Origin: a virus
Taxonomy: Duplodnaviria; Heunggongvirae; Uroviricota; Caudoviricetes
DNA length: 64,000 nucleotides
Reading direction: 5' to 3' (one strand)
IMG/VR virus record: IMGVR_UViG_3300016667_000484
Location: 1-64,000 of that record
The position numbers and the translations under genes are program-made. The notes under the pieces were generated by a model, which did no database searches, had not been told where the DNA came from, and saw only the letters and a list, made by a program, of their open reading frames with translations. Below, one piece after another: positions 1-64,000 of this stretch (position 1 is its first letter; every line of letters starts with the position of its first letter).

Positions 1-248
1 AACTTTGCTGTGACGATGTCTCTCATCACGTTGATCTTGACATCTTCCCAGTCTGTCCGCATAGTGATCGTCTGGCCAAGCCTCTTCACGGCACCAGGTG
101 AAGTGATCTCTGCAAACGCTCCGCGAAGATCTTTGTTGAGAGTCTTCGCGGCTTGATAGGCGTGCTCGGAAGAAGGGTAGACTATACCCTCGTATTCGAC
201 AGGAGCCATCCAGAAGTTAGACAGGAAGCGATACTCGCCATCGAATGA
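1..248 (-). CDS. NADAR (YbiA-like, DUF1768) domain protein, N-terminal part; the gene runs off the window edge
   Basis: Minus-frame translation from ATG at about 248 gives MITSFDGEYRFLSNFWMAPVEYEGIVYPSSEHAYQAAKT, which carries the FLSNF...SEHAYQA signature of the NADAR/YbiA family. The ORF stays open to position 1. Confidence 0.6.
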
Positions 249-253
249 GGTGA

Positions 254-904
254 TCATAGTTCTACGTCCACATAATCATGAATCCCAAGGCACTGAAACA
301 TTGTACGACCATACTTGTACTTCATCGAGTGGTGCCAGTGCCCAAAGTACCACTCTTCTGGTTGATGGATCGCGAGCATAGTGTTGAATGCGACACTTGT
401 CCGAGTCGGAATCGATTTAGCGTTGCCCTTGAACAAAGCGAGGCCGGACTGAATGAACATCTCAGTGCTCACATCACCAGGACAGTCGTGGGTGATCATG
501 ACACGAGGACGAACCTGATCATACACATCGATCAGTCGATAGAACTCTTCGATGGACAGTTCTTCATCTGGCCACCAAGAAACACCTTCAGTGCGGAAAG
601 CGTGATCGATCGACCAAGCTCCACCGATGAACATCACATCATTTTCGATACGACCATCCTGAATCCATCCCGGCATTTTCTTGCAACGTGCCGGATCATC
701 ATGGTTGCCACGGATGAACCTATGCGTTCCGTCCCAGTGAAATTCGTCAGCACGATCATGCCAATATGGGCCAGAGAATCCAACACCGAAGTCACCCACT
801 TGGATCGTTCGTTCGCATCCCGAGTTAATCGCATCAGTCGCCGTTTGATAATAGAGCTCCCACTCTCCATGAATGTCTCCAATGAGACGTGTCAGTTTAC
901 CCAT
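254..904 (-). CDS. calcineurin-like metallophosphoesterase (Ser/Thr phosphatase-like)
   Basis: 216-aa ORF with GDIHG, GNHD and GHWH motifs. TAA stop and ATG start are arranged TAATCATG with the upstream ORF. Confidence 0.8.
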   Translation of the reverse strand: MGKLTRLIGDIHGEWELYYQTATDAINSGCERTIQVGDFGVGFSGPYWHDRADEFHWDGTHRFIRGNHDDPARCKKMPGWIQDGRIENDVMFIGGAWSIDHAFRTEGVSWWPDEELSIEEFYRLIDVYDQVRPRVMITHDCPGDVSTEMFIQSGLALFKGNAKSIPTRTSVAFNTMLAIHQPEEWYFGHWHHSMKYKYGRTMFQCLGIHDYVDVEL

Positions 905-906
905 GA

Positions 907-1161
907 TTACTCTCTCGCCAATTCATATGCCAGTAGTCGGCCTTGTCTAGAAGATGTGAAGCAGACGCCGAGAAAGACACTCAGTAGAAACATACACCTT
1001 ATGATGAACATCGTCATCGGCAAATCGAATGTGAGCGGTTCTAAGCTCCACGTCAGAAACGCGCCAATCAGTGGAAAGAATAACACGAATCCACCCATAA
1101 GCACAAAACAGAAAACTGTTGCCATGGCAAAGCCGATTAAATGTCCGATAAACAGTTTCAT
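907..1161 (-). CDS. small hydrophobic membrane protein
   Basis: 84 aa and strongly hydrophobic. Its stop is coupled to the start of the phosphoesterase gene. Confidence 0.45.
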   Translation of the reverse strand: MKLFIGHLIGFAMATVFCFVLMGGFVLFFPLIGAFLTWSLEPLTFDLPMTMFIIRCMFLLSVFLGVCFTSSRQGRLLAYELARE

Positions 1162-1213
1162 TTGTCGAGTTCCTTCAAGCGGAAAGTGATTTCAAGATAG
1201 AAGTGTGTATTCG

Positions 1214-1221
1214 TATAAATA
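1214..1221 (+). promoter_or_regulatory. TATAAATA late promoter upstream of the GIY-YIG gene
   Basis: Exact TATAAATA, 25 nt before ATG 1247. Confidence 0.55.
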
Positions 1222-1246
1222 CTACCATATACAGAGGAGACTGTCA

Positions 1247-1921
1247 ATGGGTTTTATCTATATTTGGTACGACATGGTTAAGAAGAGGTTTTATTTGGGT
1301 TCTCACTATGGAACTCCTGATGATGGTTATGTCGGTTCTGGTACGTACTTCAAAAGAGCTTTCAACAAGCGACCTCATACCTTTAAGAGAAGAATCTTAC
1401 AACACATCGTTGGGTCAAAAGCTGATGTATTAGGTGCAGAACAATCTTGGTTAAACCTGATTGAAGACAAAGAATTAGGCAAAAAGTATTATAACCTAAA
1501 GAAAAGTGCTAAAGGTGGATCTGTGAAAGGTAGACCGTTCAAGCCAATCAGTGAAGAACAACGGCAGAAGTTACGAAAACCTAAATCTAACACTGTTAAC
1601 TACCACAGACCAAAGTCATCAACCCATAAAGAAAACATCTCAATCGCACTCAAAACTTCTTCGTTAGTAAACAATTCAGGTATTAATAATCCAAAACACT
1701 CTGGTATTACCAATGACGAATTTAGAGAACACTACATCCAGTGCTGCATTTCACTTGGGTACCAACCTGGCCTTAAACGATTCTCTAAATGGTTCAACGC
1801 GGCGACTGGGAAAGTATTCCCATCAAGTTTGTCTGCTCATCGATTCAACTTCGGAAAAGACTTATTCGCCGAAGTTGAACGTTCTTATGGGTTATTTCAC
1901 CGACGCAGCCAATCTGACTGA
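1247..1921 (+). CDS. GIY-YIG homing endonuclease (seg-like) with NUMOD-like C-terminus
   Basis: GFIYIWYD...YLGSHYG...GYVGSG GIY-YIG motif. RBS gaggag then ATG at 1247. TATAAATA at 1214-1221 upstream. It sits on the plus strand inside a minus-strand gene block. Confidence 0.75.
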   Translation: MGFIYIWYDMVKKRFYLGSHYGTPDDGYVGSGTYFKRAFNKRPHTFKRRILQHIVGSKADVLGAEQSWLNLIEDKELGKKYYNLKKSAKGGSVKGRPFKPISEEQRQKLRKPKSNTVNYHRPKSSTHKENISIALKTSSLVNNSGINNPKHSGITNDEFREHYIQCCISLGYQPGLKRFSKWFNAATGKVFPSSLSAHRFNFGKDLFAEVERSYGLFHRRSQSD

Positions 1922-2347
1922 AAGCTCCATGTAGAACCGATGGTACTTCTCCATCCGAGCGATGTCTTTTTCAGAGACACCTTTCAGGCGACGTACGTCA
2001 GTGTTGTGACGAAGATCGGCCAACTTGACTTTCATGGCGTCAACGTTAGCGAAGACACCTTCTTTGTATTCTTCGTAGGTCTGACCAGGGACTTTCGTCA
2101 GAGCACGGATACCGTCGATGATACGATCGGTCATGCCCGCTTCTTTCAAGTCCTTGTAGGTGACGTCAGTATCTTCGACGACGTCGTGACCGAGTGCTAT
2201 GCATTGAAGCTCTTCGTCTTCAGACTTGACGTAGTGCATCACCTTGATCGGATGCAGGATGTACGGATTGCCACCACGATCGAACTGACCGTGATGGGCG
2301 TTGGTGGCGATGTGAAGCATTTTGCTAAGGAGTTCGCCTTTTTTCAT
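1892..2347 (-). CDS. HD-domain small alarmone ((p)ppGpp) hydrolase-like protein
   Basis: HPIKV...ALGHDVVEDT is an HD motif typical of the SpoT/Mesh1 hydrolase fold. RBS GGAGG before MKKGE, so the start is placed at 2347 (the ORF track begins at 2365). Confidence 0.65.
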   Translation of the reverse strand: MKKGELLSKMLHIATNAHHGQFDRGGNPYILHPIKVMHYVKSEDEELQCIALGHDVVEDTDVTYKDLKEAGMTDRIIDGIRALTKVPGQTYEEYKEGVFANVDAMKVKLADLRHNTDVRRLKGVSEKDIARMEKYHRFYMELSVRLAASVK

Positions 2348-2396
2348 ACTATAGTCTCCTTCCATGGTTTCATCTTAAACCACGAGAATCAGAATG

Positions 2397-3155
2397 TCAA
2401 TTGGAAATGTTAGTCCAAACTGCAGGATCTGCTGGGCCTTCTTTGCTCTCATCGAGCTTGGGGAAGATGTTGAGTCCGGTGAGTTCCTCGACGTGATCAA
2501 CAGTCGTCAAGTACTTTGGCAGATCCTTTACTGGAAGCTCGGCGTTTGGCATGAGGTAAGCAATAGTCGAGTCGGTGGCTTTATCATAGACGACCTTCCA
2601 GAGGTACGTGGGGACACCTACCTTACCTTCACCAATAGTCTTATAGCCATCTTCATAGATCGTACCTGACACCACATACAGATCACGATTCTCGAGAGCC
2701 CAGTCTCGGACCTTCGTCTCAAGAATTCTCCAGATGCCACGATTGTTGTTCGGGACTTGAGGAACCATGTTCGACAGGAAGAAGCTCTCGCTCATCGTGA
2801 TAGGATCAGCTCTGTTGTCTGCACCTGGCACAAGATGCCCACGATCATATGGCTCTCCAGAGTAGTCTTCGAGTGTAGCAGAATGTTCTGGTGCAATCAG
2901 ATCATCTGGACGGAAGTCATCTTTACGTTTTGCCGGACCAGTGATGTCCGCATGGTCAAGATGCTCTACAACGTACTCGGCCGTTTTTGTATCAAAGCGA
3001 TAGTGGATCGCGTAGTTCGTGTGACATATGTACTGAGTACCTTCACTTAACGAAGTGACAGGCGCACCGAAGATCGTGTGCTGAGGGCAGTTATCATCAA
3101 TCGGATTCGCAAATGCGACTGATGGCAGGAAAGCAAGAATGTATAGTAAGCGCAT
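2397..3155 (-). CDS. secreted non-specific DNA/RNA endonuclease (Serratia-type, DRGH His-Me finger)
   Basis: YDRGHLVP motif. Signal peptide MRLLYILAFLPSVAFA. RBS GGAGGA before this Met, so the start is placed at 3155 rather than 3236. Confidence 0.8.
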   Translation of the reverse strand: MRLLYILAFLPSVAFANPIDDNCPQHTIFGAPVTSLSEGTQYICHTNYAIHYRFDTKTAEYVVEHLDHADITGPAKRKDDFRPDDLIAPEHSATLEDYSGEPYDRGHLVPGADNRADPITMSESFFLSNMVPQVPNNNRGIWRILETKVRDWALENRDLYVVSGTIYEDGYKTIGEGKVGVPTYLWKVVYDKATDSTIAYLMPNAELPVKDLPKYLTTVDHVEELTGLNIFPKLDESKEGPADPAVWTNISN

Positions 3156-3181
3156 GGAGTCCTCCAAATTTGGCTTACTAT

Positions 3182-3475
3182 TTATTCCTCTGGATGCGCG
3201 TACCAAAGGTAGCTTGGATGAGTGCGATTCTTCCACATTCGAGCTTGTGTTAGAAAAAAGTCAAGTCTCGAATCTTTCACTTCGACTATACCACGATTGC
3301 GTGCATCGCAGTACCAGTCGTGCAGTTTGTCATATTCAGAGGCGACTTGGTCGGCCGCCTCTTCGAGAGTGTTGTCGACATGCCCGCAGTCGTCGAGCTG
3401 ACGGCAAAAATGTTGCTCGACTGTGATCTCGTCTTCAGGGTAGAAGGCTATATCCCAGCCTTTGCAGTTGCACAT
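3182..3475 (-). CDS. hypothetical Cys-containing protein
   Basis: 97-aa ORF in the co-directional gene array. Confidence 0.4.
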   Translation of the reverse strand: MCNCKGWDIAFYPEDEITVEQHFCRQLDDCGHVDNTLEEAADQVASEYDKLHDWYCDARNRGIVEVKDSRLDFFLTQARMWKNRTHPSYLWYAHPEE

Positions 3476-3777
3476 CAGCGGGCTCCTTTACAAGGCTTTC
3501 GTAGAGTTCCCCACCCACCCGTGACATCGTCTGTTGCGCCACAATCGTCACAGATGAAGTCAAACGTTGATGCATCAGAGGATCGTACAGCTTTGTGACT
3601 TTCATGGATTTTGTCCGGCCATTCTTCTTTTGGTTTAGCTGCATCTCGGTACTCCTTGATTTCTCTCGCCATTGAGAGGATCATATCAGACATGCTGCTG
3701 CGAATAGTATTGCCTCTAAAGCCATCTTCGAGGCAATACTGAAGAAGATCGTCACTGATTTTCATATCAGTCCCCAC
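3475..3777 (-). CDS. hypothetical protein with C-terminal CxxC pair
   Basis: 100-aa ORF whose stop and start are coupled to neighbours. It is preferred over the overlapping 3435-3644 frame. Confidence 0.45.
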   Translation of the reverse strand: MGTDMKISDDLLQYCLEDGFRGNTIRSSMSDMILSMAREIKEYRDAAKPKEEWPDKIHESHKAVRSSDASTFDFICDDCGATDDVTGGWGTLRKPCKGAR

Positions 3778-4912
3778 CCTTCAGCAGGAACTGATTGCTG
3801 ATCGTCTTGAAGCTAAAGCTCGGGTCTTTGTTGCACTTCCAGACGAGACCTTCGCGGATCTTGTGATTGATGCTCGGACCTTCTGCAAGAGCAAGACCTT
3901 CTTCAACACTGTTTGGTGCTTTCCAATCAGTGCCGAGAATTGGTACATGATCAAATCCCCAAGAATTACATGCTACTCTGCGATCAAGGCTATTGATGTA
4001 CGTATGGCGGTCAATGTCGAAAACATCGAACACGAAGAACTTATGCTCAGAAAAACCTTCACGGTTACCTTGAATACCTGGACCCATTAGTTCGCCTTGG
4101 AAAGCAAAGCCATCAGGAATACGCTCGCCGATCTTGAGAGCCATAGCAACGAAGGTGTTGTCTTTGTTCTCTTCGTTGATCTTCATTTCAAGGTTTCGAC
4201 TGCACACACGAAGTTCATCTTCCCAGCGGAAGATCGTGCAGCTCGAGCCATCGAGCTTCATGGTGACTTCGTAAGTCGGCTCCTTGAAGTCTTCCGGTAC
4301 GACGACCGGATGCTCTTCAAGAGTCTGAGTCTCAGCGTTCCAGACCTTCTCAGTAGCAAACCGCTTGGCCCGCTTTTGGATCTCACCAAAGCAGTTCTGA
4401 ATCCGCTCCTGATCGGTCTTGGGAATGAGCGAAGTTGGGAACATTCCAGCAGCTTGGCCCTGAAGCTGAGCAGGAATAGGAGCTTCCCACTTTTGAATGC
4501 CGAGAATAGCAGTAACGTCAAGACCAATTACTTCATCGTCGGTCCAGTCTGACTGCCAATCCCAAGTATTTGCTTCTGGGAATTTATGGAAGTCGACGTG
4601 CTTTGTCCACACAGTATGGATCGGCAGCAAAAGCCCCTGTGAAACCTGTCCGCGAAGCTTGATCGTCCGCAGACGTTCACCCTTTACACCATTGTACTCA
4701 CGAGGCTCTTGTCCCTTCGATAGGAACGGAGCGAGTTCATGAGGAACCCACGAGTCAATTTCAATGTAGAGCGCAAGATCAGCGACCTTGAACTCGCCTT
4801 TCTTGACGACGACTTTCCAACCATCGATGGTAGCAACCACGATAGCGTCAGCACCTTCGATCGGTTGAATGTCGGCGATACGCCGAATGCTAGCAAGTTT
4901 ACGTTCAGTCAT
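3767..4912 (-). CDS. ATP-dependent RNA ligase family protein (second ligase, Rnl-like)
   Basis: 381 aa with nucleotidyltransferase motif I KLDGSS (TMKLDGSSCTIF). It is not the DNA ligase, which lies at 8807. Confidence 0.65.
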   Translation of the reverse strand: MTERKLASIRRIADIQPIEGADAIVVATIDGWKVVVKKGEFKVADLALYIEIDSWVPHELAPFLSKGQEPREYNGVKGERLRTIKLRGQVSQGLLLPIHTVWTKHVDFHKFPEANTWDWQSDWTDDEVIGLDVTAILGIQKWEAPIPAQLQGQAAGMFPTSLIPKTDQERIQNCFGEIQKRAKRFATEKVWNAETQTLEEHPVVVPEDFKEPTYEVTMKLDGSSCTIFRWEDELRVCSRNLEMKINEENKDNTFVAMALKIGERIPDGFAFQGELMGPGIQGNREGFSEHKFFVFDVFDIDRHTYINSLDRRVACNSWGFDHVPILGTDWKAPNSVEEGLALAEGPSINHKIREGLVWKCNKDPSFSFKTISNQFLLKGGD

Positions 4913-4921
4913 GTGATTTCC

Positions 4922-5371
4922 TTAGTATGACGAAGAGTCGTAAGACGAAGACGAACTCGAGTCATATGACGAAGAGCTCGAAGAGTCATGACTGTGATAA
5001 GAGCTACCAGAGTCATGCGAATGTGAATGACTATGCGAGTGCGAAGAACCCGAGTCATGAGAATGACTATGTGAGTGGCTGTGCGACTTCGGTTCTGAGT
5101 CAGGTTGATTCATCGGGTTCAAAGGAGAAAGCGGGTTCGTAGGATTAGTTAGATCCCAGACAGGATCGACTGCAGGGTACATCACGACAGGATCACTCGA
5201 ATAAGTCGAGTACTTGTTTCGACCAACGATGTCACCTTTCGCTTGAGCACCACGTTGGTTCACCACATTGGTTGTCTGAACAACTCGATTTCGTGAGCCA
5301 GAGACTTCAGCTTTCTGAACCACTTTCGTCAGTGACTCGACTTTCTTTTTTCCAAACAACCATCCGAACAT
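4922..5371 (-). CDS. protein with C-terminal His-Ser and poly-Ser tandem repeats
   Basis: 149 aa. The C-terminus reads HSHSHSHSHDSGSS twice and SSSSSSYD twice, encoded by DNA tandem repeats at about 4925-5070. Confidence 0.5.
   Translation of the reverse strand: MFGWLFGKKKVESLTKVVQKAEVSGSRNRVVQTTNVVNQRGAQAKGDIVGRNKYSTYSSDPVVMYPAVDPVWDLTNPTNPLSPLNPMNQPDSEPKSHSHSHSHSHDSGSSHSHSHSHSHDSGSSYHSHDSSSSSSYDSSSSSSYDSSSY
4925..5070 (-). repeat. coding tandem repeats (His-Ser dipeptide and poly-Ser units)
   Basis: Repeated catgactc/tgagtg units encoding HSHSHSHSHDSGSS twice and SSSSSSYD twice. Confidence 0.6.
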
Positions 5372-5399
5372 TCGTTTCTCCTTCTGTTATAGATACAGC

Positions 5400-6410
5400 T
5401 TACACCACAATCGTGCGAATGTCAATATCTTTTTCTGCGATGTAGTAAATAACCGCATCGTCAGGCACCACGTCGTCGCCACGAAGAATCATCGTCGGCT
5501 TCTCCTTCGAACCGTAACCGATCAGAGTCGCGTTCTGACGCAGCATGCTTTCGGCGAGATGTTTCACGTACCAGATGTTGTGTTTGTTGGTGTTGTTCAA
5601 CATGACCGATCGAAGAGAAGCGGGATCATCGGTCGAGACGAGGTTGCTGATCACATGAGAAGCGCCGGGATCATCGAGCGATCGTGCCAGTTGAGCGACA
5701 GAGTTGTCAGTGACTGCCTCAACGTTCTTGCAGTTCGCTTCGAGGATGTCAGCTGTCACTTGAGAGTCGAAGTATGCAACCACATGTCGATCTTTGTCGA
5801 CGAGAGAAGTCACTGCGAGTGCGGCAAGCAATGTCTCTTGATCATCCTTACCCATCACCACGATACGTTTAGCACCCTTGATCCCAGCACGGACAAGATC
5901 ATCTACACTCGCCAGTGACTCTGTTCGAACGATATGTACACCTTGGTCACTCGGACGACAATCACTTGAGGTTACCACAATCACTTCAGACTTGTCGATC
6001 TCTCGAATGAGTTTGTCGGTCTGCTTTGGATTACAACCCACGATGAGTGTATGGTTCTTAGTTTTGTGGAAGTCGCCGTAACCAGATTTGATCTTTTGGA
6101 TTTCGTTTGTCATAGTTGCGATAGCTTTCGTGACGAGTGCTGCGAATATCGAGACTGCGATGGGGATGAGGAACAGTGTTGCGAATAGTTGTCCATACTC
6201 AGACGAAGGGCTCATGTCACCGTAGCCGATCGTCGACGCAGTCACAGTGTAGTAATACACATAACTGATGAATGATGCCGTCAGATCTGCTTCACCAAGA
6301 TAGGCAAACCCAAAGTAAGTAAGGACAACGTGAAGAAGCGCAAGACCGAAGATCGTACGAAACCGAACGGTCTTAATCTTACGCGACAATAGCTTCAGGA
6401 TCAGGTACAT
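5400..6410 (-). CDS. potassium channel (GYGD selectivity filter) with C-terminal RCK/TrkA-like domain
   Basis: TVASTIGYGDMSP filter, two transmembrane helices plus a pore helix, and IVGCNPKQTDKLIREI Rossmann-like RCK. The start is ambiguous: ATG at 6410 (MYLILK) avoids overlapping the upstream gene, while the ORF track starts at a GTG at 6476. Confidence 0.75.
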   Translation of the reverse strand: MYLILKLLSRKIKTVRFRTIFGLALLHVVLTYFGFAYLGEADLTASFISYVYYYTVTASTIGYGDMSPSSEYGQLFATLFLIPIAVSIFAALVTKAIATMTNEIQKIKSGYGDFHKTKNHTLIVGCNPKQTDKLIREIDKSEVIVVTSSDCRPSDQGVHIVRTESLASVDDLVRAGIKGAKRIVVMGKDDQETLLAALAVTSLVDKDRHVVAYFDSQVTADILEANCKNVEAVTDNSVAQLARSLDDPGASHVISNLVSTDDPASLRSVMLNNTNKHNIWYVKHLAESMLRQNATLIGYGSKEKPTMILRGDDVVPDDAVIYYIAEKDIDIRTIVV

Positions 6411-6639
6411 TTTCGAGAATCTTTTCCAAGTTTGCGAGGACCCACTCTTTTGCGACGATGAGCTCAGATGGTTCACCTACCATCTTTTCACCTTCGAACT
6501 TAGCAGCTGTCAACACGAGGTTGTAGTCAGTAGGTTCACCAGCGTCGACCGCATAAACAGTCAAGTCTGTCTCCTTAGGTCGGCAATAGTGAAATAGAAG
6601 TGTGAAGGCAGGGAACTCGCCAAGTGCTTCGATTTTCAT
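6379..6639 (-). CDS. hypothetical protein
   Basis: 86 aa. Good RBS AGGAG 8 nt before the ATG at 6639. Confidence 0.55.
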   Translation of the reverse strand: MKIEALGEFPAFTLLFHYCRPKETDLTVYAVDAGEPTDYNLVLTAAKFEGEKMVGEPSELIVAKEWVLANLEKILENVPDPEAIVA

Positions 6640-6851
6640 TAGTATACTCCTAGTAGAAGTGCTTCAACTTCTGGGTGGGCGACCATAGGCTTCATGACCT
6701 TGACAGGTTTGTAGACGTGCTCGATCTTGTTGCAAGAAGTGATCATGATTGCAATCTCCGGACCAAGTACACACTTGATCCCAGGTGTGTACTTGACCGA
6801 GTCTGCTGTTTCAATATCTACCGTATAAGGCGTCATCATGCGCGCATCCAC
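6639..6851 (-). CDS. hypothetical protein
   Basis: 70-aa ORF with coupled stop and start. Confidence 0.4.
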   Translation of the reverse strand: MDARMMTPYTVDIETADSVKYTPGIKCVLGPEIAIMITSCNKIEHVYKPVKVMKPMVAHPEVEALLLGVY

Positions 6852-7960
6852 TCCATCAGTGCTTCGTACTTCGGCGTCGAGCCAATGTTCTTCTTGCAGT
6901 AGTCGAGCAGCAGGTCCCGCAGAACCGCACCGTCGATCAGCCGGAAGATGAAACCACCGTCGGCCTTGTTGATCAGGTTCGGCACCATCTCGAGCGCGAT
7001 GCGCTTCTTGTCAGCACCATAGATCGTCCGAGCCAGCATCTCGAGACCTTCAAGCCGACCTTCAGCGTTGCGGAAAGCTTCCCAGAAAGCAGCCTCAACA
7101 TTGTCGACGCGAACCAAGTCCGAAGGATCGAGCATAGCCCGAGTGTCGTCGATAGTCTCGTTCAGGACGAGCTCAACGATGTTACGATCAACGGCAACGA
7201 TGTCCTTGGTCTTGTGGATCTGCACGTACCAGTCATTTTTGCACTTAACCATCATACCATCATCGAAGCGGATAATGTCCCCTTCTCGATTAGTTTCTCC
7301 TCGCGAAAATGCAAGGTAAGCATCAAGATCATGAATGCTGGCATAAGTTGCAACAACCTCAAACGGGGTAAAAATCTCTCGTAGATCTACATATACCCCA
7401 GATACGGTCTCACGAACACCAGTCAGGATCAGCTTCGGCTCGACGTATTCAACCACGATCTTGTTGGTAGGAGCAATATACTCGAAGATCGGAGTGAAGC
7501 CATCAGCCATCATGTCGTCGAGCCAGTTGTACTGATCAACGTCAAGAAGCTTCTCAGCTTCCATCGCGATGTCGGTCACACCCATCTTGGTAGCAAGACG
7601 AACCATTCCATGCATACGCACAGGACGTATCATCGAACCATCGAGTTTGTCCATCACGACGTGATCACGAGTCAGGTCCAAACGATGCGACTGAGTTTCT
7701 TCCTTCTCGTTCACATTGAAGAACTTGTGATACGGGCGGGACATGATGTCGCCTTCGGGATAGAAGATCATACCACGACATTCGCGACGAATGGCACCCA
7801 TCACATCGTCAGGACCTTCCATCTTGAAGGTGTCGGGCATGGCGACGAGATAGTTGATCACGGTACCGAAGTCACGCTCAGCAACAACGAACTCGTCACG
7901 ACCAGCGATTGCCGGAAGAACGTCAGCGATCGTACGAATTTCAGGGAACTTGTAGTGCAT
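6836..7960 (-). CDS. rnlA: RNA ligase 1 (T4 RnlA-like)
   Basis: 374 aa, the same length as T4 Rnl1. Motif I is VVMDKLDGSMI. Early promoter at 7985-8013. Confidence 0.75.
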   Translation of the reverse strand: MHYKFPEIRTIADVLPAIAGRDEFVVAERDFGTVINYLVAMPDTFKMEGPDDVMGAIRRECRGMIFYPEGDIMSRPYHKFFNVNEKEETQSHRLDLTRDHVVMDKLDGSMIRPVRMHGMVRLATKMGVTDIAMEAEKLLDVDQYNWLDDMMADGFTPIFEYIAPTNKIVVEYVEPKLILTGVRETVSGVYVDLREIFTPFEVVATYASIHDLDAYLAFSRGETNREGDIIRFDDGMMVKCKNDWYVQIHKTKDIVAVDRNIVELVLNETIDDTRAMLDPSDLVRVDNVEAAFWEAFRNAEGRLEGLEMLARTIYGADKKRIALEMVPNLINKADGGFIFRLIDGAVLRDLLLDYCKKNIGSTPKYEALMEWMRA

Positions 7961-7984
7961 GATATGCCTCTTTGTTACTAGTTA

Positions 7985-8013
7985 GATATAAGCAATCTAC
8001 TCGAGAATGTCAA
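7985..8013 (-). promoter_or_regulatory. host-sigma70-type early promoter TTGACA-N17-TATATC within the extended motif TAGTTAGATATAAGCAATCTA...GAATGTCAAC
   Basis: Read on the minus strand it gives TTGACATTCTCGAGTAGATTGCTTATATC. The rnlA start is about 25 nt downstream. Confidence 0.7.
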
Positions 8014-8030
8014 CCCCTAAAGTGCACTTT

Positions 8031-8159
8031 CACTTATAATTTTCACAGTACCAGACGATGAAGTTCCAAGAGAGCTTCTCGATGGCAAGGCCAAGGAGGT
8101 ACAGCCCACCAAAGAGGGCGATGTTCGGGAGGATGTAGTACACGATGAGTTCGATCATG
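8031..8159 (-). CDS. small membrane peptide (42 aa)
   Basis: MIELIVYYILPNIALFGGLYLLGLAIEKLSWNFIVWYCENYK. RBS AAGGA. It is below the ORF-track length cutoff. Confidence 0.35.
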
Positions 8160-8308
8160 AGGGGTTTCCTTCTAAGACTCGGATACGTTGGTCGAGACGA
8201 TTAATCTCGAGAAAAGCGCGAAGAAGTATAATGTACACTTCTTCGTACGATGGAGGGTTATCACCTTTCTCCATCTCTTCAGTCATCTTGCCGATCTCTT
8301 CGGCGAGT

Positions 8309-8482
8309 TCAGATCTGGTAGTCACAGGGTTCACTCACAGCCATGCGATCGATGAGAGGCAGCAGCTCAGTCTTACGAACTGCATACTGTGCGATGCCGA
8401 GCTGGTTGCCTTCGACATCAAGCCAAAGCGCAGTCCAAAGACGAAGACTACGATCGTACCAGTATTCGATGCGATTGAACAT
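8309..8482 (-). CDS. small hypothetical protein (57 aa)
   Basis: RBS GAGG before ATG (MFNRIEYWY). It lies downstream of 8490-8678. Confidence 0.35.
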   Translation of the reverse strand: MFNRIEYWYDRSLRLWTALWLDVEGNQLGIAQYAVRKTELLPLIDRMAVSEPCDYQI

Positions 8483-8489
8483 GTGTACC

Positions 8490-8678
8490 TCAGACCTTTT
8501 GAGCAGAAATGATTTCGATGGAGGTGATCGCGTCAGGAGTGGAATCAAACTCGCGAATGAATTCGCACACATCATCGCGATGCTTGGTGTTGGTCATGGG
8601 GTTTTTGTAGTAGAACATGGTATCTTCGAAAACACTGTTGTCGGTGTAAGTGACTTTGAACGTGGTCTTGAAGCTCAT
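8490..8678 (-). CDS. small hypothetical protein
   Basis: 62 aa. RBS AAAGG. It is the first ORF after the early promoter at 8708-8736. Confidence 0.5.
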   Translation of the reverse strand: MSFKTTFKVTYTDNSVFEDTMFYYKNPMTNTKHRDDVCEFIREFDSTPDAITSIEIISAQKV

Positions 8679-8707
8679 GGTCTAACCTTTCGTTGCCTTA
8701 CTAGTTA

Positions 8708-8736
8708 GATATAAGCAATCTAACCGAGAATGTCAA
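8708..8736 (-). promoter_or_regulatory. early promoter, same family
   Basis: TTGACA-N17-TATATC; the ORF at 8678 follows. Confidence 0.7.
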
Positions 8737-8806
8737 CCCCTTATGCCAACATAAATGATGCCGGCCGCCAAAATAATCACCAAAAGCGTGAAGCCGTCGA
8801 TCATGA

Positions 8807-9931
8807 TCAATCCTCCCTCTTACCTTTGCCCCAGTCGATCACAACGGGGAACCGCGGAACCCCATCAGGAGTGGGCGTGAAGTAGCGCAGAGTGACCCAG
8901 TCAGGCTTCTCTTGTTTGGCCCACATCGCCTGCAGAGTTTCCATATCACCGCGAACACCGGCTTGAAAAGTCTTCTCCGAATTCAGACGCAGGACGAAGT
9001 GCTTCACACACCCATGCCAATTGCCTTGACCTTCGAGAACTTCGACCACTTCGAACTCGTCGGTCAAGAACTCTTTGCGCTTGAGCAGGTTCTTCGTACG
9101 CTTGTTCTCGTACGGTTTGTCGATACGAACCATTTGGCCTTCATAGCCATGCTCGAGGTAACCTTCGTACAGCGAGTCAAGCCCCGTGTGCGTAGGCACA
9201 TGTACAGTGGGTACGATCCGCACGTATTGAAGCGGCGCAGCATAACGAAGAAGCTCACGCTTGCTGAAGGGAAGATCGGGTTCATCAGTGACGATCACAT
9301 CGTACACATGGTATTGCACAAGTTCTTTCGACTTCACCAGATCTTCTGGTTTCGGCTTCGTCTTGCGAACCATCGAAGTGATGGAGTTGAAGTCGTCTTT
9401 GAGCTCATGATTGTAGAGCTCACCGTCGAGAATCATGTTCGGATGCTCTTCAAAGAAAGGCTGCAGGGACTCCCAGATATGAGGCACAGCAACGATCTCT
9501 TTGCCAGACCGAGTCCACAACCCGTCTTTACGAGCGATGCATCGGATGCCATCCAGCTTCGGCTGAGCGTACACATTACCGGCAGCGAAGTTCACTTCGA
9601 CGTCTTCGAACTTCTCGGCCAGCATAGGCTTGAACTTGTCGAAGGTGTCGACGTTCTTCAGGTCGGTGAAGTACCCACGGTCTTTCTTCTTCTGCACTTC
9701 AGAGGCCATCTCCGATGTGGCTTGCTCTTCAAGAGAAGTCTCATTCGAACGACCGACGTTCTTCTGTTCAACGAAGGTCCATTCCGAAGTCACCTTCTTC
9801 CCGTCTTCAAGGCCGGCGATCGAACGAAGACCCCAACGAGTCCCGTCGGTTCCAGTCTCAGCATACCACACTCGCACCTTGCCTTTGGAATCGAGTTTGT
9901 AGAGGGTTTCGCTAGTCAGTACAGTTTTCAT
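8807..9931 (-). CDS. ATP-dependent DNA ligase
   Basis: AQPKLDGIRC motif I and the DGELY motif. 374 aa. RBS GGAG. Confidence 0.85.
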   Translation of the reverse strand: MKTVLTSETLYKLDSKGKVRVWYAETGTDGTRWGLRSIAGLEDGKKVTSEWTFVEQKNVGRSNETSLEEQATSEMASEVQKKKDRGYFTDLKNVDTFDKFKPMLAEKFEDVEVNFAAGNVYAQPKLDGIRCIARKDGLWTRSGKEIVAVPHIWESLQPFFEEHPNMILDGELYNHELKDDFNSITSMVRKTKPKPEDLVKSKELVQYHVYDVIVTDEPDLPFSKRELLRYAAPLQYVRIVPTVHVPTHTGLDSLYEGYLEHGYEGQMVRIDKPYENKRTKNLLKRKEFLTDEFEVVEVLEGQGNWHGCVKHFVLRLNSEKTFQAGVRGDMETLQAMWAKQEKPDWVTLRYFTPTPDGVPRFPVVIDWGKGKRED

Positions 9932-9932
9932 G

Positions 9933-10481
9933 TTAGCTCCAGAATGTGACGAATTTTTGCCAGAAGGTTTGTTTGATCCCGCGAGTCTGATGCCACTTCT
10001 TCAGCATCTCAGCCGAGACTTGACGCGCCTCGACTTCCCACGGGAATGATCTGTATTCTTTATAAGATGGTTTGTTCAGTTTGTCAACCGAATAATGCAC
10101 ACCCTTGTACACTTCACTACCATCAGGCTGGCGTACGATGTCGCCACGAAGTTCTTGCATCACATGAGTCATCTCGTGGAAGATCGTCTCTATAACTTTG
10201 GTGAAGTCGCCTGCGGTGATGTTTAAGACAAATCTTTCAACTGAGACCTTTGTCCCATACTGTCGAAATTCAGTGATGCAACATCCTCGACTAACATCTG
10301 AGTTCAAACTCGAAGAAAGCGTTGAACTCAAATCAAGCTTCTTTGGAAACTTGATGTAGACTGGAACGTTGTACTTATGAAGTTCGTAAGTATCAACAAA
10401 GAACTCGAACGCATCATGAATCTTCTCCCACTCGTCTTCTGAGAAGATGTACTTTCCATCGAGATGCAGACGTACTTTCAT
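9933..10481 (-). CDS. putative Zn metallopeptidase (HExxH, SprT/WLM-like)
   Basis: HEMTHVMQ motif. Confidence 0.5.
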   Translation of the reverse strand: MKVRLHLDGKYIFSEDEWEKIHDAFEFFVDTYELHKYNVPVYIKFPKKLDLSSTLSSSLNSDVSRGCCITEFRQYGTKVSVERFVLNITAGDFTKVIETIFHEMTHVMQELRGDIVRQPDGSEVYKGVHYSVDKLNKPSYKEYRSFPWEVEARQVSAEMLKKWHQTRGIKQTFWQKFVTFWS

Positions 10482-11002
10482 TGGTAGTCCTTCAAGAAGT
10501 TGGTGACGTATTCATCAGAGGCTTCACCCATGTCTTTGCCATCATCCATCACATGAGCGACATGACCGCACTTAGCAAGCTTACGTCCAGCGCTATCGTT
10601 ATCACAAACAGCCACGACAGGACGGTGTCTCCTAACCGTCCAGAGCCATCTCGCGAGAGATGGATCCACGTCATTGCTAAGAGTAGCGACAGCTGAAAAG
10701 CCACGGCTAGTGAGACGAGCAGCATCGAAGACTCCTTCTGTTACAAACAGCGTGTTAGAGAAGTTCCAAGACTCGAGGCCCCAGACGCCGACGACTTTGT
10801 CTTTGCGCCATGAGAAGTAACGAGACTCACGAGGATGGTTATCCTTCTTCTTGGTAGCGCTTGGGCGATACTGCTGAAAGCCAACCATCTGACCGGTTAG
10901 GTTCCACAGAGGATAGGTTGCGACACCTTCGTCCTCGTCGACCCAGACGGTGTGCACATTCATGTCGAAGTGTCGCGACTTGAGATTTTCGAGAACTGTC
11001 AT
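10478..11002 (-). CDS. Toprim domain protein
   Basis: VTEGVFDA ... AVCDNDSAGRKLA gives the Toprim E and DxD motifs. Early promoter at 11027-11055. Confidence 0.55.
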   Translation of the reverse strand: MTVLENLKSRHFDMNVHTVWVDEDEGVATYPLWNLTGQMVGFQQYRPSATKKKDNHPRESRYFSWRKDKVVGVWGLESWNFSNTLFVTEGVFDAARLTSRGFSAVATLSNDVDPSLARWLWTVRRHRPVVAVCDNDSAGRKLAKCGHVAHVMDDGKDMGEASDEYVTNFLKDYQ

Positions 11003-11026
11003 AGTGTCACCTATGCTTACGGATTA

Positions 11027-11055
11027 GATATAAGCAATCTATCTACAGATGTCAA
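11027..11055 (-). promoter_or_regulatory. early promoter, same family
   Basis: TTGACATCTGTAGATAGATTGCTTATATC, upstream of the Toprim gene. Confidence 0.7.
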
Positions 11056-11062
11056 TGGCTAT

Positions 11063-11248
11063 TTAGCCATTCTTCCAGCAACGGCGGGGATCGACATTAA
11101 CGTCGACATCTTCACCTTCGTAGTCGTCCCAGACCGTAACGACAACCCAGCCACGGTCAAAACCCTTAACGCGGCCGTATTCTTCAATGTTGTTCTTGAA
11201 GCCAACGTAGGAGCCAACTTCGATTTTGTTGCCGTCCATATCAAGCAT
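11063..11248 (-). CDS. hypothetical protein
   Basis: Start placed at the RBS-preceded Met (AGGAGATGAAC then ATG, MLDMDGNK). Confidence 0.45.
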   Translation of the reverse strand: MLDMDGNKIEVGSYVGFKNNIEEYGRVKGFDRGWVVVTVWDDYEGEDVDVNVDPRRCWKNG

Positions 11249-11305
11249 GTTCATCTCCTGTTCTGATAGATTACTTCTATCTTGATTCGAGCTGAATGTC
11301 AATAG

Positions 11306-11761
11306 CTATTGTGCAGCTTCCATCAATTCTTTCACTGGAACGAACTTTCCTTCGCGGAAGATGTGAGTGACTTTATTGTATCCCTGTTCAGTCACTTGCC
11401 TGATGCTGGCCGACCACACTTTCTTGATGGCGCCATCCATCTGCTTCTCTTTGCGTTCAACTGCAACTCTTCCAAGGATGCCACCGTAAGTGAAGCCCGC
11501 GACCACTCGATACTTCCCAGCTCTGCTTCCCGTCACTTGAACAAGATCTCCGACCCTGAGCACTTGTGCTTTGTTCAACCACTCACCGGTCTTCTCAAGA
11601 AGTGCTTTACGATCCTTGTAAGCAGCCCGATTTCGTGCTTCGTCTTCCATCTCGAAGACCCGAAGCTTTGAAGTCAGATCTTTCATCGTCTCAGCGTGAC
11701 GCTTCTTCTCAGCTGCGATCGCGTCTTTGAGTTGTTGCTTGTTCATATCACACCTCATCAA
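11306..11761 (-). CDS. hypothetical protein, coiled-coil N-terminus
   Basis: 151-aa ORF. Confidence 0.5.
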   Translation of the reverse strand: MMRCDMNKQQLKDAIAAEKKRHAETMKDLTSKLRVFEMEDEARNRAAYKDRKALLEKTGEWLNKAQVLRVGDLVQVTGSRAGKYRVVAGFTYGGILGRVAVERKEKQMDGAIKKVWSASIRQVTEQGYNKVTHIFREGKFVPVKELMEAAQ

Positions 11762-11916
11762 ATGGTTTGTCGACAGGCCATGGCTCCCAACAGAACGCAG
11801 GGTAATCGTACTTCGTGCCCCACTCAGTCATGAGTTTCGCGAAGTCGGTGTAGACTGCGTGGAGTTTCCACCCACCGTCTACCATCTTAAAGACTGGAAA
11901 GCACATTCTTTTCTCC
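11758..11916 (-). CDS. small Cys/Trp-rich protein (52 aa)
   Basis: RBS GGAGAAAAGA before ATG. Its stop overlaps the start of 11306-11761. Confidence 0.4.
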
Positions 11917-12104
11917 TTAGATCAAACCAGTAACGACTTCAAGCACCACACGATTGATGGCGGTGCGAAGAGGATCGTATGTCGACGCAAGATGTACACA
12001 GTAGCAGATGATGATGGTGCTGATCACGATGCCGAAGGTTTTCATTGTGTCACTCGATGTTGCCTATAGTTATGTTCTATACACTTCTTCAAGTGATGTC
12101 AACA

Positions 12105-12135
12105 AAAAAGAGCGCCGAAGCGCTCTTTTTCTACA
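12105..12135. terminator. bidirectional intrinsic terminator
   Basis: aaaaaagAGCGCcgaaGCGCTctttttc with T-runs on both sides, downstream of the SPFH gene. Confidence 0.7.
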
Positions 12136-12150
12136 CTTTTTTCTTATGAC

Positions 12151-13014
12151 TTACTTCTGAGCCATGTCCATGAAGGGAACAGTCGAACCCGGGATCATAG
12201 TCGTCGGAAGCTTACCGTCCCACTTTTCAGCTTGAGTCAGGGCAATCAGACCGGCGTTATCACGAAGAGCGTCGGCCTTTGCACGAATAGCAGCAGCTTC
12301 AGCTTCACCTTTCAACCGAGTCGCTTCAGCAGCAGCTTTTGCTTGAGCCAACTGAGAGTCAGCCTGTGCTTGGGCCTGGATCACTGCGATCTCAGCCTGA
12401 ACTTTTTCACGTTCAGCGTTCTGTTTCACCTTCTGAACTTCAACTTCGGCGAGCATACGAGCTTCGATCGAGTCTTCATAAACATTCGAGAAGTCGATGT
12501 TTTCGATCTGGACCGACTCGATGATGATCGGGCCTTTCACGATACTCTGAAGAGCTGTTTGCACGTCGGCAACAAGACGACCACGATCGTTGATTGCGGT
12601 CACAGCGTTGTATTTACCGAAGACGTTCTTCACTTCGTTGTAGACCTGGCGGTCGAGAAGACGAGTCAGAACACCTTCTTCACCGCCGTATTCCGAGTAG
12701 ATCTGTTCAACCTGATCGGAAGGAAGACGATAGTTCACAGAGATAACGAGCTCAGCGGTTTGCTGGTCTTTCGAATAGGCAGCAACACCTTCATATCGCC
12801 GAGCATTTGCACGAACGGAGATTTCTTTCACCGAGTCGATGATCGGCAGCTTGAAGCCGAGACCGGGTTCAGCGGTACCAACAACTGCACCATTGCGCAG
12901 AAGAACACCGCGATCACCAGAGTCGATCGTATAGAAAGAACCACCGATCACGGTGAGGGCAAAAAGGCCAACAGTAGCAGCAACACCAGCACCAACAATA
13001 AAGCGAGCATTCAT
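12151..13014 (-). CDS. SPFH/band-7 (HflC/stomatin-like) membrane protein
   Basis: N-terminal transmembrane segment, a PHB domain and an Ala/Gln-rich coiled coil. Start placed at MNARF with RBS AAGGA. Intrinsic terminator downstream. Confidence 0.8.
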   Translation of the reverse strand: MNARFIVGAGVAATVGLFALTVIGGSFYTIDSGDRGVLLRNGAVVGTAEPGLGFKLPIIDSVKEISVRANARRYEGVAAYSKDQQTAELVISVNYRLPSDQVEQIYSEYGGEEGVLTRLLDRQVYNEVKNVFGKYNAVTAINDRGRLVADVQTALQSIVKGPIIIESVQIENIDFSNVYEDSIEARMLAEVEVQKVKQNAEREKVQAEIAVIQAQAQADSQLAQAKAAAEATRLKGEAEAAAIRAKADALRDNAGLIALTQAEKWDGKLPTTMIPGSTVPFMDMAQK

Positions 13015-13075
13015 GATTTTTTCCTTGGGTTTTTCAAAAGTAGGGGTACGTTGAGGACGACGATCGAATGGCGAC

Positions 13076-13219
13076 TTAATCATTTTCGTCGACCACCACT
13101 TCGTTGCCGTCTTTGTCGACTTCATAGCGATAGCTACGAATCTTCACACGGGTCAGAAGAGCATACACTCCGACGCCGATAAGCGTGGCAACAACACACA
13201 TTCCGATAAAGGTTACCAT
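13076..13219 (-). CDS. small membrane protein, possible NfeD-like partner of the SPFH protein
   Basis: 47 aa with a transmembrane segment. RBS GGAG. It lies immediately upstream of the SPFH gene. Confidence 0.4.
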   Translation of the reverse strand: MVTFIGMCVVATLIGVGVYALLTRVKIRSYRYEVDKDGNEVVVDEND

Positions 13220-13221
13220 GT

Positions 13222-13494
13222 TTAACTCCAATCCATGTCGATTTCTTGAGACTCTTGCCCAGGTTTCAGTACTTCTCCGCTGAGACAAATGGAACCTGGG
13301 CCGTTCCACGTCCAGTTCATTCCGGTACGCCAAGTGTTCTTCCTTGCCATACCGTTATCACGGAAGTCGCCGATGCAGAGGCCATAAGCGTAGTAGCTTG
13401 CGTCGACAAGAGGAACAATAACTCCGGCTTCCATGTCTTTGATAGCCGAGTTGCGAAGATTTGTACGTTCTTCCATCGTGAGTGTAGTATTCAT
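13222..13494 (-). CDS. hypothetical protein
   Basis: RBS before MNTTLTMEE. Early promoter at 13521-13548. Confidence 0.5.
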   Translation of the reverse strand: MNTTLTMEERTNLRNSAIKDMEAGVIVPLVDASYYAYGLCIGDFRDNGMARKNTWRTGMNWTWNGPGSICLSGEVLKPGQESQEIDMDWS

Positions 13495-13520
13495 CTGTTC
13501 CTCTTCTTCCTTACAAGATA

Positions 13521-13548
13521 GATATAATCTATCCTTCAGAAATGTCAA
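13521..13548 (-). promoter_or_regulatory. early promoter, same family (N16)
   Basis: TTGACA ... TATATC; the ORF start at 13494 follows. Confidence 0.6.
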
Positions 13549-13915
13549 CTATTTTTTTGTTGCGAACAGCAATTTTTACAGCCCAAGCTGCAGCACAGTA
13601 GAATGCATCACCGACTTCGAGTTGGAACCCATTGAACTCGAAACGCTTGAGTACACGATCACCGTTCCAGCATGGATACTCGGGAATCTCGATGTAGCCG
13701 CGAGCTTTCAAAAGTCTACGAACTTCTGCAAACGCAGGATGATCTTCTTGCGCTGCTGTGACTCCGTAGTGACCTTCAAACTCATAACGAATCAGGCAAT
13801 CAGTCACGAGTTCATCAGGAATCACGACCTTGGGGTTCTCTACTTCTTTCGGCAATCCTCTTGCCTCTATAGCCTTTAGAAGTAGTTCTGCGGGGATTAC
13901 GTTGTTCCACGACAT
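13529..13915 (-). CDS. hypothetical protein
   Basis: 128-aa ORF. Confidence 0.5.
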   Translation of the reverse strand: MSWNNVIPAELLLKAIEARGLPKEVENPKVVIPDELVTDCLIRYEFEGHYGVTAAQEDHPAFAEVRRLLKARGYIEIPEYPCWNGDRVLKRFEFNGFQLEVGDAFYCAAAWAVKIAVRNKKIVDISEG

Positions 13916-14475
13916 TAGTCGACAAACTCCTTGAGAAGCACCTTCGCTTGTGCGGTGATGTCTTCGAATGCTACAGGTGTGTAGTTGATCACTTCGACCG
14001 AGACGTTGATGTAGCGACCAACTGGTGTAGGGTTACCATGGATGTGTCCATGGATGTTGCAGAAGAAGTTCCTGCTTCCAGGTGCACCAACTTCATGTTG
14101 TGAAGGATGAAGCGGGATGTGCGAGAAGTGAAGCTTCTCATCGCGGAACTTGCGCTCGAGATGAACCTTCTGGAAGAAGCCACCTGACGTCAGATACTTG
14201 ATGTCGTCGTGATTGCCGACACAGAGACGCTTGCTTCCGTTCAGCTTCGGCCAGAGCTTCTCAAAGCGCTTAGTGTCACCAAACATTACGTCGCCGAGAT
14301 GCCAGACCTTGTCACCCTTCTTAACGACAGAGTTCCAGTTCTCAACCATACACTCGTCCATCTCATCGACATTGGCAAAGCCAGGACGAACCTTCAGACC
14401 AGTGCGAGAGTCGATGAAGTTCAGGATGTTCTCATGACCAAAGTGTGTGTCAGAGATTAGCCAAATGTTACTCAT
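13915..14475 (-). CDS. calcineurin-like metallophosphoesterase
   Basis: ISDTHFGH, GNHD and GHIHG motifs. Confidence 0.8.
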   Translation of the reverse strand: MSNIWLISDTHFGHENILNFIDSRTGLKVRPGFANVDEMDECMVENWNSVVKKGDKVWHLGDVMFGDTKRFEKLWPKLNGSKRLCVGNHDDIKYLTSGGFFQKVHLERKFRDEKLHFSHIPLHPSQHEVGAPGSRNFFCNIHGHIHGNPTPVGRYINVSVEVINYTPVAFEDITAQAKVLLKEFVD

Positions 14476-14495
14476 TGTATATCCTTTATGTAGAA

Positions 14496-14513
14496 GTGGG
14501 GCCGAAGCCCCAC
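14496..14513 (-). terminator. stable GC hairpin with tetraloop between nadV and the phosphoesterase gene
   Basis: GUGGGGC-cgaa-GCCCCAC. The U-tract is weak, so it may act as a terminator or an RNA-stability element. Confidence 0.35.
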
Positions 14514-14631
14514 TCTTAGTTTGGTTTCAGTCGCTCACACTCTTTGAGTTGCTTGAGGAACTGATTTCGAAGGTCGTTAGCCTTCCATACAGCAGACATC
14601 CACTCTACATATTCTTTTGAACGAGTGTCCA

Positions 14632-16047
14632 TTACACACCTTCCTTTGCACGTTCACGAATGGTTGCAAAGTCGTCTTCAACAAGGATAGCACCGTTGCG
14701 GAATACCGGACGAAGCATGTTCTTGACCGACAAGAACTCCCAGACATAGTCTTCAGGCACCGTGGAGATGTGTCCACCTTCATTTACCAGAGCCAGACGA
14801 CCCTGCTTCGACTTCTTACCGTGGTCTGTGATCGGGTCTTTTGCGAACCCCTTCCAAAGACCGTCAGCACCTTTGATCGCCGAAGCTTTCATCGCGTACT
14901 TCAAGGTGTCGCGGTTCCAAGCCTGCAGCAGACCACCACCCATACCAAAGGCGATGTTGTCGACAGAGATACCTTCGAGGATCAGGTTGCCGAGGATGAT
15001 CGGCAGCGACTTCTCGTTGATGCCGTCGCCCTGAATAACTCGGATGTGCGGAGGCAGGACCTTGAAGCCCTTGCTGTTGATGCTGTATCCGAACTTGTCC
15101 ATCAGGATCTTGATGACTTCGATCGGAACAACGGTAGGATCACCTGAGTCGGGACGTACCACCAAGGTGCCACCCGACAGAATGATCTTGTCTTTCAGGG
15201 CAGTGCCCCAAAGATCAGAACATGCTTTGTAGATGTCGAAGCTGTCAGACACACAGGCATAGAGTTTACCTGGGCCAGCAAACTTGTCGATCATATTCTC
15301 GAATGCGTTGACTTCGTTCTCGCGGCCCCAAGAGGTGATCGTCGAGTGTTCAGACGCAGGGATCGAGAAGCCAACCACTTCATCGGTGTTGTAGTATTCC
15401 ATAACACCGACAAGTGCTTCAGCAGTGTCAGTGCCCCAGAAGTTCACGAGGTGAGCCATGCCGCCAAGAACTGCAGTCTCACTCGAGGAAGCACCACGAG
15501 CACCGAAGTCATGCAACTTGAAGTTGATCTGAGCTTCGACAGGAACGTCGGAAGTCTTCTCGAGAGCGGCTTTGATGAACTTCTTCATCTTGCGGCTCTT
15601 GGTCGCGACAGTCGAAGGGTACCAGACGCCACGCAGAAGTGCAGTCTCGAGGTACGAAGTCAGCCACCACAGACGAGGATCGGTGTTAACCACCTGCACC
15701 TGTACGTTGTGAGTAGGCATAACCGTACCTTCAGGAACAGCCTCGATCTCAACAGGAAGCATACCGTTGTATTCGTTGACGATGATTTCCCAACCTTCGC
15801 GGTTGAAAGGCAGACCATGTGCGGTCACGATCTTCTCAGCACGATCGACATCCTTCATCGTGATAGGCGTCGTCATGTAATCTTTCATGAAAGCCTGAAG
15901 ACCGAAGAAGACCGATTCATCTTCACCACCACGCGACTCGATGTACGAAGACACGTGAGTCGTGCCAGCAGGGTATTGTACCCACTGAGAGAATTTGTAG
16001 CTGTCAGTGCGGATGATTGCAGAGATTAGATTTAGTACAGTTTTCAT
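14632..16047 (-). CDS. nadV: nicotinamide phosphoribosyltransferase (NAMPT)
   Basis: 471 aa with the typical NAMPT/PBEF sequence (RTDSYKFSQW ...). Confidence 0.9.
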   Translation of the reverse strand: MKTVLNLISAIIRTDSYKFSQWVQYPAGTTHVSSYIESRGGEDESVFFGLQAFMKDYMTTPITMKDVDRAEKIVTAHGLPFNREGWEIIVNEYNGMLPVEIEAVPEGTVMPTHNVQVQVVNTDPRLWWLTSYLETALLRGVWYPSTVATKSRKMKKFIKAALEKTSDVPVEAQINFKLHDFGARGASSSETAVLGGMAHLVNFWGTDTAEALVGVMEYYNTDEVVGFSIPASEHSTITSWGRENEVNAFENMIDKFAGPGKLYACVSDSFDIYKACSDLWGTALKDKIILSGGTLVVRPDSGDPTVVPIEVIKILMDKFGYSINSKGFKVLPPHIRVIQGDGINEKSLPIILGNLILEGISVDNIAFGMGGGLLQAWNRDTLKYAMKASAIKGADGLWKGFAKDPITDHGKKSKQGRLALVNEGGHISTVPEDYVWEFLSVKNMLRPVFRNGAILVEDDFATIRERAKEGV

Positions 16048-16141
16048 AATAGAGCTCCTCTATCGTTAGGTTGATGCCCAAACTCTCTGTTCGGGGCTTA
16101 AGTTGACACTACCACATTTCTGCAGCAGTGTCAATGGTTAT

Positions 16142-16690
16142 TTAGATGGCTTCAGTCAAGACGCGTACGCCTTCCCAAGCCCGAGCACCTTTGTGCTTCG
16201 TGTCGATGTTCTTGACGATCGCGAACGTGAAGTTATCAACACCACCTGCGGTGTACAGAAGGATGTCGCCTTTCTTCAACCTGCCAGCTTCACCAACGAA
16301 GTGCTGTTCGCGGCCGTTCATGCGAACACTGAAGGTGTAGGGCAGAACCTCTTCACACTTCTCCTTGGCCACGATCAAGATGCCACCGCCATCGCCGATG
16401 CGTTCCATCAGCCAGTTGCCGGCGCTGTCGGTACCGCGGTAGTTCGCGAAGATAGGTTTGACCGCCGAGTCTTCGTCAAGGTTCAGTTTGTAGATTGCGT
16501 CTTTCGTCATTGCTTGACCATCCTCTTCAACATATTTCAAACAAGTGTAGTGATCACGAGAGCTCTGACCACTGTGGTCATATCTCGACATGACGTAGTT
16601 ACCAGAGATATAAGTAACCGTCATCGTCTTCTTACCGTGCGCTTTGGTAACTTTGTCACCAACGCTGAAATGGTTTTCTTGCTTTGCCAT
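16142..16690 (-). CDS. hypothetical protein
   Basis: 182-aa ORF. Confidence 0.5.
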   Translation of the reverse strand: MAKQENHFSVGDKVTKAHGKKTMTVTYISGNYVMSRYDHSGQSSRDHYTCLKYVEEDGQAMTKDAIYKLNLDEDSAVKPIFANYRGTDSAGNWLMERIGDGGGILIVAKEKCEEVLPYTFSVRMNGREQHFVGEAGRLKKGDILLYTAGGVDNFTFAIVKNIDTKHKGARAWEGVRVLTEAI

Positions 16691-16716
16691 GATATACTCC
16701 TTTTCCTGTGGTTATC

Positions 16717-17730
16717 TTAACCGATGTTCAGGAAGTTGTCAATAATAAAGAAGTGATCCTCGAACATTTTTTCTTGTTTCACGTCTTTGAAGGGAACCCA
16801 GAATGCTTTCTCGGCGTCGTCAGATCCTTTCACCTTCGGCAGTTCACCGACGCCAAGATCGATGTGGAAAGCCTGAGTGATGGTGCGACCGCGAGACGAG
16901 CGGTTCGGAGCGTCGAAAGTCTTCGAGCCTTTGATGGAACCCTTCAGAACAGGAACAGGAACCTTGATCTTGGTTTCTTCCTTGAGTTCACGAATGGCAC
17001 CGTCAAGCATCGTCTCGTCTTGGTTCAAGAAGCCTCCCGGAAGAGCCCAGAGTCCTTTGCCAGGCATGTCACCACGCTTGACCAAAAGGATATGGCCGGA
17101 TTGAACTACAACTGCATCAACAGTCATGAAGGTCGGAGGGAACGGTGCAGCTTTCCAAGCTTCCTTGTACTTCTTGACCATCTGGTATTCGTTGTACAGA
17201 GTGTCCCAGTAACCGCCAATTCTGCCACCAGCAACGATGATCTTGTTCATCACGATCCGTGCATCATCAGGCATGTTGTCAAGCGCAGCGAAGTCACAGT
17301 TGCCGAACAAGCAGTTACGGATGTCAGTTGCATTGATACCACCGACATCTGCAACTTCTACGTGGTTCTTCCACTTTGGGAAGATGTTCAAGTAGTAGCT
17401 GGTGCTGTCCTTCGAGTGACCGATCAGTCCGACATCTTGTGCATGGGGAACGGTTTCGTCGACGATCTTCTGGATCGCGTTGACCCACTTGTTGTCGTCG
17501 TACGGGTAGTCAGAAACGGGAACGACTTTGACGCGATCTGTTGGGAACACCGCTTCGATCATCGCTTTGCGTTCTTGGAATGTGAAGGGATTTCGAATGT
17601 TGCGAGCTGCGAAACTGGAACCGACGACTACGACGACTTCCTTTGCTTGCTCAAGCGCGGCTTCGATGACCGCTTTGTGTCCATTGTGAAACGGTTGGAA
17701 CCGACCGATAAAGACGAGTGCGTCTCGCAT
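16717..17730 (-). CDS. natV: bifunctional NMN adenylyltransferase / Nudix hydrolase (NadM-Nudix)
   Basis: GRFQPFHNGH nucleotidyltransferase motif and the Nudix box GGFLNQDETMLDGAIRELKEETKI. Start at MRDALVF with RBS AAGGAG. TATAAATA at 17780-17787. Confidence 0.9.
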   Translation of the reverse strand: MRDALVFIGRFQPFHNGHKAVIEAALEQAKEVVVVVGSSFAARNIRNPFTFQERKAMIEAVFPTDRVKVVPVSDYPYDDNKWVNAIQKIVDETVPHAQDVGLIGHSKDSTSYYLNIFPKWKNHVEVADVGGINATDIRNCLFGNCDFAALDNMPDDARIVMNKIIVAGGRIGGYWDTLYNEYQMVKKYKEAWKAAPFPPTFMTVDAVVVQSGHILLVKRGDMPGKGLWALPGGFLNQDETMLDGAIRELKEETKIKVPVPVLKGSIKGSKTFDAPNRSSRGRTITQAFHIDLGVGELPKVKGSDDAEKAFWVPFKDVKQEKMFEDHFFIIDNFLNIG

Positions 17731-17779
17731 GCAAAAACTCCTTTTGCTATTTAGTAGGAGCCTCACTGGCTCCTACTTC

Positions 17780-17818
17780 TATTTATACCATCAGTTGATC
17801 AAATGTCAACTACTATTT
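17780..17818 (-). promoter_or_regulatory. composite promoter: TTGACA-N16-TATAAATA (sigma70-like and T4-late-like -10)
   Basis: On the minus strand TTGACATTTGATCAACTGATGGTATAAATAG, followed by a hairpin and the natV RBS. Confidence 0.5.
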
Positions 17819-18571
17819 TACGAAAGCCACTCTTTGTTCTAAAGTGAGGTCTCCGAAGTACCCAAGATCAACTGACTCAACACGAGTACGTTGAACTTTC
17901 AGGTCTGCAGGGCGTTTGTGCTCGGGAATTTTCTCAAGCTCTTCTTGAGTCAAGAATGTCTCACGAACCACGGGTTTCACATAAGTGCCATACTTCCAAA
18001 CATTCGGAAGATCTTCCCAATCGTTGTCGCGAAGGCTCAAGAGGTTTCTCATCTGCTCACCGTTGAGGTTCTGCATCTCTGCATGACCAACATTCCAACG
18101 GAAGTAAGAAGAGATGCTGTTCTTACGAGCGTCTTGTACACGCCATAGAAGAACGTTAGATGCCTCGACGTCGGTTGGAACTTGCCAGCCCCTGCAGTCA
18201 AAGTATGCATGCTGATCTGTGCCAGTGATATGATGGTTGAAGTGTGCAGTCGCCATCGATGCGAACACCGAGTTGATCTTCGACACCTTTCCACCAAAGA
18301 TTCGCTCACCTTCAGTCGGAGCGTAGATCAGAGTGATCTCGTCTGACTGAGTGTAACCAACCGAAGCATGGGTCTCTTTCACCAGCGCCTTAGTCGTAGT
18401 CACCATCGCGTTAGTCACTCGCCAATCGAACGGCTTAGTGAAAGGCCGCGTAAACTTGCTAAAGCCACGTCCGTCGATCCGAACACACATGAACTGAGTC
18501 GGATCGAGTTTCATCGAAGTGAAGGTGCTTTCATACGCCTTCATCCGATCGCCAAAGTCATCGTTCTTCAT
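17813..18571 (-). CDS. tRNA-His guanylyltransferase (Thg1)-like protein
   Basis: FMCVRIDGRGFSKFTRPFTKPFD ... GYTQSDEITLIY matches the Thg1/TLP N-terminal catalytic core (VVRIDGxxFxxF ... GESDE). Confidence 0.75.
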   Translation of the reverse strand: MKNDDFGDRMKAYESTFTSMKLDPTQFMCVRIDGRGFSKFTRPFTKPFDWRVTNAMVTTTKALVKETHASVGYTQSDEITLIYAPTEGERIFGGKVSKINSVFASMATAHFNHHITGTDQHAYFDCRGWQVPTDVEASNVLLWRVQDARKNSISSYFRWNVGHAEMQNLNGEQMRNLLSLRDNDWEDLPNVWKYGTYVKPVVRETFLTQEELEKIPEHKRPADLKVQRTRVESVDLGYFGDLTLEQRVAFVK

Positions 18572-19764
18572 TCGTCATCTTCTTTCGTCAGTTCAGCGAC
18601 AGCGCTGTCTTCATGGACATAAGTGATAGCCCCATGATAACCAGGTGTACGCTCGGTGTAGTAGTAACCTTTACGGTAATCGAGCGGCTTGAAGTAGTTC
18701 AGGAGTTCAGTGGCATCATATGTCTTAGCCATCGACTCAGCTTTCGTCTTGAACAGAACAGGAACAGTTTGTTCACCACAACTCATGTTCATATCTACAG
18801 TGTAGTTCGTGCGCTCGAGCACTTCGTCGGTACCGCGATGAGCATGTGTGTAGTCGACTTCACGAAGCATCTCTCCGAGAGGAATAACAAAGGATTTAGC
18901 GAAGTCACACTTCACTCGGTCTTCGTTAATCGGCATCAGGTCTTTGATCTCAGTCTTACGAATGACGATCTTGGCCTTTTGGATCTCAGGAACATCGGAA
19001 CGATAGTAGCACCGGCTCGTCTGAGTCACGCCATTTTCATCAAGGTGATACTCAGTGTAGACGAAAGCAGGCTTATCTTGCTTGCGGTTGACGATCGTCT
19101 TCACCTTTGTGGTCACGCCAGAGAAGTCAGTACGAGGATGACGATTCCAACTGTAGTAGTAATTGCGTTCATTCGGATCTTTGCGCCACACTTGCGCACC
19201 GACAAGGTTGTACGCGAGACGACCTTCGAAGCGATACAGGACGTTACCTGCCTTGTTCATGAACCAGTCACCTGCGTTCAGACCAACACGAACAGGGCCG
19301 TTCTTGTAGTGTTTGTACTCTTCAGTGTTGCTCGAGATGAGGTAGTTATTTCCACCGTATCGAGCCCAGACTAGCGGTTCCATGATCGTACCTTGAACGA
19401 TCGTGTGGTGTTCGATCAGATCAAGAAGGTTGTTCACGTCGATCTCAAGCTCAAAACCACGTGGGTCTTCAACACGGAAGAACTTATTCGACGTTGAATA
19501 ACGACTTACTGTGTCGACGATCTTGAAACCATGTGTCGGCTTGTTGTCAAGATCCATCGGAGCGAGGTCTTTTTCCGCCCAGCCATCGACAGTCGCTTTT
19601 CGCTTTTTGAATGCATAGTCACCTGTGTTCGGTGTTGCGAAGCCAAGCATACGAAATGCTTCATCGCGATTGTATCGGTTCTTCTGGAAACCAACGTAGT
19701 ACTTGTCGTGGAACTTGATGTCGCGCATAATGTAATCCTTGTTTGTGAAACGGGAGCCATTCAA
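18568..19764 (-). CDS. hypothetical protein
   Basis: 398-aa ORF. Alternative start at 19728, with an RBS at either. Confidence 0.6.
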   Translation of the reverse strand: MNGSRFTNKDYIMRDIKFHDKYYVGFQKNRYNRDEAFRMLGFATPNTGDYAFKKRKATVDGWAEKDLAPMDLDNKPTHGFKIVDTVSRYSTSNKFFRVEDPRGFELEIDVNNLLDLIEHHTIVQGTIMEPLVWARYGGNNYLISSNTEEYKHYKNGPVRVGLNAGDWFMNKAGNVLYRFEGRLAYNLVGAQVWRKDPNERNYYYSWNRHPRTDFSGVTTKVKTIVNRKQDKPAFVYTEYHLDENGVTQTSRCYYRSDVPEIQKAKIVIRKTEIKDLMPINEDRVKCDFAKSFVIPLGEMLREVDYTHAHRGTDEVLERTNYTVDMNMSCGEQTVPVLFKTKAESMAKTYDATELLNYFKPLDYRKGYYYTERTPGYHGAITYVHEDSAVAELTKEDDE

Positions 19765-19802
19765 GACTCCCGTTGTTATTCTATCACATGTTCAGGTAGG
19801 TG

Positions 19803-20381
19803 TCAATCCAATTTTACGTTCTTGCGAGCAGTATTCTTGCCAATCGCCACGAACATATCACCGAGAGTGTAGTAGACCGTTTCGAAGATCCAGATCAGAG
19901 GCTTATGGGAGAGCTCCCAACCCATCGCGAAAGGCCACATGAGAACCCAAGTCGACAGACGTTCTTTGTTTCGCGAAGGATGCCAAGAGGAGTAGTGTGC
20001 AGAATCAAGGAAGATCTCAAATGCTTCTTCTTTAGTCTTACCGGCAAGTTGCTTCTCATGCGAGGATCGCCAGTTCTCAAATGTAGACTTAATCACACTT
20101 GAGTGTTTACGAAGATGCGCAGGCCAACGCCAGAGTCCGGTGTAAGCAGCACCGATACCGATGTAGATCGCGAGAACTGCAATGACGAGAAGCGGGTTGG
20201 CGATCAGAATCGATAACACAGAAATTCCGATAAGGAACTCAAGGATACCTGCACCAGCCGCAAGGACAACGAGCGACCAGAACATGTTTCCGACAGTCGC
20301 GGTAAATGTACCACATGCCGCAAAGATGATGATGAAGAGGGCGAACCAAACGCCGCTAAATGCACCAAGAAAAGCTTCCAT
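19803..20381 (-). CDS. polytopic membrane protein
   Basis: 192 aa, multiple transmembrane segments. Confidence 0.55.
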   Translation of the reverse strand: MEAFLGAFSGVWFALFIIIFAACGTFTATVGNMFWSLVVLAAGAGILEFLIGISVLSILIANPLLVIAVLAIYIGIGAAYTGLWRWPAHLRKHSSVIKSTFENWRSSHEKQLAGKTKEEAFEIFLDSAHYSSWHPSRNKERLSTWVLMWPFAMGWELSHKPLIWIFETVYYTLGDMFVAIGKNTARKNVKLD

Positions 20382-20386
20382 GATAA

Positions 20387-20623
20387 TTATTCCTGTTCCA
20401 CAGAAGTTGTCTCAATCGCTTCAATTAGACGATCACCTGCGAGTTTAGCTTCTTCAGACATCGTACCGATGTCCCACCCGAGTGCATGTGCGGCTACGAG
20501 TTTTCCAAACAGATCACCAAGAAGTTCTTCTTCGGCCAGAAGGCCATCTTCGTACTGTTCAAGGACATTTGCCACGACACCGTGGGCAACCTCATTAATC
20601 TGTTGTGCGTTCAGTTCAGTCAT
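20387..20623 (-). CDS. hypothetical acidic protein
   Basis: RBS AAGG before MTELNAQQ. Confidence 0.45.
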   Translation of the reverse strand: MTELNAQQINEVAHGVVANVLEQYEDGLLAEEELLGDLFGKLVAAHALGWDIGTMSEEAKLAGDRLIEAIETTSVEQE

Positions 20624-21143
20624 TTTCAACCTTTTCAAACTGGATGTTGTTGCAGTCAGCGAGCTTTGCCCAGAACCGCGATTTCTTTTTTGAAGCATTT
20701 GCCGCTACAGGACCGGCTTTGCTCCAGACGTAGAAGGTGATAGAAGAATATTCGCTGACACCTTTGCGAATGTAAATACGGTCAACCTTCAACACCGTAT
20801 CTTTGAGAAGAGTCACAGGAGCCCATGATGGACGACCGTTGAGCGCGCTGAGTTCGTATTTGAAATTCCGATCGTTGTCTTTATCTTCTTGAGAAGCGTA
20901 GACCTTCACTCTGCTCGGCGCCCAACCATAACTGTTCTTGATCTCTTGAATAGTCACTCGACTTTCGATAGCTTTGATCTTTGCTTCAAGTTCGCGAACA
21001 GGAGTGGGATCAGGATCAACGATACGATCCCAGCATTTTTCTTCTCGCCACAGAGAGTCGTTGCGACCCTCTCGATACAGAGTGAACGACCAGTCTTGAG
21101 TCAGACGAATCATGTCACCAATTTCAGGGACGTAGAGTTGCAT
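20616..21143 (-). CDS. hypothetical protein
   Basis: 175-aa ORF. Confidence 0.5.
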   Translation of the reverse strand: MQLYVPEIGDMIRLTQDWSFTLYREGRNDSLWREEKCWDRIVDPDPTPVRELEAKIKAIESRVTIQEIKNSYGWAPSRVKVYASQEDKDNDRNFKYELSALNGRPSWAPVTLLKDTVLKVDRIYIRKGVSEYSSITFYVWSKAGPVAANASKKKSRFWAKLADCNNIQFEKVEND

Positions 21144-21544
21144 CAGTTCTTACCCGTCACTACTTGAGTTGCAGCAGAAGACATGTCTTTAGCAATAGTA
21201 TCAAGTTTGAGTGATACAATCGATTGGATGTCGCCGAGCATCTTTTGGCCACTTTCTGACGTCACAACCATCTCAGCGCTTTCAGATGCGATGATCAAGT
21301 AAACAGTGTTCTGACTCGGGAAAAGTAGTCCGAGAAGAGACACGAAGAAGGTGATGATGAGACCCTTTTGAAGTTTTGGACCTTGAGCAGCCCACGTATC
21401 AGTTACATCATGTTTGTTGGGAATCACCACAAACAGTGTAACGATTACAGCTGAGATTGCGGTGATAATGCTAATAAAGCCAAGCACACCGCCGACATTC
21501 TCAGACACTTCTGCGAAGTAGAGAAGCCAAGAGAGACCGTTCAT
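21143..21544 (-). CDS. membrane protein
   Basis: RBS AAGGA before MNGLSWLLYF. Transmembrane helices present. Confidence 0.5.
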   Translation of the reverse strand: MNGLSWLLYFAEVSENVGGVLGFISIITAISAVIVTLFVVIPNKHDVTDTWAAQGPKLQKGLIITFFVSLLGLLFPSQNTVYLIIASESAEMVVTSESGQKMLGDIQSIVSLKLDTIAKDMSSAATQVVTGKN

Positions 21545-22179
21545 TTCAGTTTTCCTTGAACAAATTGAGAGAGGGAGATGGTGTATAGAATACCATCGCA
21601 TACTTGCAGGTAGAAGTCTCGATGGTTTGGATCAGCAGTGATGTTGCCATTGACACGATGTAGCAACGTAGTCATGAACTTTTCTGAGTTCTCTGCGAAT
21701 GTAACCATGTCGATGTTGTAGAGTTTCATCGACTCTGACATGATTTTACCAAAGTTTTGGAAAGCTGTCAACTGATTTGTGAGGCCATGAAGATCTGCAC
21801 GAACAATAGCCGAAGCTCGTTCGCACGGTGTAACGACATGTTGTTCAGTGTGCAAGATTAGACGATACACCCTGTCTCTTTCCCAGATGTCAGGAGTGCA
21901 TCCTGTGTACTGGTCTGCCATATCGAGAAAAGCCTTCGCTGATCTAAGCTCTTTCTCTGGTTGATCGTCATAGACGATGTCGTGGAAGAGAACCGCCCAG
22001 TCAAGAGCTTCATCGTACGGTTCGTTCGTATCAGCAAGGTACTGATACATAGATTCGACATGTTCAAAGTTGTGATACGTACACCCGAACAATCCGTTCA
22101 ACTCGATCAGACCACGTGCTTCAAGAGCCAGAGGTGTGTCTTGGATTCGGCTCCAAGCAAGGCCTGTCCAATTAGTCAT
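21541..22179 (-). CDS. HD-domain phosphohydrolase
   Basis: YHNFEHVESM ... AVLFHDIVYD gives H..H...HD...D. Start at MTNWTG with RBS GAAGGG. The 65-aa N-terminal extension in the ORF track looks spurious. Confidence 0.6.
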   Translation of the reverse strand: MTNWTGLAWSRIQDTPLALEARGLIELNGLFGCTYHNFEHVESMYQYLADTNEPYDEALDWAVLFHDIVYDDQPEKELRSAKAFLDMADQYTGCTPDIWERDRVYRLILHTEQHVVTPCERASAIVRADLHGLTNQLTAFQNFGKIMSESMKLYNIDMVTFAENSEKFMTTLLHRVNGNITADPNHRDFYLQVCDGILYTISLSQFVQGKLK

Positions 22180-22699
22180 TCTTAACACCCTTCTCGGCAA
22201 GAGTGTTGCCGAACAGATCGACGATGAGGATGTAGTCGAAACCTTCATCGAGTTCAGGCTCAACGTAGGTCGAAGCCATTGCCTCGACGATGTGCATCGG
22301 GATGATTTTGCCAGGACGCGAATCGAGACGACGCTGCAGTTCAGCCCACTCCTCGTCAGTGCGAGGCGGAGCAATACAGCGACAGATCTTGCGATAGTTC
22401 TTCGGAACCTTCGCCAGGATACCGCGCCGCTTCTTGGCGCTCATGTTGGTCTGATCCCAGCAGACGCTGTAACCTTGCTTCAGGGCAAGAGCGAGCATCT
22501 CGTTCATGTGCTTCGTCGCCGGCTCGATGAACTCCTTGAACGCTTCATTGTACGTCCAACCGTTCATATTTGCACAGCGCTCGATGTAGTTATCGGTGCT
22601 GTAGACGAAGACGCCGGCAGGATCTTCACCGAACACGCTGTTCACAAACGTCGACTTACCTGAACCCGGCAAACCGACAAGAACTTCAACCTTAGACAT
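22172..22699 (-). CDS. P-loop nucleotide/polynucleotide kinase-like protein (Pnk kinase-domain-like)
   Basis: Walker A GLPGSGKSTF. Start at MSKVEV with RBS GGAAGGTG. Confidence 0.6.
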   Translation of the reverse strand: MSKVEVLVGLPGSGKSTFVNSVFGEDPAGVFVYSTDNYIERCANMNGWTYNEAFKEFIEPATKHMNEMLALALKQGYSVCWDQTNMSAKKRRGILAKVPKNYRKICRCIAPPRTDEEWAELQRRLDSRPGKIIPMHIVEAMASTYVEPELDEGFDYILIVDLFGNTLAEKGVKND

Positions 22700-22970
22700 A
22701 TTCACCTTCCACTTCATCTTTGAAGACTTCGGTGAAGACCGCTTCACCGTACTCACCGGTGGTGTACAGACCCAGTTCCCAGAGCCGAGCGACAAGCTTC
22801 GCGTCAGCTTCGTTCTTCATGAACATCGTATTCGCGAGTTCACCGTACTTCGAACCAGACAAGCTGATCCAAAAATCAACGATGTAGGTAACCTTGGTGT
22901 ACGAACCATCGTAGTCACCGTAGCAGACATCAATCTCAATTTCTTCAGTGCTCACGACCGCGGTCGCCAT
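22692..22970 (-). CDS. hypothetical protein
   Basis: 92-aa ORF. Early promoter at 22995-23024. Confidence 0.5.
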   Translation of the reverse strand: MATAVVSTEEIEIDVCYGDYDGSYTKVTYIVDFWISLSGSKYGELANTMFMKNEADAKLVARLWELGLYTTGEYGEAVFTEVFKDEVEGEYV

Positions 22971-22994
22971 GTTCTTCTCCGTTTCTTACTAGTT

Positions 22995-23024
22995 AGATCT
23001 AATCTAGCCTGTGCAGAATGTCAA
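22995..23024 (-). promoter_or_regulatory. early promoter, same family (-10 TAGATC variant)
   Basis: ttagatctaatctagcc...gaatgtcaacc. Confidence 0.55.
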
Positions 23025-23029
23025 CCGTT

Positions 23030-23191
23030 TTTTACGGTTCATCACACATTCCAGTGACAGCTGCATAAAACCCGGATTTTCCGAGGAACAACGCCGGACC
23101 CCAACAGCACTTATCAACGGTGTAGGACAAAGTAGCGACACCGCCGATCAAGCAGATCACGAACCAGATCGGGAAGAGAATACGCATCATG
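23030..23191 (-). CDS. small membrane protein (53 aa)
   Basis: RBS GGAGCCAAC then ATG. Early promoter at 23214-23242. Confidence 0.4.
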
Positions 23192-23213
23192 TTGGCTCCT
23201 TGCTTACTAGTTA

Positions 23214-23242
23214 GATATAAACAACGGAGCGGAAAATGTCAA
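23214..23242 (-). promoter_or_regulatory. early promoter, same family
   Basis: ttagatataaacaacgg...aaaatgtcaacc. Confidence 0.65.
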
Positions 23243-23943
23243 CCCTTTTCTTTAGGTTCTTGCACTTTTTTCTTCGAAGCAACTTTCTTCAGAACACCGA
23301 CGTTGATGATTTCGGGTTCAACTTCCTCGATGTCGTCAGCTTCTTCTTCGGCCTTCTGAGCTTCCATCTTAGCTTTCTTGACTTCGAGGCGCTTGATGAT
23401 CTCCTCACCATCCATCCACAAGTCCTTGTTGTTCAGCATGGCCCCGATTTCGTCTTCAGTCAGGAAGTCCTCATACACACTGCGCAGAAGTTTTTCCGAC
23501 CATACACGTTCGTGCTGCAATTGATCAAGCATCTCGCCGCCCTTGCCCATAACACCACCCGAGTAGTTGTGGAACATGAACATCGTGTGTTCTGACACCT
23601 CGAATTGATCGGCGCAGAGGAAGATCATGGTCGCAGCCGACATACAAGCACCTTCGACTGAGACGATCACAGTTGCTTCAGTCTCGCTTAGGACTCGCAT
23701 GAACTGAATCGCAGTGAACAGGTCACCACCATACGAGTTGATGAACAACCGAATGACGTCAGTTGGACCGGAGTGACGAATCACGTCGAACCACTCGATG
23801 TACTCATCAGCAGACTCAATGTTTCCGCACAGATAGAACTCATGGATGTTCACAGCGGCGCGGGATGTATAGCGATCCTGCTGTTTGTTCTTCTGTTGGA
23901 ACAAATCCATGATGTCGATCTGTTTCATTTTCTTTTGCATCAT
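23239..23943 (-). CDS. clpP: ClpP-family serine protease
   Basis: FINSYGGDLFTAIQF ... VEGACMSAATMIFLCAD is ClpP-like. Confidence 0.8.
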   Translation of the reverse strand: MMQKKMKQIDIMDLFQQKNKQQDRYTSRAAVNIHEFYLCGNIESADEYIEWFDVIRHSGPTDVIRLFINSYGGDLFTAIQFMRVLSETEATVIVSVEGACMSAATMIFLCADQFEVSEHTMFMFHNYSGGVMGKGGEMLDQLQHERVWSEKLLRSVYEDFLTEDEIGAMLNNKDLWMDGEEIIKRLEVKKAKMEAQKAEEEADDIEEVEPEIINVGVLKKVASKKKVQEPKEKG

Positions 23944-23956
23944 CGCTCCTTTTTCC

Positions 23957-23985
23957 TTGACACCTTTAAGAGGCTGAGTATAATA
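23957..23985 (+). promoter_or_regulatory. consensus sigma70 promoter TTGACA-N17-TATAAT on the plus strand
   Basis: ttgacacctttaagaggctgagtataat, pointing towards the plus-strand GIY-YIG gene at 24145. Confidence 0.5.
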
Positions 23986-24071
23986 GCTTTAAGGCTATCA
24001 AATAAGATATATTCTATTGTTAGAAATTCTGTAAGCTTAAGCCAAAGGCTTAAGGAATTATACTTCTCGTG

Positions 24072-24079
24072 TATAAATA
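24072..24079 (+). promoter_or_regulatory. TATAAATA late promoter upstream of GIY-YIG gene 24145
   Basis: Exact octamer. Confidence 0.55.
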
Positions 24080-24144
24080 GAACGTAGGTCGCGGGAGACC
24101 GGGAAGAATCCCCACCTACTCTAGAAACACAGGAGTTCCAGCAC

Positions 24145-24684
24145 ATGACTATTTATTACCTATACGTTAAGACGCATTTGGCGTCTGGGTTGAAATACCT
24201 CGGTAAAACTGAGAAAGATCCATACATCTACAAAGGATCTGGCGTACGATGGAAGAATCACATTCGAAAACATGGCTATGACGTTCATACAGATGTACTT
24301 CTTATGACCGATAACTATGATGAACTAGTAGAAACAGGATTATTTTTCTCTAAACTATTCAATGTCGTTGAATCCAAAGAATGGGCAAATCTTATCCCAG
24401 AGTCTGGCGAAGGCGTCGGTGGACTATTACACAGCGAAGAAACTAAGGCACATTTATCTAGGATAAAGACTGGTAAACACAGAACGCCACATGATGAAGA
24501 AACTAAGCGCAAAATTGCAGAATCATTGCGTGGAAGAAAACGACCACCCTTCAGCGAAGAACACAAACGGAAGACATCTGAAACACTTAAAGGCATAACG
24601 CGTAAACCACTCTCTGAAGAACATAAGAGAAAAATTTCGGAAGCAAAGACTGGTAAGCCTAGAGTGAAAACCATTCTTTGGTAA
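24145..24684 (+). CDS. GIY-YIG homing endonuclease with NUMOD3 repeats
   Basis: YLGKT...YIYKGSG GIY-YIG motif plus repeated EEHKRKISEA motifs. TATAAATA at 24072-24079. Confidence 0.7.
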   Translation: MTIYYLYVKTHLASGLKYLGKTEKDPYIYKGSGVRWKNHIRKHGYDVHTDVLLMTDNYDELVETGLFFSKLFNVVESKEWANLIPESGEGVGGLLHSEETKAHLSRIKTGKHRTPHDEETKRKIAESLRGRKRPPFSEEHKRKTSETLKGITRKPLSEEHKRKISEAKTGKPRVKTILW

Positions 24685-25012
24685 GAAGAACATTGGACGG
24701 TACGTCCAACTGCTTCAGCAGTGAGTAGATCTGTTCTCGTGAGTATCCGGCAAGACCGGTGCCGATCGGTGTAAGCATGAACGTATCTTCGGGATGCTCT
24801 TTCGCATGACTGATGAAGTCAGCTAAGTGACGACCAATAGCATCAAGCGTAAGAACTTTCAGAAGATAGTCTTTCGTTGGAACCGCGTACGAGTTCCCTT
24901 GGCGACCTACGCCTTCGCCATATTTCGCACCGTAATGCTGAAGCGCATAGAGTGCCGCACCTTTGCCGTGACGACCGGCGAGATTTGATCCAAACACAAA
25001 TACGTTTGCCAC
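24659..25012 (-). CDS. Rossmann-like SLOG/DprA-like domain protein
   Basis: VFVFGSNLAGRHGKGAALYALQH resembles the DprA/LOG-type glycine-rich loop. Function unknown. Confidence 0.5.
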   Translation of the reverse strand: MANVFVFGSNLAGRHGKGAALYALQHYGAKYGEGVGRQGNSYAVPTKDYLLKVLTLDAIGRHLADFISHAKEHPEDTFMLTPIGTGLAGYSREQIYSLLKQLDVPSNVLLTKEWFSL

Positions 25013-25084
25013 TCACTTCTCCATAAGAAAAGACTCCACAGACGTTAGTCCATGGAGTTACTATATATTAGTTTTGTGTGAATG

Positions 25085-25453
25085 TCAACTACGCTCGAGT
25101 CGATCCATCTCTGCTTTGCGCTCTTCAAGCCAAGCATCAGCTTCTTTTTCGTCGAGGAAGTAACCACTCCAGTGATCGGATTCATTGATGTTGCCTTCAT
25201 CGATCATATTACCATCATCGAGGTAATACTCATCGATGTGATCTTCCATGCTTGGCACAAGGCCTTCAACAGTCTTCAATACCCTGCCGACGATGGTGTA
25301 CTCTGTCTTCGTCTGCGTACGAAGTGGTTGATCATATCGAAACCACTCTACACCATTCTGGTCTTTGAAGTAGATCTTCTTACGATGAAAAGAGTTGTTG
25401 TCCTCTTCAACATAATAGACCTTTGTACCAATCTCTAGTCTTTCATCAATCAT
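25085..25453 (-). CDS. hypothetical protein
   Basis: 122-aa ORF. Confidence 0.5.
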   Translation of the reverse strand: MIDERLEIGTKVYYVEEDNNSFHRKKIYFKDQNGVEWFRYDQPLRTQTKTEYTIVGRVLKTVEGLVPSMEDHIDEYYLDDGNMIDEGNINESDHWSGYFLDEKEADAWLEERKAEMDRLERS

Positions 25454-25700
25454 CTGTTACTCTTATCCATTCCATTTCATCGTCGCCTAGATAATCCAAA
25501 TAGATGTTCGGATCGTTCTCTTTACCATACGCCATTACGATGGGGCCATCAGTCGAACTACCGATGAAGATCGTGTGAAAGATTAAGTCTTCGGCTTTAT
25601 CGAGCTCTTCCATCACCTTCTCGAGCTCCGGTAACACGTACATCAACGTGTCCTCGACTTGAGGAGTCTTTTCAGATGCCCAAACGATAGGAAACTTCAT
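25446..25700 (-). CDS. hypothetical protein
   Basis: 84-aa ORF. Confidence 0.5.
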   Translation of the reverse strand: MKFPIVWASEKTPQVEDTLMYVLPELEKVMEELDKAEDLIFHTIFIGSSTDGPIVMAYGKENDPNIYLDYLGDDEMEWIRVTDD

Positions 25701-25837
25701 AGCACAATCCTTTCTGATTCGGATCCATTCTAACTCAAGTCTTATCGGATGTCAACCATTGAATGCGTATATTGTGGTAAATCCTGCAATAGCGGAAATT
25801 ATGCACAATGGCATGGTGATAAATGTAAACACAAGCG

Positions 25838-26263
25838 TCACGAATTTGTCAACCATTTTGGATAGAACTCCCGTACGGGCACGCCCGCTCGTCTCGCGAG
25901 CTGAACCATCATTCTTGTTCCGACGCCGCCCGGGAACGCGACGACCGCGTGCGGCTTGCCTTCGTTGAGCATTTGGCTGTTTCGGATGAAGCCGGCTCGC
26001 TTTTTGTATCGATCCCAGTCGGCAGGGAAGCCTCTGACTTCGAGGCCTCTTTCTTCCGCCCACTCGCGAGCAAGGAGGTCAACGCCTCTTTGTTCTCCTT
26101 CGATAACAACGAGAGGTCGACTGATTGCGCTCCGAACAGTATCAAGGGTGTGCCAGATGTGGTCGACTTCTGGTTGGTACTTTTCTTTCTTGCCCGTTTC
26201 GGGGTTGATTCGGTAGCCGTAGTCTCGGCCTCCGCAAACCAAGAGTCTAAATTCGTCATTCAT
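25838..26263 (-). CDS. SLOG-family (DUF2493/YspA-like) Rossmann protein
   Basis: LLVCGGRDY N-terminal motif. The segment is locally GC-rich, which is why several overlapping frames are open; this frame carries the domain-like motif. Confidence 0.5.
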   Translation of the reverse strand: MNDEFRLLVCGGRDYGYRINPETGKKEKYQPEVDHIWHTLDTVRSAISRPLVVIEGEQRGVDLLAREWAEERGLEVRGFPADWDRYKKRAGFIRNSQMLNEGKPHAVVAFPGGVGTRMMVQLARRAGVPVREFYPKWLTNS

Positions 26264-26448
26264 TTTAACCCTTTGATCAAATCACTCAGTGCTTCATTTG
26301 TGCTTTTACCTACTGCCTCACAATAGAGCACAAATTTTATGCCAATCATGGCCATGGTTTTTAGCGATTCTTGATCCATATCAAAAGTAATGATTGAGTC
26401 GCCATCTTCTTGATCTTCAATACTTACTACTTCAATATTCAATCTCAT
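26260..26448 (-). CDS. hypothetical protein
   Basis: 62-aa ORF. Confidence 0.45.
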   Translation of the reverse strand: MRLNIEVVSIEDQEDGDSIITFDMDQESLKTMAMIGIKFVLYCEAVGKSTNEALSDLIKGLK

Positions 26449-26851
26449 ACCCTTTCGGAATCACTCCACCCTCACGAACGTATTGGGCGTTCATGATCTG
26501 ACGAACGTCATCGTCTGCTGGACCGAAGTCAGCGTTCTCGTAGAACCAACGAAGATACTTCAGTTCGTTGTCGGTGTCAGAACCTTTCGCCACGATGTAT
26601 GCCATCTCGACGACCTCGAGGTCTTTCGCATCGACATCAAACCGAAGGTTGCCTCGACGAACTGCAGGTTCACCTTTATAGTTCGTATAGTGAATGTCAC
26701 CATAGTTGTGACAGTTCCAAGCGTTCTTTGCAGCGCTCTTCGTCGACCAAGAGGTCTTACCATTTGGCGTCTGATAGAGTTCACCTGTTACCTTGTTACG
26801 AATGGCGTACACACACTTAAGTTTCGACAAGTCCATCGTGTTCTTAGTCAT
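26432..26851 (-). CDS. hypothetical protein
   Basis: RBS GGAG before MTKNTMD. Confidence 0.5.
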   Translation of the reverse strand: MTKNTMDLSKLKCVYAIRNKVTGELYQTPNGKTSWSTKSAAKNAWNCHNYGDIHYTNYKGEPAVRRGNLRFDVDAKDLEVVEMAYIVAKGSDTDNELKYLRWFYENADFGPADDDVRQIMNAQYVREGGVIPKGYEIEY

Positions 26852-27089
26852 CTTCAATCTCCATCGTTGCCTTCTTGAGGCGATACCCACGATCGAAGTA
26901 GAACCGAATGCGTCGGCTCTGCTCCATCTTATCTATGTCAGCTCTATATCCACCAAGGTGTCGCATCCATGCTTCATACGGTGATTTGGCGAATGATTGA
27001 AATGCTGTGTCGCCGATGATCTGTTCTCGATACTTTTCGTCCCAAGGTGATATTGGTCCAACAATCACATACCCTTCAACCTTGATCAC
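26844..27089 (-). CDS. hypothetical protein
   Basis: 81-aa ORF. Confidence 0.5.
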   Translation of the reverse strand: MIKVEGYVIVGPISPWDEKYREQIIGDTAFQSFAKSPYEAWMRHLGGYRADIDKMEQSRRIRFYFDRGYRLKKATMEIEDD

Positions 27090-27535
27090 TTTCGCACCTT
27101 CGTTGGATGCTTACATATATAGATCTCTCCAGTGAACTCTGTCCGGATCTGCGGGTTGTTAACTTGTTCTTTGATGTCGATAGCATCCCTTGAGAACTTT
27201 TCATCCCTCAGCATACATTCCCACATCCCACGCACTAATTCTTTGATCATGTGGTCTCGTGCTTGAGGTTCTTGTCTGAGAAAATACATGTCTGCATCAA
27301 CTTTATAAGAGAACTTCTCAATCGCACGTCGACGATAGCATTCGTTCAACAGATCGCGAGTGCTGACACCTGATAGATCAACACTTCTGTGCATAGAACC
27401 ATCACGATTTTTGTGCACCACAGTTTTGATCAAATCATCATACTCGGGTGCGAACGAATAATCCTTAGTCACCATCTTTTGAATTATTTCCTGTATCAGG
27501 TACGTATCTTCTGGTTCCATCGCGTTTTCCATCAA
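27086..27535 (-). CDS. hypothetical protein
   Basis: 149-aa ORF. Confidence 0.5.
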   Translation of the reverse strand: MMENAMEPEDTYLIQEIIQKMVTKDYSFAPEYDDLIKTVVHKNRDGSMHRSVDLSGVSTRDLLNECYRRRAIEKFSYKVDADMYFLRQEPQARDHMIKELVRGMWECMLRDEKFSRDAIDIKEQVNNPQIRTEFTGEIYICKHPTKVRK

Positions 27536-27665
27536 AAATCACTGAAGTGCTTGGTCTAACAATACCACAACCACTACAATATGTCAACCAACCTGTGAAA
27601 GTGAACCCGCCATCTTCAATGACGAGTTCCTTTATTACAGATTCACCTGTGGGGCAACATCTCAA
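27465..27665 (-). CDS. small Cys-rich (Zn-ribbon-like) protein
   Basis: 66 aa with CC and CxxC pairs. Confidence 0.4.
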   Translation of the reverse strand: MRCCPTGESVIKELVIEDGGFTFTGWLTYCSGCGIVRPSTSVIFDGKRDGTRRYVPDTGNNSKDGD

Positions 27666-28792
27666 AACAACGCCCCATAGGTCTTGAACGTAGTGTCAAT
27701 GCTAGTCACTCGCTCAACAGTCAGCTTCACTTCTACTCCTGCACGCTCAAGAGCATAGGTGAAGACATTCGTAGTCGAATCAAAGCTGATCAACTTCGAG
27801 GGATTGAAGTTGATGTCCTTGTTGCCATCGTAGTCTTCTTCGCCGAAGTTCTTCTCGATGAAAGCATACAGCTGAGGATTCTTCTCTGCGAGTTCCTTAA
27901 GCTCATCTTCCATGTTGACGTAGTACTCGAAGTTGTTCGGCGAGAAACCACGATGGTTCTTCTCCAGAACCTTAACGAAGTCTCCGACGATGAAGCGTAC
28001 CACATAGGTCTCAGACGACTTGTTCTCGGGAACGATGTTCAGGTAGTTCAGAACTTCCTGCAGAGACTCGCCGTAACGATTCATCTCTTCAACAGCAGCG
28101 GCCAACATGTCGAAGTTGAAGAACGAGAAGATCTGAGTGTACTTCAAGATCGACGGAATCTGTGACTTGTCGATGAGGTTGTCTTCGCAATACTCTTTGA
28201 TGAACTCTTGCGCCAGAGTGTCGAACTTGAACGAGTAGTAGATACGACCCGGACGATTCTTCAGGAAGCTGTTCACAGAGTGTGCGTCATTCGTTGTCAA
28301 GACGAACAACTTCTTTGTCGGATAGACGCCGTCAAACAACGTAAGAATCTTGTTCTGCGTCTGCCAGTCATAGACCTTCTCGAATTCGTCGAAGATCAGG
28401 ATCGCGGGCACATCGATGCTCTGCACAAAGGCGTTGAATTCATCACCACAGAAAGGTTGGTTGATAACGATGGATGCCACACCTTCTTTTTGAGCGATGT
28501 GCGACAGAGTCTTCGCCAGAAGCGTCTTACCCGAACCCTTAACACCATCAAGGTGAACACCAGTCGACAACGGGCGAGACTTGAAGGTGTTCAGGATGCG
28601 TTCAGCTTTGCGGACGGTGTCACCATAAAGCTTCTTCGGCATGACGAAGTCATCAACCGGCTCGAGGTAGAACTCCTTCGACATAGGGTTCTGCTTCACA
28701 GTGTAGTTCTTTGCGGGTAGTTTCTCGCACACTTCGATGTCTTGTTCAGACATCATGCGATAAGCGCTACCCATGCGGATCACGTAAGTCAT
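27662..28792 (-). CDS. AAA+ ATPase (MoxR/CbbQ-like)
   Basis: GVKGSGKTLLAKTL Walker A and ILIFDEFE Walker B. Confidence 0.7.
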   Translation of the reverse strand: MTYVIRMGSAYRMMSEQDIEVCEKLPAKNYTVKQNPMSKEFYLEPVDDFVMPKKLYGDTVRKAERILNTFKSRPLSTGVHLDGVKGSGKTLLAKTLSHIAQKEGVASIVINQPFCGDEFNAFVQSIDVPAILIFDEFEKVYDWQTQNKILTLFDGVYPTKKLFVLTTNDAHSVNSFLKNRPGRIYYSFKFDTLAQEFIKEYCEDNLIDKSQIPSILKYTQIFSFFNFDMLAAAVEEMNRYGESLQEVLNYLNIVPENKSSETYVVRFIVGDFVKVLEKNHRGFSPNNFEYYVNMEDELKELAEKNPQLYAFIEKNFGEEDYDGNKDINFNPSKLISFDSTTNVFTYALERAGVEVKLTVERVTSIDTTFKTYGALF

Positions 28793-28800
28793 TTTGTAAA

Positions 28801-29184
28801 TCAGTCCTTATGTTTCAGATAGTTGTTCAGCAAGCCTTCAATGTTTGCTTTGCCGATAGGATTTTGCGAGTGGACGTAGAAGTCGAAGTCATTCGAAAAC
28901 TTGTATTCACGACGAGAGTCTTTGTCACCCGAGATGATGTCATTCTCAACGAGTTGTTTCGCCAGTTCGTAGCCGGTGTACTTCTCATGACCAAGATCGT
29001 GGTCAAAGCTGACAAACTTGGGAAAGCCTCGGTTGAGAACTTCTATCATCGCGTCGCCATAACTACGGGCGATGACCCACTCTTCATCACGGTACTTCTC
29101 ACGAATCTGCCAAGGCGCCCAAGTGACGTCGGCCAGTTCACGTTCATCATCGAGGAAGAGGTTCCAAGTCATAGCATACTCCAT
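28801..29184 (-). CDS. hypothetical protein
   Basis: 127-aa ORF. Confidence 0.5.
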   Translation of the reverse strand: MEYAMTWNLFLDDERELADVTWAPWQIREKYRDEEWVIARSYGDAMIEVLNRGFPKFVSFDHDLGHEKYTGYELAKQLVENDIISGDKDSRREYKFSNDFDFYVHSQNPIGKANIEGLLNNYLKHKD

Positions 29185-29219
29185 CTATAATAGGATCTTA
29201 CACCATAGTTATGGAAATG

Positions 29220-29627
29220 TCAATTGATAAGTTGCACCAACACGATTATGATCGCAAACTGAAACATGATCAGAGGAAGCTTCCAAGTACCTTTTGGCCG
29301 AGCTTTCAAGCTACGAACTTCGGCTTCGAGATTAAGTTTATCGCGACGAAGTCGTATAGCATTTTCACGTTCGTACTCGTACATCCTGAAGAGGTGTTTT
29401 TGCTGATCATGGGTTAAGCCATCAGATTTCTCTTTGGCTTTCGCGTAGTACATCACTGCCTTTTCGTACCAATATTTGGCGCCATGGCCATTGTACTCTG
29501 AAGAAGAACTCGAGTCCTCGAGGCGACCACCCTTCTTTCGTGCCATGCGAAGACAAGCCATTGCCTCGTCTTCTGACGTAGTGCTCAGCGCTTTCGCGAG
29601 AAGTTGATTGATGTTGCTCATGACCAC
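29220..29627 (-). CDS. hypothetical protein with C-terminal transmembrane helix
   Basis: 135-aa ORF. Confidence 0.5.
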   Translation of the reverse strand: MVMSNINQLLAKALSTTSEDEAMACLRMARKKGGRLEDSSSSSEYNGHGAKYWYEKAVMYYAKAKEKSDGLTHDQQKHLFRMYEYERENAIRLRRDKLNLEAEVRSLKARPKGTWKLPLIMFQFAIIIVLVQLIN

Positions 29628-29848
29628 TCATCTCCGCGACGATTTGTTTCCCATTCACTGAAGCTTCCACTCATACGATCTGGGTTCAGTCGCCAACCCA
29701 TGTCTGAATTAGTATCCCGAAGACGCTTGATCTCTTCAGCAGAACGAAACAGCATCATGAGTAGTTCATCACCGCACATGATGTTTCTCACACCAGACTG
29801 AATCTCGCGCACTGCTTCGTTCAACTCAACGAGGATGTCTTTCATCAC
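29618..29848 (-). CDS. hypothetical protein
   Basis: 76-aa ORF. Confidence 0.45.
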   Translation of the reverse strand: MMKDILVELNEAVREIQSGVRNIMCGDELLMMLFRSAEEIKRLRDTNSDMGWRLNPDRMSGSFSEWETNRRGDEWS

Positions 29849-30126
29849 ATCACCTTTCCATCTTGATCAAGATGCTTTTCAATCTTGGGTCGACCAAGCC
29901 AAGTCTGCAGAGTTCCTAGGTACTCCTCATGCGACTTGATCGTTGCAGTCATACCGTAGAAGTGGCCGACACTGAGAACCTTTGAACCTTTGTACACGAA
30001 GTGATTGCCGAAGCGATCCTCGAGGAAGTTCATATGGGTATACCCAAAGCTGTTCTGAAAGGTGCGAGACTTCACACACTTGACGAACACATACTTCCGT
30101 TCACCAATGGTTCCAACATGTTTCAT
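29845..30126 (-). CDS. hypothetical protein
   Basis: 93-aa ORF. Confidence 0.5.
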   Translation of the reverse strand: MKHVGTIGERKYVFVKCVKSRTFQNSFGYTHMNFLEDRFGNHFVYKGSKVLSVGHFYGMTATIKSHEEYLGTLQTWLGRPKIEKHLDQDGKVM

Positions 30127-30314
30127 TAGAACAGCCCAAAGAGATACACACCAGGGATGATCCAGATAGCGAGACTGATGATCATCTCAACACGAGTGCG
30201 ATCCCAGTCAATGCGATTTGTACGCATCGTCACCATGGCACCTAATGTCCAAAAGAGGATGTTCCAGAAGGAAGCGAAAATGAACACGATCCAAGCGATG
30301 ATAGTCAGCATCAT
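30126..30314 (-). CDS. small membrane protein
   Basis: 62 aa, two transmembrane helices. Early promoter at 30337-30365. Confidence 0.5.
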   Translation of the reverse strand: MMLTIIAWIVFIFASFWNILFWTLGAMVTMRTNRIDWDRTRVEMIISLAIWIIPGVYLFGLF

Positions 30315-30336
30315 TCTCTCCGTTGCCTACATGTTA

Positions 30337-30365
30337 GATATAAGCAAAAGCTTAGCCAATGTCAA
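30337..30365 (-). promoter_or_regulatory. early promoter, same family
   Basis: gttagatataagcaaaag...caatgtcaact. Confidence 0.65.
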
Positions 30366-30390
30366 CTGGCTAAGCGCACTTTTTTGAACT

Positions 30391-31248
30391 TTATGCAACC
30401 CGGCAGCAAGTCACCGAAGCCAGCTTGCGCCAGTTCTTGCCGGTCTTGACGAGGTTCCCGATCTTCACAGCCATGCGAAGAGAGAGTTCACGAAGAACGT
30501 TTTGCTTCTCTTCGATGAAGCTCATCACCTCGACTTCCTGCTCAGCGGTCAGACCCTGTTCGCGAAGCATACCGTCGGCGACCACTTGACGAATGCGAAC
30601 CAGATAGTCACGTTTGGTCTTCATCGCAAGGTCGATGTAGTGAGAACGAGAAACCAGAGCCGACATGTGCGGAGCGAGTTTGTGGCCACGTTCGATCATA
30701 TCGTCGAAGTCGAGGTTGGTGATGAAGACGATCGTACCTTCGAAGATGAAGGACCGAGGAAGTTTCTCACCGTCGTCGGTCTCCATCCGAGTCTCAGCGA
30801 GCCAAGACACTTTGCGAATGTCGGTGGTGTCACAGACGCTCTTGAGAAGGTTCAGAGAGACGTCGTCGAAGAAGACCGAGTCGGCGTCGTCGAACACGAT
30901 CACTTGACCGGGTTCACGGAAGTCGTAGAGAAGCTTGTAAAGACCCGTCGGACGAATGAAGCCTTTGACGATCGTATGGTTGATCTGGTCAGGGTCCCAA
31001 GCCGAGAGTTGCTTGTCGACGTTGAAGGACTTACCTAGACCGGCGGGACCCGAGACGATCACCGATCGGGCGTCACCGAAGAGAGCAGCTTCAGTGAGAA
31101 CGTCGAGGATCTCAAAGCGTTCACGGAGACGAGCGTCAATCTCAGCGTCAGTCTCAAACTGAAGCTGAGGGATGGAACCCGACGTGAGCATGGCTTCACG
31201 AACTTTTTTCGTCATTCGGACACCGTTAGCAGGAACACCGCGAGGCAT
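30391..31248 (-). CDS. AAA+ ATPase
   Basis: GPAGLGKSF Walker A and VIVFDDADS Walker B. Early promoter at 31278-31306. Confidence 0.7.
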   Translation of the reverse strand: MPRGVPANGVRMTKKVREAMLTSGSIPQLQFETDAEIDARLRERFEILDVLTEAALFGDARSVIVSGPAGLGKSFNVDKQLSAWDPDQINHTIVKGFIRPTGLYKLLYDFREPGQVIVFDDADSVFFDDVSLNLLKSVCDTTDIRKVSWLAETRMETDDGEKLPRSFIFEGTIVFITNLDFDDMIERGHKLAPHMSALVSRSHYIDLAMKTKRDYLVRIRQVVADGMLREQGLTAEQEVEVMSFIEEKQNVLRELSLRMAVKIGNLVKTGKNWRKLASVTCCRVA

Positions 31249-31277
31249 GTTGATCTCTTTCTCTGTTTGACTAGTTA

Positions 31278-31306
31278 GATCTAATCAATCTACATGAGAA
31301 TGTCAA
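31278..31306 (-). promoter_or_regulatory. early promoter, same family
   Basis: ttagatctaatcaatcta...gaatgtcaact, upstream of the AAA+ gene. Confidence 0.6.
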
Positions 31307-31317
31307 CTGGTAAAATG

Positions 31318-31349
31318 AAAAAAGTGCCCCGAAGAGCACTTTTTCCGTT
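31318..31349. terminator. bidirectional intrinsic terminator
   Basis: aaaaagtgccccgaagagcactttttcc, a hairpin with U-tracts on both strands between convergent units. Confidence 0.65.
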
Positions 31350-31367
31350 ATGGGTACGTTGTTTCTG

Positions 31368-31877
31368 TTAAGCCGCTTCTTTCACACCGCGGCCGTGTGC
31401 GACACCGTCTGCACCGAAGGATGCAGCCCAGCTCTCTGGCTTGAGCTTTGGCTCAATACCAGTCATGCCGAGAACGTAACCAGCGGCTTCGTTCGCAGCA
31501 CAGTTCGAACCGAACTTAGGGTCGGTGTTGATGTCGAGGTGAATCTCTACGTCGAACTCGTCGATGAAAGGCGCGAGCTGGCTGTACAGCATACATACCT
31601 TTGAGACTTCGTTCATCATACGCATCTTCGGACGATTCTTCTTCAGATCGTAGTCAGGTTCGTGATCGACGTGGCTGAAGATGCGGCAACCATTCTTACC
31701 GTTCATGTGAACGATAGCCACGGTTGCATAGCGCGCATGCCAACGATCATTCTTGCGGTAACGAACAGAGTCGCAGCCGAGGTAGATCTTTGTCTCCTTG
31801 CCCAGAGTGTAGAGCAAGTTTACGATTTCTTCTACTTGTACTTGGGTGAACATCTTTGAACTCCATACTGTACCCAT
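31368..31877 (-). CDS. hypothetical protein
   Basis: 169-aa ORF preceded by a bidirectional terminator on its downstream side. Confidence 0.5.
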   Translation of the reverse strand: MGTVWSSKMFTQVQVEEIVNLLYTLGKETKIYLGCDSVRYRKNDRWHARYATVAIVHMNGKNGCRIFSHVDHEPDYDLKKNRPKMRMMNEVSKVCMLYSQLAPFIDEFDVEIHLDINTDPKFGSNCAANEAAGYVLGMTGIEPKLKPESWAASFGADGVAHGRGVKEAA

Positions 31878-31932
31878 AATCCAATTCTATCTATATTTCC
31901 GAGAATGTCAACTAATAAATAGTTGGTCGAGT

Positions 31933-31962
31933 TGACTACAAAGATCATGTGATACTATGCTA
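31933..31962 (+). promoter_or_regulatory. putative sigma70-like promoter for the plus-strand secreted-protein block
   Basis: TTGACT ... TACTAT about 20-45 nt upstream of ATG 31980. The spacing is uncertain. Confidence 0.35.
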
Positions 31963-31979
31963 ACCAGAGGAGTAATCAC

Positions 31980-32486
31980 ATGCTAAGAGTAGTTCTAACC
32001 ACGGTGTTGATGCTTGTAGCTACCGCTACGAGCGCAGAACCAATCGTGACTGAGTCGACTAGCACAGTCATATCACCACCACCTACAGCAGTATCTCCTG
32101 CGATAAACAACACGAACTCAGACCTATGTGTTGTCGCCGAGTCTGGAGCTGTTCAGACACAAATTCTCGGTGTATCAAGCGGAGCCGTAACAACTGACGT
32201 AAACTGTGAACGTCTTAAGATCTCTAAGACCTTGTACGACATGGGCATGAAAGTGGCTGCAGTTTCTGTTATGTGCCAAGATCCGCGGGTGTTCGACGCT
32301 ATGCTTAAAGCCGGAACGCCATGCCCAATCGAAGGTAAGATCGGAGAAGAAGCATTAGCGGCTTGGGAGAAGAACCCAGAGATGAAGCCGGAACAAATCA
32401 AGTCGGAGATGGGTCATGGTAAAGCTAACACAGGTATTCTTTTCGGCCTTGGTCTTATCATTCTTCTTAGTGCCGCAGGTAACTAA
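31980..32486 (+). CDS. secreted protein (signal peptide)
   Basis: N-terminal MLRVVLTTVLMLVATATSA. Its hydrophobic C-terminus overlaps the next ORF by 70 nt. Confidence 0.5.
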   Translation: MLRVVLTTVLMLVATATSAEPIVTESTSTVISPPPTAVSPAINNTNSDLCVVAESGAVQTQILGVSSGAVTTDVNCERLKISKTLYDMGMKVAAVSVMCQDPRVFDAMLKAGTPCPIEGKIGEEALAAWEKNPEMKPEQIKSEMGHGKANTGILFGLGLIILLSAAGN

Positions 32487-34215
32487 GGCAGAAGAATACC
32501 AGATCGGCGACGATGGGTATGCGCATGTTCCACTTGAGTTCGCGTTCCCGTATCAAGGACAAGTGTTCACAGATTCATATATGTTCTCGAATGGAGTCGT
32601 TGGATTTTTAAGTCCAACGTCTTCTTTCTGTTGCGGTGCATACGATCTATCTCAGCCAAACCCTTCGCTAAACTTTTCCCTTTTCGTCTTACAGACTGAC
32701 TTGATAGACAACGGTCCAGGTACATTCACAGCTGTTGGCGATGCTACGTCTATGACTTACTCGTGGAATAACATCGCTGAATATGGAACTGAAAACTACA
32801 ACACCTTCAGCGCTTCGATCTACGCAACCGGACAAGTAGACTATAACTACGCAAACATCAACCTAAGCTTTCATAACGCCACGATAGGTATGACTGGCGA
32901 TATAGCTGAGGGCCAAACGTCGACGTACGAAACAGTCCAACCGAACACACATCGTAATGAAGTAGGAAGCATCTCAGTCATACCAAGTGTCGACCTATGC
33001 CTCAGCGATCCACTGTATGATTCTTCTTGCCCAGGCTATCAGGAAGCATACTTACAACTTCAGTGTTCATACAACCCTTTATACGATCCACAATGTCAAG
33101 GATATGAAGATGCATACTACGCCCAGCAATGCTACAACAACGCACTCTATGATGAAGGCTGCCCTGGATACGCAGAAGCATATCTACAACAGCAGTGTAG
33201 CGTCAACCCTCTCTATGATCAAACATGTTCAGGATATGAATCAGCGTATTATGCTGAGCAATGTCGAGCAAATGTTCTCTATGATGCAGGATGCCCAGGA
33301 TACGAACAAGCGTATTATGAGCAGCAATGTTCTCTCGATCCTCTCTATGATCGAGGGTGCACAGGTTACGATGAGGCCTATCACTCTCTGCAGTGCTCGA
33401 TAGATCCGTTGTACGCAACTGACTGCTCAGGATATGATGTAGCCTATCACGATCAGCAGTGTTCTGTGAACCCCTTATACGCCACAGATTGTTCAGGGTA
33501 TGAACAGGCTTACTACAACCAACAGTGTTCGCTGAACCCACTTTACGACTACGGTTGTGAAGGCTATCAAAACACGTACTTCGAACAGCAATGTAGCCTA
33601 AATAGTCTATACAGCAATCAGTGCTTAGGTTATCCCGAGGCGTATTATGCTCAACAGTGTTCGCTGAACCCACTTTATGACACAGGTTGTGAAGGATACA
33701 AAGAGGCTTATGACGCATACATCTTGAACAAGGTGTGCACCGCAAACGTACAGGCTGATTCACGTTGCCAAGGATATTCTGTAGTTGACGTGTTGCAAAC
33801 ATCAGCGGGAAGCACTTTAGTAGTATCATTCACTGACCCTATCTCAGGTGGAGTTGAATCTTACTCGATGGGAACGCTTGAACCGACTACAAAAGAAGAG
33901 ACTAAGAAAGAGGAACCGCCAACCAAAGCTGAGGTGTCGAAGGAAGTAAAGAATGAAGCTAAGGCTGCAGCTAAAGAAGTCGCATCAGCTAAGACTCTCG
34001 AAGCTCAACAGAAAGCTCAAGAGAGTGTTCTCGCTATGCTAGGATACGTTCCAGGCTTTGGTGCTTACAGCGTCGCGATGGATGGTGGAACATATGAAGA
34101 CAACCTATTCTATAAACCAGAGGCTTTACCTGAATCGAAGAGTGGTGTACGAAACGGCCTCGCACAACAAGTACTACACACAAAGATGATCATGATGCAG
34201 TATGAGGAAAAATGA
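32416..34215 (+). CDS. secreted Cys-rich tandem-repeat protein
   Basis: Signal peptide MVKLTQVFFSALVLSFFLVPQVTKA, followed by about 13 tandem copies of a 20-aa unit Q-Q-C-S-x-N-P-L-Y-D-x-x-C-x-G-Y-x-x-A-Y, then a Lys/Glu-rich tail. Confidence 0.7.
   Translation: MVKLTQVFFSALVLSFFLVPQVTKAEEYQIGDDGYAHVPLEFAFPYQGQVFTDSYMFSNGVVGFLSPTSSFCCGAYDLSQPNPSLNFSLFVLQTDLIDNGPGTFTAVGDATSMTYSWNNIAEYGTENYNTFSASIYATGQVDYNYANINLSFHNATIGMTGDIAEGQTSTYETVQPNTHRNEVGSISVIPSVDLCLSDPLYDSSCPGYQEAYLQLQCSYNPLYDPQCQGYEDAYYAQQCYNNALYDEGCPGYAEAYLQQQCSVNPLYDQTCSGYESAYYAEQCRANVLYDAGCPGYEQAYYEQQCSLDPLYDRGCTGYDEAYHSLQCSIDPLYATDCSGYDVAYHDQQCSVNPLYATDCSGYEQAYYNQQCSLNPLYDYGCEGYQNTYFEQQCSLNSLYSNQCLGYPEAYYAQQCSLNPLYDTGCEGYKEAYDAYILNKVCTANVQADSRCQGYSVVDVLQTSAGSTLVVSFTDPISGGVESYSMGTLEPTTKEETKKEEPPTKAEVSKEVKNEAKAAAKEVASAKTLEAQQKAQESVLAMLGYVPGFGAYSVAMDGGTYEDNLFYKPEALPESKSGVRNGLAQQVLHTKMIMMQYEEK
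33000..33720 (+). repeat. about 13 tandem 60-bp coding repeats (Cys-rich 20-aa unit)
   Basis: Each unit reads cagcaatg ttct...aaccctctctatgat...tg...ggatatgaa...gcgtattat... Confidence 0.7.
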
Positions 34216-34526
34216 TAAAGAAGCTACAAATGGATTCGAAGTACAACGAATACGACAAGAACAAAGACGGCGTCGTCGATGATGAAGAACTTGCTCGCGA
34301 GAGTGCAGCCCGAGAAGCTGAGAATCGTGACAAGAAAGAAGACCAGCAGAGACGCATGGCTTGGATTGCGATGTTATCCATGATCGGATTCACCGCGGTC
34401 TTGTTCTCACCAATCATATCTGCAGAGCGTGTTGCTGCACTGTCAGATCTACTCAGCATGTTTTACATTGCTCAAGCGGGCGTGGTAGCAACGTTCTTTG
34501 GTGCGCAAGCATACATCAACAGATAA
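34212..34526 (+). CDS. membrane protein (two C-terminal transmembrane helices)
   Basis: ATGA start/stop coupling with the upstream gene. Confidence 0.5.
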   Translation: MIKKLQMDSKYNEYDKNKDGVVDDEELARESAAREAENRDKKEDQQRRMAWIAMLSMIGFTAVLFSPIISAERVAALSDLLSMFYIAQAGVVATFFGAQAYINR

Positions 34527-34535
34527 GGACAAAAC

Positions 34536-35051
34536 ATGTCAGAGGAAAACGAAGAAACCGGGAAGACTTCACTCGAGTTTGCCGGCATCAAATTCACGGG
34601 TGGTAAGATGTTTGCTGCCATCACTGCACTCACTACACTCGTAGGTGGTCTATATGGTGCGTTTGAAGTGTATAAGGACTACATGGACATGAAAGAACAA
34701 ATTCAGTCCTACGTGGCTCCAGACCTCTCTGGATTCCAAGAGCAACTCTCCGTTATCGAAGAGAAGCTTAAGGCGACTGAAGACTCGGTGATCGAAGCTC
34801 GTGACTACACACGTGACATCAAGACAGATCTTAAGACTGACATTGATCGCTTAGAGTCGGTTGTCGATCAGAACGAGCAACGAACAAAGAAGTCAGAAGA
34901 CGCCGTTCGTGAGATGATCGATCTCGCTAATCAGCGGTTCGACACAAAGCGTGAGTCACTCTCAACGGAAACAGATCGTAAGATTCAAGACCTAGAAGAT
35001 AGACTCAACACGAAGATTCAGACTGCGTTGGACAACCCACTCGCTAACTGA
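34536..35051 (+). CDS. N-terminally membrane-anchored coiled-coil protein
   Basis: Transmembrane segment at aa 25-45, then a long coiled coil. Confidence 0.5.
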   Translation: MSEENEETGKTSLEFAGIKFTGGKMFAAITALTTLVGGLYGAFEVYKDYMDMKEQIQSYVAPDLSGFQEQLSVIEEKLKATEDSVIEARDYTRDIKTDLKTDIDRLESVVDQNEQRTKKSEDAVREMIDLANQRFDTKRESLSTETDRKIQDLEDRLNTKIQTALDNPLAN

Positions 35052-35053
35052 CT

Positions 35054-35290
35054 CTATTTAACACTATTTAACAGTTGGTAGTTGAGCACGAAGTTCTCGA
35101 CGAGAAGTTTCGTAATAGCGGCAAGGGCTACAGCCTGGCGATCAGCTGGATTGTAGCTCTTCATCATTTCTAGGACTTGTATCGCCATCTGTCGATAGGC
35201 TACTTCTTCTTGAATGGGAACCATTCCCCAATCAATAGGATCTACCTTCTCGCCTTCTCGCGCGAGCTCTACGAGTTCATCAACAGTCAT
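35054..35290 (-). CDS. hypothetical protein
   Basis: 78-aa ORF. Confidence 0.5.
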   Translation of the reverse strand: MTVDELVELAREGEKVDPIDWGMVPIQEEVAYRQMAIQVLEMMKSYNPADRQAVALAAITKLLVENFVLNYQLLNSVK

Positions 35291-35637
35291 GCTGTGTAAT
35301 ACGTCGTATGGGCTGTATTGTTGTACTCATCGTCATGCATCATCTTTCCATCCACGTAGTATTCCCAAGAGTGGTCACCATTATCCTCTGGCGACGACTT
35401 CAGCGGAGAATTGAGCGCAGCAAGTCCTGCGTCTTTCATCAACTCGGTGTAGATCTGTTTGTATCTAAGGGGGTTCACGCCTCCACCAGAAGCTTTCATG
35501 CACTCTCCAATAAACTGACCTTCGGTCATCTCAAGGTACTTATCATCTGCGATGACTTTACTTACAGCAAGATAGGTTGCTTTCAGCGGCCGACACGCGT
35601 ACGGGATTCTCATGTTCTTCCTTTCTAGAAACGACAA
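35287..35637 (-). CDS. hypothetical protein
   Basis: 116-aa ORF. Confidence 0.5.
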   Translation of the reverse strand: MSFLERKNMRIPYACRPLKATYLAVSKVIADDKYLEMTEGQFIGECMKASGGGVNPLRYKQIYTELMKDAGLAALNSPLKSSPEDNGDHSWEYYVDGKMMHDDEYNNTAHTTYYTA

Positions 35638-35676
35638 AGCGGCTAGAGACGAATCTCTAGCCGCGAGTGGCTGGAT

Positions 35677-36066
35677 TCAACCAGCCGATCGAGTGATGAA
35701 GTTCACTCTCACTTTGGTAGGCTTAAAGTACTTCTCGATCATGTCTTGAGCAACACCGATGTCGACTGGTTTGCACGAGAAGATGTCGAAATATGCATCG
35801 CCGTTTGAGTCGACGAGATGACCGCTGATGTTGCTGGTCTCGATCATCTGACAGAAACTGATGCCTGCTTTGTCAGGTGCATGAGTGGCAAAATGTTCAA
35901 TCATTGGTTCACCAAACGCGACCATGTCGATCGCCGGAACAAGTTCTTTGATGAAGTTGTATACGTTTTCTTTGCTTGCAATCAATGCTTTGTCACAAGC
36001 ACCACAGTCAAACATCGCATGATAACCCCAGTACGCCATCTCACACCTCTCATTGTTGGTGCTCAT
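35677..36066 (-). CDS. S-adenosylmethionine decarboxylase proenzyme-like (SpeH class, pyruvoyl)
   Basis: IETSNISGHLV ... YFDIFSC resembles the AdoMetDC ESH cleavage region and DIFTCG motif. 129 aa. Confidence 0.55.
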   Translation of the reverse strand: MSTNNERCEMAYWGYHAMFDCGACDKALIASKENVYNFIKELVPAIDMVAFGEPMIEHFATHAPDKAGISFCQMIETSNISGHLVDSNGDAYFDIFSCKPVDIGVAQDMIEKYFKPTKVRVNFITRSAG

Positions 36067-36135
36067 AAGGTGAATCGAACACCTATCAACGGAGTACGAA
36101 ACCGTTGTAATGCCATTATACTATATGAGCGTTGT

Positions 36136-36211
36136 TGGTGCTGCAGGAGGGAATCGAACCCACGACCTGATGCTTACAAGGCAACTGCTCTACCGACTGA
36201 GCTACTACAGC
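36136..36211 (-). tRNA. tRNA-Thr(TGT)
   Basis: Hand-folded cloverleaf. Acceptor GCUGUAG/CUGCAGC, D-arm GCUC..GAGC, anticodon loop CUUGUAA, T-loop UUCGAUU, CCA encoded. Confidence 0.75.
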
Positions 36212-36217
36212 GTTATT

Positions 36218-36290
36218 TGGAGCGGGTAGCCGGAATCGAACCGGTCTCCTACAGCTTGGAAGGCTGCCTGGCTACCATAGCCTTACCCGC
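36218..36290 (-). tRNA. tRNA-Gly(TCC)
   Basis: Acceptor GCGGGUA/UACCCGC, anticodon loop CUUCCAA. It resembles T4 tRNA-Gly. TATAAATA at 36299-36306 lies just 5' of it. Confidence 0.8.
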
Positions 36291-36298
36291 GTTATTCT

Positions 36299-36306
36299 TA
36301 TTTATA
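36299..36306 (-). promoter_or_regulatory. T4-type late promoter TATAAATA immediately 5' of the tRNA-Gly/tRNA-Thr pair
   Basis: tatttata on the plus strand reads TATAAATA on the minus strand, 9 nt upstream of the tRNA-Gly 5' end. Confidence 0.5.
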
Positions 36307-36553
36307 CTTGATGCTTCCACTCAACACCATCGTAGTCAAGGTTTTTTGCGATGGTGGAATAGAATTGCCGTTGAGCGTCTTGGAACGCATCCTTGTCAGT
36401 ACTGAGTACAGTTACATTGATGGGTTCAAGGGAATTCTTTTTGTAGGGCATAGCGATAAACGTTCGCTTCTTCACACCCTTCTTCATCAGAAGTTTGCCA
36501 TAACCATATGGCTTGTTGTTCAAGATGTCTTCGAGTTCTTCACGGTTCAGCAT
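36302..36553 (-). CDS. hypothetical protein
   Basis: 83-aa ORF. Confidence 0.5.
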   Translation of the reverse strand: MLNREELEDILNNKPYGYGKLLMKKGVKKRTFIAMPYKKNSLEPINVTVLSTDKDAFQDAQRQFYSTIAKNLDYDGVEWKHQV

Positions 36554-36771
36554 TAGTACGATCCGATACCTTTTCGAGCTGGTTTCATTTCATTCCAAGA
36601 GAGATAGCTCTCGATGATCTTGCCTTTATAGTCGAAAGCATGCTTGACATCGAAGTTGTTCATCGCGTGTTCGACGATCGCCTTCTTTGTGATCTTGCCA
36701 TACTCAGCTTTGATCACTTCATCATCAACTTCAACCGAGATGGTAACAGTGACGTGGACGGCGTGCTTCAT
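36553..36771 (-). CDS. hypothetical protein
   Basis: 72-aa ORF. A TTGACA-type promoter lies upstream at about 36810-36830. Confidence 0.5.
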   Translation of the reverse strand: MKHAVHVTVTISVEVDDEVIKAEYGKITKKAIVEHAMNNFDVKHAFDYKGKIIESYLSWNEMKPARKGIGSY

Positions 36772-37241
36772 CTATGCTCTCTTCTATTGATAGAATCAGC
36801 TTACACCATATCCACGTCAATGTCAACTAGTTTATGCGCAGTTGGTTACTACATTTCCAACGACAGTGTTACGACCTGTCAGCAAGGATAGCCGGCATGT
36901 TCAGTTATCCTATACCCATCGGACGGTACATGCAAGTCCCGATGGAGCTCGTTGTTTCCTACGCAACGTCTGGTACATTTTAGATAGTAGATTTAGATTT
37001 ACTATGGTAGTCTTATATTACAGTAGTCTATTATAAGGTGACTTCTCATCTGTCGCGAAGTTTTCTCGTGGGACCAGTAGACCACGGTCTTTTCCAGCGG
37101 TGATCTAGCAGTGCCTGGACATCACAATTCTAAGTCGTACGCCAGATGCTAGATCACTTGAGATCTTTTTACCTTCGACCGAGACGATCGGTCTGACTAA
37201 TACAATTAGTCAACCCTAACCGATACGAAACCTTTATCGTA

Positions 37242-37613
37242 TCATACATCCGGGCCAGATGTATTCTTTAGCCACTTGTCAAACTGTTCGTCTGGAAGTG
37301 GTTTGTGCACAGTCATACTTGGGTAGACTCGAACTTCGGTCATTCCGAGAGCAGCTTTCGCTTTGATCACTGCTGATTGCTGGTCACTATCATTCTCATC
37401 GAATGGATTCTTCTCTGGCGCAGTGAATGGCTTTCCATTCAAGTAAGCGTACGCGATGAGAAGTCCACGTACTTCTGAGCGTTCTTTTACTAACGCGTAC
37501 TGCGCTTCAGCTTGAGGACCATAATGGTCAACATGCTTTCGTGCTTGACGCTTGCTGTCTTTGATGTCAATCGCCAGAGTCTTAAGTCGTGCTTTGATTT
37601 CTTGCTTGTTCAT
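37242..37613 (-). CDS. hypothetical protein
   Basis: RBS AAGGA before MNKQEIK. Confidence 0.5.
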   Translation of the reverse strand: MNKQEIKARLKTLAIDIKDSKRQARKHVDHYGPQAEAQYALVKERSEVRGLLIAYAYLNGKPFTAPEKNPFDENDSDQQSAVIKAKAALGMTEVRVYPSMTVHKPLPDEQFDKWLKNTSGPDV

Positions 37614-37956
37614 GATGCATTCCTTCTGAATTTTGTTTTCTTGTGAGATTAGTCGTAGTAGGTATCGGTACAACTGTCTCATGAAGGTGCATCCCGAATG
37701 GTGGCTAACCCATTCTCGATCAAAAGCGAACACTTACGAATCTTGATCGCCCCTTTCGTTGCAGGGTTATCAGGAGTCTCTTTCGTGCTCCAGCCTTTGA
37801 GGCATTCCACATGGTTCACGTAGAATGTTTGGCCTTTTGCTTTAAGAACCCACATAGGGATCGTAGCGTCTTCAAGGTGTTTCTTGTTGAAGTGAAATAT
37901 AACTTCAGTATTTTCGATAATCTAGGACATTTATATGCTCCATGTTGAAGTGTAAG

Positions 37957-37964
37957 TATAAATA
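37957..37964 (+). promoter_or_regulatory. TATAAATA late promoter upstream of homing-endonuclease gene 37981
   Basis: Exact octamer, 16 nt before the ATG. Confidence 0.55.
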
Positions 37965-37980
37965 TATGCAGGAGGTAACA

Positions 37981-38583
37981 ATGACAACACCATACACATA
38001 TCTAGTAGGATGGTCAAACTATGACCTTTGGTATTATGGCGTAAGATTCGCCAAAGGCTGTAACCCTAATGATTTATGGGTTACATATTTCACATCATCT
38101 AATCGGGTCAAGCACACCCGAGAACAATACGGTGAACCAGATGTTGTTGAGATTAGACGCGTTTTTAAGAATCAAGATTCTGCTAGAGTTTGGGAACACA
38201 AAGTGTTAAAAAGAATGAAAGTCATCAAAAATAGCAAATGGTTGAACCAAACAGATAATGTATCAATTGGGATGGATGTTCAAACTAGAATCAAAATCTC
38301 AAACACTAAGAAAGGCCGACCTAACAGCGAAAGCCATAATAGAAAGATAGGCGACTTTCATCGTGGAAAGATTGAATCCGCTGAAACAAGGCTCAAAAAG
38401 TCGTTGTCAAGAACAGGTAAAACCCATTCAGACGAAACTTTAAGAAAGCTATCAGAAAACTCCGGAAGAGCAAAACCTGTTGAAGTCAATGGTGTTATGT
38501 ATAGAAGCCTTAAACATGCTGCACAAACGCTATTCCCAGACTCTCCAGATATTCGAAAGGTTAAACGTTTACTCGCTACCTGA
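37981..38583 (+). CDS. homing endonuclease-like protein (GIY-YIG/Seg-like)
   Basis: YTYLVGWSNYDLWYYGVRFAKG N-terminus and NUMOD-like repeats. TATAAATA at 37957-37964. RBS aggagg. Confidence 0.6.
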   Translation: MTTPYTYLVGWSNYDLWYYGVRFAKGCNPNDLWVTYFTSSNRVKHTREQYGEPDVVEIRRVFKNQDSARVWEHKVLKRMKVIKNSKWLNQTDNVSIGMDVQTRIKISNTKKGRPNSESHNRKIGDFHRGKIESAETRLKKSLSRTGKTHSDETLRKLSENSGRAKPVEVNGVMYRSLKHAAQTLFPDSPDIRKVKRLLAT

Positions 38584-38606
38584 GTCAGTTTCCTTTGTTA
38601 AGTGAA

Positions 38607-38682
38607 TGGTTGCCCCGGCGGGAATCGAACCCGCAACCGAGTGGTTTAGAAGCACCTGCTCCACCAATTGAGCTACGGGGCC
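38607..38682 (-). tRNA. tRNA with anticodon CTA (amber-suppressor-like)
   Basis: Acceptor, D-arm (GCUC/GAGC) and T-arm (GCGGG UUCGAUU CCCGC) are good. The anticodon loop UUCUAAA is fixed by the flanking arms. G1.A72 and C31.C39 are mismatched. Confidence 0.55.
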
Positions 38683-39251
38683 AAGCTGGTTCTCACACTT
38701 TGAACCGAATGTCGTCTAGAACTGAGTGACCCGCCTTTCGGCTACTATACATAGGTATCTAGATCGAACAATAGTAAGGTGACAGGATTTATCCTCGATT
38801 CCTCCGACACTGAGATGACTGGATGGTCGTCGTCCTTGTCGAGGCATTACCTGTCTCTATGATCATGGTTTTTACACCAAGATTTGTTGCAGTACCCATC
38901 CGAAACTGGTAAGCGGCGGTTCTATTGCGAAAGTCAGTTGCAGGAACTTACCAAGAAAGATTACGCCGAACAGTAGTTGAAGTTAACAGAATGTTTGCCT
39001 ACTCTCTATTTTATGTGGGAGAATCGAAAGCCACGTGCGTTTACCAATTAAACAGTATGTTTTGATTGATTGCTGTACACATTCTAAATTCTGGTGTCGG
39101 CTTCAGGTTATCACATTAACTTAGCCCAATCTTCACGCGAAGGGTACCGACATATTGGTGGACCTGCACGGTTACGATCCGTGTCCTCTACATTGCAAGT
39201 GTAGAATGCTCCCATTATCACCACAGGCCCGTGTTGAGGTTACCCTGACCA

Positions 39252-39328
39252 GTCCATTTTAAGTTTGGACAAACTTGGTGTCACCACCGGGAGTACCAGT
39301 CCATTTTGAGTTTGGACAAACTTGGGGC
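39252..39328. repeat. two direct copies of a 31-bp unit containing the palindrome AAGTTTGGACAAACTT
   Basis: cagtccatttt(a/g)agtttggacaaacttgg occurs at 39252-39282 and 39298-39328. Confidence 0.6.
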
Positions 39329-39445
39329 TGAAAAGCCACTCCACCACCTGCTTTTACGAAAACAGGAAAATTCGTCAGGATCGTTTTTGTCCGCTAAGAC
39401 ATGCATTGATTTAGCGTTTTGGTTTGCTGAACCGATCCTATATTT

Positions 39446-39522
39446 TGGTCCGGCATGTAGGGATCGAACCTACGACCTCTTGATCCCAAATCAAGCGCGC
39501 TCCCAGACTGCGCTAATGCCGG
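39446..39522 (-). tRNA. tRNA-Pro(TGG)
   Basis: Anticodon stem CUUGA/UCAAG, loop UUUGGGA, T-loop UUCGAUC. Confidence 0.75.
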
Positions 39523-39585
39523 ATAATTCTAAAAGAAGAGGCACCGTTACTACAACGAGGCTGCCGTGTTTATCCTCTTCTCAAT

Positions 39586-39668
39586 TTGGCATACGTGGGA
39601 GGAATCGAACCCCTGGCGGACGGTTTTGGAGGCCGTTGTTAGCACCAGCTAACTATACGCTCCACGTA
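39586..39668 (-). tRNA. tRNA-Trp(CCA) with atypical D-arm
   Basis: Perfect acceptor AUACGUG/CACGUAU. Anticodon arm like E. coli tRNA-Trp (CUCCAAAACCG). 83 nt, because the D region forms an unusual 6-bp hairpin GUUAGC-UGGU-GCUAAC. Confidence 0.55.
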
Positions 39669-39685
39669 TATATTCTTTGGCTCCC

Positions 39686-39720
39686 AGTGTTGGGCTCGAA
39701 CCAACGACCCGGTGATTATA
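39686..39720 (-). pseudogene. tRNA 3'-half fragment (T-arm plus acceptor 3' strand), similar to the tRNA-Asn at 40374
   Basis: tggctcccagtgttgggctcgaaccaacgacccg matches the tggctcccagtgtagggctcgaacctacgacccg 3' end of tRNA-Asn. No 5' half. Confidence 0.5.
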
Positions 39721-39767
39721 TCCAGTCTAACTTTGGATGCGTTGGAGAGGATTTGAATAGTAATTTA

Positions 39768-40250
39768 TCAATCCCATATTTTTTTCCAGCTGTGTTCGTA
39801 AGCAGAATAATCCTGACCGTGAGATTTAGAAAGAGCATCTGCGTGCTCTGATGCTTCTTTGGCGTTTTTAATATGTGTTTTATGCTCAGCAGTGAGACGA
39901 TCAACAACTCGTTTACTGTAATCTCTAGATTCAGATCCAAGGGCAGGATTTTCAGATCGTTTTTTATGGAAATTGAGCTCTCTAACTCTTTCTCGTGAAT
40001 AACGTAAATGCGCCGAAACATGATGTTGCAAAGCTTTATGATGTGCATCAGATAATTCTACATGCATTTTATATTCTGGAGTTTTTTTCTTTTTGGCGTC
40101 AGCAAGACGACGCGCTCTTACATCGTGGATAGAACTTTTAACTTGATGTTCCTGAGCTTTTAGTATGTGGGCGTGTTCCTGAGCTTTTTCGTACTCAGAT
40201 CTATTATCAGTAACATAACTATCTGTTAATAATTGATAAAAATTTTTCAT
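39768..40250 (-). CDS. hypothetical His/Lys-rich protein in an AT-rich insert
   Basis: 160 aa. Local GC is markedly lower than the flanks. TATAAATA at 40277-40284. Confidence 0.5.
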   Translation of the reverse strand: MKNFYQLLTDSYVTDNRSEYEKAQEHAHILKAQEHQVKSSIHDVRARRLADAKKKKTPEYKMHVELSDAHHKALQHHVSAHLRYSRERVRELNFHKKRSENPALGSESRDYSKRVVDRLTAEHKTHIKNAKEASEHADALSKSHGQDYSAYEHSWKKIWD

Positions 40251-40276
40251 TAATCTTCCTTCCAGAGCTTATTGTT

Positions 40277-40284
40277 TATTTATA
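40277..40284 (-). promoter_or_regulatory. TATAAATA late promoter upstream of the AT-rich ORF 39768-40250
   Basis: Exact octamer on the minus strand. Confidence 0.5.
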
Positions 40285-40373
40285 AATTTACACCGTTATG
40301 TGGAACCAAAGGAACCTCCGATTTACTGGTTATGAGCCAGTCGAGATGCCTCTTCTCTACCCCGCAAAAATTT

Positions 40374-40449
40374 TGGCTCCCAGTGTAGGGCTCGAACCTA
40401 CGACCCGCGCATTAACAGTGCGCTGCTCTACCAACTGAGCTAACGAGGA
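40374..40449 (-). tRNA. tRNA-Asn(GTT)
   Basis: Anticodon stem GCGCA/UGCGC, loop CUGUUAA, T-loop UUCGAGC. Confidence 0.75.
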
Positions 40450-40454
40450 ACGAT

Positions 40455-40558
40455 CTCTGTTTCTAACTACACCGGCTAACTTCGGATCCTTGGCCTAGGC
40501 GTTCTAGTAGTTAGCAACTCACCCGTCGGTGTAGTTAGAAACAGAAACTCTACTTTTA
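40455..40558. repeat. nested inverted-repeat element (19-bp perfect outer stem)
   Basis: tctgtttctaactacaccg ... cggtgtagttagaaacaga encloses gctaact...agttagc and the ggatcc/cctagg palindromes. A third copy of tagttagaaacag lies at 40680-40697. TATAAATA at 40756-40763 points into it. Confidence 0.55.
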
Positions 40559-40900
40559 ACTAAACACAAGCCGCCCTGATTTCGCGTGTATTTTACACCG
40601 TTTGACCATCATTCGCACGTCTTGCTAGATGCGGCGCCCACCGTAGGTAAGTCTACTTTCAAGGCCAATTACGACAAGTGTTTAGTTAGAAACAGAGGTT
40701 GGAGTTTCCGCTTTCTTTAAGACCGCTACGGTGTGCGCTAAACACCAACTCTGTTCTATTTATACTCATCGGGTCTTACGGGTTTGTCCCACCCCGATCA
40801 TAATCTATCAATCAAGATTTACTGGTTCATCACCTACTTGATCTTCTCACCTTATAGAGACAATCTAAACCAACTCGATCTAGATGTCAACTACTTTTTT

Positions 40901-40995
40901 CTGTTTTCTTTTATACACCGAGGAATCGAACCTCCTTGCCTTGCCGTTGCGGGGCCTGTGCTTTCCAGTACACCAAGTGTATAAAAGAAAACAGA
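40901..40995 (-). pseudogene. degenerate tRNA-like element enclosed by a perfect 20-bp inverted repeat
   Basis: ttctgttttcttttatacac ... gtgtataaaagaaaacagaa flank a T-arm-like GGAGGUUCGAUUCCUC and a CCGCAAC loop. There is no proper anticodon stem. Confidence 0.45.
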
Positions 40996-41241
40996 AGCGG
41001 CCAGGGACTCGAGTCGACGAGTTTCTCTACCGGATGCACATGTTAGCTCATTTGTGCTTGCAGAGCTTTTGCTCTGGATGGTCGCCAGTCCATCTTTCCT
41101 TCAAGTAGCGCATTAGCGATATGCTATGGCCACCAGCTTCTGTTACCTGATTTTCAAAGAGCAAGGAAGCTCAGGTTGGTTACCGTCTGCGTTCCTTATA
41201 TGTACAATCTATACTGTTCTACAGGAATGTCAACCAGTATT

Positions 41242-41547
41242 TTAGTCGCGACCGTAATCTTTACGCATTTGTTTGTAACCGGCATGAGTATGAGGATACT
41301 CGTCATAGTTCATCATGTTGTGTGCTTTCATCACATGTTCTACACTACCTTTGATCCCAACGTTGTCTACTCCACCACCACCTTTGCCGATGTGATGGTG
41401 TGTAACAGTGATCGAGTTTCCGGCGTGTTTCTTAAGATAGTTCTCGATCCCAGCTTTACGCTTCTCTGGATCTTTGCCATTTGCGTCGATGTCGAGACTA
41501 TGTTCGACATGATCGGTCTGTTCGAATAGTTGTTTGAACGTTTTCAT
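41242..41547 (-). CDS. hypothetical His/Gly-rich protein
   Basis: 101 aa. RBS AGAGGAG. Confidence 0.5.
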   Translation of the reverse strand: MKTFKQLFEQTDHVEHSLDIDANGKDPEKRKAGIENYLKKHAGNSITVTHHHIGKGGGGVDNVGIKGSVEHVMKAHNMMNYDEYPHTHAGYKQMRKDYGRD

Positions 41548-41591
41548 GGTTTACTCCTCTGGTTAACCTAAATTCTATTTATTTAATGCCG

Positions 41592-41819
41592 TCAACCAGT
41601 ATTTTTCGATTTCCGTACTTTTTTCTTCTGATCACGCATGAGGTGTAAATGCTTTTGATACAGATGCTCTTCTTCGCGTTCTTGGCGAGACTCTCGAATC
41701 GCTTTAATGGCTTTGACCATTCGACGATGGGCTCGAGCCACGAGTGATCGTTGGAATCGATCTTTGCGAGAAGGTTTTTCGATACGAATTTCTGCTTCGT
41801 CTGCAGTTACGTCAGTCAT
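41592..41819 (-). CDS. small basic protein
   Basis: 75 aa, Arg/Lys-rich. Confidence 0.45.
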   Translation of the reverse strand: MTDVTADEAEIRIEKPSRKDRFQRSLVARAHRRMVKAIKAIRESRQEREEEHLYQKHLHLMRDQKKKVRKSKNTG

Positions 41820-41842
41820 AACATCACCTCATTGTTGTTATA

Positions 41843-41930
41843 TGGCGGATGGAGGAGGAATCGAACCCCATAGGTTTCCCTATGAACCGCTTTCCAGGCG
41901 GCCTCCCGCACCAGCTAGGAGACTCCATCC
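41843..41930 (-). tRNA. tRNA-Ser(GGA)
   Basis: Type II with long variable arm. Anticodon loop CUGGAAA, G73. Confidence 0.75.
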
Positions 41931-41949
41931 ATGCTTAGAGGTATGTTAT

Positions 41950-42037
41950 TGGCAGATGATAAGAGAATCGAACTCTCGACGAACTAACGCCGGACCTGTT
42001 TTCGAGGCAGGGTGTAGCACCAGCTACTCTATCATCT
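41950..42037 (-). tRNA. tRNA-Ser(CGA)
   Basis: Type II. Anticodon loop CUCGAAA, G73. D region has the GUAGC-UGGU-GCUAC hairpin variant. Confidence 0.65.
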
Positions 42038-42038
42038 A

Positions 42039-42128
42039 TGGCGGACACGGCAGGATTCGAACCTGCGGACCCCTTTCGGGGCCGACGGTTTAGCAAACCG
42101 CTGGTTTAAGCCACTCACCCACGTGTCC
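42039..42128 (-). tRNA. tRNA-Ser(GCT)
   Basis: Type II. Anticodon stem GCGGU/ACCGU, loop UUGCUAA, G73. Confidence 0.75.
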
Positions 42129-42134
42129 ATTGTT

Positions 42135-42211
42135 TGGTGCCCTTGGTCGGACTCGAACCGACACTTTCCGGAGTTTGAAGCCGGTGACTCTACCAATTGG
42201 CCTACAAGGGC
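42135..42211 (-). tRNA. class-I tRNA with leucine anticodon CAA (a UCA reading cannot be excluded)
   Basis: Acceptor GCCCUUG/CAAGGGC, A73, short variable loop, D region UAGGCCAAUUGGUAGAGUC. Anticodon region CCGGCUUCAAACUCCGG. The best 7-nt loop is UUCAAAC. Confidence 0.55.
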
Positions 42212-42213
42212 AA

Positions 42214-42480
42214 TTACTTGTCGAGCTGTTTCAGCACTTCTCGTGCCTTCTCTCGGAAGTCGGCGTCAGTGACACCTTCTTCGTCGACTTTGTTCTTGAG
42301 CGTATATTTGATGCCTTCGTATCGATACAGTGCTTCTTCCATCGCCGAAGCATGGAACTGAATCCGTTCAATCGCAGCCGGAAGCATCGAGAAGTCATGT
42401 GTAACAAGCATCTTACGAAGGTATTCGAGTTCAGTGCAGATGTAGCGATCAACGTTGATCGTGTACGGTACTTTCGACAT
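42214..42480 (-). CDS. hypothetical protein
   Basis: Start moved to MSKVPY (RBS GAGGATGAG) so it does not overlap the tRNA at 42500-42576. Confidence 0.5.
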   Translation of the reverse strand: MSKVPYTINVDRYICTELEYLRKMLVTHDFSMLPAAIERIQFHASAMEEALYRYEGIKYTLKNKVDEEGVTDADFREKAREVLKQLDK

Positions 42481-42499
42481 CTCATCCTCATTTTGAAAT

Positions 42500-42576
42500 T
42501 GGTGCCCATGGAGGGACTCGAACCCCCAACATGCGCGTTCTAAGCGCGCCGACTCTACCAATTGGCCTACATGGGC
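42500..42576 (-). tRNA. class-I tRNA with leucine anticodon TAG
   Basis: Perfect anticodon stem GCGCG/CGCGC with loop CUUAGAA. A73, short variable loop AUGUU. Confidence 0.7.
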
Positions 42577-42581
42577 ATGTC

Positions 42582-42656
42582 TGGTAGTCCGTGACGGGAT
42601 CGAACCATCGACCTTCTCCGTGTAAAGGAGTTGCTCTACCGCTGAGCTAACGGACC
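42582..42656 (-). tRNA. tRNA-Val(TAC)
   Basis: Anticodon loop UUUACAC, acceptor with G1.U72. Confidence 0.7.
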
Positions 42657-42663
42657 ATTATTT

Positions 42664-42737
42664 TGGCGACCGTGAAGGGAATCGAACCCTCAACCTCGGA
42701 TAGACAATCCGGTATGATACCACTTCATCACACGGCC
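42664..42737 (-). tRNA. tRNA-Asp(GTC)
   Basis: Anticodon loop UUGUCUA, G73. Confidence 0.7.
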
Positions 42738-42752
42738 AATTTCTTATTCAAT

Positions 42753-43022
42753 CTACACCGAATCTTTGTCGGTGTCAACCACCTTTTTCAAGTAGTCGTA
42801 AACTTCTTCGTAAGAGTAGAAGACCTTAGTTCCTTGCTTGCTCGCGACTCGTACGGTTGAGCCGAAACATTGCACAAGACCAAAGCCTGGGAATCTACCG
42901 TTACCTTTGATCCTTGCGTTCCAGCGTGTGCGGCGACGAACAGGATCGTGGAACTGATGCTCTATGTTTAAGATCGAGCTCACAGTGTCATAGAAGACAC
43001 GTTTCTCATCGTTTGTTTTCAA
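42753..43022 (-). CDS. hypothetical protein
   Basis: 89-aa ORF. Confidence 0.5.
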   Translation of the reverse strand: MKTNDEKRVFYDTVSSILNIEHQFHDPVRRRTRWNARIKGNGRFPGFGLVQCFGSTVRVASKQGTKVFYSYEEVYDYLKKVVDTDKDSV

Positions 43023-43242
43023 TACTCAACTTCTTCTGTTTGATGAAGTTTGCAAGGTCACTCGGTTTAATCTGAAACGAAATGTCCCGGTAACCCGGAT
43101 CATACCACTGTTGTGATCGGTTCACGTGATCGTTACCAACTTCTTCGTTCTTGAACGCTCCGACGTGGCGAATCTTGGTGTGAGTCTTTCCAATGGAATA
43201 CTCAAACACTTGACCATCTACTTCGAGCTTACGATACGACAT
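43006..43242 (-). CDS. hypothetical protein
   Basis: 78-aa ORF. Confidence 0.5.
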   Translation of the reverse strand: MSYRKLEVDGQVFEYSIGKTHTKIRHVGAFKNEEVGNDHVNRSQQWYDPGYRDISFQIKPSDLANFIKQKKLSIENKR

Positions 43243-43275
43243 TACAAATCTCCTTACGGGTGACTAGGCGTTGTG

Positions 43276-43349
43276 CCTATGAATTTGGAGCGGGTAACGG
43301 GAATCGAACCCGTGCGTTCTCCTTGGCAAGGAGGTAGGCTACCTCTACA
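43276..43349 (-). tRNA. tRNA-Gly(GCC)
   Basis: Acceptor GCGGGUA/UACCCGC, loop UUGCCAA, U73. Confidence 0.75.
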
Positions 43350-43354
43350 TCATA

Positions 43355-43430
43355 CCCGCATTAATGGTGGACCCTGTCGGGATCGAACCGACGACCTGAA
43401 GCTTGCAAAGCTACTGCTCTCCCATCTGAG
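43355..43430 (-). tRNA. tRNA-Ala(TGC)
   Basis: GGGCUCUUAGCUCAG with a G3.U70 pair, loop UUUGCAA, A73. Confidence 0.8.
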
Positions 43431-43601
43431 CTAAGAGCCCGTATTCGTTGACCAGAGGGGTGTGAGTCGCTATGCTCAGTGACCGTTTCTCTGGCCTTAT
43501 TCGACCGGAGGGGGACCTATTCCCTCGCGGTGAGTAGTGAGTGCGTATCCTTCAAAGACATAAGGTCGATAGTCTCTGGACAGTGGGACTTCACTACTAA
43601 T

Positions 43602-43691
43602 TGGCGGAGACGGTGAGATTCGAACTCACGGAACGCTTTCACGTTCGGCCGCTTTCAAGGCGGCAGCGATAGACCACTCTGCCACATCTCC
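43602..43691 (-). tRNA. tRNA-Ser(TGA)
   Basis: Type II. Anticodon stem GCCGC/GCGGC, loop CUUGAAA, G73. Confidence 0.75.
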
Positions 43692-43693
43692 AG

Positions 43694-44047
43694 TTATTTC
43701 TTCTTGATATTCCTAGCTTTGTATGTATCAAGTTGTGAATCACAGTTAGAACACACAAATCTTAAATTATCAAGACGATTATCATTATGAACACCGTTTA
43801 TATGATCAAGAATCAGAGGCATTGGTTTGCCATTCCATTCTGGTCCAATAGCGCAAATCGCGCATCGGTATTCTATCATGTTGTTTTGAATTATTCGCCT
43901 TTTCAGATTATGCCTAGCATATGTACTGTTTTCGACGAATACTTCATCATCAGTAAGTTTGATACCGTAACCATTCACCTTAGTGCCGGCACCTCTTGGT
44001 GGAACTTTCTTGCCTTTGTTCCAAGGTATCGAACCTTTAGATGTCAA
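43694..44047 (-). CDS. HNH homing endonuclease
   Basis: LDHINGVHNDNRLDNLRFVCSNCDS is an HNH motif. It sits between tRNAs. Confidence 0.7.
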   Translation of the reverse strand: MTSKGSIPWNKGKKVPPRGAGTKVNGYGIKLTDDEVFVENSTYARHNLKRRIIQNNMIEYRCAICAIGPEWNGKPMPLILDHINGVHNDNRLDNLRFVCSNCDSQLDTYKARNIKKK

Positions 44048-44063
44048 GTTACGTCTCCATATT

Positions 44064-44140
44064 TGGTTGCGGTGGGCAGGAATCGAACCTGCGTAATCGG
44101 CTTATGAGACCGTGCTGGAACCACCTCCAGTCTACCCCGC
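44064..44140 (-). tRNA. tRNA with anticodon CAT (Met or Ile2); acceptor pairing imperfect
   Basis: D-arm CUGG/CCAG, anticodon loop CUCAUAA, T-arm GCAGG UUCGAUU CCUGC. The acceptor has 2 mismatches. The shared motif ATTTTTGCGGGGTA lies at its 5' end. Confidence 0.5.
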
Positions 44141-44264
44141 AAAAATCGCCCGGTTTGTTTCTTCGTCCTCATGCGGTCTATTCGGCCCGCGAGCAACTAC
44201 CTACCAGCCGGAACTGGCGATTCTGTTTTGAGCGATACACCACCTCCAAGGTAACAACCGAGCC

Positions 44265-44375
44265 ACTAGTGGCGCAGGAGGGAATCGAACCCTACTTGAT
44301 GTATCCGTCAAAACAGAATTTCTGCGATTCTGTTTTCAGCTACATCAAGTGGACTACCACAAGCAATTACGCCAC
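44265..44375 (-). pseudogene. tRNA-like element interrupted by a long AU-rich hairpin
   Basis: T-arm-like AGGGUUCGAUUCCCU and a 3' CCA, but the body contains the nested hairpin CUUGAUGUA[GCUGAAAACAGAAU-CGCAGAA-AUUCUGUUUUGACGGA]UACAUCAAG. Confidence 0.4.
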
Positions 44376-44430
44376 CCAATGTTTCCCCACCAGGTTTTGA
44401 TGTATGTGAAAACAGAATTTCTTCTGTTTC
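44295..44430. repeat. recurring AAACAGAA-loop-TTCTGTTT hairpins
   Basis: aaaacagaatttctgcgattctgtttt at 44301-44329 and gaaaacagaatttcttctgtttc at 44408-44430. Related copies at 54807-54820, 54898-54922, 40901-40910 and 40985-40995. Confidence 0.5.
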
Positions 44431-44526
44431 TAAGTTTTCAAAGAACGTTGAGGTTTACCACCTCATGTATCCTATTTATACCATCTACTGAGCAATGTCA
44501 ACAACTTTTTTCGTCAGGATCGCTTT

Positions 44527-44590
44527 TTTGCCGCGGATTTGAACCGCACACTTTTCTTGGAAGGAAAATGCTCTACCGTTGAGCTATGCA
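44527..44590 (-). pseudogene. tRNA-like pseudogene (intact D-arm, anticodon arm with UCC, T-arm; acceptor stem disrupted)
   Basis: GCUC AACGGUA GAGC / UUUUC CUUCCAA GAAAA / UGCGG UUCAAAU CCGCG. No pairing acceptor and no CCA. Flanked by the repeated motif atgcaatttt(t/g)ttgctg. Confidence 0.4.
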
Positions 44591-44617
44591 ATTTTTTGCT
44601 GAAACGATCCTATAATC

Positions 44618-44995
44618 TTATAGGCTCTTGCCCGCGATGTCTTTCATCGCCATGTCGATCTTGTACACACGCTTCAGAGGAAGAATAGCACAACGAGTGG
44701 TGTCAGTGTACTGCCGAGTCTTGTAGTTGTACGACTTAGAAGGAACACCATCAACACGAACAGCTTTGACGTACTGCTTCATCTCGTGCTTAACGTTACC
44801 CTTTTCGTCTCGAATGTATTGACCATTCTCGTCTTTCAGATAGTGACGACCAATCGAGTAGTAAACGCCAGCGAACTTGCCAGTCCGGACTCGAACACTG
44901 TGACCGTAGCCGGTGCCAACATAGACGACTTCATCACCCGGTTGAATGGTCTGCCCGAGTTCGTTAGTAAATGCTTCTGCGACCAGATCGGCCAT
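44618..44995 (-). CDS. hypothetical protein
   Basis: 125-aa ORF. Confidence 0.5.
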   Translation of the reverse strand: MADLVAEAFTNELGQTIQPGDEVVYVGTGYGHSVRVRTGKFAGVYYSIGRHYLKDENGQYIRDEKGNVKHEMKQYVKAVRVDGVPSKSYNYKTRQYTDTTRCAILPLKRVYKIDMAMKDIAGKSL

Positions 44996-45301
44996 GTGAT
45001 TCTCCGTTGTTCATGATGTATATTCAGGTTGGTTGGTTACTTGTTTGTTGCCTTACCATTTGGCTATCTACGCAAGAAGCGTGGAATCGGATTCGAACCG
45101 ATAATACACAAAGTGTGTAAGTTTGCTGAACCCAACCTATATTCTTTCTGGATCAACTTTTTTGCTACGTGTGCATCTGTTACACCAATGCCCCATAGTG
45201 AAATTGGTGGGGCACCTAGGATTTGCACCTAGACCACGATCTCCGAATGATATGCAATTTTGTTGCTGTAATGATCCAATATTCGTTAGGCTATGCCGCC
45301 G

Positions 45302-46744
45302 TTAGACGGCATAGCGATCCTTAAGCAGAGTCTTCAGCATTACGTTGTAAGGCGTGAACTCTTCGAGGTCGTTCGCAAGGACCGACTTCATGATGGCAGG
45401 CGAGAAGCCCGAGACCAAGCAGACACCCTTGTCGTCGAAACGAACCGGAGTGTTGCTGTCGCCGTAAGGAGACAGGTTCCAGAAGACGATCTTCGGCACA
45501 GCGTAGCCGGCCTTAGCGTACTTCCGAGCAATCATCTCCTGAGCGGAGTCATCGTAGCGAACGCAGGAGTTGAACTGCATGTCCGAGAGGATCAGCAGCA
45601 TCTCCGGCATGTCCTCTTGCGAGACCTTGCCCTTGATTGCGATGTCGAGCAACATGTCGAACGCTGCATGCAGGTTCGTGCTACCCGCGACGATCTCAGG
45701 GATCGACTTCAGACGCTGAGTCAGCGAGCCCTTAGGCGTAACCAACTTCGGAGTCGAGTCGAAGATCATCATGAGGTCCTTGAAGTTGGACGTGTTCTTT
45801 TCAGAAACGTACAGACCCAGACCCAGTGCGACCTCGATAGGCTGAGGAGCACCGTTACCACCACGGTTCATACCGTAACGGTTGAAAGGCATGTAGCCCA
45901 TCGAACCAGAGGTGTCGACGATCGGGAAGATCTTCGCGTTACCGACGAAGTTAGGCAGAGCCTTCCACTGCTCGTCAGCAACAGCCGAGTTACCATTCGT
46001 CACCGAACGGATAACGTCGTACGGATAGACCGCACCAGCGTTGATCTTGACCTTCACGGTACGCTCAGCCTCAGGCTTCTGCAGCTCACGAATGTAAGCC
46101 GAGTAAGCTTCCTTAGCGTTGCGGCCGAAAGCCTTCTGATAGCGAGCCGATGCAACCGAAGGAACATGCGAGAAGTTAATCTCGTTCCAGTTCTTGGCAC
46201 ACATCTGGGTCTCGACGACCGAGGTCAGTTCGACAACCAGCTTACGATAAGACTTTGGCGACAGGCCGAGGAACTTGGTCAGTTCGACTGCGACTGGACC
46301 CTTACGAGGCATCCACTTCGCGCAGAGGCCGTTCTTGTCTTCGATGAGAGCCTTGCGGATCATCTCGAAAGCAGCCTTGCGGTTGAAGTGCTCGGTGTAG
46401 GCGAACAGGTCGTCCCAACGGCCAAGCTCAGGAATGCGAGCCATCAGCTTACCAGCGGTAGCAGGGTTCAACGTTTCCAGCTTCGACAGAAGGTTGCGGA
46501 ATTGAGCACGCTCACCGGCACCTTCGCGAATGTCGCGAGTCCACAGAAGAGCACGCAGTGCGTGCTCTTCGTTTTCGGCCAGAGCCGAGAGGAATTGATC
46601 GGTCATATCCTTACCACGGTAAGAACCGACCTTGCCGAAGAAGTCCAAGACTGCCGATGCCGAAGTAGCACGGGCCTTCATACCATTCGCGGTACGAGCA
46701 GGAGCTTCATTCTTGTAGTTGAGGGCTGCGTTTGCAAAAGACAT
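45302..46744 (-). CDS. vWA-domain protein (DUF2828 / Ro60-TROVE-like architecture)
   Basis: MIDAS motif IVDTSGSMGYMP in the C-terminal half and a long alpha-rich N-terminal half. 480 aa. tRNA-like motifs lie in its 5' leader. Confidence 0.7.
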   Translation of the reverse strand: MSFANAALNYKNEAPARTANGMKARATSASAVLDFFGKVGSYRGKDMTDQFLSALAENEEHALRALLWTRDIREGAGERAQFRNLLSKLETLNPATAGKLMARIPELGRWDDLFAYTEHFNRKAAFEMIRKALIEDKNGLCAKWMPRKGPVAVELTKFLGLSPKSYRKLVVELTSVVETQMCAKNWNEINFSHVPSVASARYQKAFGRNAKEAYSAYIRELQKPEAERTVKVKINAGAVYPYDVIRSVTNGNSAVADEQWKALPNFVGNAKIFPIVDTSGSMGYMPFNRYGMNRGGNGAPQPIEVALGLGLYVSEKNTSNFKDLMMIFDSTPKLVTPKGSLTQRLKSIPEIVAGSTNLHAAFDMLLDIAIKGKVSQEDMPEMLLILSDMQFNSCVRYDDSAQEMIARKYAKAGYAVPKIVFWNLSPYGDSNTPVRFDDKGVCLVSGFSPAIMKSVLANDLEEFTPYNVMLKTLLKDRYAV

Positions 46745-46852
46745 AGTGTATTCCTTTCTGGTTGGATTTACGGATTCGAACCGCTAAGTTTGTTTACAAG
46801 ACAAATTGGGAACCATTCCCGGTTTTTTGTTGCTGAAACCAACCGTTTAGTT

Positions 46853-47329
46853 TCAAGATTTAGATCTACCTTTACGAAAATTTTCTGGAATTGGATCAGT
46901 AGATCTTATTGATTTGGTGATCACACCATCAGTTATCCAGATTCTGCCCGATGATGCTTTATTGCCGATAGTACCTTTAGCAAATGTATTGCCTCTATTG
47001 CCTATCATGTGGCTATTTCCAATCAGATAGGAATAATCGATATTCTTACTGGCGTCTCCACCGTTTACGGCATTCTCCTCTATCAGATTTGCCCATTCAC
47101 TTGAATTGACTATATCATTGTTTTTAGAGAATGTCAAGGCAAAGTCTTTAGCCTCTTCAGTATTTTGATACTCTGCGATAACAACTGTATCTATGTCGTA
47201 CCCATGAACTTTAAGGTGTGCTTTCCAATACTTACCGCTTCCACGATATTTGTATGGATCACGAACAGTCTTGCCAAAATACTTCAGCTTTGTGACGCGA
47301 TGCGTCTTTACGTACAGATAAATAGTCAT
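46853..47329 (-). CDS. GIY-YIG homing endonuclease
   Basis: MTIYLYVKTHRVTKLKYFGKT...YKYRGSG is a paralogue of the 24145 gene. RBS gggag. TATAAATA at 47394-47401. Confidence 0.65.
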   Translation of the reverse strand: MTIYLYVKTHRVTKLKYFGKTVRDPYKYRGSGKYWKAHLKVHGYDIDTVVIAEYQNTEEAKDFALTFSKNNDIVNSSEWANLIEENAVNGGDASKNIDYSYLIGNSHMIGNRGNTFAKGTIGNKASSGRIWITDGVITKSIRSTDPIPENFRKGRSKS

Positions 47330-47393
47330 ATGCTGGAAACTCCCGTATGTTTCTAGAGCTAGCAGACATTGGCGTGTCGTGGCTAGCACTTTC

Positions 47394-47401
47394 TATTTAT
47401 A
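47394..47401 (-). promoter_or_regulatory. TATAAATA late promoter upstream of GIY-YIG gene 46853-47329
   Basis: Exact octamer on the minus strand. Confidence 0.55.
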
Positions 47402-47534
47402 CGAAAGTTTCATCTGGATGACGTTTGTCAGCTACTACAAATTATCAGTTTGTTGCTTGAGTTATTTGCGGAAGTCATCCAATTTTCTTCATAGTCTCAA
47501 TCTATACTAAGTTTGTATAGATGTCAACCACTTT

Positions 47535-48101
47535 TTACCAAAATGACCAAACGAGATAATCACCATCATGTTCGTTTGGATAAGGCAAGTGGTCGTAGTC
47601 TTCGTCCTTGAGAATCTTCTTCTCAAGGCGACGATTGCCAAGGCGAGTGACCTTAGCAGCAGCTTCTTTAAAACCAGTCTTCCAACCAGTTTCGCTCCAG
47701 TGACCGTCACGAGTGAACTTACGGTACTGAGTCTTCAGATCGTCGATCTCTTGTTCAATCGACCAAGGAATATCGACACGATGGTAGCGGCTGACATGAG
47801 GACGATGAATGTATTCGACATACATCGTGCGCTTACGTTCACACCAACTCCAGCCGTACTTCCAAGTATAAGGACGACCGTATTGATCGTACTCAGCCTT
47901 CTTCAGTTTTTCTTGGTATTCATCCCAAGCTACTTTGTATTCAGCTTCGTATTGATCTTCAGGCTTCTTGCGACGCACATACTTAGTGCTATAGTTGTCG
48001 CCTTTGTTCCAGCGACGATAGCGACTAGCGAGTTGACGCTTGATGTAGGTGTCTTCGTTCTCCTCAATGAGATGAAGAGGTTTACGATACGTACGAGACA
48101 T
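47535..48101 (-). CDS. hypothetical Trp/Tyr-rich basic protein
   Basis: 188-aa ORF. Confidence 0.5.
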   Translation of the reverse strand: MSRTYRKPLHLIEENEDTYIKRQLASRYRRWNKGDNYSTKYVRRKKPEDQYEAEYKVAWDEYQEKLKKAEYDQYGRPYTWKYGWSWCERKRTMYVEYIHRPHVSRYHRVDIPWSIEQEIDDLKTQYRKFTRDGHWSETGWKTGFKEAAAKVTRLGNRRLEKKILKDEDYDHLPYPNEHDGDYLVWSFW

Positions 48102-48174
48102 TTAGTTCTCCTTCTAAGGTGAATACCCTAGAAGTCGTCGTAAAACTTTCGATAGTGCATCTCGTGCCCTTTCT

Positions 48175-48366
48175 TTAAGCGGCGTTAAGGCGCCGAACTT
48201 CACCTTCGCGGATGTCTTTCATCGCGCGGAAGTAACCTTTGGTGTTGGCTTTTTCGATTTCGTTGAAGATGATTTTTGCAAGATCTTCAACACCGCAGAG
48301 AACACCGTTGTTGTCGGTGTAGTTCTCAATCATCACAACGATTTCTTCGCGAGTCATGTCGAACAC
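48175..48366 (-). CDS. hypothetical protein
   Basis: 63-aa ORF. Confidence 0.5.
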   Translation of the reverse strand: MFDMTREEIVVMIENYTDNNGVLCGVEDLAKIIFNEIEKANTKGYFRAMKDIREGEVRRLNAA

Positions 48367-48390
48367 CTTTTGTTTTCCGATAAGTAATAT

Positions 48391-48570
48391 CTATACCGAA
48401 TCAATGGTTGTGTCAACCGTTATTTGCTGGTTTTTCCAAAATTTGTTGTAGAAAAACACTTCTGCTGCGTCTTGCTGATAGTACCAGAAACGCTTCTTCT
48501 CTTCACATGGAAGAGAGTCGAACCAGTTCCAGAACGCGAGCTTAAATGTTTTGTCTTTATGAGTAGTCAT
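48391..48570 (-). CDS. hypothetical protein
   Basis: Start at MTTHKD (RBS GGAG), which avoids the overlap with tRNA-Leu that the longer ORF in the track would have. Confidence 0.45.
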   Translation of the reverse strand: MTTHKDKTFKLAFWNWFDSLPCEEKKRFWYYQQDAAEVFFYNKFWKNQQITVDTTIDSV

Positions 48571-48585
48571 AACCACTCCATGATT

Positions 48586-48669
48586 TGGTGTCCTCGGGGA
48601 GATTCGAACTCCCACGGCTTGCGCCACTAGCACCTCAAGCTAGCGTGTCTACCATTCCACCACGAGGAC
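48586..48669 (-). tRNA. tRNA-Leu(GAG), canonical type II
   Basis: Long variable arm. Anticodon stem CUAGC/GCUAG, loop UUGAGGU, A73. Confidence 0.75.
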
Positions 48670-48775
48670 ATGTTCTTTGAGCGACCTAACAGACGATCTG
48701 AATGGGCATCGGCTTACGCCTGAAGGTTCCTGGTTTGTCGCTCGCTACTACGAACCTTTTTTCGCATTATATTTA

Positions 48776-48847
48776 TGGCGCTCCCGGAGGGAATCAAACC
48801 CGTCCGTCATCGGCTTCGAAGGCCTAGTCCGTCTCAGCGGCGGGAGC
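48776..48847 (-). tRNA. tRNA-Arg(TCG)
   Basis: Acceptor GCUCCCG/CGGGAGC, loop CUUCGAA, G73. The T-stem is imperfect. Confidence 0.55.
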
Positions 48848-49495
48848 ATTTATCTTATGCCAAGCAGTCATACCTTTAGTCCATCCGTTAGGTATGGTTT
48901 CTTCGGTCCTGATCTTCTTATTCTCTTGGCCGTTTGTTATCCACATTGTGCCGAATTGTGAATTTGATGAACCCACATTTTTCGACTTCCGCATTTTCTC
49001 TTTGGTCTCTTCGGTATGCTTTCTACCGAGAAACGCCTTTGGATCTATGCGGTTAAGTGTTCCATTTGCTAATCTTTCACTAGCAGATCTGCTTCTTGCG
49101 CCATGCAAGTATTCCGCGAATTCTTGGTCGCTTAATCGTCTCGTGTTGGTGGTGTTGGCACCTTTAACCGAAACACTTCTTCTGTGATCATTCCCGATCA
49201 CAGCCACATTCACGTAACCCCAACCACCTTTACCTCCTGGGCAAAGATTGTAAGTATCTTCTCTTAAGCAGAACTCTTCAGTTACCAACTCGGCTTCTTT
49301 AGTGTTCATGTCGGCTTCATTGTCAAACTGGAAGAGAATCTCTTTCTTGAAGTTCTCGATTCCGTGTTTGGCTTGTGCCCTCTTAAGTTGCTTACCGGAA
49401 CCCATGTAACCATCATTCAAGTCTTTGGTCTGGTGTTTTCCGATGTAGATCTTACCATCAATCAAGTTGGTGATCTTGTAGATTGTGTAGAACAT
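48824..49495 (-). CDS. GIY-YIG homing endonuclease (SegD-like)
   Basis: YKITNLIDGKIYIGKH...GYMGSGK motif. TATAAATA at 49526-49533. Confidence 0.7.
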   Translation of the reverse strand: MFYTIYKITNLIDGKIYIGKHQTKDLNDGYMGSGKQLKRAQAKHGIENFKKEILFQFDNEADMNTKEAELVTEEFCLREDTYNLCPGGKGGWGYVNVAVIGNDHRRSVSVKGANTTNTRRLSDQEFAEYLHGARSRSASERLANGTLNRIDPKAFLGRKHTEETKEKMRKSKNVGSSNSQFGTMWITNGQENKKIRTEETIPNGWTKGMTAWHKINAPAAETD

Positions 49496-49525
49496 GAATC
49501 ATACTCATAGTTTTATTGGCATTAC

Positions 49526-49533
49526 TATTTATA
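49526..49533 (-). promoter_or_regulatory. TATAAATA late promoter upstream of GIY-YIG gene 48824-49495
   Basis: Exact octamer on the minus strand. Confidence 0.55.
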
Positions 49534-49551
49534 CGATCAATGTTCTCTATG

Positions 49552-49625
49552 TGCCGACGGTGGGATTCGAGCCCACAGGACCCACCTTCTGAGGATGGGA
49601 TGTCTTCCAGTTGCATCACGTCGGC
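49552..49625 (-). tRNA. class-I tRNA with leucine anticodon CAG
   Basis: Acceptor GCCGACG/CGUCGGC, A73, D-stem GAUG/CAUC, anticodon stem CCAUC/GGUGG, loop CUCAGAA, short variable loop. CCA not encoded. Confidence 0.6.
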
Positions 49626-49626
49626 A

Positions 49627-49703
49627 TGGTGTCCCTGAGAGGATTCGAACCTCCAACTTCGTGTTACTCAAACACGAGGCTCTACCAATTGGCCTACAGG
49701 GAC
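49627..49703 (-). tRNA. class-I tRNA with leucine anticodon GAG
   Basis: Same UAGGCCAAUUGGUAGAG D region as the 42135 and 42500 tRNAs. Anticodon stem CGUGU/ACACG, loop UUGAGUA, A73. Confidence 0.6.
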
Positions 49704-49708
49704 GTAAA

Positions 49709-49790
49709 TGGAGCCCTAGACAGGATTCGAACCTGCATCTTCCATCCAGTTACCTTACTCCTGTTTCGTAGACAGGGTGGATACTAGGGC
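49709..49790 (-). tRNA. aberrant tRNA-like gene with Arg(ACG)-type anticodon hairpin and a 20-nt insertion
   Basis: Perfect acceptor GCCCUAG/CUAGGGC and a good T-arm. The hairpin CCUGU-CUACGAA-ACAGG is followed by about 22 extra nt. There is no normal D-arm. Confidence 0.4.
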
Positions 49791-50128
49791 AAATATAGAC
49801 CTTCAGTGTGGTCGTCGACGATGTATTCAGGCATGTCGTCGATCCAAACATCGATTTTGATCTTGTGTACGTGCCACATGAAGTGGCGTTTGGGGCGTAG
49901 ACCTGTTCCAAAGCAATTCTCTGGACCAATGATCTGGCCGATAGTGCGTTTTGGATCGTCCATGTGTTGAGTGCCACGAGCAGATACGCAGTAGACTTGA
50001 TGTCCACGAGCGATCGCATCAGCGGCGAATCGATCCCACAGTTTTGGATCTTTGGTGTAGGTGTCGTCGAAGTCAATAGAGATCTTCATCTTGTTCTCCT
50101 CTACACCATCATAATCTAACTGTTCCAC
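49784..50128 (-). CDS. HAD-superfamily phosphatase-like small protein
   Basis: ISIDFDDTYT (motif I DxDxT), VYCVSARG (motif II) and KIDVWIDD (motif IV). Confidence 0.45.
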   Translation of the reverse strand: MEQLDYDGVEENKMKISIDFDDTYTKDPKLWDRFAADAIARGHQVYCVSARGTQHMDDPKRTIGQIIGPENCFGTGLRPKRHFMWHVHKIKIDVWIDDMPEYIVDDHTEGLYLP

Positions 50129-50143
50129 ATGTCAACTACTAAA

Positions 50144-50217
50144 TGGTGCTCCTAGAAAGAATCGAACTTTCTTCTCACCCGTACCAAGGGCGTGTAATAC
50201 CAGTATACTATAGGAGC
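50144..50217 (-). tRNA. tRNA-Thr(GGT)
   Basis: Anticodon stem CGCCC/GGGUG, loop UUGGUAC, A73. Confidence 0.75.
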
Positions 50218-50222
50218 GTTGT

Positions 50223-50296
50223 TGGTGTTCCCAGGAAGAATCGAACTTCCGCCTTCTCCATGTCACGGAGGTGAGCTACCATTACACCATGGGAAC
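50223..50296 (-). tRNA. tRNA-Val(GAC)
   Basis: Loop GUGACAU, A73. Confidence 0.6.
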
Positions 50297-50328
50297 ATAA
50301 ATACTTATACATCACAAGGAGGAGTCAC

Positions 50329-50688
50329 ATGCGTAAGCTACTCTTTGTCCTTTTAGTTATGTGTACGCCAGCTTCGGCTGACATCCGTGAGTGGGACACA
50401 GAAACTAAAATCCAGTTCGGCATATCAACAGCGTTGATAGTGTCTGACTTCATCACCACACGATATGCGATGCATCATACCGATCTGGTAGAAGCTAATC
50501 CAATCTTAGGCAAATACCCTTCAGACGCTGAACTCGCGGCGTTTACCGCCTTAAGCATCTATGGCAACTACGTAGCGTATGACCGTCTCAACGAGAAGCA
50601 AAGAGTTTGGTACTTCATCGGAAGCAGTCTTATACGTGGATGGGTAGTCAACCACAACATCAATCTTGGAGCACAGCTTAAGTTTTGA
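50329..50688 (+). CDS. secreted protein (signal peptide)
   Basis: RBS aaggagg. N-terminal MRKLLFVLLVMCTPASA. It is on the plus strand inside the minus-strand tRNA island. Confidence 0.55.
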   Translation: MRKLLFVLLVMCTPASADIREWDTETKIQFGISTALIVSDFITTRYAMHHTDLVEANPILGKYPSDAELAAFTALSIYGNYVAYDRLNEKQRVWYFIGSSLIRGWVVNHNINLGAQLKF

Positions 50689-50690
50689 AT

Positions 50691-50767
50691 TGGTCCCGCG
50701 TACGAGTTTCGAACTCGTTTCTCCGGCTTGAGAGGCCGGCGACCATCGCCAAGTAGTCCTACGCGAG
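50691..50767 (-). tRNA. tRNA-Glu(CTC)
   Basis: Anticodon stem CCGGC/GCCGG, loop CUCUCAA, T-loop UUCGAAA. Confidence 0.7.
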
Positions 50768-50768
50768 T

Positions 50769-50844
50769 TGGTGCTTCTGTGAGGAGTCGAACCTCATCAT
50801 CGACGGTTATCGGCCGTCTGCCTTTCCGATAGACAGTCAGAAGC
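50769..50844 (-). tRNA. tRNA-Ile(GAT) variant with C32-C33
   Basis: Standard 76-nt numbering fits. Stem GACGG/CCGUC. The loop CCGAUAA has C where the near-universal U33 should be. Confidence 0.55.
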
Positions 50845-50849
50845 GTTAT

Positions 50850-50926
50850 TGGTCCCCCAGAAGGGTTTCGAACCCTCTTCTCCGACTTGAAAGGCCGGCG
50901 ACCATCGCCAAGTAGTCCTCTGGGAG
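50850..50926 (-). tRNA. tRNA-Glu(TTC)
   Basis: Paralogue of the 50691 tRNA, with loop CUUUCAA. Confidence 0.7.
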
Positions 50927-50986
50927 TGATGAATTTCAGGGGCATGATTGCTTTGAAATGCCGAAGCCCAGCGGCATTGGGGTTAT

Positions 50987-51070
50987 TGGTGGGTTACCTT
51001 GGAATCGAACCAAGCGTGCTTTTCAGCGACGGATTTACAGTCCGCTGCCTCACCTTGAGGCGTGTAACCC
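50987..51070 (-). tRNA. tRNA-Tyr(GTA)
   Basis: Type II. Anticodon stem GCGGA/UCCGU, loop CUGUAAA, A73. Confidence 0.75.
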
Positions 51071-51075
51071 AATCT

Positions 51076-51150
51076 TGGTGGTGCTGGGTGGAATTGAACC
51101 ACCGACATAGGGTTTATGAGACCCCTGTTCTACCCCTGAACTACAGCACC
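51076..51150 (-). tRNA. tRNA-Met/Ile2(CAT)
   Basis: D-arm GUUC AGGGGUA GAAC, loop CUCAUAA, G1-C72 paired so elongator-type. Confidence 0.7.
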
Positions 51151-51156
51151 GTTATT

Positions 51157-51247
51157 TGGTGGGAGAAGGGTCGAGTTGAACGCCTTGCCTTTGCAGGGAA
51201 TGGTTTACAGCCACCCGATAGGACCGCCTATCCTTATTGCATCTCCC
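51157..51247 (-). tRNA. tRNA-Tyr(GTA)-like, 91 nt, atypical
   Basis: Loop CUGUAAA and long variable arm, but the D region forms a 6-bp hairpin (GGAUAGG-CGGU-CCUAUC) and the T-stem is imperfect. Confidence 0.4.
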
Positions 51248-51248
51248 A

Positions 51249-51322
51249 TGGTGTTCCTACAAGGTAACGATCCTTGGTCTCTCGCTTATCAGGCGAGTGC
51301 TCTACCTTTGAGCTATAGGAAC
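51249..51322 (-). tRNA. tRNA-Ile(GAT)
   Basis: D-arm GCUC AAAGGUA GAGC, anticodon stem CUCGC/GCGAG, loop CUGAUAA, T-loop variant AUCGUUA. Confidence 0.7.
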
Positions 51323-51392
51323 ATGTTAATCTACTTCTACAACAGTCGAAGACGAATGTCAACAACTATTTTCATACTGCTTGGGAGACACG

Positions 51393-51425
51393 TACGGGAA
51401 TCGAACCCGTCGTTCTAAGAAGAGT
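51393..51425 (-). pseudogene. partial duplicate of the tRNA-Cys 3' end (T-arm plus acceptor 3' strand)
   Basis: gggagacacgtacgggaatcgaacccgtcgtt almost repeats gggagacacacacgggaatcgaacccgtttgc at 51427-51458. Confidence 0.6.
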
Positions 51426-51429
51426 AGGG

Positions 51430-51510
51430 AGACACACACGGGAATCGAACCCGTTTGCTTGCGCAGCTTTAGTTTTGCAGACTAACCCCTTACCGGTCGG
51501 GCAGTGTGTC
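51430..51510 (-). tRNA. tRNA-Cys(GCA)
   Basis: Anticodon stem UUAGU/ACUAA, loop CUGCAAA, U73. The acceptor can extend to 10 bp. The variable region is unusually long (about 13 nt). Confidence 0.6.
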
Positions 51511-52116
51511 TCCGTACTTTTCTTTCCACAATTCAATTTCAGTTAGAAGTTGTTCTAGACTAATTGAAGAATTGCGGTTCTTCCTTGCATTATCAGTTTG
51601 TAATACTAGTTGGCAATTTGCCGGATGAGAAATGATTTTAGGATCAACCATAAGTGTAAACCCATCCTTCACCGATAGTCGATGATCACGTGATATACCA
51701 TTCAAGTTATTCCCACGATTTGAAGCAGAATACCAACCATTAGATTCCACTAAGCAAAGATCAAAGTAGTCCGGATAATCATACACATTAAAGATAAACC
51801 TACAGTCTAGCTTATATGCTTGATACGCTTCCATGCCGATTCTACGAAATTCGTCAAAACATTCTTTACAGCAAAACTTCTGTGATTTTGTCTTGAACGT
51901 GGAACCACAGTTAAGGCAATCAACCACATTGTATTCATGTTTTCTGTTGGCATTGCCGATATGCCTATTCGCAATCAATACCGAAGATGAATTTTTCGCA
52001 GAAAGCGATTTCTTTAACCTATCTTCTGGTGACCATGATCTTGAATTTGCACATTTACGCGAGCAATACACTCCGGACTTATCATGGATTGTATTGCACT
52101 TCGGACAAGTTTTCAT
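51490..52116 (-). CDS. HNH endonuclease with N-terminal Zn-finger pairs
   Basis: CPKCN / CSRKC / CLNCG / CCKEC zinc-finger pairs, then ISRDHRLSVKDG...HPANCQLVLQTDNARKN HNH motif. TATAAATA at 52139-52146. Confidence 0.65.
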   Translation of the reverse strand: MKTCPKCNTIHDKSGVYCSRKCANSRSWSPEDRLKKSLSAKNSSSVLIANRHIGNANRKHEYNVVDCLNCGSTFKTKSQKFCCKECFDEFRRIGMEAYQAYKLDCRFIFNVYDYPDYFDLCLVESNGWYSASNRGNNLNGISRDHRLSVKDGFTLMVDPKIISHPANCQLVLQTDNARKNRNSSISLEQLLTEIELWKEKYGDTLPDR

Positions 52117-52138
52117 AATCGAACTCCTCTAATATCTC

Positions 52139-52146
52139 TATTTATA
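52139..52146 (-). promoter_or_regulatory. TATAAATA late promoter upstream of HNH gene 51490-52116
   Basis: Exact octamer on the minus strand, then RBS gaggag. Confidence 0.55.
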
Positions 52147-52161
52147 AGAGTTCAATCTTTA

Positions 52162-52237
52162 TGGTGGGTGGTGTTGGTTACGATCCAACCTCTCATGCTT
52201 TTCAGGCACGCGCTTTCACCAGATTAGCTTACCACCC
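52162..52237 (-). tRNA. tRNA-Phe(GAA)
   Basis: Anticodon stem CGUGC/GCAUG, loop CUGAAAA, T-loop variant AUCGUAA, A73. Confidence 0.75.
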
Positions 52238-52304
52238 AAATAAGTGCTAGCCACGGGTTTGCCTGCTAGCAGTAGTAAGAGTCTCTTACCTTCTTACCAC
52301 AATG

Positions 52305-52375
52305 TCAGGATGGCGGGAATCGAACCCACGCCGGAAGCTTCCAAGGCCGCCACGCTACCACTACGCTACATCCTG
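52305..52375 (-). tRNA. tRNA-like gene, anticodon ambiguous (TGG/Pro-like)
   Basis: Good acceptor CAGGAUG/CAUCCUG and T-arm. The anticodon stem is weak. 71 nt. Confidence 0.35.
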
Positions 52376-52454
52376 TTTATGTGTTTGGCTCTACCCCAGT
52401 GCGTGAGGGTGACTTAGCTGCTATTCGCCGTAGCAGTACCGTGAATGTGTTTTG

Positions 52455-52534
52455 CTCGGTCGGCTGGGATCGAACCAGCGCCATATTGGGCTTCCGATTA
52501 ACAGTCGGGCGCATTACCACTCTGCCACGACCGA
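52455..52534 (-). tRNA. tRNA-Asn(GTT), second copy, with long variable region
   Basis: Loop CUGUUAA. The acceptor can extend to 10 bp. The variable region is about 13 nt. Confidence 0.5.
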
Positions 52535-52552
52535 GCAAAACACACTTTTGTT

Positions 52553-52628
52553 TGGCTGTCCCTCGTGGACTCGAACCACGGTTTCCTGTTTCAGAGACAG
52601 GCGTCCTACCGGCATAGACGAAGGGACA
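52553..52628 (-). tRNA. tRNA-Gln(CTG)
   Basis: U1-A72, G73, anticodon stem CCUGU/ACAGG, loop CUCUGAA. Confidence 0.75.
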
Positions 52629-52634
52629 ATATAT

Positions 52635-52709
52635 TGGCTGGGAAGGGTGGATTCGAACCACCGGCCTCCTGATTCAAAGTCAGTTATTCTACCGCTGAAC
52701 TACTTCCCA
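52635..52709 (-). tRNA. tRNA-Gln(TTG)
   Basis: U1-A72, G73, loop CUUUGAA. Confidence 0.75.
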
Positions 52710-52716
52710 ACATCTT

Positions 52717-52791
52717 TGGTCCTGGCGGTTGGTTACGATCCAACTCTACTGAGTCCACAGCTCAGTGTGCTACCATTATCACTACACCAGG
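52717..52791 (-). tRNA. tRNA-His(GTG) with A73 and no templated G-1
   Basis: Anticodon stem CUGAG/CUCAG, loop CUGUGGA. 3' end ...CGCCAGG-A-CCA. The genomic nucleotide at -1 is U, not G. Confidence 0.7.
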
Positions 52792-52797
52792 ATATTT

Positions 52798-52873
52798 TGG
52801 TGAACCAGGTGAGACTCGAACTCACGTTGTCGCGGATTAAGAGCCCGCCGCTAAACCCCTCAGCTACCGGTCC
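52798..52873 (-). tRNA. tRNA-Lys(CTT)
   Basis: Loop CUCUUAA, A73. Confidence 0.7.
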
Positions 52874-52961
52874 ATATTCATTACTTGGAAGATACACTCT
52901 ATGCTTCGAGAAGGATCACAGATCCTATCAGCAACTAGTACGGAGAGTATCGTCAAAGTAA

Positions 52962-53037
52962 TGGAGGGCCGAGTGGGACTCGAACCCACGTACTCCGATT
53001 AAAAGTCGGGTGCTAAAACCACCTCAGCTACCGGCCC
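52962..53037 (-). tRNA. tRNA-Lys(TTT)
   Basis: Loop CUUUUAA, U73. Confidence 0.7.
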
Positions 53038-53140
53038 ATTCCTGTCTCAGCGCCATCTTATCATCGCGGCGTTGAGCTTTCTTGCTCTTCTCGTGCACAC
53101 CTGAACCACGCTTGTTGATCAGGTGTTGGACGAAAGGATT

Positions 53141-53320
53141 ACGAGCTTTGGGAAGCTCCTTTTGTTTTCGCTTCATCTTCCTTCTCCATGAACTCTACGG
53201 TCATCTTACCGTCAGGCCATTGCTTGAGTTGCTTCATCCAGTAACGGTAGACACCATAGCCGCGATGAACTTTGTTGAGGTAACTCAGGTTTCCGGTGTG
53301 TATCAATCTTTGTTTCATGA
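53141..53320 (-). CDS. small hypothetical protein (59 aa)
   Basis: MKQRLIHTGNLSYLNKVHRGYGVYRYWMKQLKQW. A second, 50-aa basic ORF at 53024-53176 overlaps it out of frame, has a strong RBS (GGAGAAGGAAG) and runs into tRNA-Lys. Confidence 0.35.
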
Positions 53321-53396
53321 TTACTTCTACAACCGTTCTTGCCCGGTGTCAACCGTTATTTTCAACTTTTTTGAAAATTTTACAGAACGATTGAAG

Positions 53397-54200
53397 TTAT
53401 CTAGCCGCGATGTACCCGGTAGAAGTAGAGTTTACGTTTCCGTTGTTGAAGTTTGAAACACAGTCTACAGGTGTCACGCTAGCAGGATTTTGTATGTACA
53501 TATACAACCGTATTGCGTTGTTGCCATCGGTGTAATCAAGAATCGTCGACGTAGTCGGACTAAATGTCCCGCTTATGCCAGTACTCCAACTTCCCATGAC
53601 TGATACAGCGATTGTCGTTGCGTCAGCTTCGGCTAATGAAGTAGTGATAGTGTATGAAGGAGAATTGTTGATGCCGGCATATGATCCAGTGTCGACGGAT
53701 GTTGTGCTTCTTATGTCTCTCGATGGTCTTAAGATATACACTGCATACAAGCCACCAGAATTTACACTCCATCCACTTATTGTAGCGCCACTTTCGTTAC
53801 CTGTGGCCAGCGCATAAGACAGACTTGTGCCAGAGCTGCTATATAGTCCGTTATCGTTTCCCGCATAAGAAATCATCCTGAAGCCAGATCCAACTTCAGT
53901 TGGACTTGAATCACTAGCTCTCCATCCGACTATGATGATGTCGCCAAGTTTGATTCCGGTCGGCATTACTATTGAACCCGTGCTTGATCCAGTCTTTGAC
54001 GCAACTACACTAAAGTTAATCGCGTTCGCTGTTCCATAGAACATACTTAAAGACAGAGTGCCACTTGTTGGTATAGCTGTCACTGTTCTGTCTACAAGTC
54101 CAGCATTTCTATAGTAATCATTTAACTTAGTTGGAATCGATCCACCAAACTCAGATCTTAAGTCAGAAAGGGATATAGCACCGGTCGATGGTAAAGGCAT
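53397..54200 (-). CDS. Ser/Thr/Gly-rich protein (possible structural or fibre-like protein)
   Basis: 267 aa of low-complexity S/T/G-rich sequence with beta-rich repeats. Confidence 0.5.
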   Translation of the reverse strand: MPLPSTGAISLSDLRSEFGGSIPTKLNDYYRNAGLVDRTVTAIPTSGTLSLSMFYGTANAINFSVVASKTGSSTGSIVMPTGIKLGDIIIVGWRASDSSPTEVGSGFRMISYAGNDNGLYSSSGTSLSYALATGNESGATISGWSVNSGGLYAVYILRPSRDIRSTTSVDTGSYAGINNSPSYTITTSLAEADATTIAVSVMGSWSTGISGTFSPTTSTILDYTDGNNAIRLYMYIQNPASVTPVDCVSNFNNGNVNSTSTGYIAAR

Positions 54201-54318
54201 ATTTGATCACCTATTGGATTGTTGATGATCACAATTAGTCTTAGTGATGCATCAGAGTTGTGAAAGTATTTATATAGGTGATAGTCGTGTATAATTTCAT
54301 CTTTCCATAAATATTCGC

Positions 54319-54807
54319 ATGAAAAGAATCTTACCGTTACTCATTCTGCTCGGGTGTTCGAGTCACGTGACTCTTCACCGTGTCATGCCACCCCTGTCGC
54401 CGGTTGATACCGCAGCGGCTATGGTTGGCCTTGATGAACACTCATCGAGAGAACAGATTCACAACCTTATTGGTGTTGATCCTGTATCTTATCAATGGTG
54501 TGCGGCGTTTGTCAACTCAATTCTGAAGCTCCATAACATACCCGGATCAGAAACTGTAAGCGAACATCCATTGACTGCTCGTAGCTTCTTGAAGTGGGGT
54601 ATGCCGGTTTCAGAACCACGACTCGGAGACATAGTAGTCTTCGAACGCAATGGTAATGGTTGGCAAGGCCACGTTGGTTTCTATATCGAGACGACCGTCG
54701 TAGAAGGTGTCCCAAGTTACGTAGTCCTTGGTGGAAACCAAAACAACGAGATAGGATACGATACGTATCCGATCTCAAGGTTGCTTGGAATCCGAAGACT
54801 ACCCTGA
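54319..54807 (+). CDS. lipoprotein with NlpC/P60- or CHAP-like Cys-His peptidase domain
   Basis: Lipobox LLILLGCSS. YQWCAAFV supplies the Cys and GHVGFY the His. Confidence 0.6.
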   Translation: MKRILPLLILLGCSSHVTLHRVMPPLSPVDTAAAMVGLDEHSSREQIHNLIGVDPVSYQWCAAFVNSILKLHNIPGSETVSEHPLTARSFLKWGMPVSEPRLGDIVVFERNGNGWQGHVGFYIETTVVEGVPSYVVLGGNQNNEIGYDTYPISRLLGIRRLP

Positions 54808-55056
54808 CTCTGTTTTCAACTGCACAATCACGAATCGAACGTGTTTTCTTGTCACTGACTATATAGTCCACTACCCAGTAGCTACAATGGGTTATTGTGC
54901 ATGTGAAAACAGAATCGCTTCTGTTTCCAGTTCCATCATCGGGCATCCCCTAGGAACAAAGCTTAAATTTTCAATGAGCTGGGATGATTGATACGATCTC
55001 TTCGATCCCGAGTTTTTCTTCTATACTAGATCGACACGAATGTCAACCGTTATTTT

Positions 55057-55132
55057 TGGAGGGCTGCGAAGGACTCGAACCTTCATACACCGATTTGCGG
55101 TCGGCCCCGTAACCAGTTCCGAACAGCAGCCC
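55057..55132 (-). tRNA. tRNA-Cys(GCA) variant with C32-C33
   Basis: Acceptor GGGCUGC/GCAGCCC, U73, stem GCCGA/UCGGU, loop CCGCAAA. Confidence 0.55.
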
Positions 55133-55408
55133 AAATGGAAAACCCCTCCGAGACTTTCGTCTGGAGGGGTTGGTTTTCTCTAACCATGTACACCTGGCGT
55201 TAGCCGACGTACCCCCTCATGTTCATAATATTAAGCTGTTCACCGCGCATAATAAAGCGATAGCAAGGTAGTACCTGCTTATGCTTTACGACTGATGCGC
55301 TAGTGGGTTTCATTGAAGGAGAATCCTTGGTTAGTTTGTTCTGTTAAGACTATTTATACACTGGTTTCGGAAGATGTCAACAAAAAAGTGCGCTTTTCCG
55401 AAATTTTT

Positions 55409-55852
55409 TCAGGCAGAGAATGCCTTCAGTTGCCATGCCATCTTCTCGTGCCAGTCGATACGATCCTCGAGGTAGTTCACGAGACCATACTGCGAGTACT
55501 TCTCTGCGAGAGTGTGAGCGGCGTTGAGTTCTTCGAGAAGAGTGTCGTTGTCTGCAGCCAGACGAGCGATCATCGAGAGAGCATCAGGGATGTTGAGCTC
55601 ATCTTGAATGTGAGTCAGAGACATGAAGCGAGACAGCGAAGCTGGAGCAAATGCACCAAGTGCGCGGATGTGCTCAGCGATGTCGTCGATCGATCCGTGA
55701 ACTGCGTCGTAGTAATCACCGATGAAGTCATGGTACTGTGCGAAGTTTGGACCAGTGACGTTCCAGTGGAATCCGTGGGCTTTAAGATATAGGGTGAATG
55801 CCGACGCCAGTACGACTTTCATCTGATCAACAAGTTGTTCCATTATACTCAT
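55409..55852 (-). CDS. dps: Dps (ferritin-like DNA-binding protein)
   Basis: FTLYLKAHGFHWNVTGPNF is a Dps signature. TATAAATA at 55881-55888. Confidence 0.85.
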   Translation of the reverse strand: MSIMEQLVDQMKVVLASAFTLYLKAHGFHWNVTGPNFAQYHDFIGDYYDAVHGSIDDIAEHIRALGAFAPASLSRFMSLTHIQDELNIPDALSMIARLAADNDTLLEELNAAHTLAEKYSQYGLVNYLEDRIDWHEKMAWQLKAFSA

Positions 55853-55880
55853 CCTTATGGTTGTTGGTTGATTGTACGAG

Positions 55881-55888
55881 TATTTATA
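55881..55888 (-). promoter_or_regulatory. TATAAATA late promoter upstream of dps
   Basis: Exact octamer on the minus strand between tRNA-Met and dps. Confidence 0.5.
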
Positions 55889-55891
55889 TGT

Positions 55892-55967
55892 TGGTGCTCC
55901 CGGAGGGACTCGAACCCACGATCAAGGCGTTATGAGCGCCCGGCTTTAGCCGCTAAGCTACAGGAGC
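55892..55967 (-). tRNA. tRNA-Met/Ile2(CAT)
   Basis: D-arm GCUU AGCGGCUA AAGC, anticodon stem GGGCG/CGCCU, loop CUCAUAA. Confidence 0.7.
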
Positions 55968-56091
55968 ATACGTCAATATCCTGGTTGGTAGAAGTGCTTG
56001 GAGTTGAACCAAGTCGAGAACGCTGATCTGGCGCTAGAAGGTTTATAAGGCCTCCCTGTGTACCGACACCCACTTCCACAAAGCAGGATAT

Positions 56092-56168
56092 TGGTGCCCC
56101 CGGTCGGACTCGAACCGACACTGTAGAGATTTTAAGTCTCCTGCCTCCTGCCGTTGGGCTACGAGGGC
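56092..56168 (-). tRNA. class-I tRNA with leucine anticodon TAA
   Basis: Acceptor GCCCUCG/CGGGGGC, A73, anticodon stem GGAGA/UCUCU, loop CUUAAAA, short variable loop. Confidence 0.6.
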
Positions 56169-56173
56169 ATAAA

Positions 56174-56249
56174 TGGCGCGCCCGGAAGGAATCGAACCCT
56201 CATCGTAGAGTTTAGAAGACTCTTGCCTTATCCATTAGACCACGGACGC
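56174..56249 (-). tRNA. tRNA-Arg(TCT)
   Basis: Anticodon stem AGAGU/ACUCU, loop CUUCUAA, G73. Confidence 0.7.
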
Positions 56250-56264
56250 ATATTTGTATTTATA

Positions 56265-56465
56265 TCAGCTCTTGCTGAAGATCGCCGCAAAAATAAGGAC
56301 GATCAGGAAGATCACAATGACGAAAGCCAGAGGGCCCCACAGCGGCGCAAGAACCCACCACCACGACCAAGTGATGTAGCCCATCAGTTTCAAGGTGATG
56401 AAGACGATGGCGAGAAGGCCAAAGAAGCCGACGCCGCCCGATTGTGTTTGAGTGTTATTTGCCAT
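56265..56465 (-). CDS. small membrane protein
   Basis: 66 aa, Trp-rich transmembrane helices. Confidence 0.5.
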   Translation of the reverse strand: MANNTQTQSGGVGFFGLLAIVFITLKLMGYITWSWWWVLAPLWGPLAFVIVIFLIVLIFAAIFSKS

Positions 56466-56466
56466 T

Positions 56467-56700
56467 TCAGTTCAGCCTTTCATTCCAATAAGCTGCAGCT
56501 TGAGCTTTCAAAGTGTGATTTGCCATGCCGTTCTTATTGGCCCAGGCAATGACGTCGTCCCGAACAGCACGTTCATGTTCTGAGATGACCGGTTTAGCGA
56601 TGAGGCGAAGCATCTCATCTTTCACTGGAGCCCATTCAGTCATGATTCGTTTCTGAGAGGCAAACCATTCAGTGTCGTCGAATACCATCATACTTCCCAC
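56467..56700 (-). CDS. hypothetical protein
   Basis: 77-aa ORF. Confidence 0.5.
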   Translation of the reverse strand: MGSMMVFDDTEWFASQKRIMTEWAPVKDEMLRLIAKPVISEHERAVRDDVIAWANKNGMANHTLKAQAAAYWNERLN

Positions 56701-56891
56701 TTCCTCTTGTTCTTCAGCGCATCAGAGGCGCAATCGATATAGTCTTTGTCTTCGTCAGACAGGTGAGCCCAGTACATAGACAATCCTTCGATGGACTCGG
56801 CAACAGACGACGGCAACTCAAGATGCATCTGAGTATTCATCAGATGTTCTAGTGCAGCCATCTTACGTTCAACTTTTTCGGTGATAGTCAT
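56688..56891 (-). CDS. hypothetical protein
   Basis: 67-aa ORF. Confidence 0.5.
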   Translation of the reverse strand: MTITEKVERKMAALEHLMNTQMHLELPSSVAESIEGLSMYWAHLSDEDKDYIDCASDALKNKRKWEV

Positions 56892-57040
56892 GTTGCTTCC
56901 TCCATCGATGATTCGAGACGAGCGAACTCAGAAGCAAGACGCTGACGTTCTTTGCGAAGCATCTCCCGCATTTTGGCTGGATCGGTGCTTTCGCGAAGCA
57001 CTTCTTCGATGAAGTCAATCATGTCGATCAAATCAAGCAT
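56888..57040 (-). CDS. small acidic protein (50 aa)
   Basis: RBS AACGGAGGAAACGTGA before ATG. Its stop overlaps the next start. Confidence 0.45.
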   Translation of the reverse strand: MLDLIDMIDFIEEVLRESTDPAKMREMLRKERQRLASEFARLESSMEEAT

Positions 57041-57225
57041 TCACGTTTCCTCCGTTACAGTATAGATCTATACCAGTTAGATCGTGATGTCAACAGAAAA
57101 GTGCTGCTTATTCGTACATAGTTTCGACGAAGCGAACATCATCAACTCGCTTCAACCAAGCCCCTGCGGTCTCAGGAGAAACAAGAGCTGTCACGATGAT
57201 ACCGATGATCAGTGCAGCCAAGAGT

Positions 57226-57486
57226 TCACGCATTCTTCTTTCCTTTCGGTTTCTTTTTCGAGTCAGCAATAGACTTGGCCAGAGCTTTGCTCTTGTCCCA
57301 CATCTCTTGCACGTCTTTGTAACGCTGAGTGGTAATCCATGCACCGCTCATCGAACCCCAAGTCTGAATCGCCAAGGTTTTTGTGCGGTGGCTTTGGATG
57401 AGTCGTGCTTTCATGCCGACGGGTTCTTTGATCTCATCGATGATGTCGAACTGAACGCCGAAGTCGATGTTCTTGTCAGTCATCAC
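57226..57486 (-). CDS. hypothetical protein
   Basis: 86-aa ORF. A 41-aa membrane peptide ORF at 57108-57233 follows it. Confidence 0.5.
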   Translation of the reverse strand: MMTDKNIDFGVQFDIIDEIKEPVGMKARLIQSHRTKTLAIQTWGSMSGAWITTQRYKDVQEMWDKSKALAKSIADSKKKPKGKKNA

Positions 57487-57689
57487 TTGCTCCGTGCTTT
57501 GAGGTCGTTGAAGGAGAAGATGTTGCCCTTGAGGGAATGCTCACCACGAGTCAACGTAGCGAATGCCATCGGCCATTCGCCGAGTTCTTTGCAGACACGC
57601 TCTGCAACCTCTGAACCATGATTGGCGTCATTCGAGGAAGCAACGAGGTAAGAACCTTCACGAAACATCGCATACACGTCGTAAATCAT
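57483..57689 (-). CDS. hypothetical protein
   Basis: 68-aa ORF. Confidence 0.5.
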   Translation of the reverse strand: MIYDVYAMFREGSYLVASSNDANHGSEVAERVCKELGEWPMAFATLTRGEHSLKGNIFSFNDLKARSK

Positions 57690-57746
57690 GATCTTCTCCG
57701 TTGGTTACAAGAACAGTCTATACGGTATCTACGTAGATGTCAACCG

Positions 57747-58025
57747 TTATTTTTCGTCGCCGTGCCATTTTGCTTCGGGATCGTATTCGAACCCTTCGAA
57801 GCGCTCTTCGAGATGCTTGACATGACTCATGATTTGTGCTTTGAGCGTCTCAACCATCAACTTGCGGTCAATCTGCAGTTCAACACTGGATTGACCGACA
57901 GGTTTCGCCAGAAGATAAGCAGGGCCCGGTTTATCTTCAGAGTAAATATAGATGAGACGTTCCATCTTTTCGATGGCGTCAAGCGTAATGGCGATAGAGT
58001 TCAGACGAGCGAGATTCAGTTTCAT
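57747..58025 (-). CDS. hypothetical protein
   Basis: 92-aa ORF. Confidence 0.5.
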   Translation of the reverse strand: MKLNLARLNSIAITLDAIEKMERLIYIYSEDKPGPAYLLAKPVGQSSVELQIDRKLMVETLKAQIMSHVKHLEERFEGFEYDPEAKWHGDEK

Positions 58026-58052
58026 ATCAACCTCAGATGTTGTGTTCGTGAA

Positions 58053-58277
58053 TTAACCGCGAAAAACGGGGCGAATGTAGCTTTTTTCCATGATCTCGAT
58101 CATGGCCTTTTCACCGAGTGCTGCGTAGACATGATGCAAGACTTGAGCGAGCATCGACTCACAGACACCAAGCTTGTACGCTTCGGCATACTCCGGCGCA
58201 GCTTGGACAAAAGACGATTCACTCGCCATCTCAGTGAGACGACGTTCGATCGAGAGCATCACGTTGACTTCGGTCAT
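58053..58277 (-). CDS. hypothetical protein
   Basis: 74-aa ORF. Early promoter at 58305-58333. Confidence 0.5.
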   Translation of the reverse strand: MTEVNVMLSIERRLTEMASESSFVQAAPEYAEAYKLGVCESMLAQVLHHVYAALGEKAMIEIMEKSYIRPVFRG

Positions 58278-58304
58278 GGGCTAACTCCTTGTTGCCACAT
58301 GTTA

Positions 58305-58333
58305 GATATAAACAATCCCACCAGAGATGTCAA
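58305..58333 (-). promoter_or_regulatory. early promoter, same family
   Basis: gttagatataaacaatccc...agatgtcaact. Confidence 0.65.
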
Positions 58334-58352
58334 CTGGTGGGATGCACTTTTT

Positions 58353-58775
58353 TCAACTTTTTTGTAGATGCTTGAGGTGGTTCCTGTGGATCTTGCCTCC
58401 GACGAAAGCGTTGTAGTACTCGTTAGGCTTCAAGAGTACGTCTTTCTCAACTTGCTCTTTCATCTCGTAGTAGCTCATCTCAGCGGTGGTCTTACATAGT
58501 CGAAGGATTCTGCGCTCGAACCTCTCGGGACCAAACTCTTCGACCAAAGCCTTGACTTCTTCGCTTGAACCATAGTAGTCTAGCCAGTCAGACTCCGAGA
58601 CTACTTTGCGTTTACGTTTCTGACCTTTCAGCGGCTTAAGCGTTCTCGTCGCGCTCAGCTTCTTCTTGCCGATGTATTTCTTACCATTCAATGTGTCGGT
58701 GATTTCATAGACGAATCCAGCGTGGCCGTTAATGTCTTCCGAAGAGAATGGTTTCCCTTCGTAATACCAGGTCAT
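58353..58775 (-). CDS. small GIY-YIG domain endonuclease-like protein
   Basis: GFVYEITDTLNGKKYIGKKK GIY-YIG motif. 140 aa. Confidence 0.55.
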   Translation of the reverse strand: MTWYYEGKPFSSEDINGHAGFVYEITDTLNGKKYIGKKKLSATRTLKPLKGQKRKRKVVSESDWLDYYGSSEEVKALVEEFGPERFERRILRLCKTTAEMSYYEMKEQVEKDVLLKPNEYYNAFVGGKIHRNHLKHLQKS

Positions 58776-58938
58776 CGGTTTTCTTCATCGTCCCATTCAT
58801 CGATGTCGTCTTCATCTTCATCGTCTTTGAAGAGAGTCTCGCCACAGAATGGGCAAAATGCGACTTCATCTTCTTCGTAGTGCTTAACAGTGAATTCCGA
58901 GTCACATACTTCGCACACAAAATCTTCTTCTTCCATGA
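58774..58938 (-). CDS. acidic Zn-ribbon protein (54 aa)
   Basis: CEVCDS...CPFCG. RBS GGAGACC. Its stop is coupled to the start of 58775. It is preferred over the ORF-track frame 58729-58920. Confidence 0.45.
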
Positions 58939-59007
58939 ATGGTCTCCTAAAGTAAAGGGGCAGAAGGTTTCCCTCCCGCCCCTATTTATTCATCGTTTAT
59001 TCTGTGA

Positions 59008-60657
59008 TCAGGCTTCGCACACAGCGCAAGTCATTATGTCGCGGACGAGTTGCTGTGCTGGGTTCGTACCACGCTGATAGTAGAACGTCTTCACACCAAG
59101 TCTCCAGCCCTCGATGATCAGCGCATTGACATCCTTGACTGGAACGTCGGGAGAGATAAGAAGGTTCAAAGACTGGGCTTGGTCGATGTACTTCTGACGA
59201 GCTGCTGCTTGCTGAACGATGCTGATCGGTGCGATCTCCGAGAACGTCTTGAAGACGTCTTTCTCATGATCAGTCAAGAAGTCGAGGTGCTGAACCGAAC
59301 CGCCACGTTGCAGGATCGAGAACCAGACTTCGTCGGTGTTCTGACCATGAGCTTCGAGGACTGCCACGAGGTACGGGTTCTTATACGTGAACTTACCTTT
59401 CGCGAGGTCTTTCGTGAAATAATTCGAGGCAAGAGGTTCAATAGAAGGAGAAACCTGACCCAAGATGAAACTAGAAGAAGTAGTAGGAGCAATAGCACAA
59501 CGAGTAAGATTTCGTACACCATAACCAAGCAGTCCTTCTGGTTCACCATACTCTTCAGCAAGTTCTTTACTTGCAGCCAATGAACGGTCATCAATGAACT
59601 TCGAGATTTTGATCGCCAGCATATGCGCTTCAAACGACTCGAATGCAATCGACTTCGACTGAAGATACGAGTGCCAACCAAGTTGACCAAGGCCCAGAGC
59701 ACGCCAGTGACGAGCGAAGTTGTTCGAGGGCTCCATGTACTTCACGCCGTCGGTCTTCTCAATGTACTCTTCCATGACCGCGTCGAGGAACCAGATCATC
59801 ACTTCAACCGCGTCGGTATGGACCCACTCGTCGAACGTCAAGAGGTTCATCGAAGCGAGGTTACACACAAACGACCAATCACGTGAAGAAGGCAGAGCGA
59901 TCTCCGAGCAAAGGTTTGAAGCCCAGATCGGGATGTTCTTGTCTTTTAGAACTTGTGGTTTGTTGTTGTTCACAGTGTCGGTGAAGAACAAGTAGGGATA
60001 GCCAGTTTCCTTACGCTTACGTAGGACGCGTGCCCATACAGCACGCTTATCTGCATCACCAGCGATCATCTCTTCCATCCACTTATCGGTGATGGTTACA
60101 CCCATCGAGACGTTTTGGATCGGGCTTCCAACTTCGCGGATGTCGAGGAACTCCATGATGTCAGGATGTTCGATCGGCAGATACGCAGCGAACGAACCAC
60201 GACGAGTAGAACCTTGACTGATGACGTCTACACCAGTATCCCAGAGCGCGAGGTAGTACGCCGGACCATTTGCCTTACCATTTGCGCCGCCCTTGATGTC
60301 AGTCCCACGAGGACGGATCGAACCGAGATAGCCAGACGTACCCGCACCGAGTTTGCTCTGCGTACACACTTCGCCAAACTTGTCAAGGAAGCTCTCGACG
60401 GAGTCCTCGATGTAGACGCCGTTGCACGAGATAGGAAGTCCTTTGTTCGTACCAAAGTTCGACCACACAGGAGACGAAAGCGAGTAGTAACCTTTACTCA
60501 TGTAGTCATAGAACTTATCAGAAAAACCAGGCTTGTCAAGAATCTTTTCTGCTGCCTTTGCGATTTCCCGTACTCGTTCCTCGACTGTCATGTTACCATC
60601 AATGTAACCTCTCGAGAGGAAAGTTCGAGAGTCTTCGTTTGCCCATTCAAATCCCAT
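59008..60657 (-). CDS. nrdA: ribonucleotide reductase class I large subunit, ATP-cone-less
   Basis: NLCSEI active-site Cys and a C-terminal CAVCEA pair. Only 549 aa, with no N-terminal ATP cone. Confidence 0.9.
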   Translation of the reverse strand: MGFEWANEDSRTFLSRGYIDGNMTVEERVREIAKAAEKILDKPGFSDKFYDYMSKGYYSLSSPVWSNFGTNKGLPISCNGVYIEDSVESFLDKFGEVCTQSKLGAGTSGYLGSIRPRGTDIKGGANGKANGPAYYLALWDTGVDVISQGSTRRGSFAAYLPIEHPDIMEFLDIREVGSPIQNVSMGVTITDKWMEEMIAGDADKRAVWARVLRKRKETGYPYLFFTDTVNNNKPQVLKDKNIPIWASNLCSEIALPSSRDWSFVCNLASMNLLTFDEWVHTDAVEVMIWFLDAVMEEYIEKTDGVKYMEPSNNFARHWRALGLGQLGWHSYLQSKSIAFESFEAHMLAIKISKFIDDRSLAASKELAEEYGEPEGLLGYGVRNLTRCAIAPTTSSSFILGQVSPSIEPLASNYFTKDLAKGKFTYKNPYLVAVLEAHGQNTDEVWFSILQRGGSVQHLDFLTDHEKDVFKTFSEIAPISIVQQAAARQKYIDQAQSLNLLISPDVPVKDVNALIIEGWRLGVKTFYYQRGTNPAQQLVRDIMTCAVCEA

Positions 60658-60668
60658 GTGTGTTCTCC

Positions 60669-61643
60669 TTAGAATAGATCTTCTGCTGTAATTGCTTGGC
60701 CCTTTGAGTATTCAACAGGGCGTTTCTGGAAGAAGTCGGTCATGTTGGCGCCGAGCAGTTCTTCATCAAACCAGAATGATTTCTTCACGAGAGCTTCGTC
60801 GTATACGATAGCCGAGCTGTCAAAGCCAATTTGATCGATCGAGTCTTTCATGCGCTTAGCGATGAATGCTTTCAGGATAGACGCGTCGAGTCCAGGAACT
60901 GCGTAGTCACCCATGATCCAGTCGATAACCTTTGCTTCTGCTTTCAGCGAGTCGATGCACTCAGCTTCGATACGCTTCTGAAGCTCTTCATCAAACAGCT
61001 CAGGGTACTCTTCACGAAGAGTGTTGATGATCTTGATGCCGACTTGAGCATGGAGCATCTCTTCGTTACGAGTGTATTGAACCTGTTGAGCACAATCCTT
61101 CAACACAGCTTTGTTGCGATTGAAGTGCATGATGATGTAGAACTGTGAGAACAGTGATACGTTTTCAACGAACAACGTGAACAGAGTGATCGCATAAATG
61201 TATTGCTTCTTGTTGTCGTTCTTGTAAGCTTTGTTCAAGTACTTACGAAGGTAGTTGACTCGACCTTTGATCACCTCTTCGTTCAGGTTCTGTTCGAACA
61301 CGTGGGTCAGTTGAAGGACGTCGAGAAGCTTCTCATAAGCAAGGTTATGAATGACTTCCGAGTTTGCCATCGCGAACCCAAGGTCACGAAGCGAGGGATG
61401 AGGAAGATTGTCGCCCAGCTTCGCCCAGAAAGTCTTCACTGCGACTTCGATCTGGCCGATAGCCGACAGCGTTTTGACGATCACTTCTTGTTCTTGCGGG
61501 GTCAAATCGGTTTTGAACTGCGAGTAGTCTGATCGGAAGTTGAACTCATCGGGAGTCCAGAATCCTTGCCAGATCGCGTCGATGAACTGTTTGGTCCATG
61601 GATACAGATCGGGCTTTCGTGAAATTTGTTCTTCGAATAGCAT
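60669..61643 (-). CDS. nrdB: ribonucleotide reductase small subunit
   Basis: Ferritin-like di-iron ligand pattern with a C-terminal ...AITAEDLF tail. Confidence 0.9.
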   Translation of the reverse strand: MLFEEQISRKPDLYPWTKQFIDAIWQGFWTPDEFNFRSDYSQFKTDLTPQEQEVIVKTLSAIGQIEVAVKTFWAKLGDNLPHPSLRDLGFAMANSEVIHNLAYEKLLDVLQLTHVFEQNLNEEVIKGRVNYLRKYLNKAYKNDNKKQYIYAITLFTLFVENVSLFSQFYIIMHFNRNKAVLKDCAQQVQYTRNEEMLHAQVGIKIINTLREEYPELFDEELQKRIEAECIDSLKAEAKVIDWIMGDYAVPGLDASILKAFIAKRMKDSIDQIGFDSSAIVYDEALVKKSFWFDEELLGANMTDFFQKRPVEYSKGQAITAEDLF

Positions 61644-61659
61644 TTTTTCCTCTTTCTTC

Positions 61660-62526
61660 TTATACGGCCATCGGTGCTTTCAGCGAATCCATCGGCTCAT
61701 AGTCTAGTAACTCAAACTCTGAAGCGCGCAGTTCACGAATGGCGTGCACATCAAGTGACGTCAGTTCAGGCATCTTCAGTTTTGGTAATTTTCGCGGAGT
61801 TCGCTTGAGTTGTTCACGTACTACATCCTCATGAGTACTATATATATGGGCGTCGCCGATGGTATGTACCAAATAAGCCACTTCTAGCGAACAAATTTTT
61901 GCGATCATGTGAGTCAGCAGGGCGTACGACGCGATGTTGAACGGAACACCAAGAAACATGTCGGCTGAACGCTGATAAAGTTGGCAACTCAATTTACCAT
62001 TCATGACCCGGAACTGTGCCAATACGTGACAGGGAGGGAGTGCCATTTCGGAAAGTTGTAAAGGATTCCATGCCGAAAGGATAATTCTTCTTGAGTCAGG
62101 ATTGGTTCGTATCTGTTTGACGATTTCTTCGATCTGGTCGTAACCCTTTCTATTGAAGTCACGCCATTGGGCACCATAGACTGGCCCAAGAAGTTTGGTG
62201 AAGTCATCATTGTAGTGTCCAAGAGACTTCCCCTGAGCGTCGGCATTTGCTGTCCAAATCGTAGACTTATTGATGAGGTTGACTCGATGCTGTTCAAAAG
62301 TGATCTCAGCAAGTCTTCTTTCATCTGTAGAGCCCTCCAAAAACCAAAGTAGCTCGCCAACAACTGCTTTCCATGCGAGCTTCTTTGTCGTGACTGCAGG
62401 AAACCCTTCATTTAGATCAAACCTCATTTGATACCCAAAGACCGAACGAGTGCCTACACCAGTCCGATCGGTGCAGACTTCGCCATGGTCAAGGACGTAT
62501 TGAAGCGCTTCATGGTATTGCTTCAT
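61660..62526 (-). CDS. td: thymidylate synthase
   Basis: ThyA-type sequence (PPCHVLAQF ... ALLTHM). 288 aa. Confidence 0.9.
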   Translation of the reverse strand: MKQYHEALQYVLDHGEVCTDRTGVGTRSVFGYQMRFDLNEGFPAVTTKKLAWKAVVGELLWFLEGSTDERRLAEITFEQHRVNLINKSTIWTANADAQGKSLGHYNDDFTKLLGPVYGAQWRDFNRKGYDQIEEIVKQIRTNPDSRRIILSAWNPLQLSEMALPPCHVLAQFRVMNGKLSCQLYQRSADMFLGVPFNIASYALLTHMIAKICSLEVAYLVHTIGDAHIYSTHEDVVREQLKRTPRKLPKLKMPELTSLDVHAIRELRASEFELLDYEPMDSLKAPMAV

Positions 62527-63020
62527 AGTCTACTCCAAATACTAAACGAACAAAACTCAGATTGCTTGTCACCGGTCAGTTTCTGAAAGGGCTTGAGCAG
62601 AGACTTGTCGACAAATGTGTCACACCCGTAGGCCTGTTTGAACTTCGTCAGATACAAGTTGTTACAGAATGGAAGTGCTTGACGATAGATCTCACCTCCT
62701 CCGATGATCCATATCTTTTTCGTTGGGTACTCCATCTCAAGATTTTGTAGTACCTTGAGCATGTCATATTGGCCGACGTTGTAGACGATGTCAGGTTCAC
62801 CTTTGACGGACACAGTGTTTGTGCTCAAGACTACGTTAACACGGCCCTTGAGTTTGTTGTTGCCGAGAGAGTCCCATGTCTTGCGACCCATCACCACGAC
62901 ACCATCACGAGTGTTTTCTGCGAACCACTTCATGTCTTCCGGATTATGCGGCCACGGAAGCCCGCCGTTTTTTCCGATACCATTCTCAGTATCGCACGCT
63001 AAGATAGCATTGATTGTCAT
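62523..63020 (-). CDS. frd: dihydrofolate reductase
   Basis: INAILACDTENGIGKNGGLPW ... VVMGRKTWDSLG. Confidence 0.85.
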   Translation of the reverse strand: MTINAILACDTENGIGKNGGLPWPHNPEDMKWFAENTRDGVVVMGRKTWDSLGNNKLKGRVNVVLSTNTVSVKGEPDIVYNVGQYDMLKVLQNLEMEYPTKKIWIIGGGEIYRQALPFCNNLYLTKFKQAYGCDTFVDKSLLKPFQKLTGDKQSEFCSFSIWSRL

Positions 63021-63166
63021 GAATCACCTCATTGTTAAGCGCACTCTCTATGTATTAGCCATACTACCACATCGGGCGCAAGTGTCAACTTATAAATAGC
63101 CTTGGAACTACATATTGTAACACTTGACCTACACCATGATCTTACCATCAGAGAAAGGATAGGTCT

Positions 63167-63487
63167 ATGAAGATGGGACTTTTAGACATGTACAAATACC
63201 TGCCAGTTGTAGCGCTACTCGTCGGCATTGGAGTCGTGTTCTTCGCTGAAGACGTTTATCGCTATCCATGCCAAGACCCAGCGAATTGGTCTACACCTGA
63301 CTGCGAACCACCTATATGCACAGCTTCGGGTACGTGCACGTCAAATCTAATCACAATGGACGGATCACCAGTGACGTCCGAACAACTATCGGCGATGGTT
63401 CAAGAGATTGAAGCTGCTCAAGCTGCAGTCACGATTAAACCTCAAGTCGAATCAACTGATACGCCATTATATGAAGAGGTAAAATAA
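63167..63487 (+). CDS. membrane/secreted Cys-containing protein
   Basis: RBS gagaaagga. N-terminal transmembrane or signal segment. Confidence 0.5.
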   Translation: MKMGLLDMYKYLPVVALLVGIGVVFFAEDVYRYPCQDPANWSTPDCEPPICTASGTCTSNLITMDGSPVTSEQLSAMVQEIEAAQAAVTIKPQVESTDTPLYEEVK

Positions 63488-63765
63488 TGACTGCGAAGAA
63501 GGATACTATCGAAGAACTCAACGCTAAGCTTCGTTTCATCGTAGGTGTTTGCCTTGCATTCACGCTGACCGGAACGATCTTCGCGGTTCTTTACTCACTC
63601 ATTCATGTGACACAACCGATGTTTGTGTCTCCTAACGATCAGAAGTTCTTTGAACTGATTCAGCCGATCGCTACGTTCTTGACCGGTACGTTGTCGGGTA
63701 TCATGCTTTCAGGCACTGGAACTCGCTCTTCAAAGAAAGAAGACAAAGAAGACGAAGCGGCTTAA
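63487..63765 (+). CDS. membrane protein
   Basis: Two transmembrane helices. ATGA coupling with the upstream ORF. Confidence 0.5.
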   Translation: MTAKKDTIEELNAKLRFIVGVCLAFTLTGTIFAVLYSLIHVTQPMFVSPNDQKFFELIQPIATFLTGTLSGIMLSGTGTRSSKKEDKEDEAA

Positions 63766-64000
63766 GCTCGTCTCCACTCCGCTAACATGAGTCGACCAGA
63801 TAGACCTTCATAGGTGTTCTGGTCGATCATCAGCTCGATGTCTGCGGTTGTAAGCCCGCTGAGAACCATGTCGTTGATGTCTTTCACGTCAATCTTCGCA
63901 GGCCAGATACACACCTTGTATCCACGATCGAGCATCTTCTCCATACGACTCACGATCTCTTTGTTACGCGGTTCGTTGTCGAACACGAACACAGCGTTGT
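63762..64000 (-). CDS. C-terminal fragment of a Toprim/primase-like protein; the gene continues past the window end
   Basis: ...MFVFDNEPRNKEIVSRM contains a Toprim DxD-like FDNE motif. The ORF is open at the 3' window edge. Confidence 0.45.
   Translation of the reverse strand, partial: NAVFVFDNEPRNKEIVSRMEKMLDRGYKVCIWPAKIDVKDINDMVLSGLTTADIELMIDQNTYEGLSGRLMLAEWRRA

Follow-up and report, generated by a model that had tools for sequence, protein, structure and literature searches.

A Thg1-like protein and a tRNA-His without G-1 in an uncultured phage: two features that do not form an obligatory pair

Introduction

The window analyzed in this study, a stretch of 64,000 nucleotides of the Caudoviricetes record IMGVR_UViG_3300016667_000484 in IMG/VR, encodes a Thg1-like protein (TLP) and, inside a tRNA island, a tRNA-His with A73 and no templated G-1. 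Do these two genes belong together? An earlier note on this DNA regarded them as a coherent unit for phage tRNA-His maturation and named tRNA 5'-end repair by the TLP as the alternative. Here, we examined family and type of the enzyme, the fold and relatives of the tRNA, and the occurrence of each feature in other phages.

Results

The ORF at positions 17813 to 18571 (minus strand, ATG start) encodes 252 amino acids and contains both strings that had been quoted as Thg1-like, FMCVRIDGRGFSKFTRPF and GYTQSDEITLIY. It matches Pfam Thg1 (PF04446) with an E value of 3.7e-30 (105 bits; cutoff, 29.2) and PHROG 4717, "tRNA-His guanylyltransferase," with an E value of 1.8e-66, which bears out the proposed assignment to the Thg1/TLP family. 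The Pfam alignment spans amino acids 8 to 132 of the TLP and positions 2 to 130 of the 130 profile positions, i.e., the N-terminal catalytic (palm) domain; of the two profiles named in the earlier note, PF04446 is thus significant, while Thg1_C gave no match to the ORF at an E value of ≤1. The predicted catalytic carboxylates D33, D77, and E78 align with the RIDG and SDE motifs of the Bacillus thuringiensis enzyme BtTLP and of Candida Thg1 (CaThg1), and D33, S76, D77, and E78 are invariant in an alignment of 22 homologs. For comparison, the metal-binding carboxylates are D29, D76, and E77 in the human enzyme and D30, D75, and E76 in BtTLP (the BtTLP numbering was counted off the alignment). 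On sequence grounds, the ORF is identified as encoding a Thg1-superfamily enzyme.

Among solved structures, the best match of the ORF was BtTLP (PDB 4kgk; E = 9.3e-30, amino acids 4 to 195), an unambiguous homology to a TLP of solved structure. Eukaryotic Thg1 (yeast, Candida, human) shares superfamily and fold with the window TLP (PF04446), but the similarity is much weaker (E = 2.9e-7 for CaThg1 and 3.7e-5 for human Thg1), so that by E value the ORF is closer to BtTLP than to the Thg1 orthologs. The HINNLYN motif of Thg1, in which H154 stacks on the anticodon base G36 and N156 lies near the incoming GTP (PMC6471195, PMC6191723), is absent from the ORF; the aligned segment reads QDARKNSISSY, compared with QDASKNSIS in BtTLP. 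Full-length similarity to BtTLP includes this QDAxKNSIS segment and an N-terminal GDRMKxYE segment, and both are common to the window TLP, BtTLP (PDB 4kgk/4kgm), and the Bacillus phage homologs Bc431v3 gp143 and Hobo gp168, as are the catalytic carboxylates. In contrast to these proteins, to which it is only about 40% identical, the window TLP has a longer C-terminal tail (amino acids 200 to 252) that is also present in its metagenomic relatives. These features place the predicted enzyme in the BtTLP-like bacterial/phage clade of TLPs, i.e., the templating type, and not with eukaryote-type Thg1. In assays to date, TLPs made no use of the anticodon and favored the templated repair of tRNAs with truncated 5' ends (PMC3061083, PMC6471195), and for BtTLP, N+1 repair was 5- to 160-fold better than addition at -1 (PMC3061083). 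Since BtTLP shares 78 to 81% identity with Bacillus phage TLPs, its biochemistry is relevant to the phage enzymes.

The earlier note knew of no description of these features for phages, which does not hold. TLP annotations exist in 164 isolate phage records and in at least 580 IMG/VR stretches, and the proteins are collected in PHROG 4717; the TLP of Bacillus phage Bc431v3 was already mentioned in 2013 (PMC3601020), Thg1 genes of jumbo phages were read as serving 5'-nucleotide restoration in 2021 (Iyer et al. 2021, PMC7824862), and tRNA-His lacking G-1 and having A73 or U73 had been reported from phages in 2017 (PMC5389517). The jumbo-phage genes share with the window TLP the family, the predicted role of 5'-nucleotide restoration in phage RNA-repair sets, and a similar neighborhood of RNA ligases, a kinase, phosphoesterases, NAD+ salvage, and many tRNAs. 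The window clade differs from them in having no isolate above 41.5% identity, the value of the closest one; its close relatives (60 to 94% identity) are all metagenomic, and cellular relatives, mostly from Myxococcota and Planctomycetota, reach at most 46% identity. Among the TLP-positive records are 13 of Caulobacter and 7 of Brevundimonas phages as well as single phages of Ruegeria (DSS3), Sinorhizobium, and Agrobacterium; these hosts are members of the clade with G-1-less tRNA-His (PMC3937112, PMC3064791). The "Thg1" of PJN02, an 88-amino-acid fragment, was left out. The window TLP is a further member, from an uncultured clade, of a gene family that has been annotated hundreds of times and was already read as tRNA 5'-end repair.

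At positions 52717 to 52791 (minus strand), ARAGORN predicts a tRNA-His(GUG) with a 7/5 cloverleaf and the T-loop AUCGUAA, which scores 46.5 bits against Rfam tRNA (gathering score, 29). [quoted passage not shown] The D-loop, UAAUGGUA, comprises 8 nucleotides if A13/G22 is counted in the stem and 10 with a 3-bp stem. When the tRNA is aligned with four related viral genes for tRNA-His, pairing reaches 100% of cells and six pairs are changed on both sides, two of them in the acceptor stem, whereas slid registers of the same five sequences are paired in only 17 to 48%. These compensatory changes in the four viral relatives confirm the register. Every one of the five family members has C1:G72 and A73, and none has G at -1 (U in four, A in one); the canonical bacterial G-1:C73 is accordingly found in none of them, the window tRNA-His having U-1 and A73. 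The family thus indicates that the window tRNA-His is under purifying selection, although neither of the bacterial HisRS determinants, G-1 and C73, is present in it. Gene prediction and five-member covariation agree with the earlier claim of a tRNA-His with A73 and neither a templated G-1 nor C73. Searches with this tRNA by blastn against isolate phages gave no match, the ORF adjoining it retrieved no related locus, and an exact match to the tRNA-His signature was found in none of 185,579 species genomes.

Two eight-pair variants of the acceptor stem were rejected. U at -1 is not special to tRNA-His, with T at this position in 28 of the 42 tRNA genes of the island. Since T is a generic leader base and one relative has A, an eighth pair formed by U-1 and A73 was not considered meaningful. 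The (8/4) tRNA-His of alpha-proteobacterial phages (Mukai et al. 2017, PMC5389517) likewise has A73 and no G-1 but combines an 8-bp acceptor with a 4-bp T stem; in the window family, all five members show complete pairing of a 7-bp acceptor and a 5-bp T stem, and the eighth pair of an (8/4) fold would be U8/C65.

The "alpha-proteobacterial configuration" that had been ascribed to the tRNA is not supported. The G-1-less tRNA-His of an alpha-proteobacterial clade (Rhodobacteraceae, Rhizobiales, Caulobacterales, and Hyphomonadaceae; PMC3064791, PMC3937112) shares A73 and the missing templated G-1 with the window. However, it has G1:U72, with U72 as a HisRS identity element, and a 9-nucleotide D-loop with U20a (PMC3064791), whereas all five members of the window family have C1:G72. 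The HisRS of Caulobacter crescentus does not need G-1, and added G-1 lowers charging 5-fold (PMC3064791). Mimicry of an alpha-proteobacterial host was rejected, since the window has C1:G72 instead of G1:U72 and a real Ruegeria phage tRNA-His is host-like (G1:U72/U73). A73 also parallels eukaryotic tRNA-His, but the substrate of eukaryotic Thg1 starts with G1:C72 and the putative substrate in the window would start with C1:G72.

The combination of C1:G72, A73, and no G at -1 recurs in an unrelated group, namely, Bacillus phages of the Bastillevirinae and Joanripponvirinae (Bc431v3, TsarBomba, QCM8, and Nate), in which the base at -1 is C or A. Their tRNA-His has no similarity to that of the window detectable by blastn and, unlike the latter, has a normal T-loop, a known host (Bacillus), and no encoded CCA. 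The comparison exposes a recurrent, conserved class of phage tRNA-His lacking both bacterial HisRS determinants.

The tRNA island (positions 36057 to 56249) comprises 42 minus-strand tRNA genes, of which 37 have an encoded CCA. No systematic 5' mismatches were found at acceptor-stem pairs 1 to 3 in the island, where only the suppressor tRNA has G1xA72, and mitochondrial-type 5' editing was rejected on this ground. Inside the island lies a gene for a DUF2828/DUF7788 protein (45302 to 46744, minus strand; "RNA-binding protein" in PHROG 850), which may be related to Ro/TROVE proteins. Upstream of the TLP, an ORF at 18568 to 19764 (minus strand), also called on the 195-kb source contig, matches only PHROGs of unknown function; because a 4-nucleotide overlap joins its stop to the TLP start, the two are probably cotranslated. 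Directly downstream, a fusion of NMN adenylyltransferase and Nudix domains (NMNAT-Nudix; 16717 to 17766, minus strand; Pfam CTP_transf_like and NUDIX) is encoded, which is also a TLP neighbor on a 275-kb relative and in 8 of 84 TLP loci.

Further minus-strand genes encode a nicotinamide phosphoribosyltransferase of NAD+ salvage (14632 to 16047; Pfam NAPRTase and NAMPT_N; PHROG 448), a calcineurin-like phosphoesterase as candidate RNA end-healing phosphatase (13915 to 14475; PHROG 547, E = 4e-52; weak Metallophos_2), and an AAA_33 P-loop kinase as candidate polynucleotide kinase (22172 to 22795; Pfam PF13671, E = 1.1e-15). The phosphoesterase is found near the TLP in 7 loci, and the kinase recurs near TLPs of other phages. 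Also on the minus strand are an RNA ligase with an N-terminal PHA02142 OB-fold (3767 to 4912; Pfam PF09414 and PF21189; PHROG 968) and a T4 Rnl1-type RNA ligase (6836 to 7960; Pfam PF09511, E = 1.3e-20; PHROG 562). The RNA ligase and kinase genes mentioned earlier as neighbors are present in the window, as is a phosphoesterase gene. Overall, TLP neighborhoods are weakly conserved, with the best neighbor cluster in 11 of 84 loci, and no phage HisRS was found among the scanned window ORFs of at least 120 amino acids. With respect to the host, megablast of 16 to 20 kb of the window gave no phage match, the tRNA island searched likewise matched only scattered single tRNAs, and an AAA-ATPase ORF (27662 to 28792) matches phages of very different hosts.

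In the window, TLP and tRNA-His are 34 kb apart, and a tRNA-His lies within 10 kb of the TLP in only 4 of 80 TLP loci; the four IMG/VR contigs with a related tRNA-His, fragments of 29 to 75 kb, are not among these 80 best loci. At least four TLP-positive lineages (Bacillus phage G and the loci L063, L069, and L104) have a canonical G-1:C73 tRNA-His. Conversely, the TLP-less Bacillus phages BCP8-2, JBP901, Nate, Chewbecca, and MrDarsey retain the C1:G72/A73 tRNA-His with compensatory changes, and the T4-like phages RB18, avDM12-TAAL, and nt-1, members of a group almost entirely without TLP, have a tRNA-His without G at -1 (C73, U-1). A73 tRNA-His occurs in three unrelated TLP-positive lineages, i.e., the window family, Bacillus Bastillevirinae (Bc431v3, QCM8, Emiliahah, and TsarBomba), and Rak2-like phages; in the TLP-positive Erwinia phage pEa_SNUABM_47, A73 is accompanied by G at -1. 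TLP and G-1-less tRNA-His are no obligatory pair, since each occurs without the other. This speaks against the proposed coherent maturation unit, as do the templating type of the TLP and the TLPs of Caulobacter and Brevundimonas phages, given that C. crescentus HisRS ignores G-1.

Discussion

On balance, we favor the reading that the TLP serves the general repair of tRNA 5' ends as part of an RNA-repair/tRNA toolkit and that the tRNA-His is a separate feature. The 5'-end repair that had been named as the alternative is better supported than the maturation unit by the TLP type and the decoupling from tRNA-His. A two-metal palm-domain enzyme of the BtTLP clade would activate the tRNA 5'-monophosphate, add nucleotides in the 3'-5' direction as templated by the 3' strand of the acceptor stem, and so supply, during infection, the 5' nucleotides missing from damaged or misprocessed tRNAs of phage or host. 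It would be one tool of a kit comprising the 42 tRNAs, two RNA ligases, the kinase, the phosphoesterase, the DUF2828/DUF7788 protein, and the NAD+ salvage enzymes. The tRNA-His could be one substrate, extended by a nucleotide at its 5' end, without being the specific reason for the presence of the TLP; the phage tRNA-His may receive G-1 facultatively. Both the activity and the in vivo substrates of the window TLP we infer from sequence. The recurrence of kinase, Metallophos, and NMNAT-Nudix genes near phage TLPs counts for repair. To our knowledge, no host defense inflicts tRNA damage specifically at the 5' end, and the repair substrate is therefore hypothetical. We counted against repair the lack of systematic 5' mismatches in the island that would require editing (only the suppressor tRNA has one) and the weakly conserved neighborhoods, as well as the A73 tRNA-His of three TLP-positive lineages, which canonical HisRS is expected to charge poorly unaided.

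Less probable, in our judgment, is a dedicated maturation of tRNA-His, in which RNase P would cut at +1 and the TLP would add a nontemplated G-1 opposite A73 in the manner of eukaryotic Thg1; G-1 would then be the main identity element for the host HisRS, and A73 would block run-on against C74 and C75. Such a role would suit a tRNA-His that is under purifying selection without G-1 and C73, the presence of A73 in the TLP-positive window family, Bacillus phages, and Erwinia phage pEa_SNUABM_47, and the GDRMKxYE segment retained in phage and B. thuringiensis TLPs. Continued templated polymerization is indeed stopped by A73 (PMC6191723), and BtTLP supports growth of a yeast thg1 deletion with A73 tRNA-His (PMC3061083), which we also counted against repair. 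In vitro, however, TLP-type enzymes are about 50-fold worse opposite A73 than opposite C73 (kcat/KM of BtTLP for G-1 addition, 108 versus 5500; PMC3061083), and the window TLP lacks HINNLYN. The distribution described above also weighs against this role: the C1:G72/A73 tRNA-His in TLP-less phages, canonical tRNA-His in TLP-positive lineages, TLPs common in Caulobacter and Brevundimonas phages, C. crescentus HisRS having no use for G-1, and the distance between the genes.

We consider it improbable that the tRNA-His can do without any phage enzyme and that the TLP acts on other RNAs or is dispensable. The host HisRS might ignore G-1, RNase P might leave an extra 5' nucleotide on C1:G72, or weak charging might be based on the anticodon. 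G-1-less tRNA-His is indeed widespread without TLP, both in T4-like phages (C73, U-1) and in BCP8-2, JBP901, and Nate; the Ruegeria phage tRNA-His is host-like, and U at -1 could pair with A73 in four of the five window-family genes. But the base at -1 is unconserved (the window family has U or A, the Bacillus phages C or A), and the latter carry the C1:G72/A73 class despite the canonical tRNA-His identity expected in Bacillus hosts. C1:G72 is also unlike the known G-1-independent identity set of G1:U72 and A73, in which U72C reduces charging 91-fold (PMC3064791).

BtTLP, the reference enzyme, groups with TLPs of Bacillus phages, and the genomes of these phages carry, as the window does, a C1:G72/A73 tRNA-His. 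It is conceivable, though rather unlikely, that unrelated phages (the window family and the Bacillus Bastillevirinae) evolved a private tRNA-His with C1:G72, A73, and no G-1, to which the TLP, where present, adds G-1 opposite A73. If true, eukaryote-style tRNA-His maturation would take place inside bacterial cells, and the long-studied "bacterial" BtTLP would turn out to be a phage enzyme with the C1:G72/A73 tRNA-His as its natural substrate. G-1 addition to such tRNAs would explain the recurrence of A73 and provide bacterial and phage TLPs with the physiological substrate that a review of the field still lacked in 2019. If not, the C1:G72/A73 class and the G-1-less C73 tRNA-His of T4-like phages pose a clean question to tRNA biologists, namely, how these tRNAs are charged.

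The Thg1-like protein and its phage relatives

The ORF at 17813-18571 (-) encodes 252 amino acids, contains the strings quoted from it in the earlier note, and matches the Thg1 profile PF04446 across its whole length (E=3.7e-30) and PHROG 4717, "tRNA-His guanylyltransferase" (E=1.8e-66). Among solved structures, the Thg1-like protein (TLP) of Bacillus thuringiensis (BtTLP; PDB 4kgk) is by far the best match (E=9.3e-30, amino acids 4-195), followed by weaker matches to Candida Thg1 (2.9e-7), the Methanosarcina TLP (3.5e-5), and human Thg1 (3.7e-5). The metal-binding carboxylates D33, D77, and E78 are invariant in an alignment of 22 metagenomic and isolate-phage homologues. In eukaryotic Thg1, the HINNLYN motif stacks on anticodon base G36 and adjoins the incoming GTP (PMC6471195, PMC6191723); here the window protein instead has QDARKNSISSY, resembling QDASKNSIS of BtTLP. 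Since BtTLP is the best match and HINNLYN is replaced, the protein is, judged by its sequence, a TLP and not a bona fide Thg1.

The earlier note had not seen its proposed maturation unit described for phages, but TLPs are already annotated in isolate phages and were remarked on in 2013, when the gene was noted in Bacillus phage Bc431v3 (PMC3601020). The family was detected by tblastn in 164 isolate phage records, and most matches listed already bear the annotation tRNA-His guanylyltransferase. Among the hosts are Bacillus with 46 records, Prevotella with 15 (Lak phages), Caulobacter with 13, and Mycobacterium with 11, as well as Erwinia, Brevundimonas, Vibrio, and Aeromonas. At least 580 stretches in IMG/VR encode a TLP, and a large protein collection yielded 881 homologues of the window protein (E<=1e-10), the closest of which (60-94% identical) are metagenomic without exception. 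Phages and viruses are absent from a 2019 review of the enzyme family (PMC6471195), and no biochemical assay of any phage TLP was found in the literature searched. As a phage TLP, the window protein adds a member to a known family and is not new as such.

Genome and tRNA island

The window is a segment of a 195,479-bp metagenomic contig (ENA ERZ27292648:k141_55274), and no close relative was found among 50,697 isolate phage records. Its predicted genes match those of a large virulent phage and include ribonucleotide reductase, thymidylate synthase, DHFR, DNA ligase, and a ClpP-like protease; GC content is 44-50%. The 42 tRNA genes, every one of them on the minus strand, occupy the stretch from 36 to 56 kb, and a GIY-YIG/NUMOD3 homing-endonuclease-like ORF (48824-49495, (-)) is located within this island. 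An amber-suppressor tRNA (38607-38682, (-); anticodon CUA, labeled "Pyl" by ARAGORN) has a G1xA72 mismatch atop the acceptor stem, A73, and an encoded CCA; the annotation of Erwinia phage pEa_SNUABM_47 includes a similar tRNA(cta). Bacterial tRNA-Leu normally has a long variable arm. Five of the six tRNA-Leu genes (42135-42211, 42500-42576, 49551-49625, 49627-49703, and 56092-56168, (-)) lack it, since they measure just 75-77 nt including CCA; all have A73. Both tRNA-Glu genes (50691-50767 and 50850-50926, (-)) carry C1:G72, U2.G71, and A73, an acceptor end unusual for bacterial tRNA-Glu.

The tRNA-His gene

The tRNA-His gene (52717-52791, (-)) reads CCUGGUG-UA-...-CGCCAGG-A-CCA, preceded by aaatat. 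A pattern scan of IMG/VR revealed four related viral genes in tRNA islands of the same gene order. All five genes have C1:G72, C2:G71, discriminator A73, and an encoded CCA, and none has G at -1 (U in four, A in one). Aligned, they form a 100% paired 7/5 cloverleaf with six double-sided pair changes, including acceptor-stem 3:70 and 5:68; shifted registers reach only 17-48% pairing. The register backed by covariation has neither a templated G at -1 nor C73, and A73 without templated G-1, the original observation on the window gene, holds in all five members. The invariant signature, full pairing, and compensatory changes confirm this observation and indicate that the tRNA is under selection. 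Since 28 of the 42 island genes have T at -1, the U at this position has no special meaning. The tRNA-His has an unusual T-loop, GGAUCGUAACC (A54...U58, not T54...A58), which is invariant across its four viral relatives and recurs in one tRNA-Ala(UGC) (39156-39230, (-)); the D-arms of these two window tRNAs are also similar (GUGAUAAUGG).

The configuration had been called eukaryotic and alpha-proteobacterial, which is right for A73 without G-1 but not for the first acceptor pair. In Rhizobiales, Rhodobacterales, and Caulobacterales, tRNA-His without G-1 combines A73 with G1:U72 and a 9-nt D-loop, and U72C costs 91-fold for Caulobacter HisRS (PMC3064791); the window family, in contrast, has invariant C1:G72. 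An unannotated tRNA-His in the alpha-proteobacterial Roseobacter phage DSS3P8 (locus L010 2465-2540 = KT870145.1 15464-15539) has G1:U72 and U73, lacks G-1, and shows an irregular T arm; it resembles the (8/4) tRNA-His that Mukai et al. 2017 described in phages (PMC5389517). For the window tRNA-His the (8/4) type was rejected, as 7/5 pairing is complete in the five-sequence alignment.

TLP and tRNA-His across phages

A survey set the tRNA-His genes of TLP-encoding phages beside those of phages lacking a TLP ("no hit" meaning none at E<=1e-20 in a six-frame search). Canonical genes (G-1, G1:C72, C73) accompany a TLP in Bacillus phage G and IMG/VR loci L063, L069, and L104; TLP-encoding IMG/VR locus L066 has U at -1, U1.G72, and A73. 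In the TLP-encoding Rak2-like Erwinia jumbo phage pEa_SNUABM_47 (L017 42405-42481 = MT939487.1 310404-310480; G1:C72), the encoded G-1 is unable to pair with A73, as in eukaryotic genes.

The identity of Bacillus tRNA-His is expected to be canonical. Bacillus phage genes nevertheless share the acceptor-end signature of the window, in unrelated sequences: C1:G72 and A73 occur with C at -1 in TLP-encoding Bc431v3 (L023), QCM8 (L020), and Emiliahah (L021) and in BCP8-2 (L025; no hit), and with A at -1 in TLP-encoding TsarBomba (L026 4107-4179) and siphovirus Nate (L024; no hit). JBP901, Chewbecca, and MrDarsey, also no hit, match the QCM8 gene (blastn only). The signature thus spans two Bacillus phage families, TLP-encoding and TLP-less alike; BCP8-2 and its TLP-encoding relative Bc431v3 differ in their anticodon and T stems by compensatory changes. 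Two unrelated phage groups, of which one infects Bacillus, show C1:G72, A73, and no G-1 without variation, and no description of such a 7/5 class was found in the literature searched.

The T4-like phages RB18 (L014, NC_054906.1 68272-68347), avDM12-TAAL (L015; Aeromonas), and nt-1 (L022; Vibrio), not among the TLP matches listed, have G1:C72 and C73 and lack an encoded G-1, since T is at -1. Across 541 phage records matching E. coli tRNA-His, 152 of them from Escherichia phages, most T4-like alignments begin at query position 2; Escherichia phages are outside the leading organisms in both TLP searches.

Role of the TLP

The proposed coherent TLP and tRNA-His maturation unit was not borne out, as each occurs without the other. 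Phages with a tRNA-His gene that already supplies G-1:C73 frequently carry a TLP. At least 20 TLP-encoding records have Caulobacter or Brevundimonas hosts, whose clade has tRNA-His lacking G-1 (PMC3937112), and G-1 addition cuts charging by C. crescentus HisRS 5-fold (PMC3064791). Within 10 kb of the TLP, the best 80 IMG/VR loci have any tRNA in 20 cases and tRNA-His in 4; in the window, 34 kb separate the genes. TLP neighborhoods are weakly conserved, with dCMP deaminase commonest (11 of 84 loci), then Metallophos phosphoesterases (8 and 7), NMNAT-Nudix (8), Acb1/2H phosphoesterase (7), AAA_33 kinases (6 and 5), and NAMPT (6). A 275-kb relative has the same combination of TLP, NMNAT-Nudix, NAMPT, kinase, and phosphoesterase genes as the window. 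Such neighbors fit a module for nucleotide and RNA-end metabolism better than one dedicated to tRNA-His.

BtTLP, the structurally and kinetically characterized "bacterial" TLP, shares 78-81% identity with the TLPs of Bacillus phages Bc431v3 (orf143, L018 19998-20732, compared with PDB 4kgk) and Hobo, inside the spread among Bacillus phage TLPs themselves. Its published properties are hence the best available proxy, and this identity to Bacillus cereus-group phage proteins suggests that BtTLP may itself be of phage origin. BtTLP strongly prefers templated addition, with kcat/KM for G-1 of 5500 on C73 versus 108 on A73 and for U-1 on A73 of about 230; N+1 fill-in on 5'-truncated tRNAs surpasses -1 addition in efficiency by 5- to 160-fold, and tRNA-Phe is a substrate besides tRNA-His (PMC3061083).

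We infer from sequence what the window TLP does, which RNAs it acts on, and how the mature tRNA-His begins, and consider it somewhat probable, as the likeliest reading, that the enzyme serves general tRNA 5'-end repair within a phage tRNA-maintenance kit. The RNA ligase, kinase, and phosphatase genes reported nearby were recovered as two RNA ligases (3767-4912 and 6836-7960), an AAA_33 kinase (22172-22795), and a phosphoesterase (13915-14475), and a DUF2828/DUF7788 RNA-binding protein (45302-46744) is a further proposed member. A K+-channel-like protein (Ion_trans_2 and TrkA_N; 5400-6476, (-)) is encoded amid the RNA ligase genes. Dedicated G-1 addition to tRNA-His is a tentative minority reading: BtTLP complements a yeast thg1 deletion having only A73 tRNA-His (PMC3061083), and A73 halts run-on addition against C74 and C75 (PMC6191723), so G-1 addition may survive as a facultative function. 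Most of the small remaining probability falls to a tRNA-His in need of no phage enzyme. The tRNA-His side of the finding raises a modest, testable question.

What the first reader, a model, noticed from the sequence alone, without database searches (positions are those of the whole stretch)
36136..56249. Exceptionally large tRNA island: about 42 intact-looking tRNAs covering all 20 amino acids, all on the minus strand
Hand-folding finds Ala, Arg x3 (one of them an aberrant ACG-like), Asn x2, Asp, Cys x2, Gln x2, Glu x2, Gly x2, His, Ile x2, Leu x6, Lys x2, Met/Ile2 x3, Phe, Pro x1-2, Ser x4, Thr x2, Trp, Tyr x2, Val x2 and one CTA tRNA, plus about 6 fragments or pseudogenes. Homing endonuclease genes, small ORFs and structured non-coding DNA lie between them. 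T4 itself carries 8 tRNAs. A near-complete set suggests strong translational autonomy or a host whose tRNA pool is attacked during infection. Late promoters sit directly 5' of some tRNAs (36299).
Basis: seen in the sequence. Interest (0 to 1): 0.6.

Follow-up and report, generated by a model that had tools for sequence, protein, structure and literature searches.

The report
Phage tRNA island, 42 genes
A virus of bacteria carries a 20-kb block of 42 working-looking tRNA genes, nearly a full decoding set; such blocks are already known from other large phages, so it is a large, well-preserved example and not a new kind of thing.

Summary
ARAGORN finds exactly 42 tRNA genes, all on the minus strand, all within 36057-56249, and none elsewhere in the 64 kb. 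Rfam confirms 36-38 of them.

They carry 34 different anticodons, covering 19 amino acids plus one amber-suppressor (CUA) tRNA. Trp and the CGN codons of Arg are served only by aberrant tRNA-like genes. About nine further fragments or tRNA-like RNAs lie between the genes.

The genes are under selection. Against a syntenic metagenomic relative with 45 tRNAs, stem changes are 32 compensatory, 9 pair-keeping and 2 pair-breaking.

The island sits in an early-type region of a phage with T4-like features. It holds 13 GTTGACA early-promoter motifs, 11 TATAAATA late-type motifs, GIY-YIG homing endonucleases, and a Ro60-like protein with Y-RNA-like tRNA mimics. Two RNA ligases and a Thg1-like enzyme lie nearby.

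Best reading: a self-sufficient tRNA supply that keeps phage translation running when host tRNAs are scarce, degraded or cleaved. This is inferred, not shown.

Arrays of 40-56 tRNAs are already published, so this is a new member of a known kind. The most unusual detail is that five of the six Leu tRNAs lack the long variable arm, a form widespread in phages.

The parts
56174..56249 (-). tRNA-Arg(TCT), encodes CCA
   Evidence: ARAGORN 119.8; Rfam 58.5 bits
56092..56168 (-). tRNA-Leu(TAA), type-I shape (5-nt variable loop), A73, CCA
   Evidence: ARAGORN 119.3; Rfam 56.1; 100% identical in L081
55986..56077 (-). 92-nt tRNA(UAU) with long variable arm whose loop is CAGAUCA; A73, CCA
   Evidence: ARAGORN 98.2 at lowered threshold; family in 8 loci with invariant CAGAU.A loop
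55892..55967 (-). tRNA(CAT); C4-G69 and C5-G68 suggest an Ile2 (lysidine) type, judged from memory of TilS rules
   Evidence: ARAGORN 120.1; Rfam 61.3
55409..55852 (-). ORF, DNA-binding protein family phrog_3636, behind a TATAAATA motif
   Evidence: E 1.8e-30
55057..55132 (-). tRNA-Cys(GCA), U73, CCA
   Evidence: ARAGORN 107.2; Rfam 28.3, just under the cut-off of 29; 92% identical in L081
52962..53037 (-). tRNA-Lys(TTT)
   Evidence: 57.4 bits
52798..52873 (-). tRNA-Lys(CTT)
   Evidence: 49.7 bits
52717..52791 (-). tRNA-His(GTG): T at position -1, A73, no encoded G-1; A54/U58 T-loop
   Evidence: Rfam 46.5
52635..52709 (-). tRNA-Gln(TTG)
   Evidence: 69.2 bits
52553..52628 (-). tRNA-Gln(CTG)
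   Evidence: 54.6 bits
52454..52534 (-). tRNA-Asn(GTT) with 13-nt variable region, G73, no CCA
   Evidence: Rfam 58.9
52304..52375 (-). tRNA-Pro(TGG), no encoded CCA
   Evidence: 58.5 bits
52162..52237 (-). tRNA-Phe(GAA), A54/U58 T-loop
   Evidence: 52.2 bits
51490..52116 (-). ORF, weak HNH-endonuclease-like N-terminal part plus phrog_23051
51427..51511 (-). 85-nt tRNA-Cys(GCA): 8-bp acceptor stem, 5-bp T stem, long variable arm, no CCA
   Evidence: ARAGORN 111.2; Rfam 51.3; long-arm Cys relatives in L001-L003 and L016
51383..51410 (-). duplicated 3' fragment of the long Cys tRNA
   Evidence: sequence read
51249..51322 (-). tRNA-Ile(GAT), A54/U58 T-loop
   Evidence: 66.6 bits; 100% identical in L081
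51161..51238 (-). degenerate Tyr(GTA)-like pseudogene
   Evidence: ARAGORN 88.7 at low threshold only
51076..51150 (-). tRNA-Met(CAT)
   Evidence: 70.7 bits
50987..51070 (-). tRNA-Tyr(GTA), long variable arm
   Evidence: ARAGORN 102.4; Rfam tRNA-Sec model 39.5
50850..50926 (-). tRNA-Glu(TTC); 3-nt connector, or alternatively an 8/4 fold
   Evidence: 41.1 bits
50769..50844 (-). tRNA-Ile(GAT) with C33; not found by Rfam
   Evidence: ARAGORN 103.4; 97% identical in L081
50691..50767 (-). tRNA-Glu(CTC); 3-nt connector, or alternatively an 8/4 fold
   Evidence: 42.2 bits
50223..50296 (-). tRNA-Val(GAC)
   Evidence: 53.8 bits
50144..50217 (-). tRNA-Thr(GGT)
   Evidence: 59.6 bits
49712..49790 (-). 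aberrant Arg(ACG)-like RNA: normal acceptor stem, T arm and CCA, but the anticodon hairpin (CUACGAA loop) is nested inside a D-like stem
   Evidence: Rfam 34.2; fold; 100% identical in L081 while the flanks differ
49627..49703 (-). tRNA-Leu(GAG), type-I shape
   Evidence: 54.1 bits
49551..49625 (-). tRNA-Leu(CAG), type-I shape, no encoded CCA
   Evidence: 42.1 bits
48824..49495 (-). GIY-YIG (SegE-like) homing endonuclease gene behind a TATAAATA motif
   Evidence: Pfam SegE_GIY-YIG and NUMOD3; phrog_314 E 1.5e-49
48586..48669 (-). tRNA-Leu(GAG), the only Leu with a long (12-nt) variable region
   Evidence: 56.4 bits
46853..47389 (-). ORF with a weak homing-endonuclease match
   Evidence: phrog_314 E 1.6e-4
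45302..46744 (-). Ro60/Rsr-like RNA-binding protein (DUF2828 + DUF7788, phrog_850)
   Evidence: AlphaFold2 model; Foldseek top hit 2NVO D. radiodurans Ro, E 6.6e-7, full length
45141..45300 (-). Y-RNA-like RNA 1: basal stem, T arm, closed acceptor-like hairpin, D arm
   Evidence: RNAalifold on 11 loci, 15 of 24 pairs compensatory; nhmmer homologues next to the Ro-like gene
45039..45116 (-). Y-RNA-like RNA 2 (YrlA-like order of domains); absent from L081
   Evidence: Rfam YrlA 23.4 bits, below the cut-off of 69
44527..44591 (-). Gly(TCC)-like tRNA with truncated acceptor stem
   Evidence: Rfam 40.2; sequence
44265..44379 (-). tRNA-like RNA with a very long extended arm
   Evidence: fold z-score -4.6; Rfam tRNA-Sec model 22.9
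44068..44140 (-). degenerate tRNA(CAT)
   Evidence: Rfam 30.3; ARAGORN 96.8 at lowered threshold
43602..43691 (-). tRNA-Ser(TGA)
   Evidence: 47.8 bits
43365..43440 (-). tRNA-Ala(TGC), G3-U70
   Evidence: 59.9 bits
43286..43359 (-). tRNA-Gly(GCC)
   Evidence: 55.5 bits
42664..42737 (-). tRNA-Asp(GTC)
   Evidence: 55.2 bits
42582..42656 (-). tRNA-Val(TAC)
   Evidence: 62.5 bits
42500..42576 (-). tRNA-Leu(TAG), type-I shape
   Evidence: 57.9 bits
42135..42211 (-). tRNA-Leu(CAA), type-I shape
   Evidence: 53.3 bits
42039..42128 (-). tRNA-Ser(GCT)
   Evidence: 57.8 bits
41950..42037 (-). tRNA-Ser(CGA)
   Evidence: ARAGORN 108.5; Rfam tRNA-Sec model 40.3
41843..41930 (-). tRNA-Ser(GGA) with 8-bp acceptor stem and 4-bp T stem (8/4), long variable arm, G73
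   Evidence: ARAGORN fold; Rfam tRNA-Sec model 45.5; type described in PMC5389517
40895..41000 (-). tRNA-like cap (called 'Cys' by ARAGORN, 40910-40984) on a stem of about 20 bp; no CCA
   Evidence: fold z-score -3.7
40374..40449 (-). tRNA-Asn(GTT)
   Evidence: 60.9 bits
40298..40366 (-). 5' fragment of an initiator-like tRNA(CAT)
   Evidence: Rfam 23.9; sequence
39587..39662 (-). aberrant tRNA-Trp(CCA)
   Evidence: ARAGORN 94.1 at lowered threshold only; Rfam tRNA-Sec model 31.6; not orthologous to the intact Trp of L081 and L085
39446..39522 (-). tRNA-Pro(TGG)
   Evidence: 66.2 bits
39156..39230 (-). tRNA-Ala(TGC), G3-U70, A54/U58 T-loop
   Evidence: 41.9 bits
38607..38682 (-). tRNA(CTA), amber-suppressor anticodon, G1.A72 mismatch, A73, CCA
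   Evidence: ARAGORN 114.3; Rfam 54.7; CTA tRNAs in 17 related sequences
37942..38583 (+). GIY-YIG/NUMOD3-like homing endonuclease gene on the opposite strand
   Evidence: phrog_314 E 7e-20
36218..36290 (-). tRNA-Gly(TCC); TATAAATA 8 nt upstream
   Evidence: 37.1 bits
36136..36211 (-). tRNA-Thr(TGT)
   Evidence: 69.1 bits
   Evidence: 62.1 bits
17813..18571 (-). Thg1-like tRNA-His guanylyltransferase (outside the island)
   Evidence: Pfam Thg1 105 bits against a cut-off of 29.2; phrog_4717
6836..7960 (-). T4 Rnl1-type RNA ligase (outside the island)
3767..4912 (-). second RNA ligase (RNA_ligase domain plus OB fold; outside the island)

Best explanation
The region is the tRNA gene island of a large lytic phage with T4-like features. 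It was assembled from a metagenome. The host is unknown, and an alphaproteobacterium is my best guess.

The island encodes a nearly self-sufficient decoding set. There are 42 predicted tRNAs with 34 anticodons, and 37 of them have the CCA end already encoded. They are packed in sub-clusters with 1-7-nt spacers. Several host-type early promoters (GTTGACA-N17-TAnnnT) and T4-type late motifs (TATAAATA) on the same strand would transcribe them through the whole infection. The transcripts would then be cut into tRNAs by host RNase P and 3' processing enzymes.

Its most likely job is to keep phage protein synthesis running when host tRNAs are limiting. That could happen because the phage shuts off and degrades host nucleic acids, or because host defence nucleases cut tRNAs.

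Neighbouring genes fit a combined strategy of replacing, repairing and quality-controlling tRNAs. These are two RNA ligases, a Thg1-like 5'-end enzyme, and a Ro60-like protein with Y-RNA-like tRNA mimics.

Shown here: the genes, their selection, their promoter motifs and their neighbours. Inferred: expression, charging, and the selective reason for the island.
For: - **Genes:** 42 tRNAs on one strand, none elsewhere in the window; Rfam agrees for 36-38.
- **Selection:** against the syntenic relative L081 (45 tRNAs, same order), 21 gap-free orthologous pairs show 32 compensatory, 9 pair-keeping and only 2 pair-breaking stem changes.
- **Codon coverage:** strict wobble rules leave only CCY, GCY, CGG and AUA uncovered, about 6% of codons. 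CCY and GCY are normally read by modified U34, and AUA may be read by a CAT (Ile2-like) or the UAU tRNA.
- **Promoter motifs:** TATAAATA occurs 16 times against 0.8 expected, 11 of them on the minus strand in or at the island. GTTGACA occurs 34 times on the minus strand and once on the plus strand, 13 of them in the island.
- **Neighbours:** Rnl1-type and second RNA ligase, Thg1-like, Endonuclease_NS; Ro60-like fold; Y-RNA-like RNA with covariation.
- **Lineage trait:** 67 of 80 viral loci that carry the Ro-like gene have tRNAs within 10 kb, every one co-oriented with it.
- **Literature:** phage tRNAs rescue infection from tRNA-cleaving defences (PMC10264068, PMC11464382, PMC11555353).
Against: - No expression, processing or charging data exist.
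- The host is unknown, so neither host codon usage nor host defence content could be compared.
- The anticodon loops of the Lys tRNAs look ordinary, so there is no visible nuclease-escape signature.
- Trp and Arg(CGN) are served only by aberrant molecules in this genome, so the set is not fully autonomous.
- Five genes lack an encoded CCA, and several neighbours are fragments.
- No polynucleotide kinase/phosphatase partner for the RNA ligases was recognised.
Confidence: 0.55

Rival explanations
1. Codon-usage compensation only. The island tops up tRNAs for codons that the phage uses more than its host does. This would raise the translation rate of (late) phage genes without any loss of host tRNAs.
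For: This is the classical explanation for phage tRNAs (reviewed in PMC10264068). The duplicated anticodons GAG (Leu) and GAT (Ile) match the commonest Leu and Ile codons of the window's genes: CTC+CTT make up 54% of Leu codons and ATC+ATT 89% of Ile codons. Late-type promoter motifs lie in front of some tRNAs.
Against: A set with 34 anticodons for 19-20 amino acids covers common and rare codons alike, which is more than a top-up needs. Cys is duplicated although it is rare. The repair and quality-control genes nearby are not explained. The host is unknown, so the key comparison could not be made.
Confidence: 0.2
2. Host-range buffer. A complete tRNA set lets the phage infect hosts with different tRNA pools and GC content.
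For: The same island architecture is kept in relatives from several metagenomes. Individual tRNAs at fixed positions have been swapped for versions less than 78% identical with the same anticodon, as if they were being re-tuned.
Against: There are no host data at all. tRNA-His with A73 and no G-1 suggests tuning to one host type and not to many.
Confidence: 0.1
3. Selfish or neutral accumulation. tRNA genes pile up as cargo and targets of homing endonucleases and recombination in a plastic genome region, with little benefit to the phage.
For: GIY-YIG and HNH-like endonuclease genes lie between the tRNAs. In T4, SegB sits in the tRNA cluster and drives its inheritance (PMC2330249). About nine fragments or aberrant copies are present, one of them a duplicated 3' end. 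The island is 20.2 kb here against 15.4 kb in L081, mainly because of inserted ORFs.
Against: There are 32 compensatory against 2 disruptive stem changes, and the gene order is conserved in L081, so purifying selection acts on most tRNAs. The type-I Leu family shows 19 of 21 covarying pairs across many phages.
Confidence: 0.07
4. The suppressor tRNA marks a phage that reads TAG as a sense codon (stop-codon recoding), and the island serves that alternative code.
For: A well-formed tRNA(CUA) is present and is kept in relatives.
Against: Treating TAG as sense does not lengthen the window's long ORFs more than treating TAA as sense does. TAG ends 13 of 74 predicted genes. CTA tRNAs are common in phage tRNA clusters that use the standard code; ARAGORN labels them 'Pyl' in 44 of 55 mycobacteriophages (PMC6409571).
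Confidence: 0.05

Closest known systems
Phage T4 tRNA region (8 tRNAs with the segB homing endonuclease)
   Same: tRNA genes clustered on one strand in a non-essential early region. A GIY-YIG Seg-type endonuclease lies among them (PMC2330249). The same TATAAATA late-promoter consensus and an Rnl1-type RNA ligase are present.
   Different: Five times more tRNAs. A near-complete anticodon set, where T4's eight cover only a few. A Ro60-like/Y-RNA module and Thg1 are present here. T4 core genes were not seen in the window, so family membership was not tested.
KVP40-like vibriophages, Cronobacter phage S13 and other tRNA-rich T4-like phages
   Same: They carry the closest cultured homologues of the Ro-like protein (44-46% identity, annotated 'RNA-binding protein'). 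From memory, they are T4-like with roughly 25-30 tRNAs.
   Different: No nucleotide similarity beyond single tRNAs. This island is larger, and its RNA ligase and Thg1 are closest to proteins of alphaproteobacterial phages.
tRNA gene clusters of alphaproteobacterial phages with 8/4 tRNAs (Mukai et al. 2017, PMC5389517)
   Same: An 8/4 tRNA-Ser (41843-41930) with long variable arm and G73. A tRNA-His without G-1 and with A73. A long-arm UAU tRNA that recalls allo-tRNA(UAU).
   Different: The His tRNA here folds 7/5, not 8/4. The UAU tRNA folds 7/5 with A73. That paper's text, as searched, does not mention type-I Leu tRNAs.
Record phage tRNA sets: Xanthomonas phage XacN1 (56 tRNAs, all 20 amino acids) and cluster-C mycobacteriophages (more than 30 tRNAs, Ro homologue)
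   Same: Dozens of tRNAs for all or nearly all amino acids (PMC5852040, PMC6409571). Mycobacteriophages also pair tRNA arrays with Ro60 and YrlA-like RNAs (PMC4201824).
   Different: Different phage groups and hosts. In XacN1 the tRNAs sit in terminal repeats. Here the array is a single island in an early gene region.
Anti-defence phage tRNAs (T5 tRNAs against PARIS and retrons; mycobacteriophage tRNAs against anticodon nucleases)
   Same: A phage-borne supply of tRNAs that could replace cleaved host tRNAs (PMC11464382, PMC11555353, PMC10264068).
   Different: No defence system, cleavage target or escape mutation could be identified here. The link is by analogy only.
Bacterial and phage Ro60 with YrlA Y RNA (RYPER-type particles)
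   Same: The predicted ring-plus-vWA fold matches D. radiodurans Rsr. An adjacent RNA has a basal stem and a permuted tRNA-like domain supported by covariation. This is as described in PMC4201824 and, for Thermus phage phiLo, in PMC12135203.
   Different: The protein hits DUF2828/DUF7788, not the TROVE family, and has no sequence-level match in the PDB. The RNA scores 23.4 bits against a YrlA cut-off of 69.

Membership tests
Viral tRNA gene cluster (Morgado & Vicente 2019 criterion) | At least 15 tRNA genes at a density of at least 2 tRNA per kb | tested here: met
   42 genes in 20,193 bp, or 2.08 per kb; criterion from PMC6409571
Canonical tRNA (Rfam RF00005) | Score at or above the gathering cut-off of 29 bits | tested here: met
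   Met by 34 of the 42 in the standard run and 36 in the sensitive run. Not met by Ser-GGA, Ser-CGA and Tyr (best match is the tRNA-Sec model, below its cut-off), Cys 55057 (28.3), Ile 50769 and 'Cys' 40910.
Functional tRNA genes under selection | Stem changes between relatives keep base pairing | tested here: met
   32 compensatory, 9 pair-keeping, 2 pair-breaking changes against L081
Complete decoding set (all 20 amino acids) | At least one well-formed tRNA for each amino acid | tested here: inconclusive
   19 amino acids at the default threshold. The Trp tRNA is aberrant. Arg CGN codons are covered only by an aberrant ACG-like RNA.
T4-like phage (Straboviridae) | T4-type late promoter consensus TATAAATA, over-represented and on the coding strand | tested here: met
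   16 matches against 0.8 expected
T4-like phage (Straboviridae) | T4 core replication and structural genes (for example major capsid, terminase, DNA polymerase, gp55) | not tested
   None recognised among the window proteins scanned. The window appears to hold only early and auxiliary genes.
(8/4) tRNA-Ser of Mukai et al. | 8-bp acceptor stem, 4-bp T stem, long variable arm, G73, Ser anticodon | tested here: met
   ARAGORN fold of 41843-41930. This is a single predicted structure, and no covariation test of the 8th pair was made.
Ro60 / Rsr | HEAT-repeat ring plus vWA domain fold | tested here: met
   AlphaFold2 model with pLDDT 73. Foldseek's only full-length hit is 2NVO, E 6.6e-7, TM 0.47.
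Ro60 / Rsr | Sequence membership in the TROVE family | tested here: not met
   Pfam gives DUF2828 + DUF7788 only. No PDB sequence hit, even with a profile.
YrlA Y RNA (Rfam RF02553) | Score at or above the gathering cut-off of 69 bits | tested here: not met
   23.4 bits for 45039-45116
YrlA Y RNA (Rfam RF02553) | Encoded next to a Ro gene; basal stem plus T arm, closed acceptor-like hairpin and D arm | tested here: met
   45141-45300: 24 predicted pairs, 15 with compensatory changes in 11 loci
Stop-codon-recoded phage (TAG read as sense) | In-frame TAG in genes; ORFs lengthen when TAG is read through | tested here: not met
   Only this window was tested, and late genes lie elsewhere.
Anti-defence tRNA (escape from an anticodon nuclease) | The phage tRNA differs from the host isoacceptor at the nuclease's recognition positions | not testable with these tools
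   Host and its defence systems are unknown
Type-I tRNA-Leu | Leu anticodon, A73, 4-5-nt variable loop, cloverleaf supported by covariation | tested here: met
   Five window genes. For 30 distinct sequences, 19 of 21 pairs are compensatory and A73 is invariant. Leucylation was not tested.

The most novel reading that the evidence does not exclude
The island is more than a copy of a bacterial tRNA set. It belongs to a phage-borne tRNA repertoire whose architecture has been altered.

Solid observations:
- Five of six Leu tRNAs here lack the long variable arm that almost all bacterial tRNA-Leu carry.
- Across the related loci, 37 of 53 distinct Leu tRNAs lack it too.
- Full-length relatives occur in 125 cultured phage genomes from several phyla.
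- Some Cys, Asn and Ile(UAU) tRNAs have instead gained a long arm.

The novel reading is that these are functional acceptors. Their changed shape would make them poor substrates for a host or phage nuclease, or another factor, that recognises normal tRNA shape. Together with the Ro60-like/Y-RNA module, Thg1 and the RNA ligases, they would form a phage tRNA replacement and maintenance system.

I found no paper on type-I tRNA-Leu in phages in the searchable library.
Probability: 0.2. Interest if true: 0.7.

Novelty: new member of a known kind. Interest (0 to 1): 0.4.

Why it matters
This is a clean, complete and selection-tested example of a near-full tRNA set in a phage with T4-like features from an uncultured lineage. 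Close relatives are available for comparison.

Such islands bear on a current question: do phages carry tRNAs to match codon usage, or to survive the loss and cleavage of host tRNAs?

The locus puts replacement (tRNAs), repair (RNA ligases, Thg1-like) and RNA quality control (Ro60-like with Y-RNA-like RNAs) side by side. That makes it a good candidate for experiments.

The type-I tRNA-Leu family deserves its own follow-up. One published study found that E. coli LeuRS does not charge a bacterial type-I tRNA-Leu (PMC6614811).

Tried and rejected
- **Nucleotide search of the whole island** against 50,697 phage records: only single-tRNA matches, no relative.
- **Exact look-up of the Ro-like protein:** not on record. 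Relatives were found by similarity instead.
- **TAG recoding:** rejected for this window.
- **Sigma-70 and terminator consensus scan:** counts no higher than in shuffles. The informative signals were the phage's own motifs.
- **Sequence-level link of the Ro-like protein to solved structures:** none, with a single sequence or a profile.
- **Schlafen idea:** bacterial Schlafen nucleases might target long-arm tRNAs as human SLFN11 does. [quoted passage not shown]
- **8/4 fold for the two Glu tRNAs:** cannot be told apart from a 7/5 fold with a 3-nt connector.
- **Host identification:** the best protein hits point to alphaproteobacterial phages but at no more than 42% identity. A cyanophage shares a 91% identical tRNA-Leu. 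The host is left open.
- **More tRNA-related enzymes:** a search for a CCA-adding enzyme, polynucleotide kinase or peptidyl-tRNA hydrolase found none.

Full report
**1. The observation**

ARAGORN at default settings finds 42 tRNA genes in the 64-kb window. All are on the minus strand and all lie between 36057 and 56249.

Rfam's tRNA model at its curated cut-off finds 36 sites. Thirty-four of them are among the 42, and two are extra degenerate copies at 44068-44140 and 44527-44591. A more sensitive run adds Ala 39156 and Glu-CTC 50691. Three long-arm tRNAs (Ser-GGA, Ser-CGA, Tyr) match the tRNA-Sec model best, just under its cut-off. Cys 55057 scores 28.3 against a cut-off of 29. Ile 50769 and the 'Cys' at 40910 are ARAGORN-only calls.

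The density is 2.08 tRNA per kb. Nothing comparable is found in the remaining 44 kb, so chance is excluded.

Thirty-seven of the 42 genes encode their CCA end. Many are separated by only 1-7 nt.

**2. Content**

The set has 34 different anticodons for 19 amino acids, plus a CUA (amber-suppressor) tRNA.

- **Trp.** The Trp-CCA gene appears only at a lowered threshold. It is structurally odd and is not orthologous to the intact Trp tRNA that sits at the same place in two relatives.
- **Arg CGN.** The only reader of CGN codons is an aberrant molecule at 49712-49790. It has a normal acceptor stem, T arm and CCA. Its perfect Arg-ACG anticodon hairpin, however, is nested inside a D-like stem. It is 100% identical in relative L081 while the flanks differ.
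- **Codon coverage.** Under strict wobble rules only CCY, GCY, CGG and AUA lack a reader, about 6% of the window's codons. CCY and GCY are usually read by modified U34. AUA could be read by the CAT tRNA at 55892, whose C4-G69 and C5-G68 pairs recall tRNA-Ile2 (from memory). It could also be read by the UAU tRNA at 55986-56077.
  - an initiator-like 5' half at 40298-40366;
  - a Tyr-like pseudogene at 51161-51238;
  - a duplicated 3' end of the long Cys tRNA at 51383-51410;
  - a tRNA-like cap on a roughly 20-bp stem at 40895-41000;
  - a tRNA-like RNA with a very long arm at 44265-44379.

**3. Are the tRNAs functional?**

The Ro-like protein inside the island led to close relatives in public metagenomes. 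Locus L081 is about 80-90% identical at the nucleotide level. It carries 45 tRNAs in the same order within 15.4 kb.

In 21 orthologous tRNA pairs that align without gaps, the stem changes are 32 compensatory, 9 one-sided but pair-keeping, and only 2 pair-breaking. That is the signature of purifying selection on the cloverleaf.

At several fixed positions the anticodon is kept but the tRNA is less than 78% identical. This suggests cassette-like replacement.

**4. Setting**

The window has no close nucleotide relative among 50,697 deposited phage genomes.

- **Genes recognised in the window:** ribonucleotide reductase, thymidylate synthase, DNA ligase, NAD-salvage enzymes, a non-specific nuclease, an Rnl1-type and a second RNA ligase, and a Thg1-like tRNA-His guanylyltransferase.
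- **Late-type motif:** the T4 late-promoter consensus TATAAATA occurs 16 times against 0.8 expected. Eleven copies are on the minus strand in or at the island. One lies 8 nt before tRNA-Gly 36290 and one 7 nt before tRNA-Arg 56249.
- **Early-type motif:** a second motif, GTTGACA followed 17 nt later by a TATAGAT-like box, occurs 34 times on the minus strand and once on the plus strand. Thirteen copies are in the island.
- **Expression:** the tRNAs are therefore probably transcribed both early and late. This is inferred from motifs only.
- **Homing endonucleases:** GIY-YIG genes lie at 48824-49495 and 37942-38583, with weaker candidates at 46853-47389 and 51490-52116. T4 has segB inside its tRNA cluster in the same way (PMC2330249).
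- **Host hints:**
  - The best hits of the RNA ligase and of Thg1 are to phages of Rhodobacterales, Caulobacter and Rhizobium, at no more than 42% identity.
  - The tRNA-His has T at position -1 and A73. This is the form described for a group of alphaproteobacteria and their phages (PMC5389517).
  - A cyanophage shares a 91% identical tRNA-Leu.
  - The host stays open.

**5. A Ro60-like protein with Y-RNA-like RNAs inside the island**

The 480-residue protein at 45302-46744 hits only DUF2828/DUF7788 and phrog_850 'RNA-binding protein'. It has no sequence match in the PDB.

Its AlphaFold2 model (pLDDT 73) has one full-length structural match: Deinococcus radiodurans Ro/Rsr (2NVO, E 6.6e-7). All other matches cover only the vWA domain.

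Directly downstream, 45141-45300 folds into a basal stem, a T arm, a closed acceptor-like hairpin whose loop begins ACCA, and a D arm. In an alignment of 11 loci, 15 of the 24 predicted pairs show compensatory changes. This is the YrlA type of tRNA mimic (PMC4201824).

A second copy at 45039-45116 gives a weak Rfam YrlA hit: 23.4 bits against a cut-off of 69. It is missing from L081.

In 67 of 80 viral loci that encode this protein there are tRNAs within 10 kb. Every one of those tRNAs is on the gene's strand.

The 710 cultured phages that have the protein include KVP40-like, mycobacterial, Listeria and Staphylococcus phages. From memory, these are groups known for many tRNAs.

Phage Ro60 with Y RNAs is known. 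In Thermus phage phiLo it binds host PNPase (PMC12135203).

**6. Unusual tRNA shapes**

- **Leu.** Five of the six Leu tRNAs are 75-77 nt with a 5-nt variable loop.
  - In the window plus 85 related loci there are 37 such distinct sequences against 16 with a long arm. All 39 Ser and all 15 Tyr tRNAs keep the long arm.
  - Thirty of the short Leu sequences give a cloverleaf with compensatory changes in 19 of 21 pairs, and A73 is invariant.
  - Full-length relatives annotated tRNA-Leu occur in 125 cultured phage records: Streptomyces 75, then Pseudomonas, Synechococcus, Acinetobacter, Rhizobium and others.
  - In E. coli, A73 and the D/T-loop tertiary contacts define Leu identity, not the long arm (PMC9976931).
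  - Even so, a 2019 study states that almost all bacterial tRNA-Leu are type II and that E. coli LeuRS did not charge the Streptomyces type-I species (PMC6614811).
  - I found no paper on this form in phages.
- **Ser-GGA** has the 8/4 acceptor/T-stem arrangement described for phage tRNA clusters (PMC5389517).
- **Long-arm tRNA(UAU).** It recurs in 8 loci with an invariant CAGAU.A loop in its extra arm. Between the window and L081 it shows a compensatory change in the T stem.
- **Long-arm Cys and Asn** tRNAs also occur.
- **T-loop swap.** Twenty of 561 distinct tRNAs have the T-loop pair swapped to A54/U58, four of them in this window.

**7. The suppressor tRNA**

The CUA tRNA is well formed, and equivalents occur in 17 related sequences. 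The window shows no sign that TAG is read as sense. ORFs do not lengthen more with TAG read through than with TAA, and 13 of 74 genes end in TAG. Genes outside the window could not be checked.

ARAGORN's 'Pyl' label is only its name for the CUA anticodon. The same label is reported for 44 of 55 mycobacteriophage clusters (PMC6409571).

**8. Interpretation and novelty**

The best-supported reading is a selection-maintained, nearly self-sufficient tRNA supply. It would be expressed through the whole infection and would buffer phage translation against shortage, decay or cleavage of host tRNAs. The repair and quality-control genes nearby fit this reading. So do the published rescue experiments (PMC10264068, PMC11464382, PMC11555353).

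The reading remains an inference. There are no expression data, and the host is unknown. Codon compensation, host-range buffering and endonuclease-driven accumulation are the rivals. The last is weakened by the covariation data.

The count is high for a T4-like phage. A 2019 survey found 1-43 tRNAs per viral genome and at most 36 in myoviruses (PMC6409571). Larger sets are nevertheless published, for example 56 in XacN1 (PMC5852040). tRNA clusters of alphaproteobacterial phages with odd tRNAs have also been described (PMC5389517).

I therefore rate the finding as a new member of a known kind, of moderate interest. The widespread type-I tRNA-Leu family and the link between the Ro-like gene and tRNA islands are the parts most worth following up.

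Noticed in passing
window 42135-42211, 42500-42576, 49551-49625, 49627-49703, 56092-56168 (-); also L014, L015, L033, L067, L071, L074, L081 and others: Five of six Leu tRNAs lack the long variable arm (type-I shape). The form is common in phages: 37 short against 16 long distinct Leu tRNAs in the related loci, strong covariation, and full-length relatives in 125 cultured phage records. I found no published description for phages.
   Followed up: partly
window 45302-46744 (-), 45141-45300 (-), 45039-45116 (-); 80 IMG/VR loci L001-L080: A Ro60-like protein (DUF2828/DUF7788) with one or two Y-RNA-like tRNA mimics sits inside the island. In 67 of 80 viral loci the gene is flanked by tRNAs, and every one of them is on its strand.
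   Followed up: yes
window 55986-56077 (-); L014 4149-4240, L021 320-411, L026 4967-5057, L063 20105-20199, L065 42-136, L076 15548-15641, L081 about 2790-2880: A conserved 91-95-nt tRNA has anticodon UAU and an extra arm whose loop is invariant CAGAU.A. That loop contains GAU, the normal Ile anticodon. Whether the arm acts as an identity or modification signal is unknown.
   Followed up: partly
window 49712-49790 (-); L081 about 7160-7240: An aberrant Arg(ACG)-like RNA has a normal acceptor stem, T arm and CCA, but its anticodon hairpin is nested in a D-like stem. It is 100% identical in L081 although the flanking sequence differs. It may be a decoy or another non-decoding RNA.
   Followed up: partly
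window 17813-18571 (-) and 52717-52791 (-): The phage encodes a Thg1-like enzyme. Its tRNA-His has T at position -1 and A73, so G-1 is not templated. Either G-1 is added after transcription, or the host's HisRS does not need it (alphaproteobacterial type).
   Followed up: partly
window 38607-38682 (-): The amber-suppressor tRNA (CUA) here has a G1.A72 mismatch, whereas relatives L081 and L085 have G1-C72. There is no TAG recoding in this window.
   Followed up: partly
window 50689-50992 (-): The block Glu(TTC)-Ile(GAT, with C33)-Glu(CTC) is 97% identical to L081, against about 80-85% elsewhere. Both Glu tRNAs can be drawn with an 8-bp acceptor stem and a 4-bp T stem.
   Followed up: partly
window 39156-39230, 51249-51322, 52162-52237, 52717-52791 (-): Four tRNAs share the T-loop AUCGUAA, in which the usual T54/A58 pair is swapped to A54/U58. 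Across all loci 20 of 561 distinct tRNAs show the swap.
   Followed up: partly
window 51427-51511 (-) and 52454-52534 (-): A Cys tRNA has an 8-bp acceptor stem and a long variable arm (tRNA-Sec-like shape, GCA anticodon). An Asn tRNA has a 13-nt variable region. Neither encodes CCA. Long-arm Cys relatives occur in L001-L003 and L016.
   Followed up: partly
whole window, minus strand (for example 57744, 55047, 53353, 48417, 23025, 8014): A phage-specific early-promoter-like motif, (A-rich)GTTGACA-N17-TATAGAT/TTATATCT, occurs 34 times on the minus strand and once on the plus strand. This suggests that nearly the whole window is one leftward early transcription region.
   Followed up: partly
window 39285-39374 (-): Weak Rfam match to the wcaG RNA motif (34.8 bits against a cut-off of 42). 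From memory, this motif is known from marine phage and cyanobacterial sequences.
   Followed up: no
L015 7735-8200, L024 6122-6534: Some more distant loci with the Ro-like gene also carry a tmRNA gene next to a CUA tRNA.
   Followed up: no
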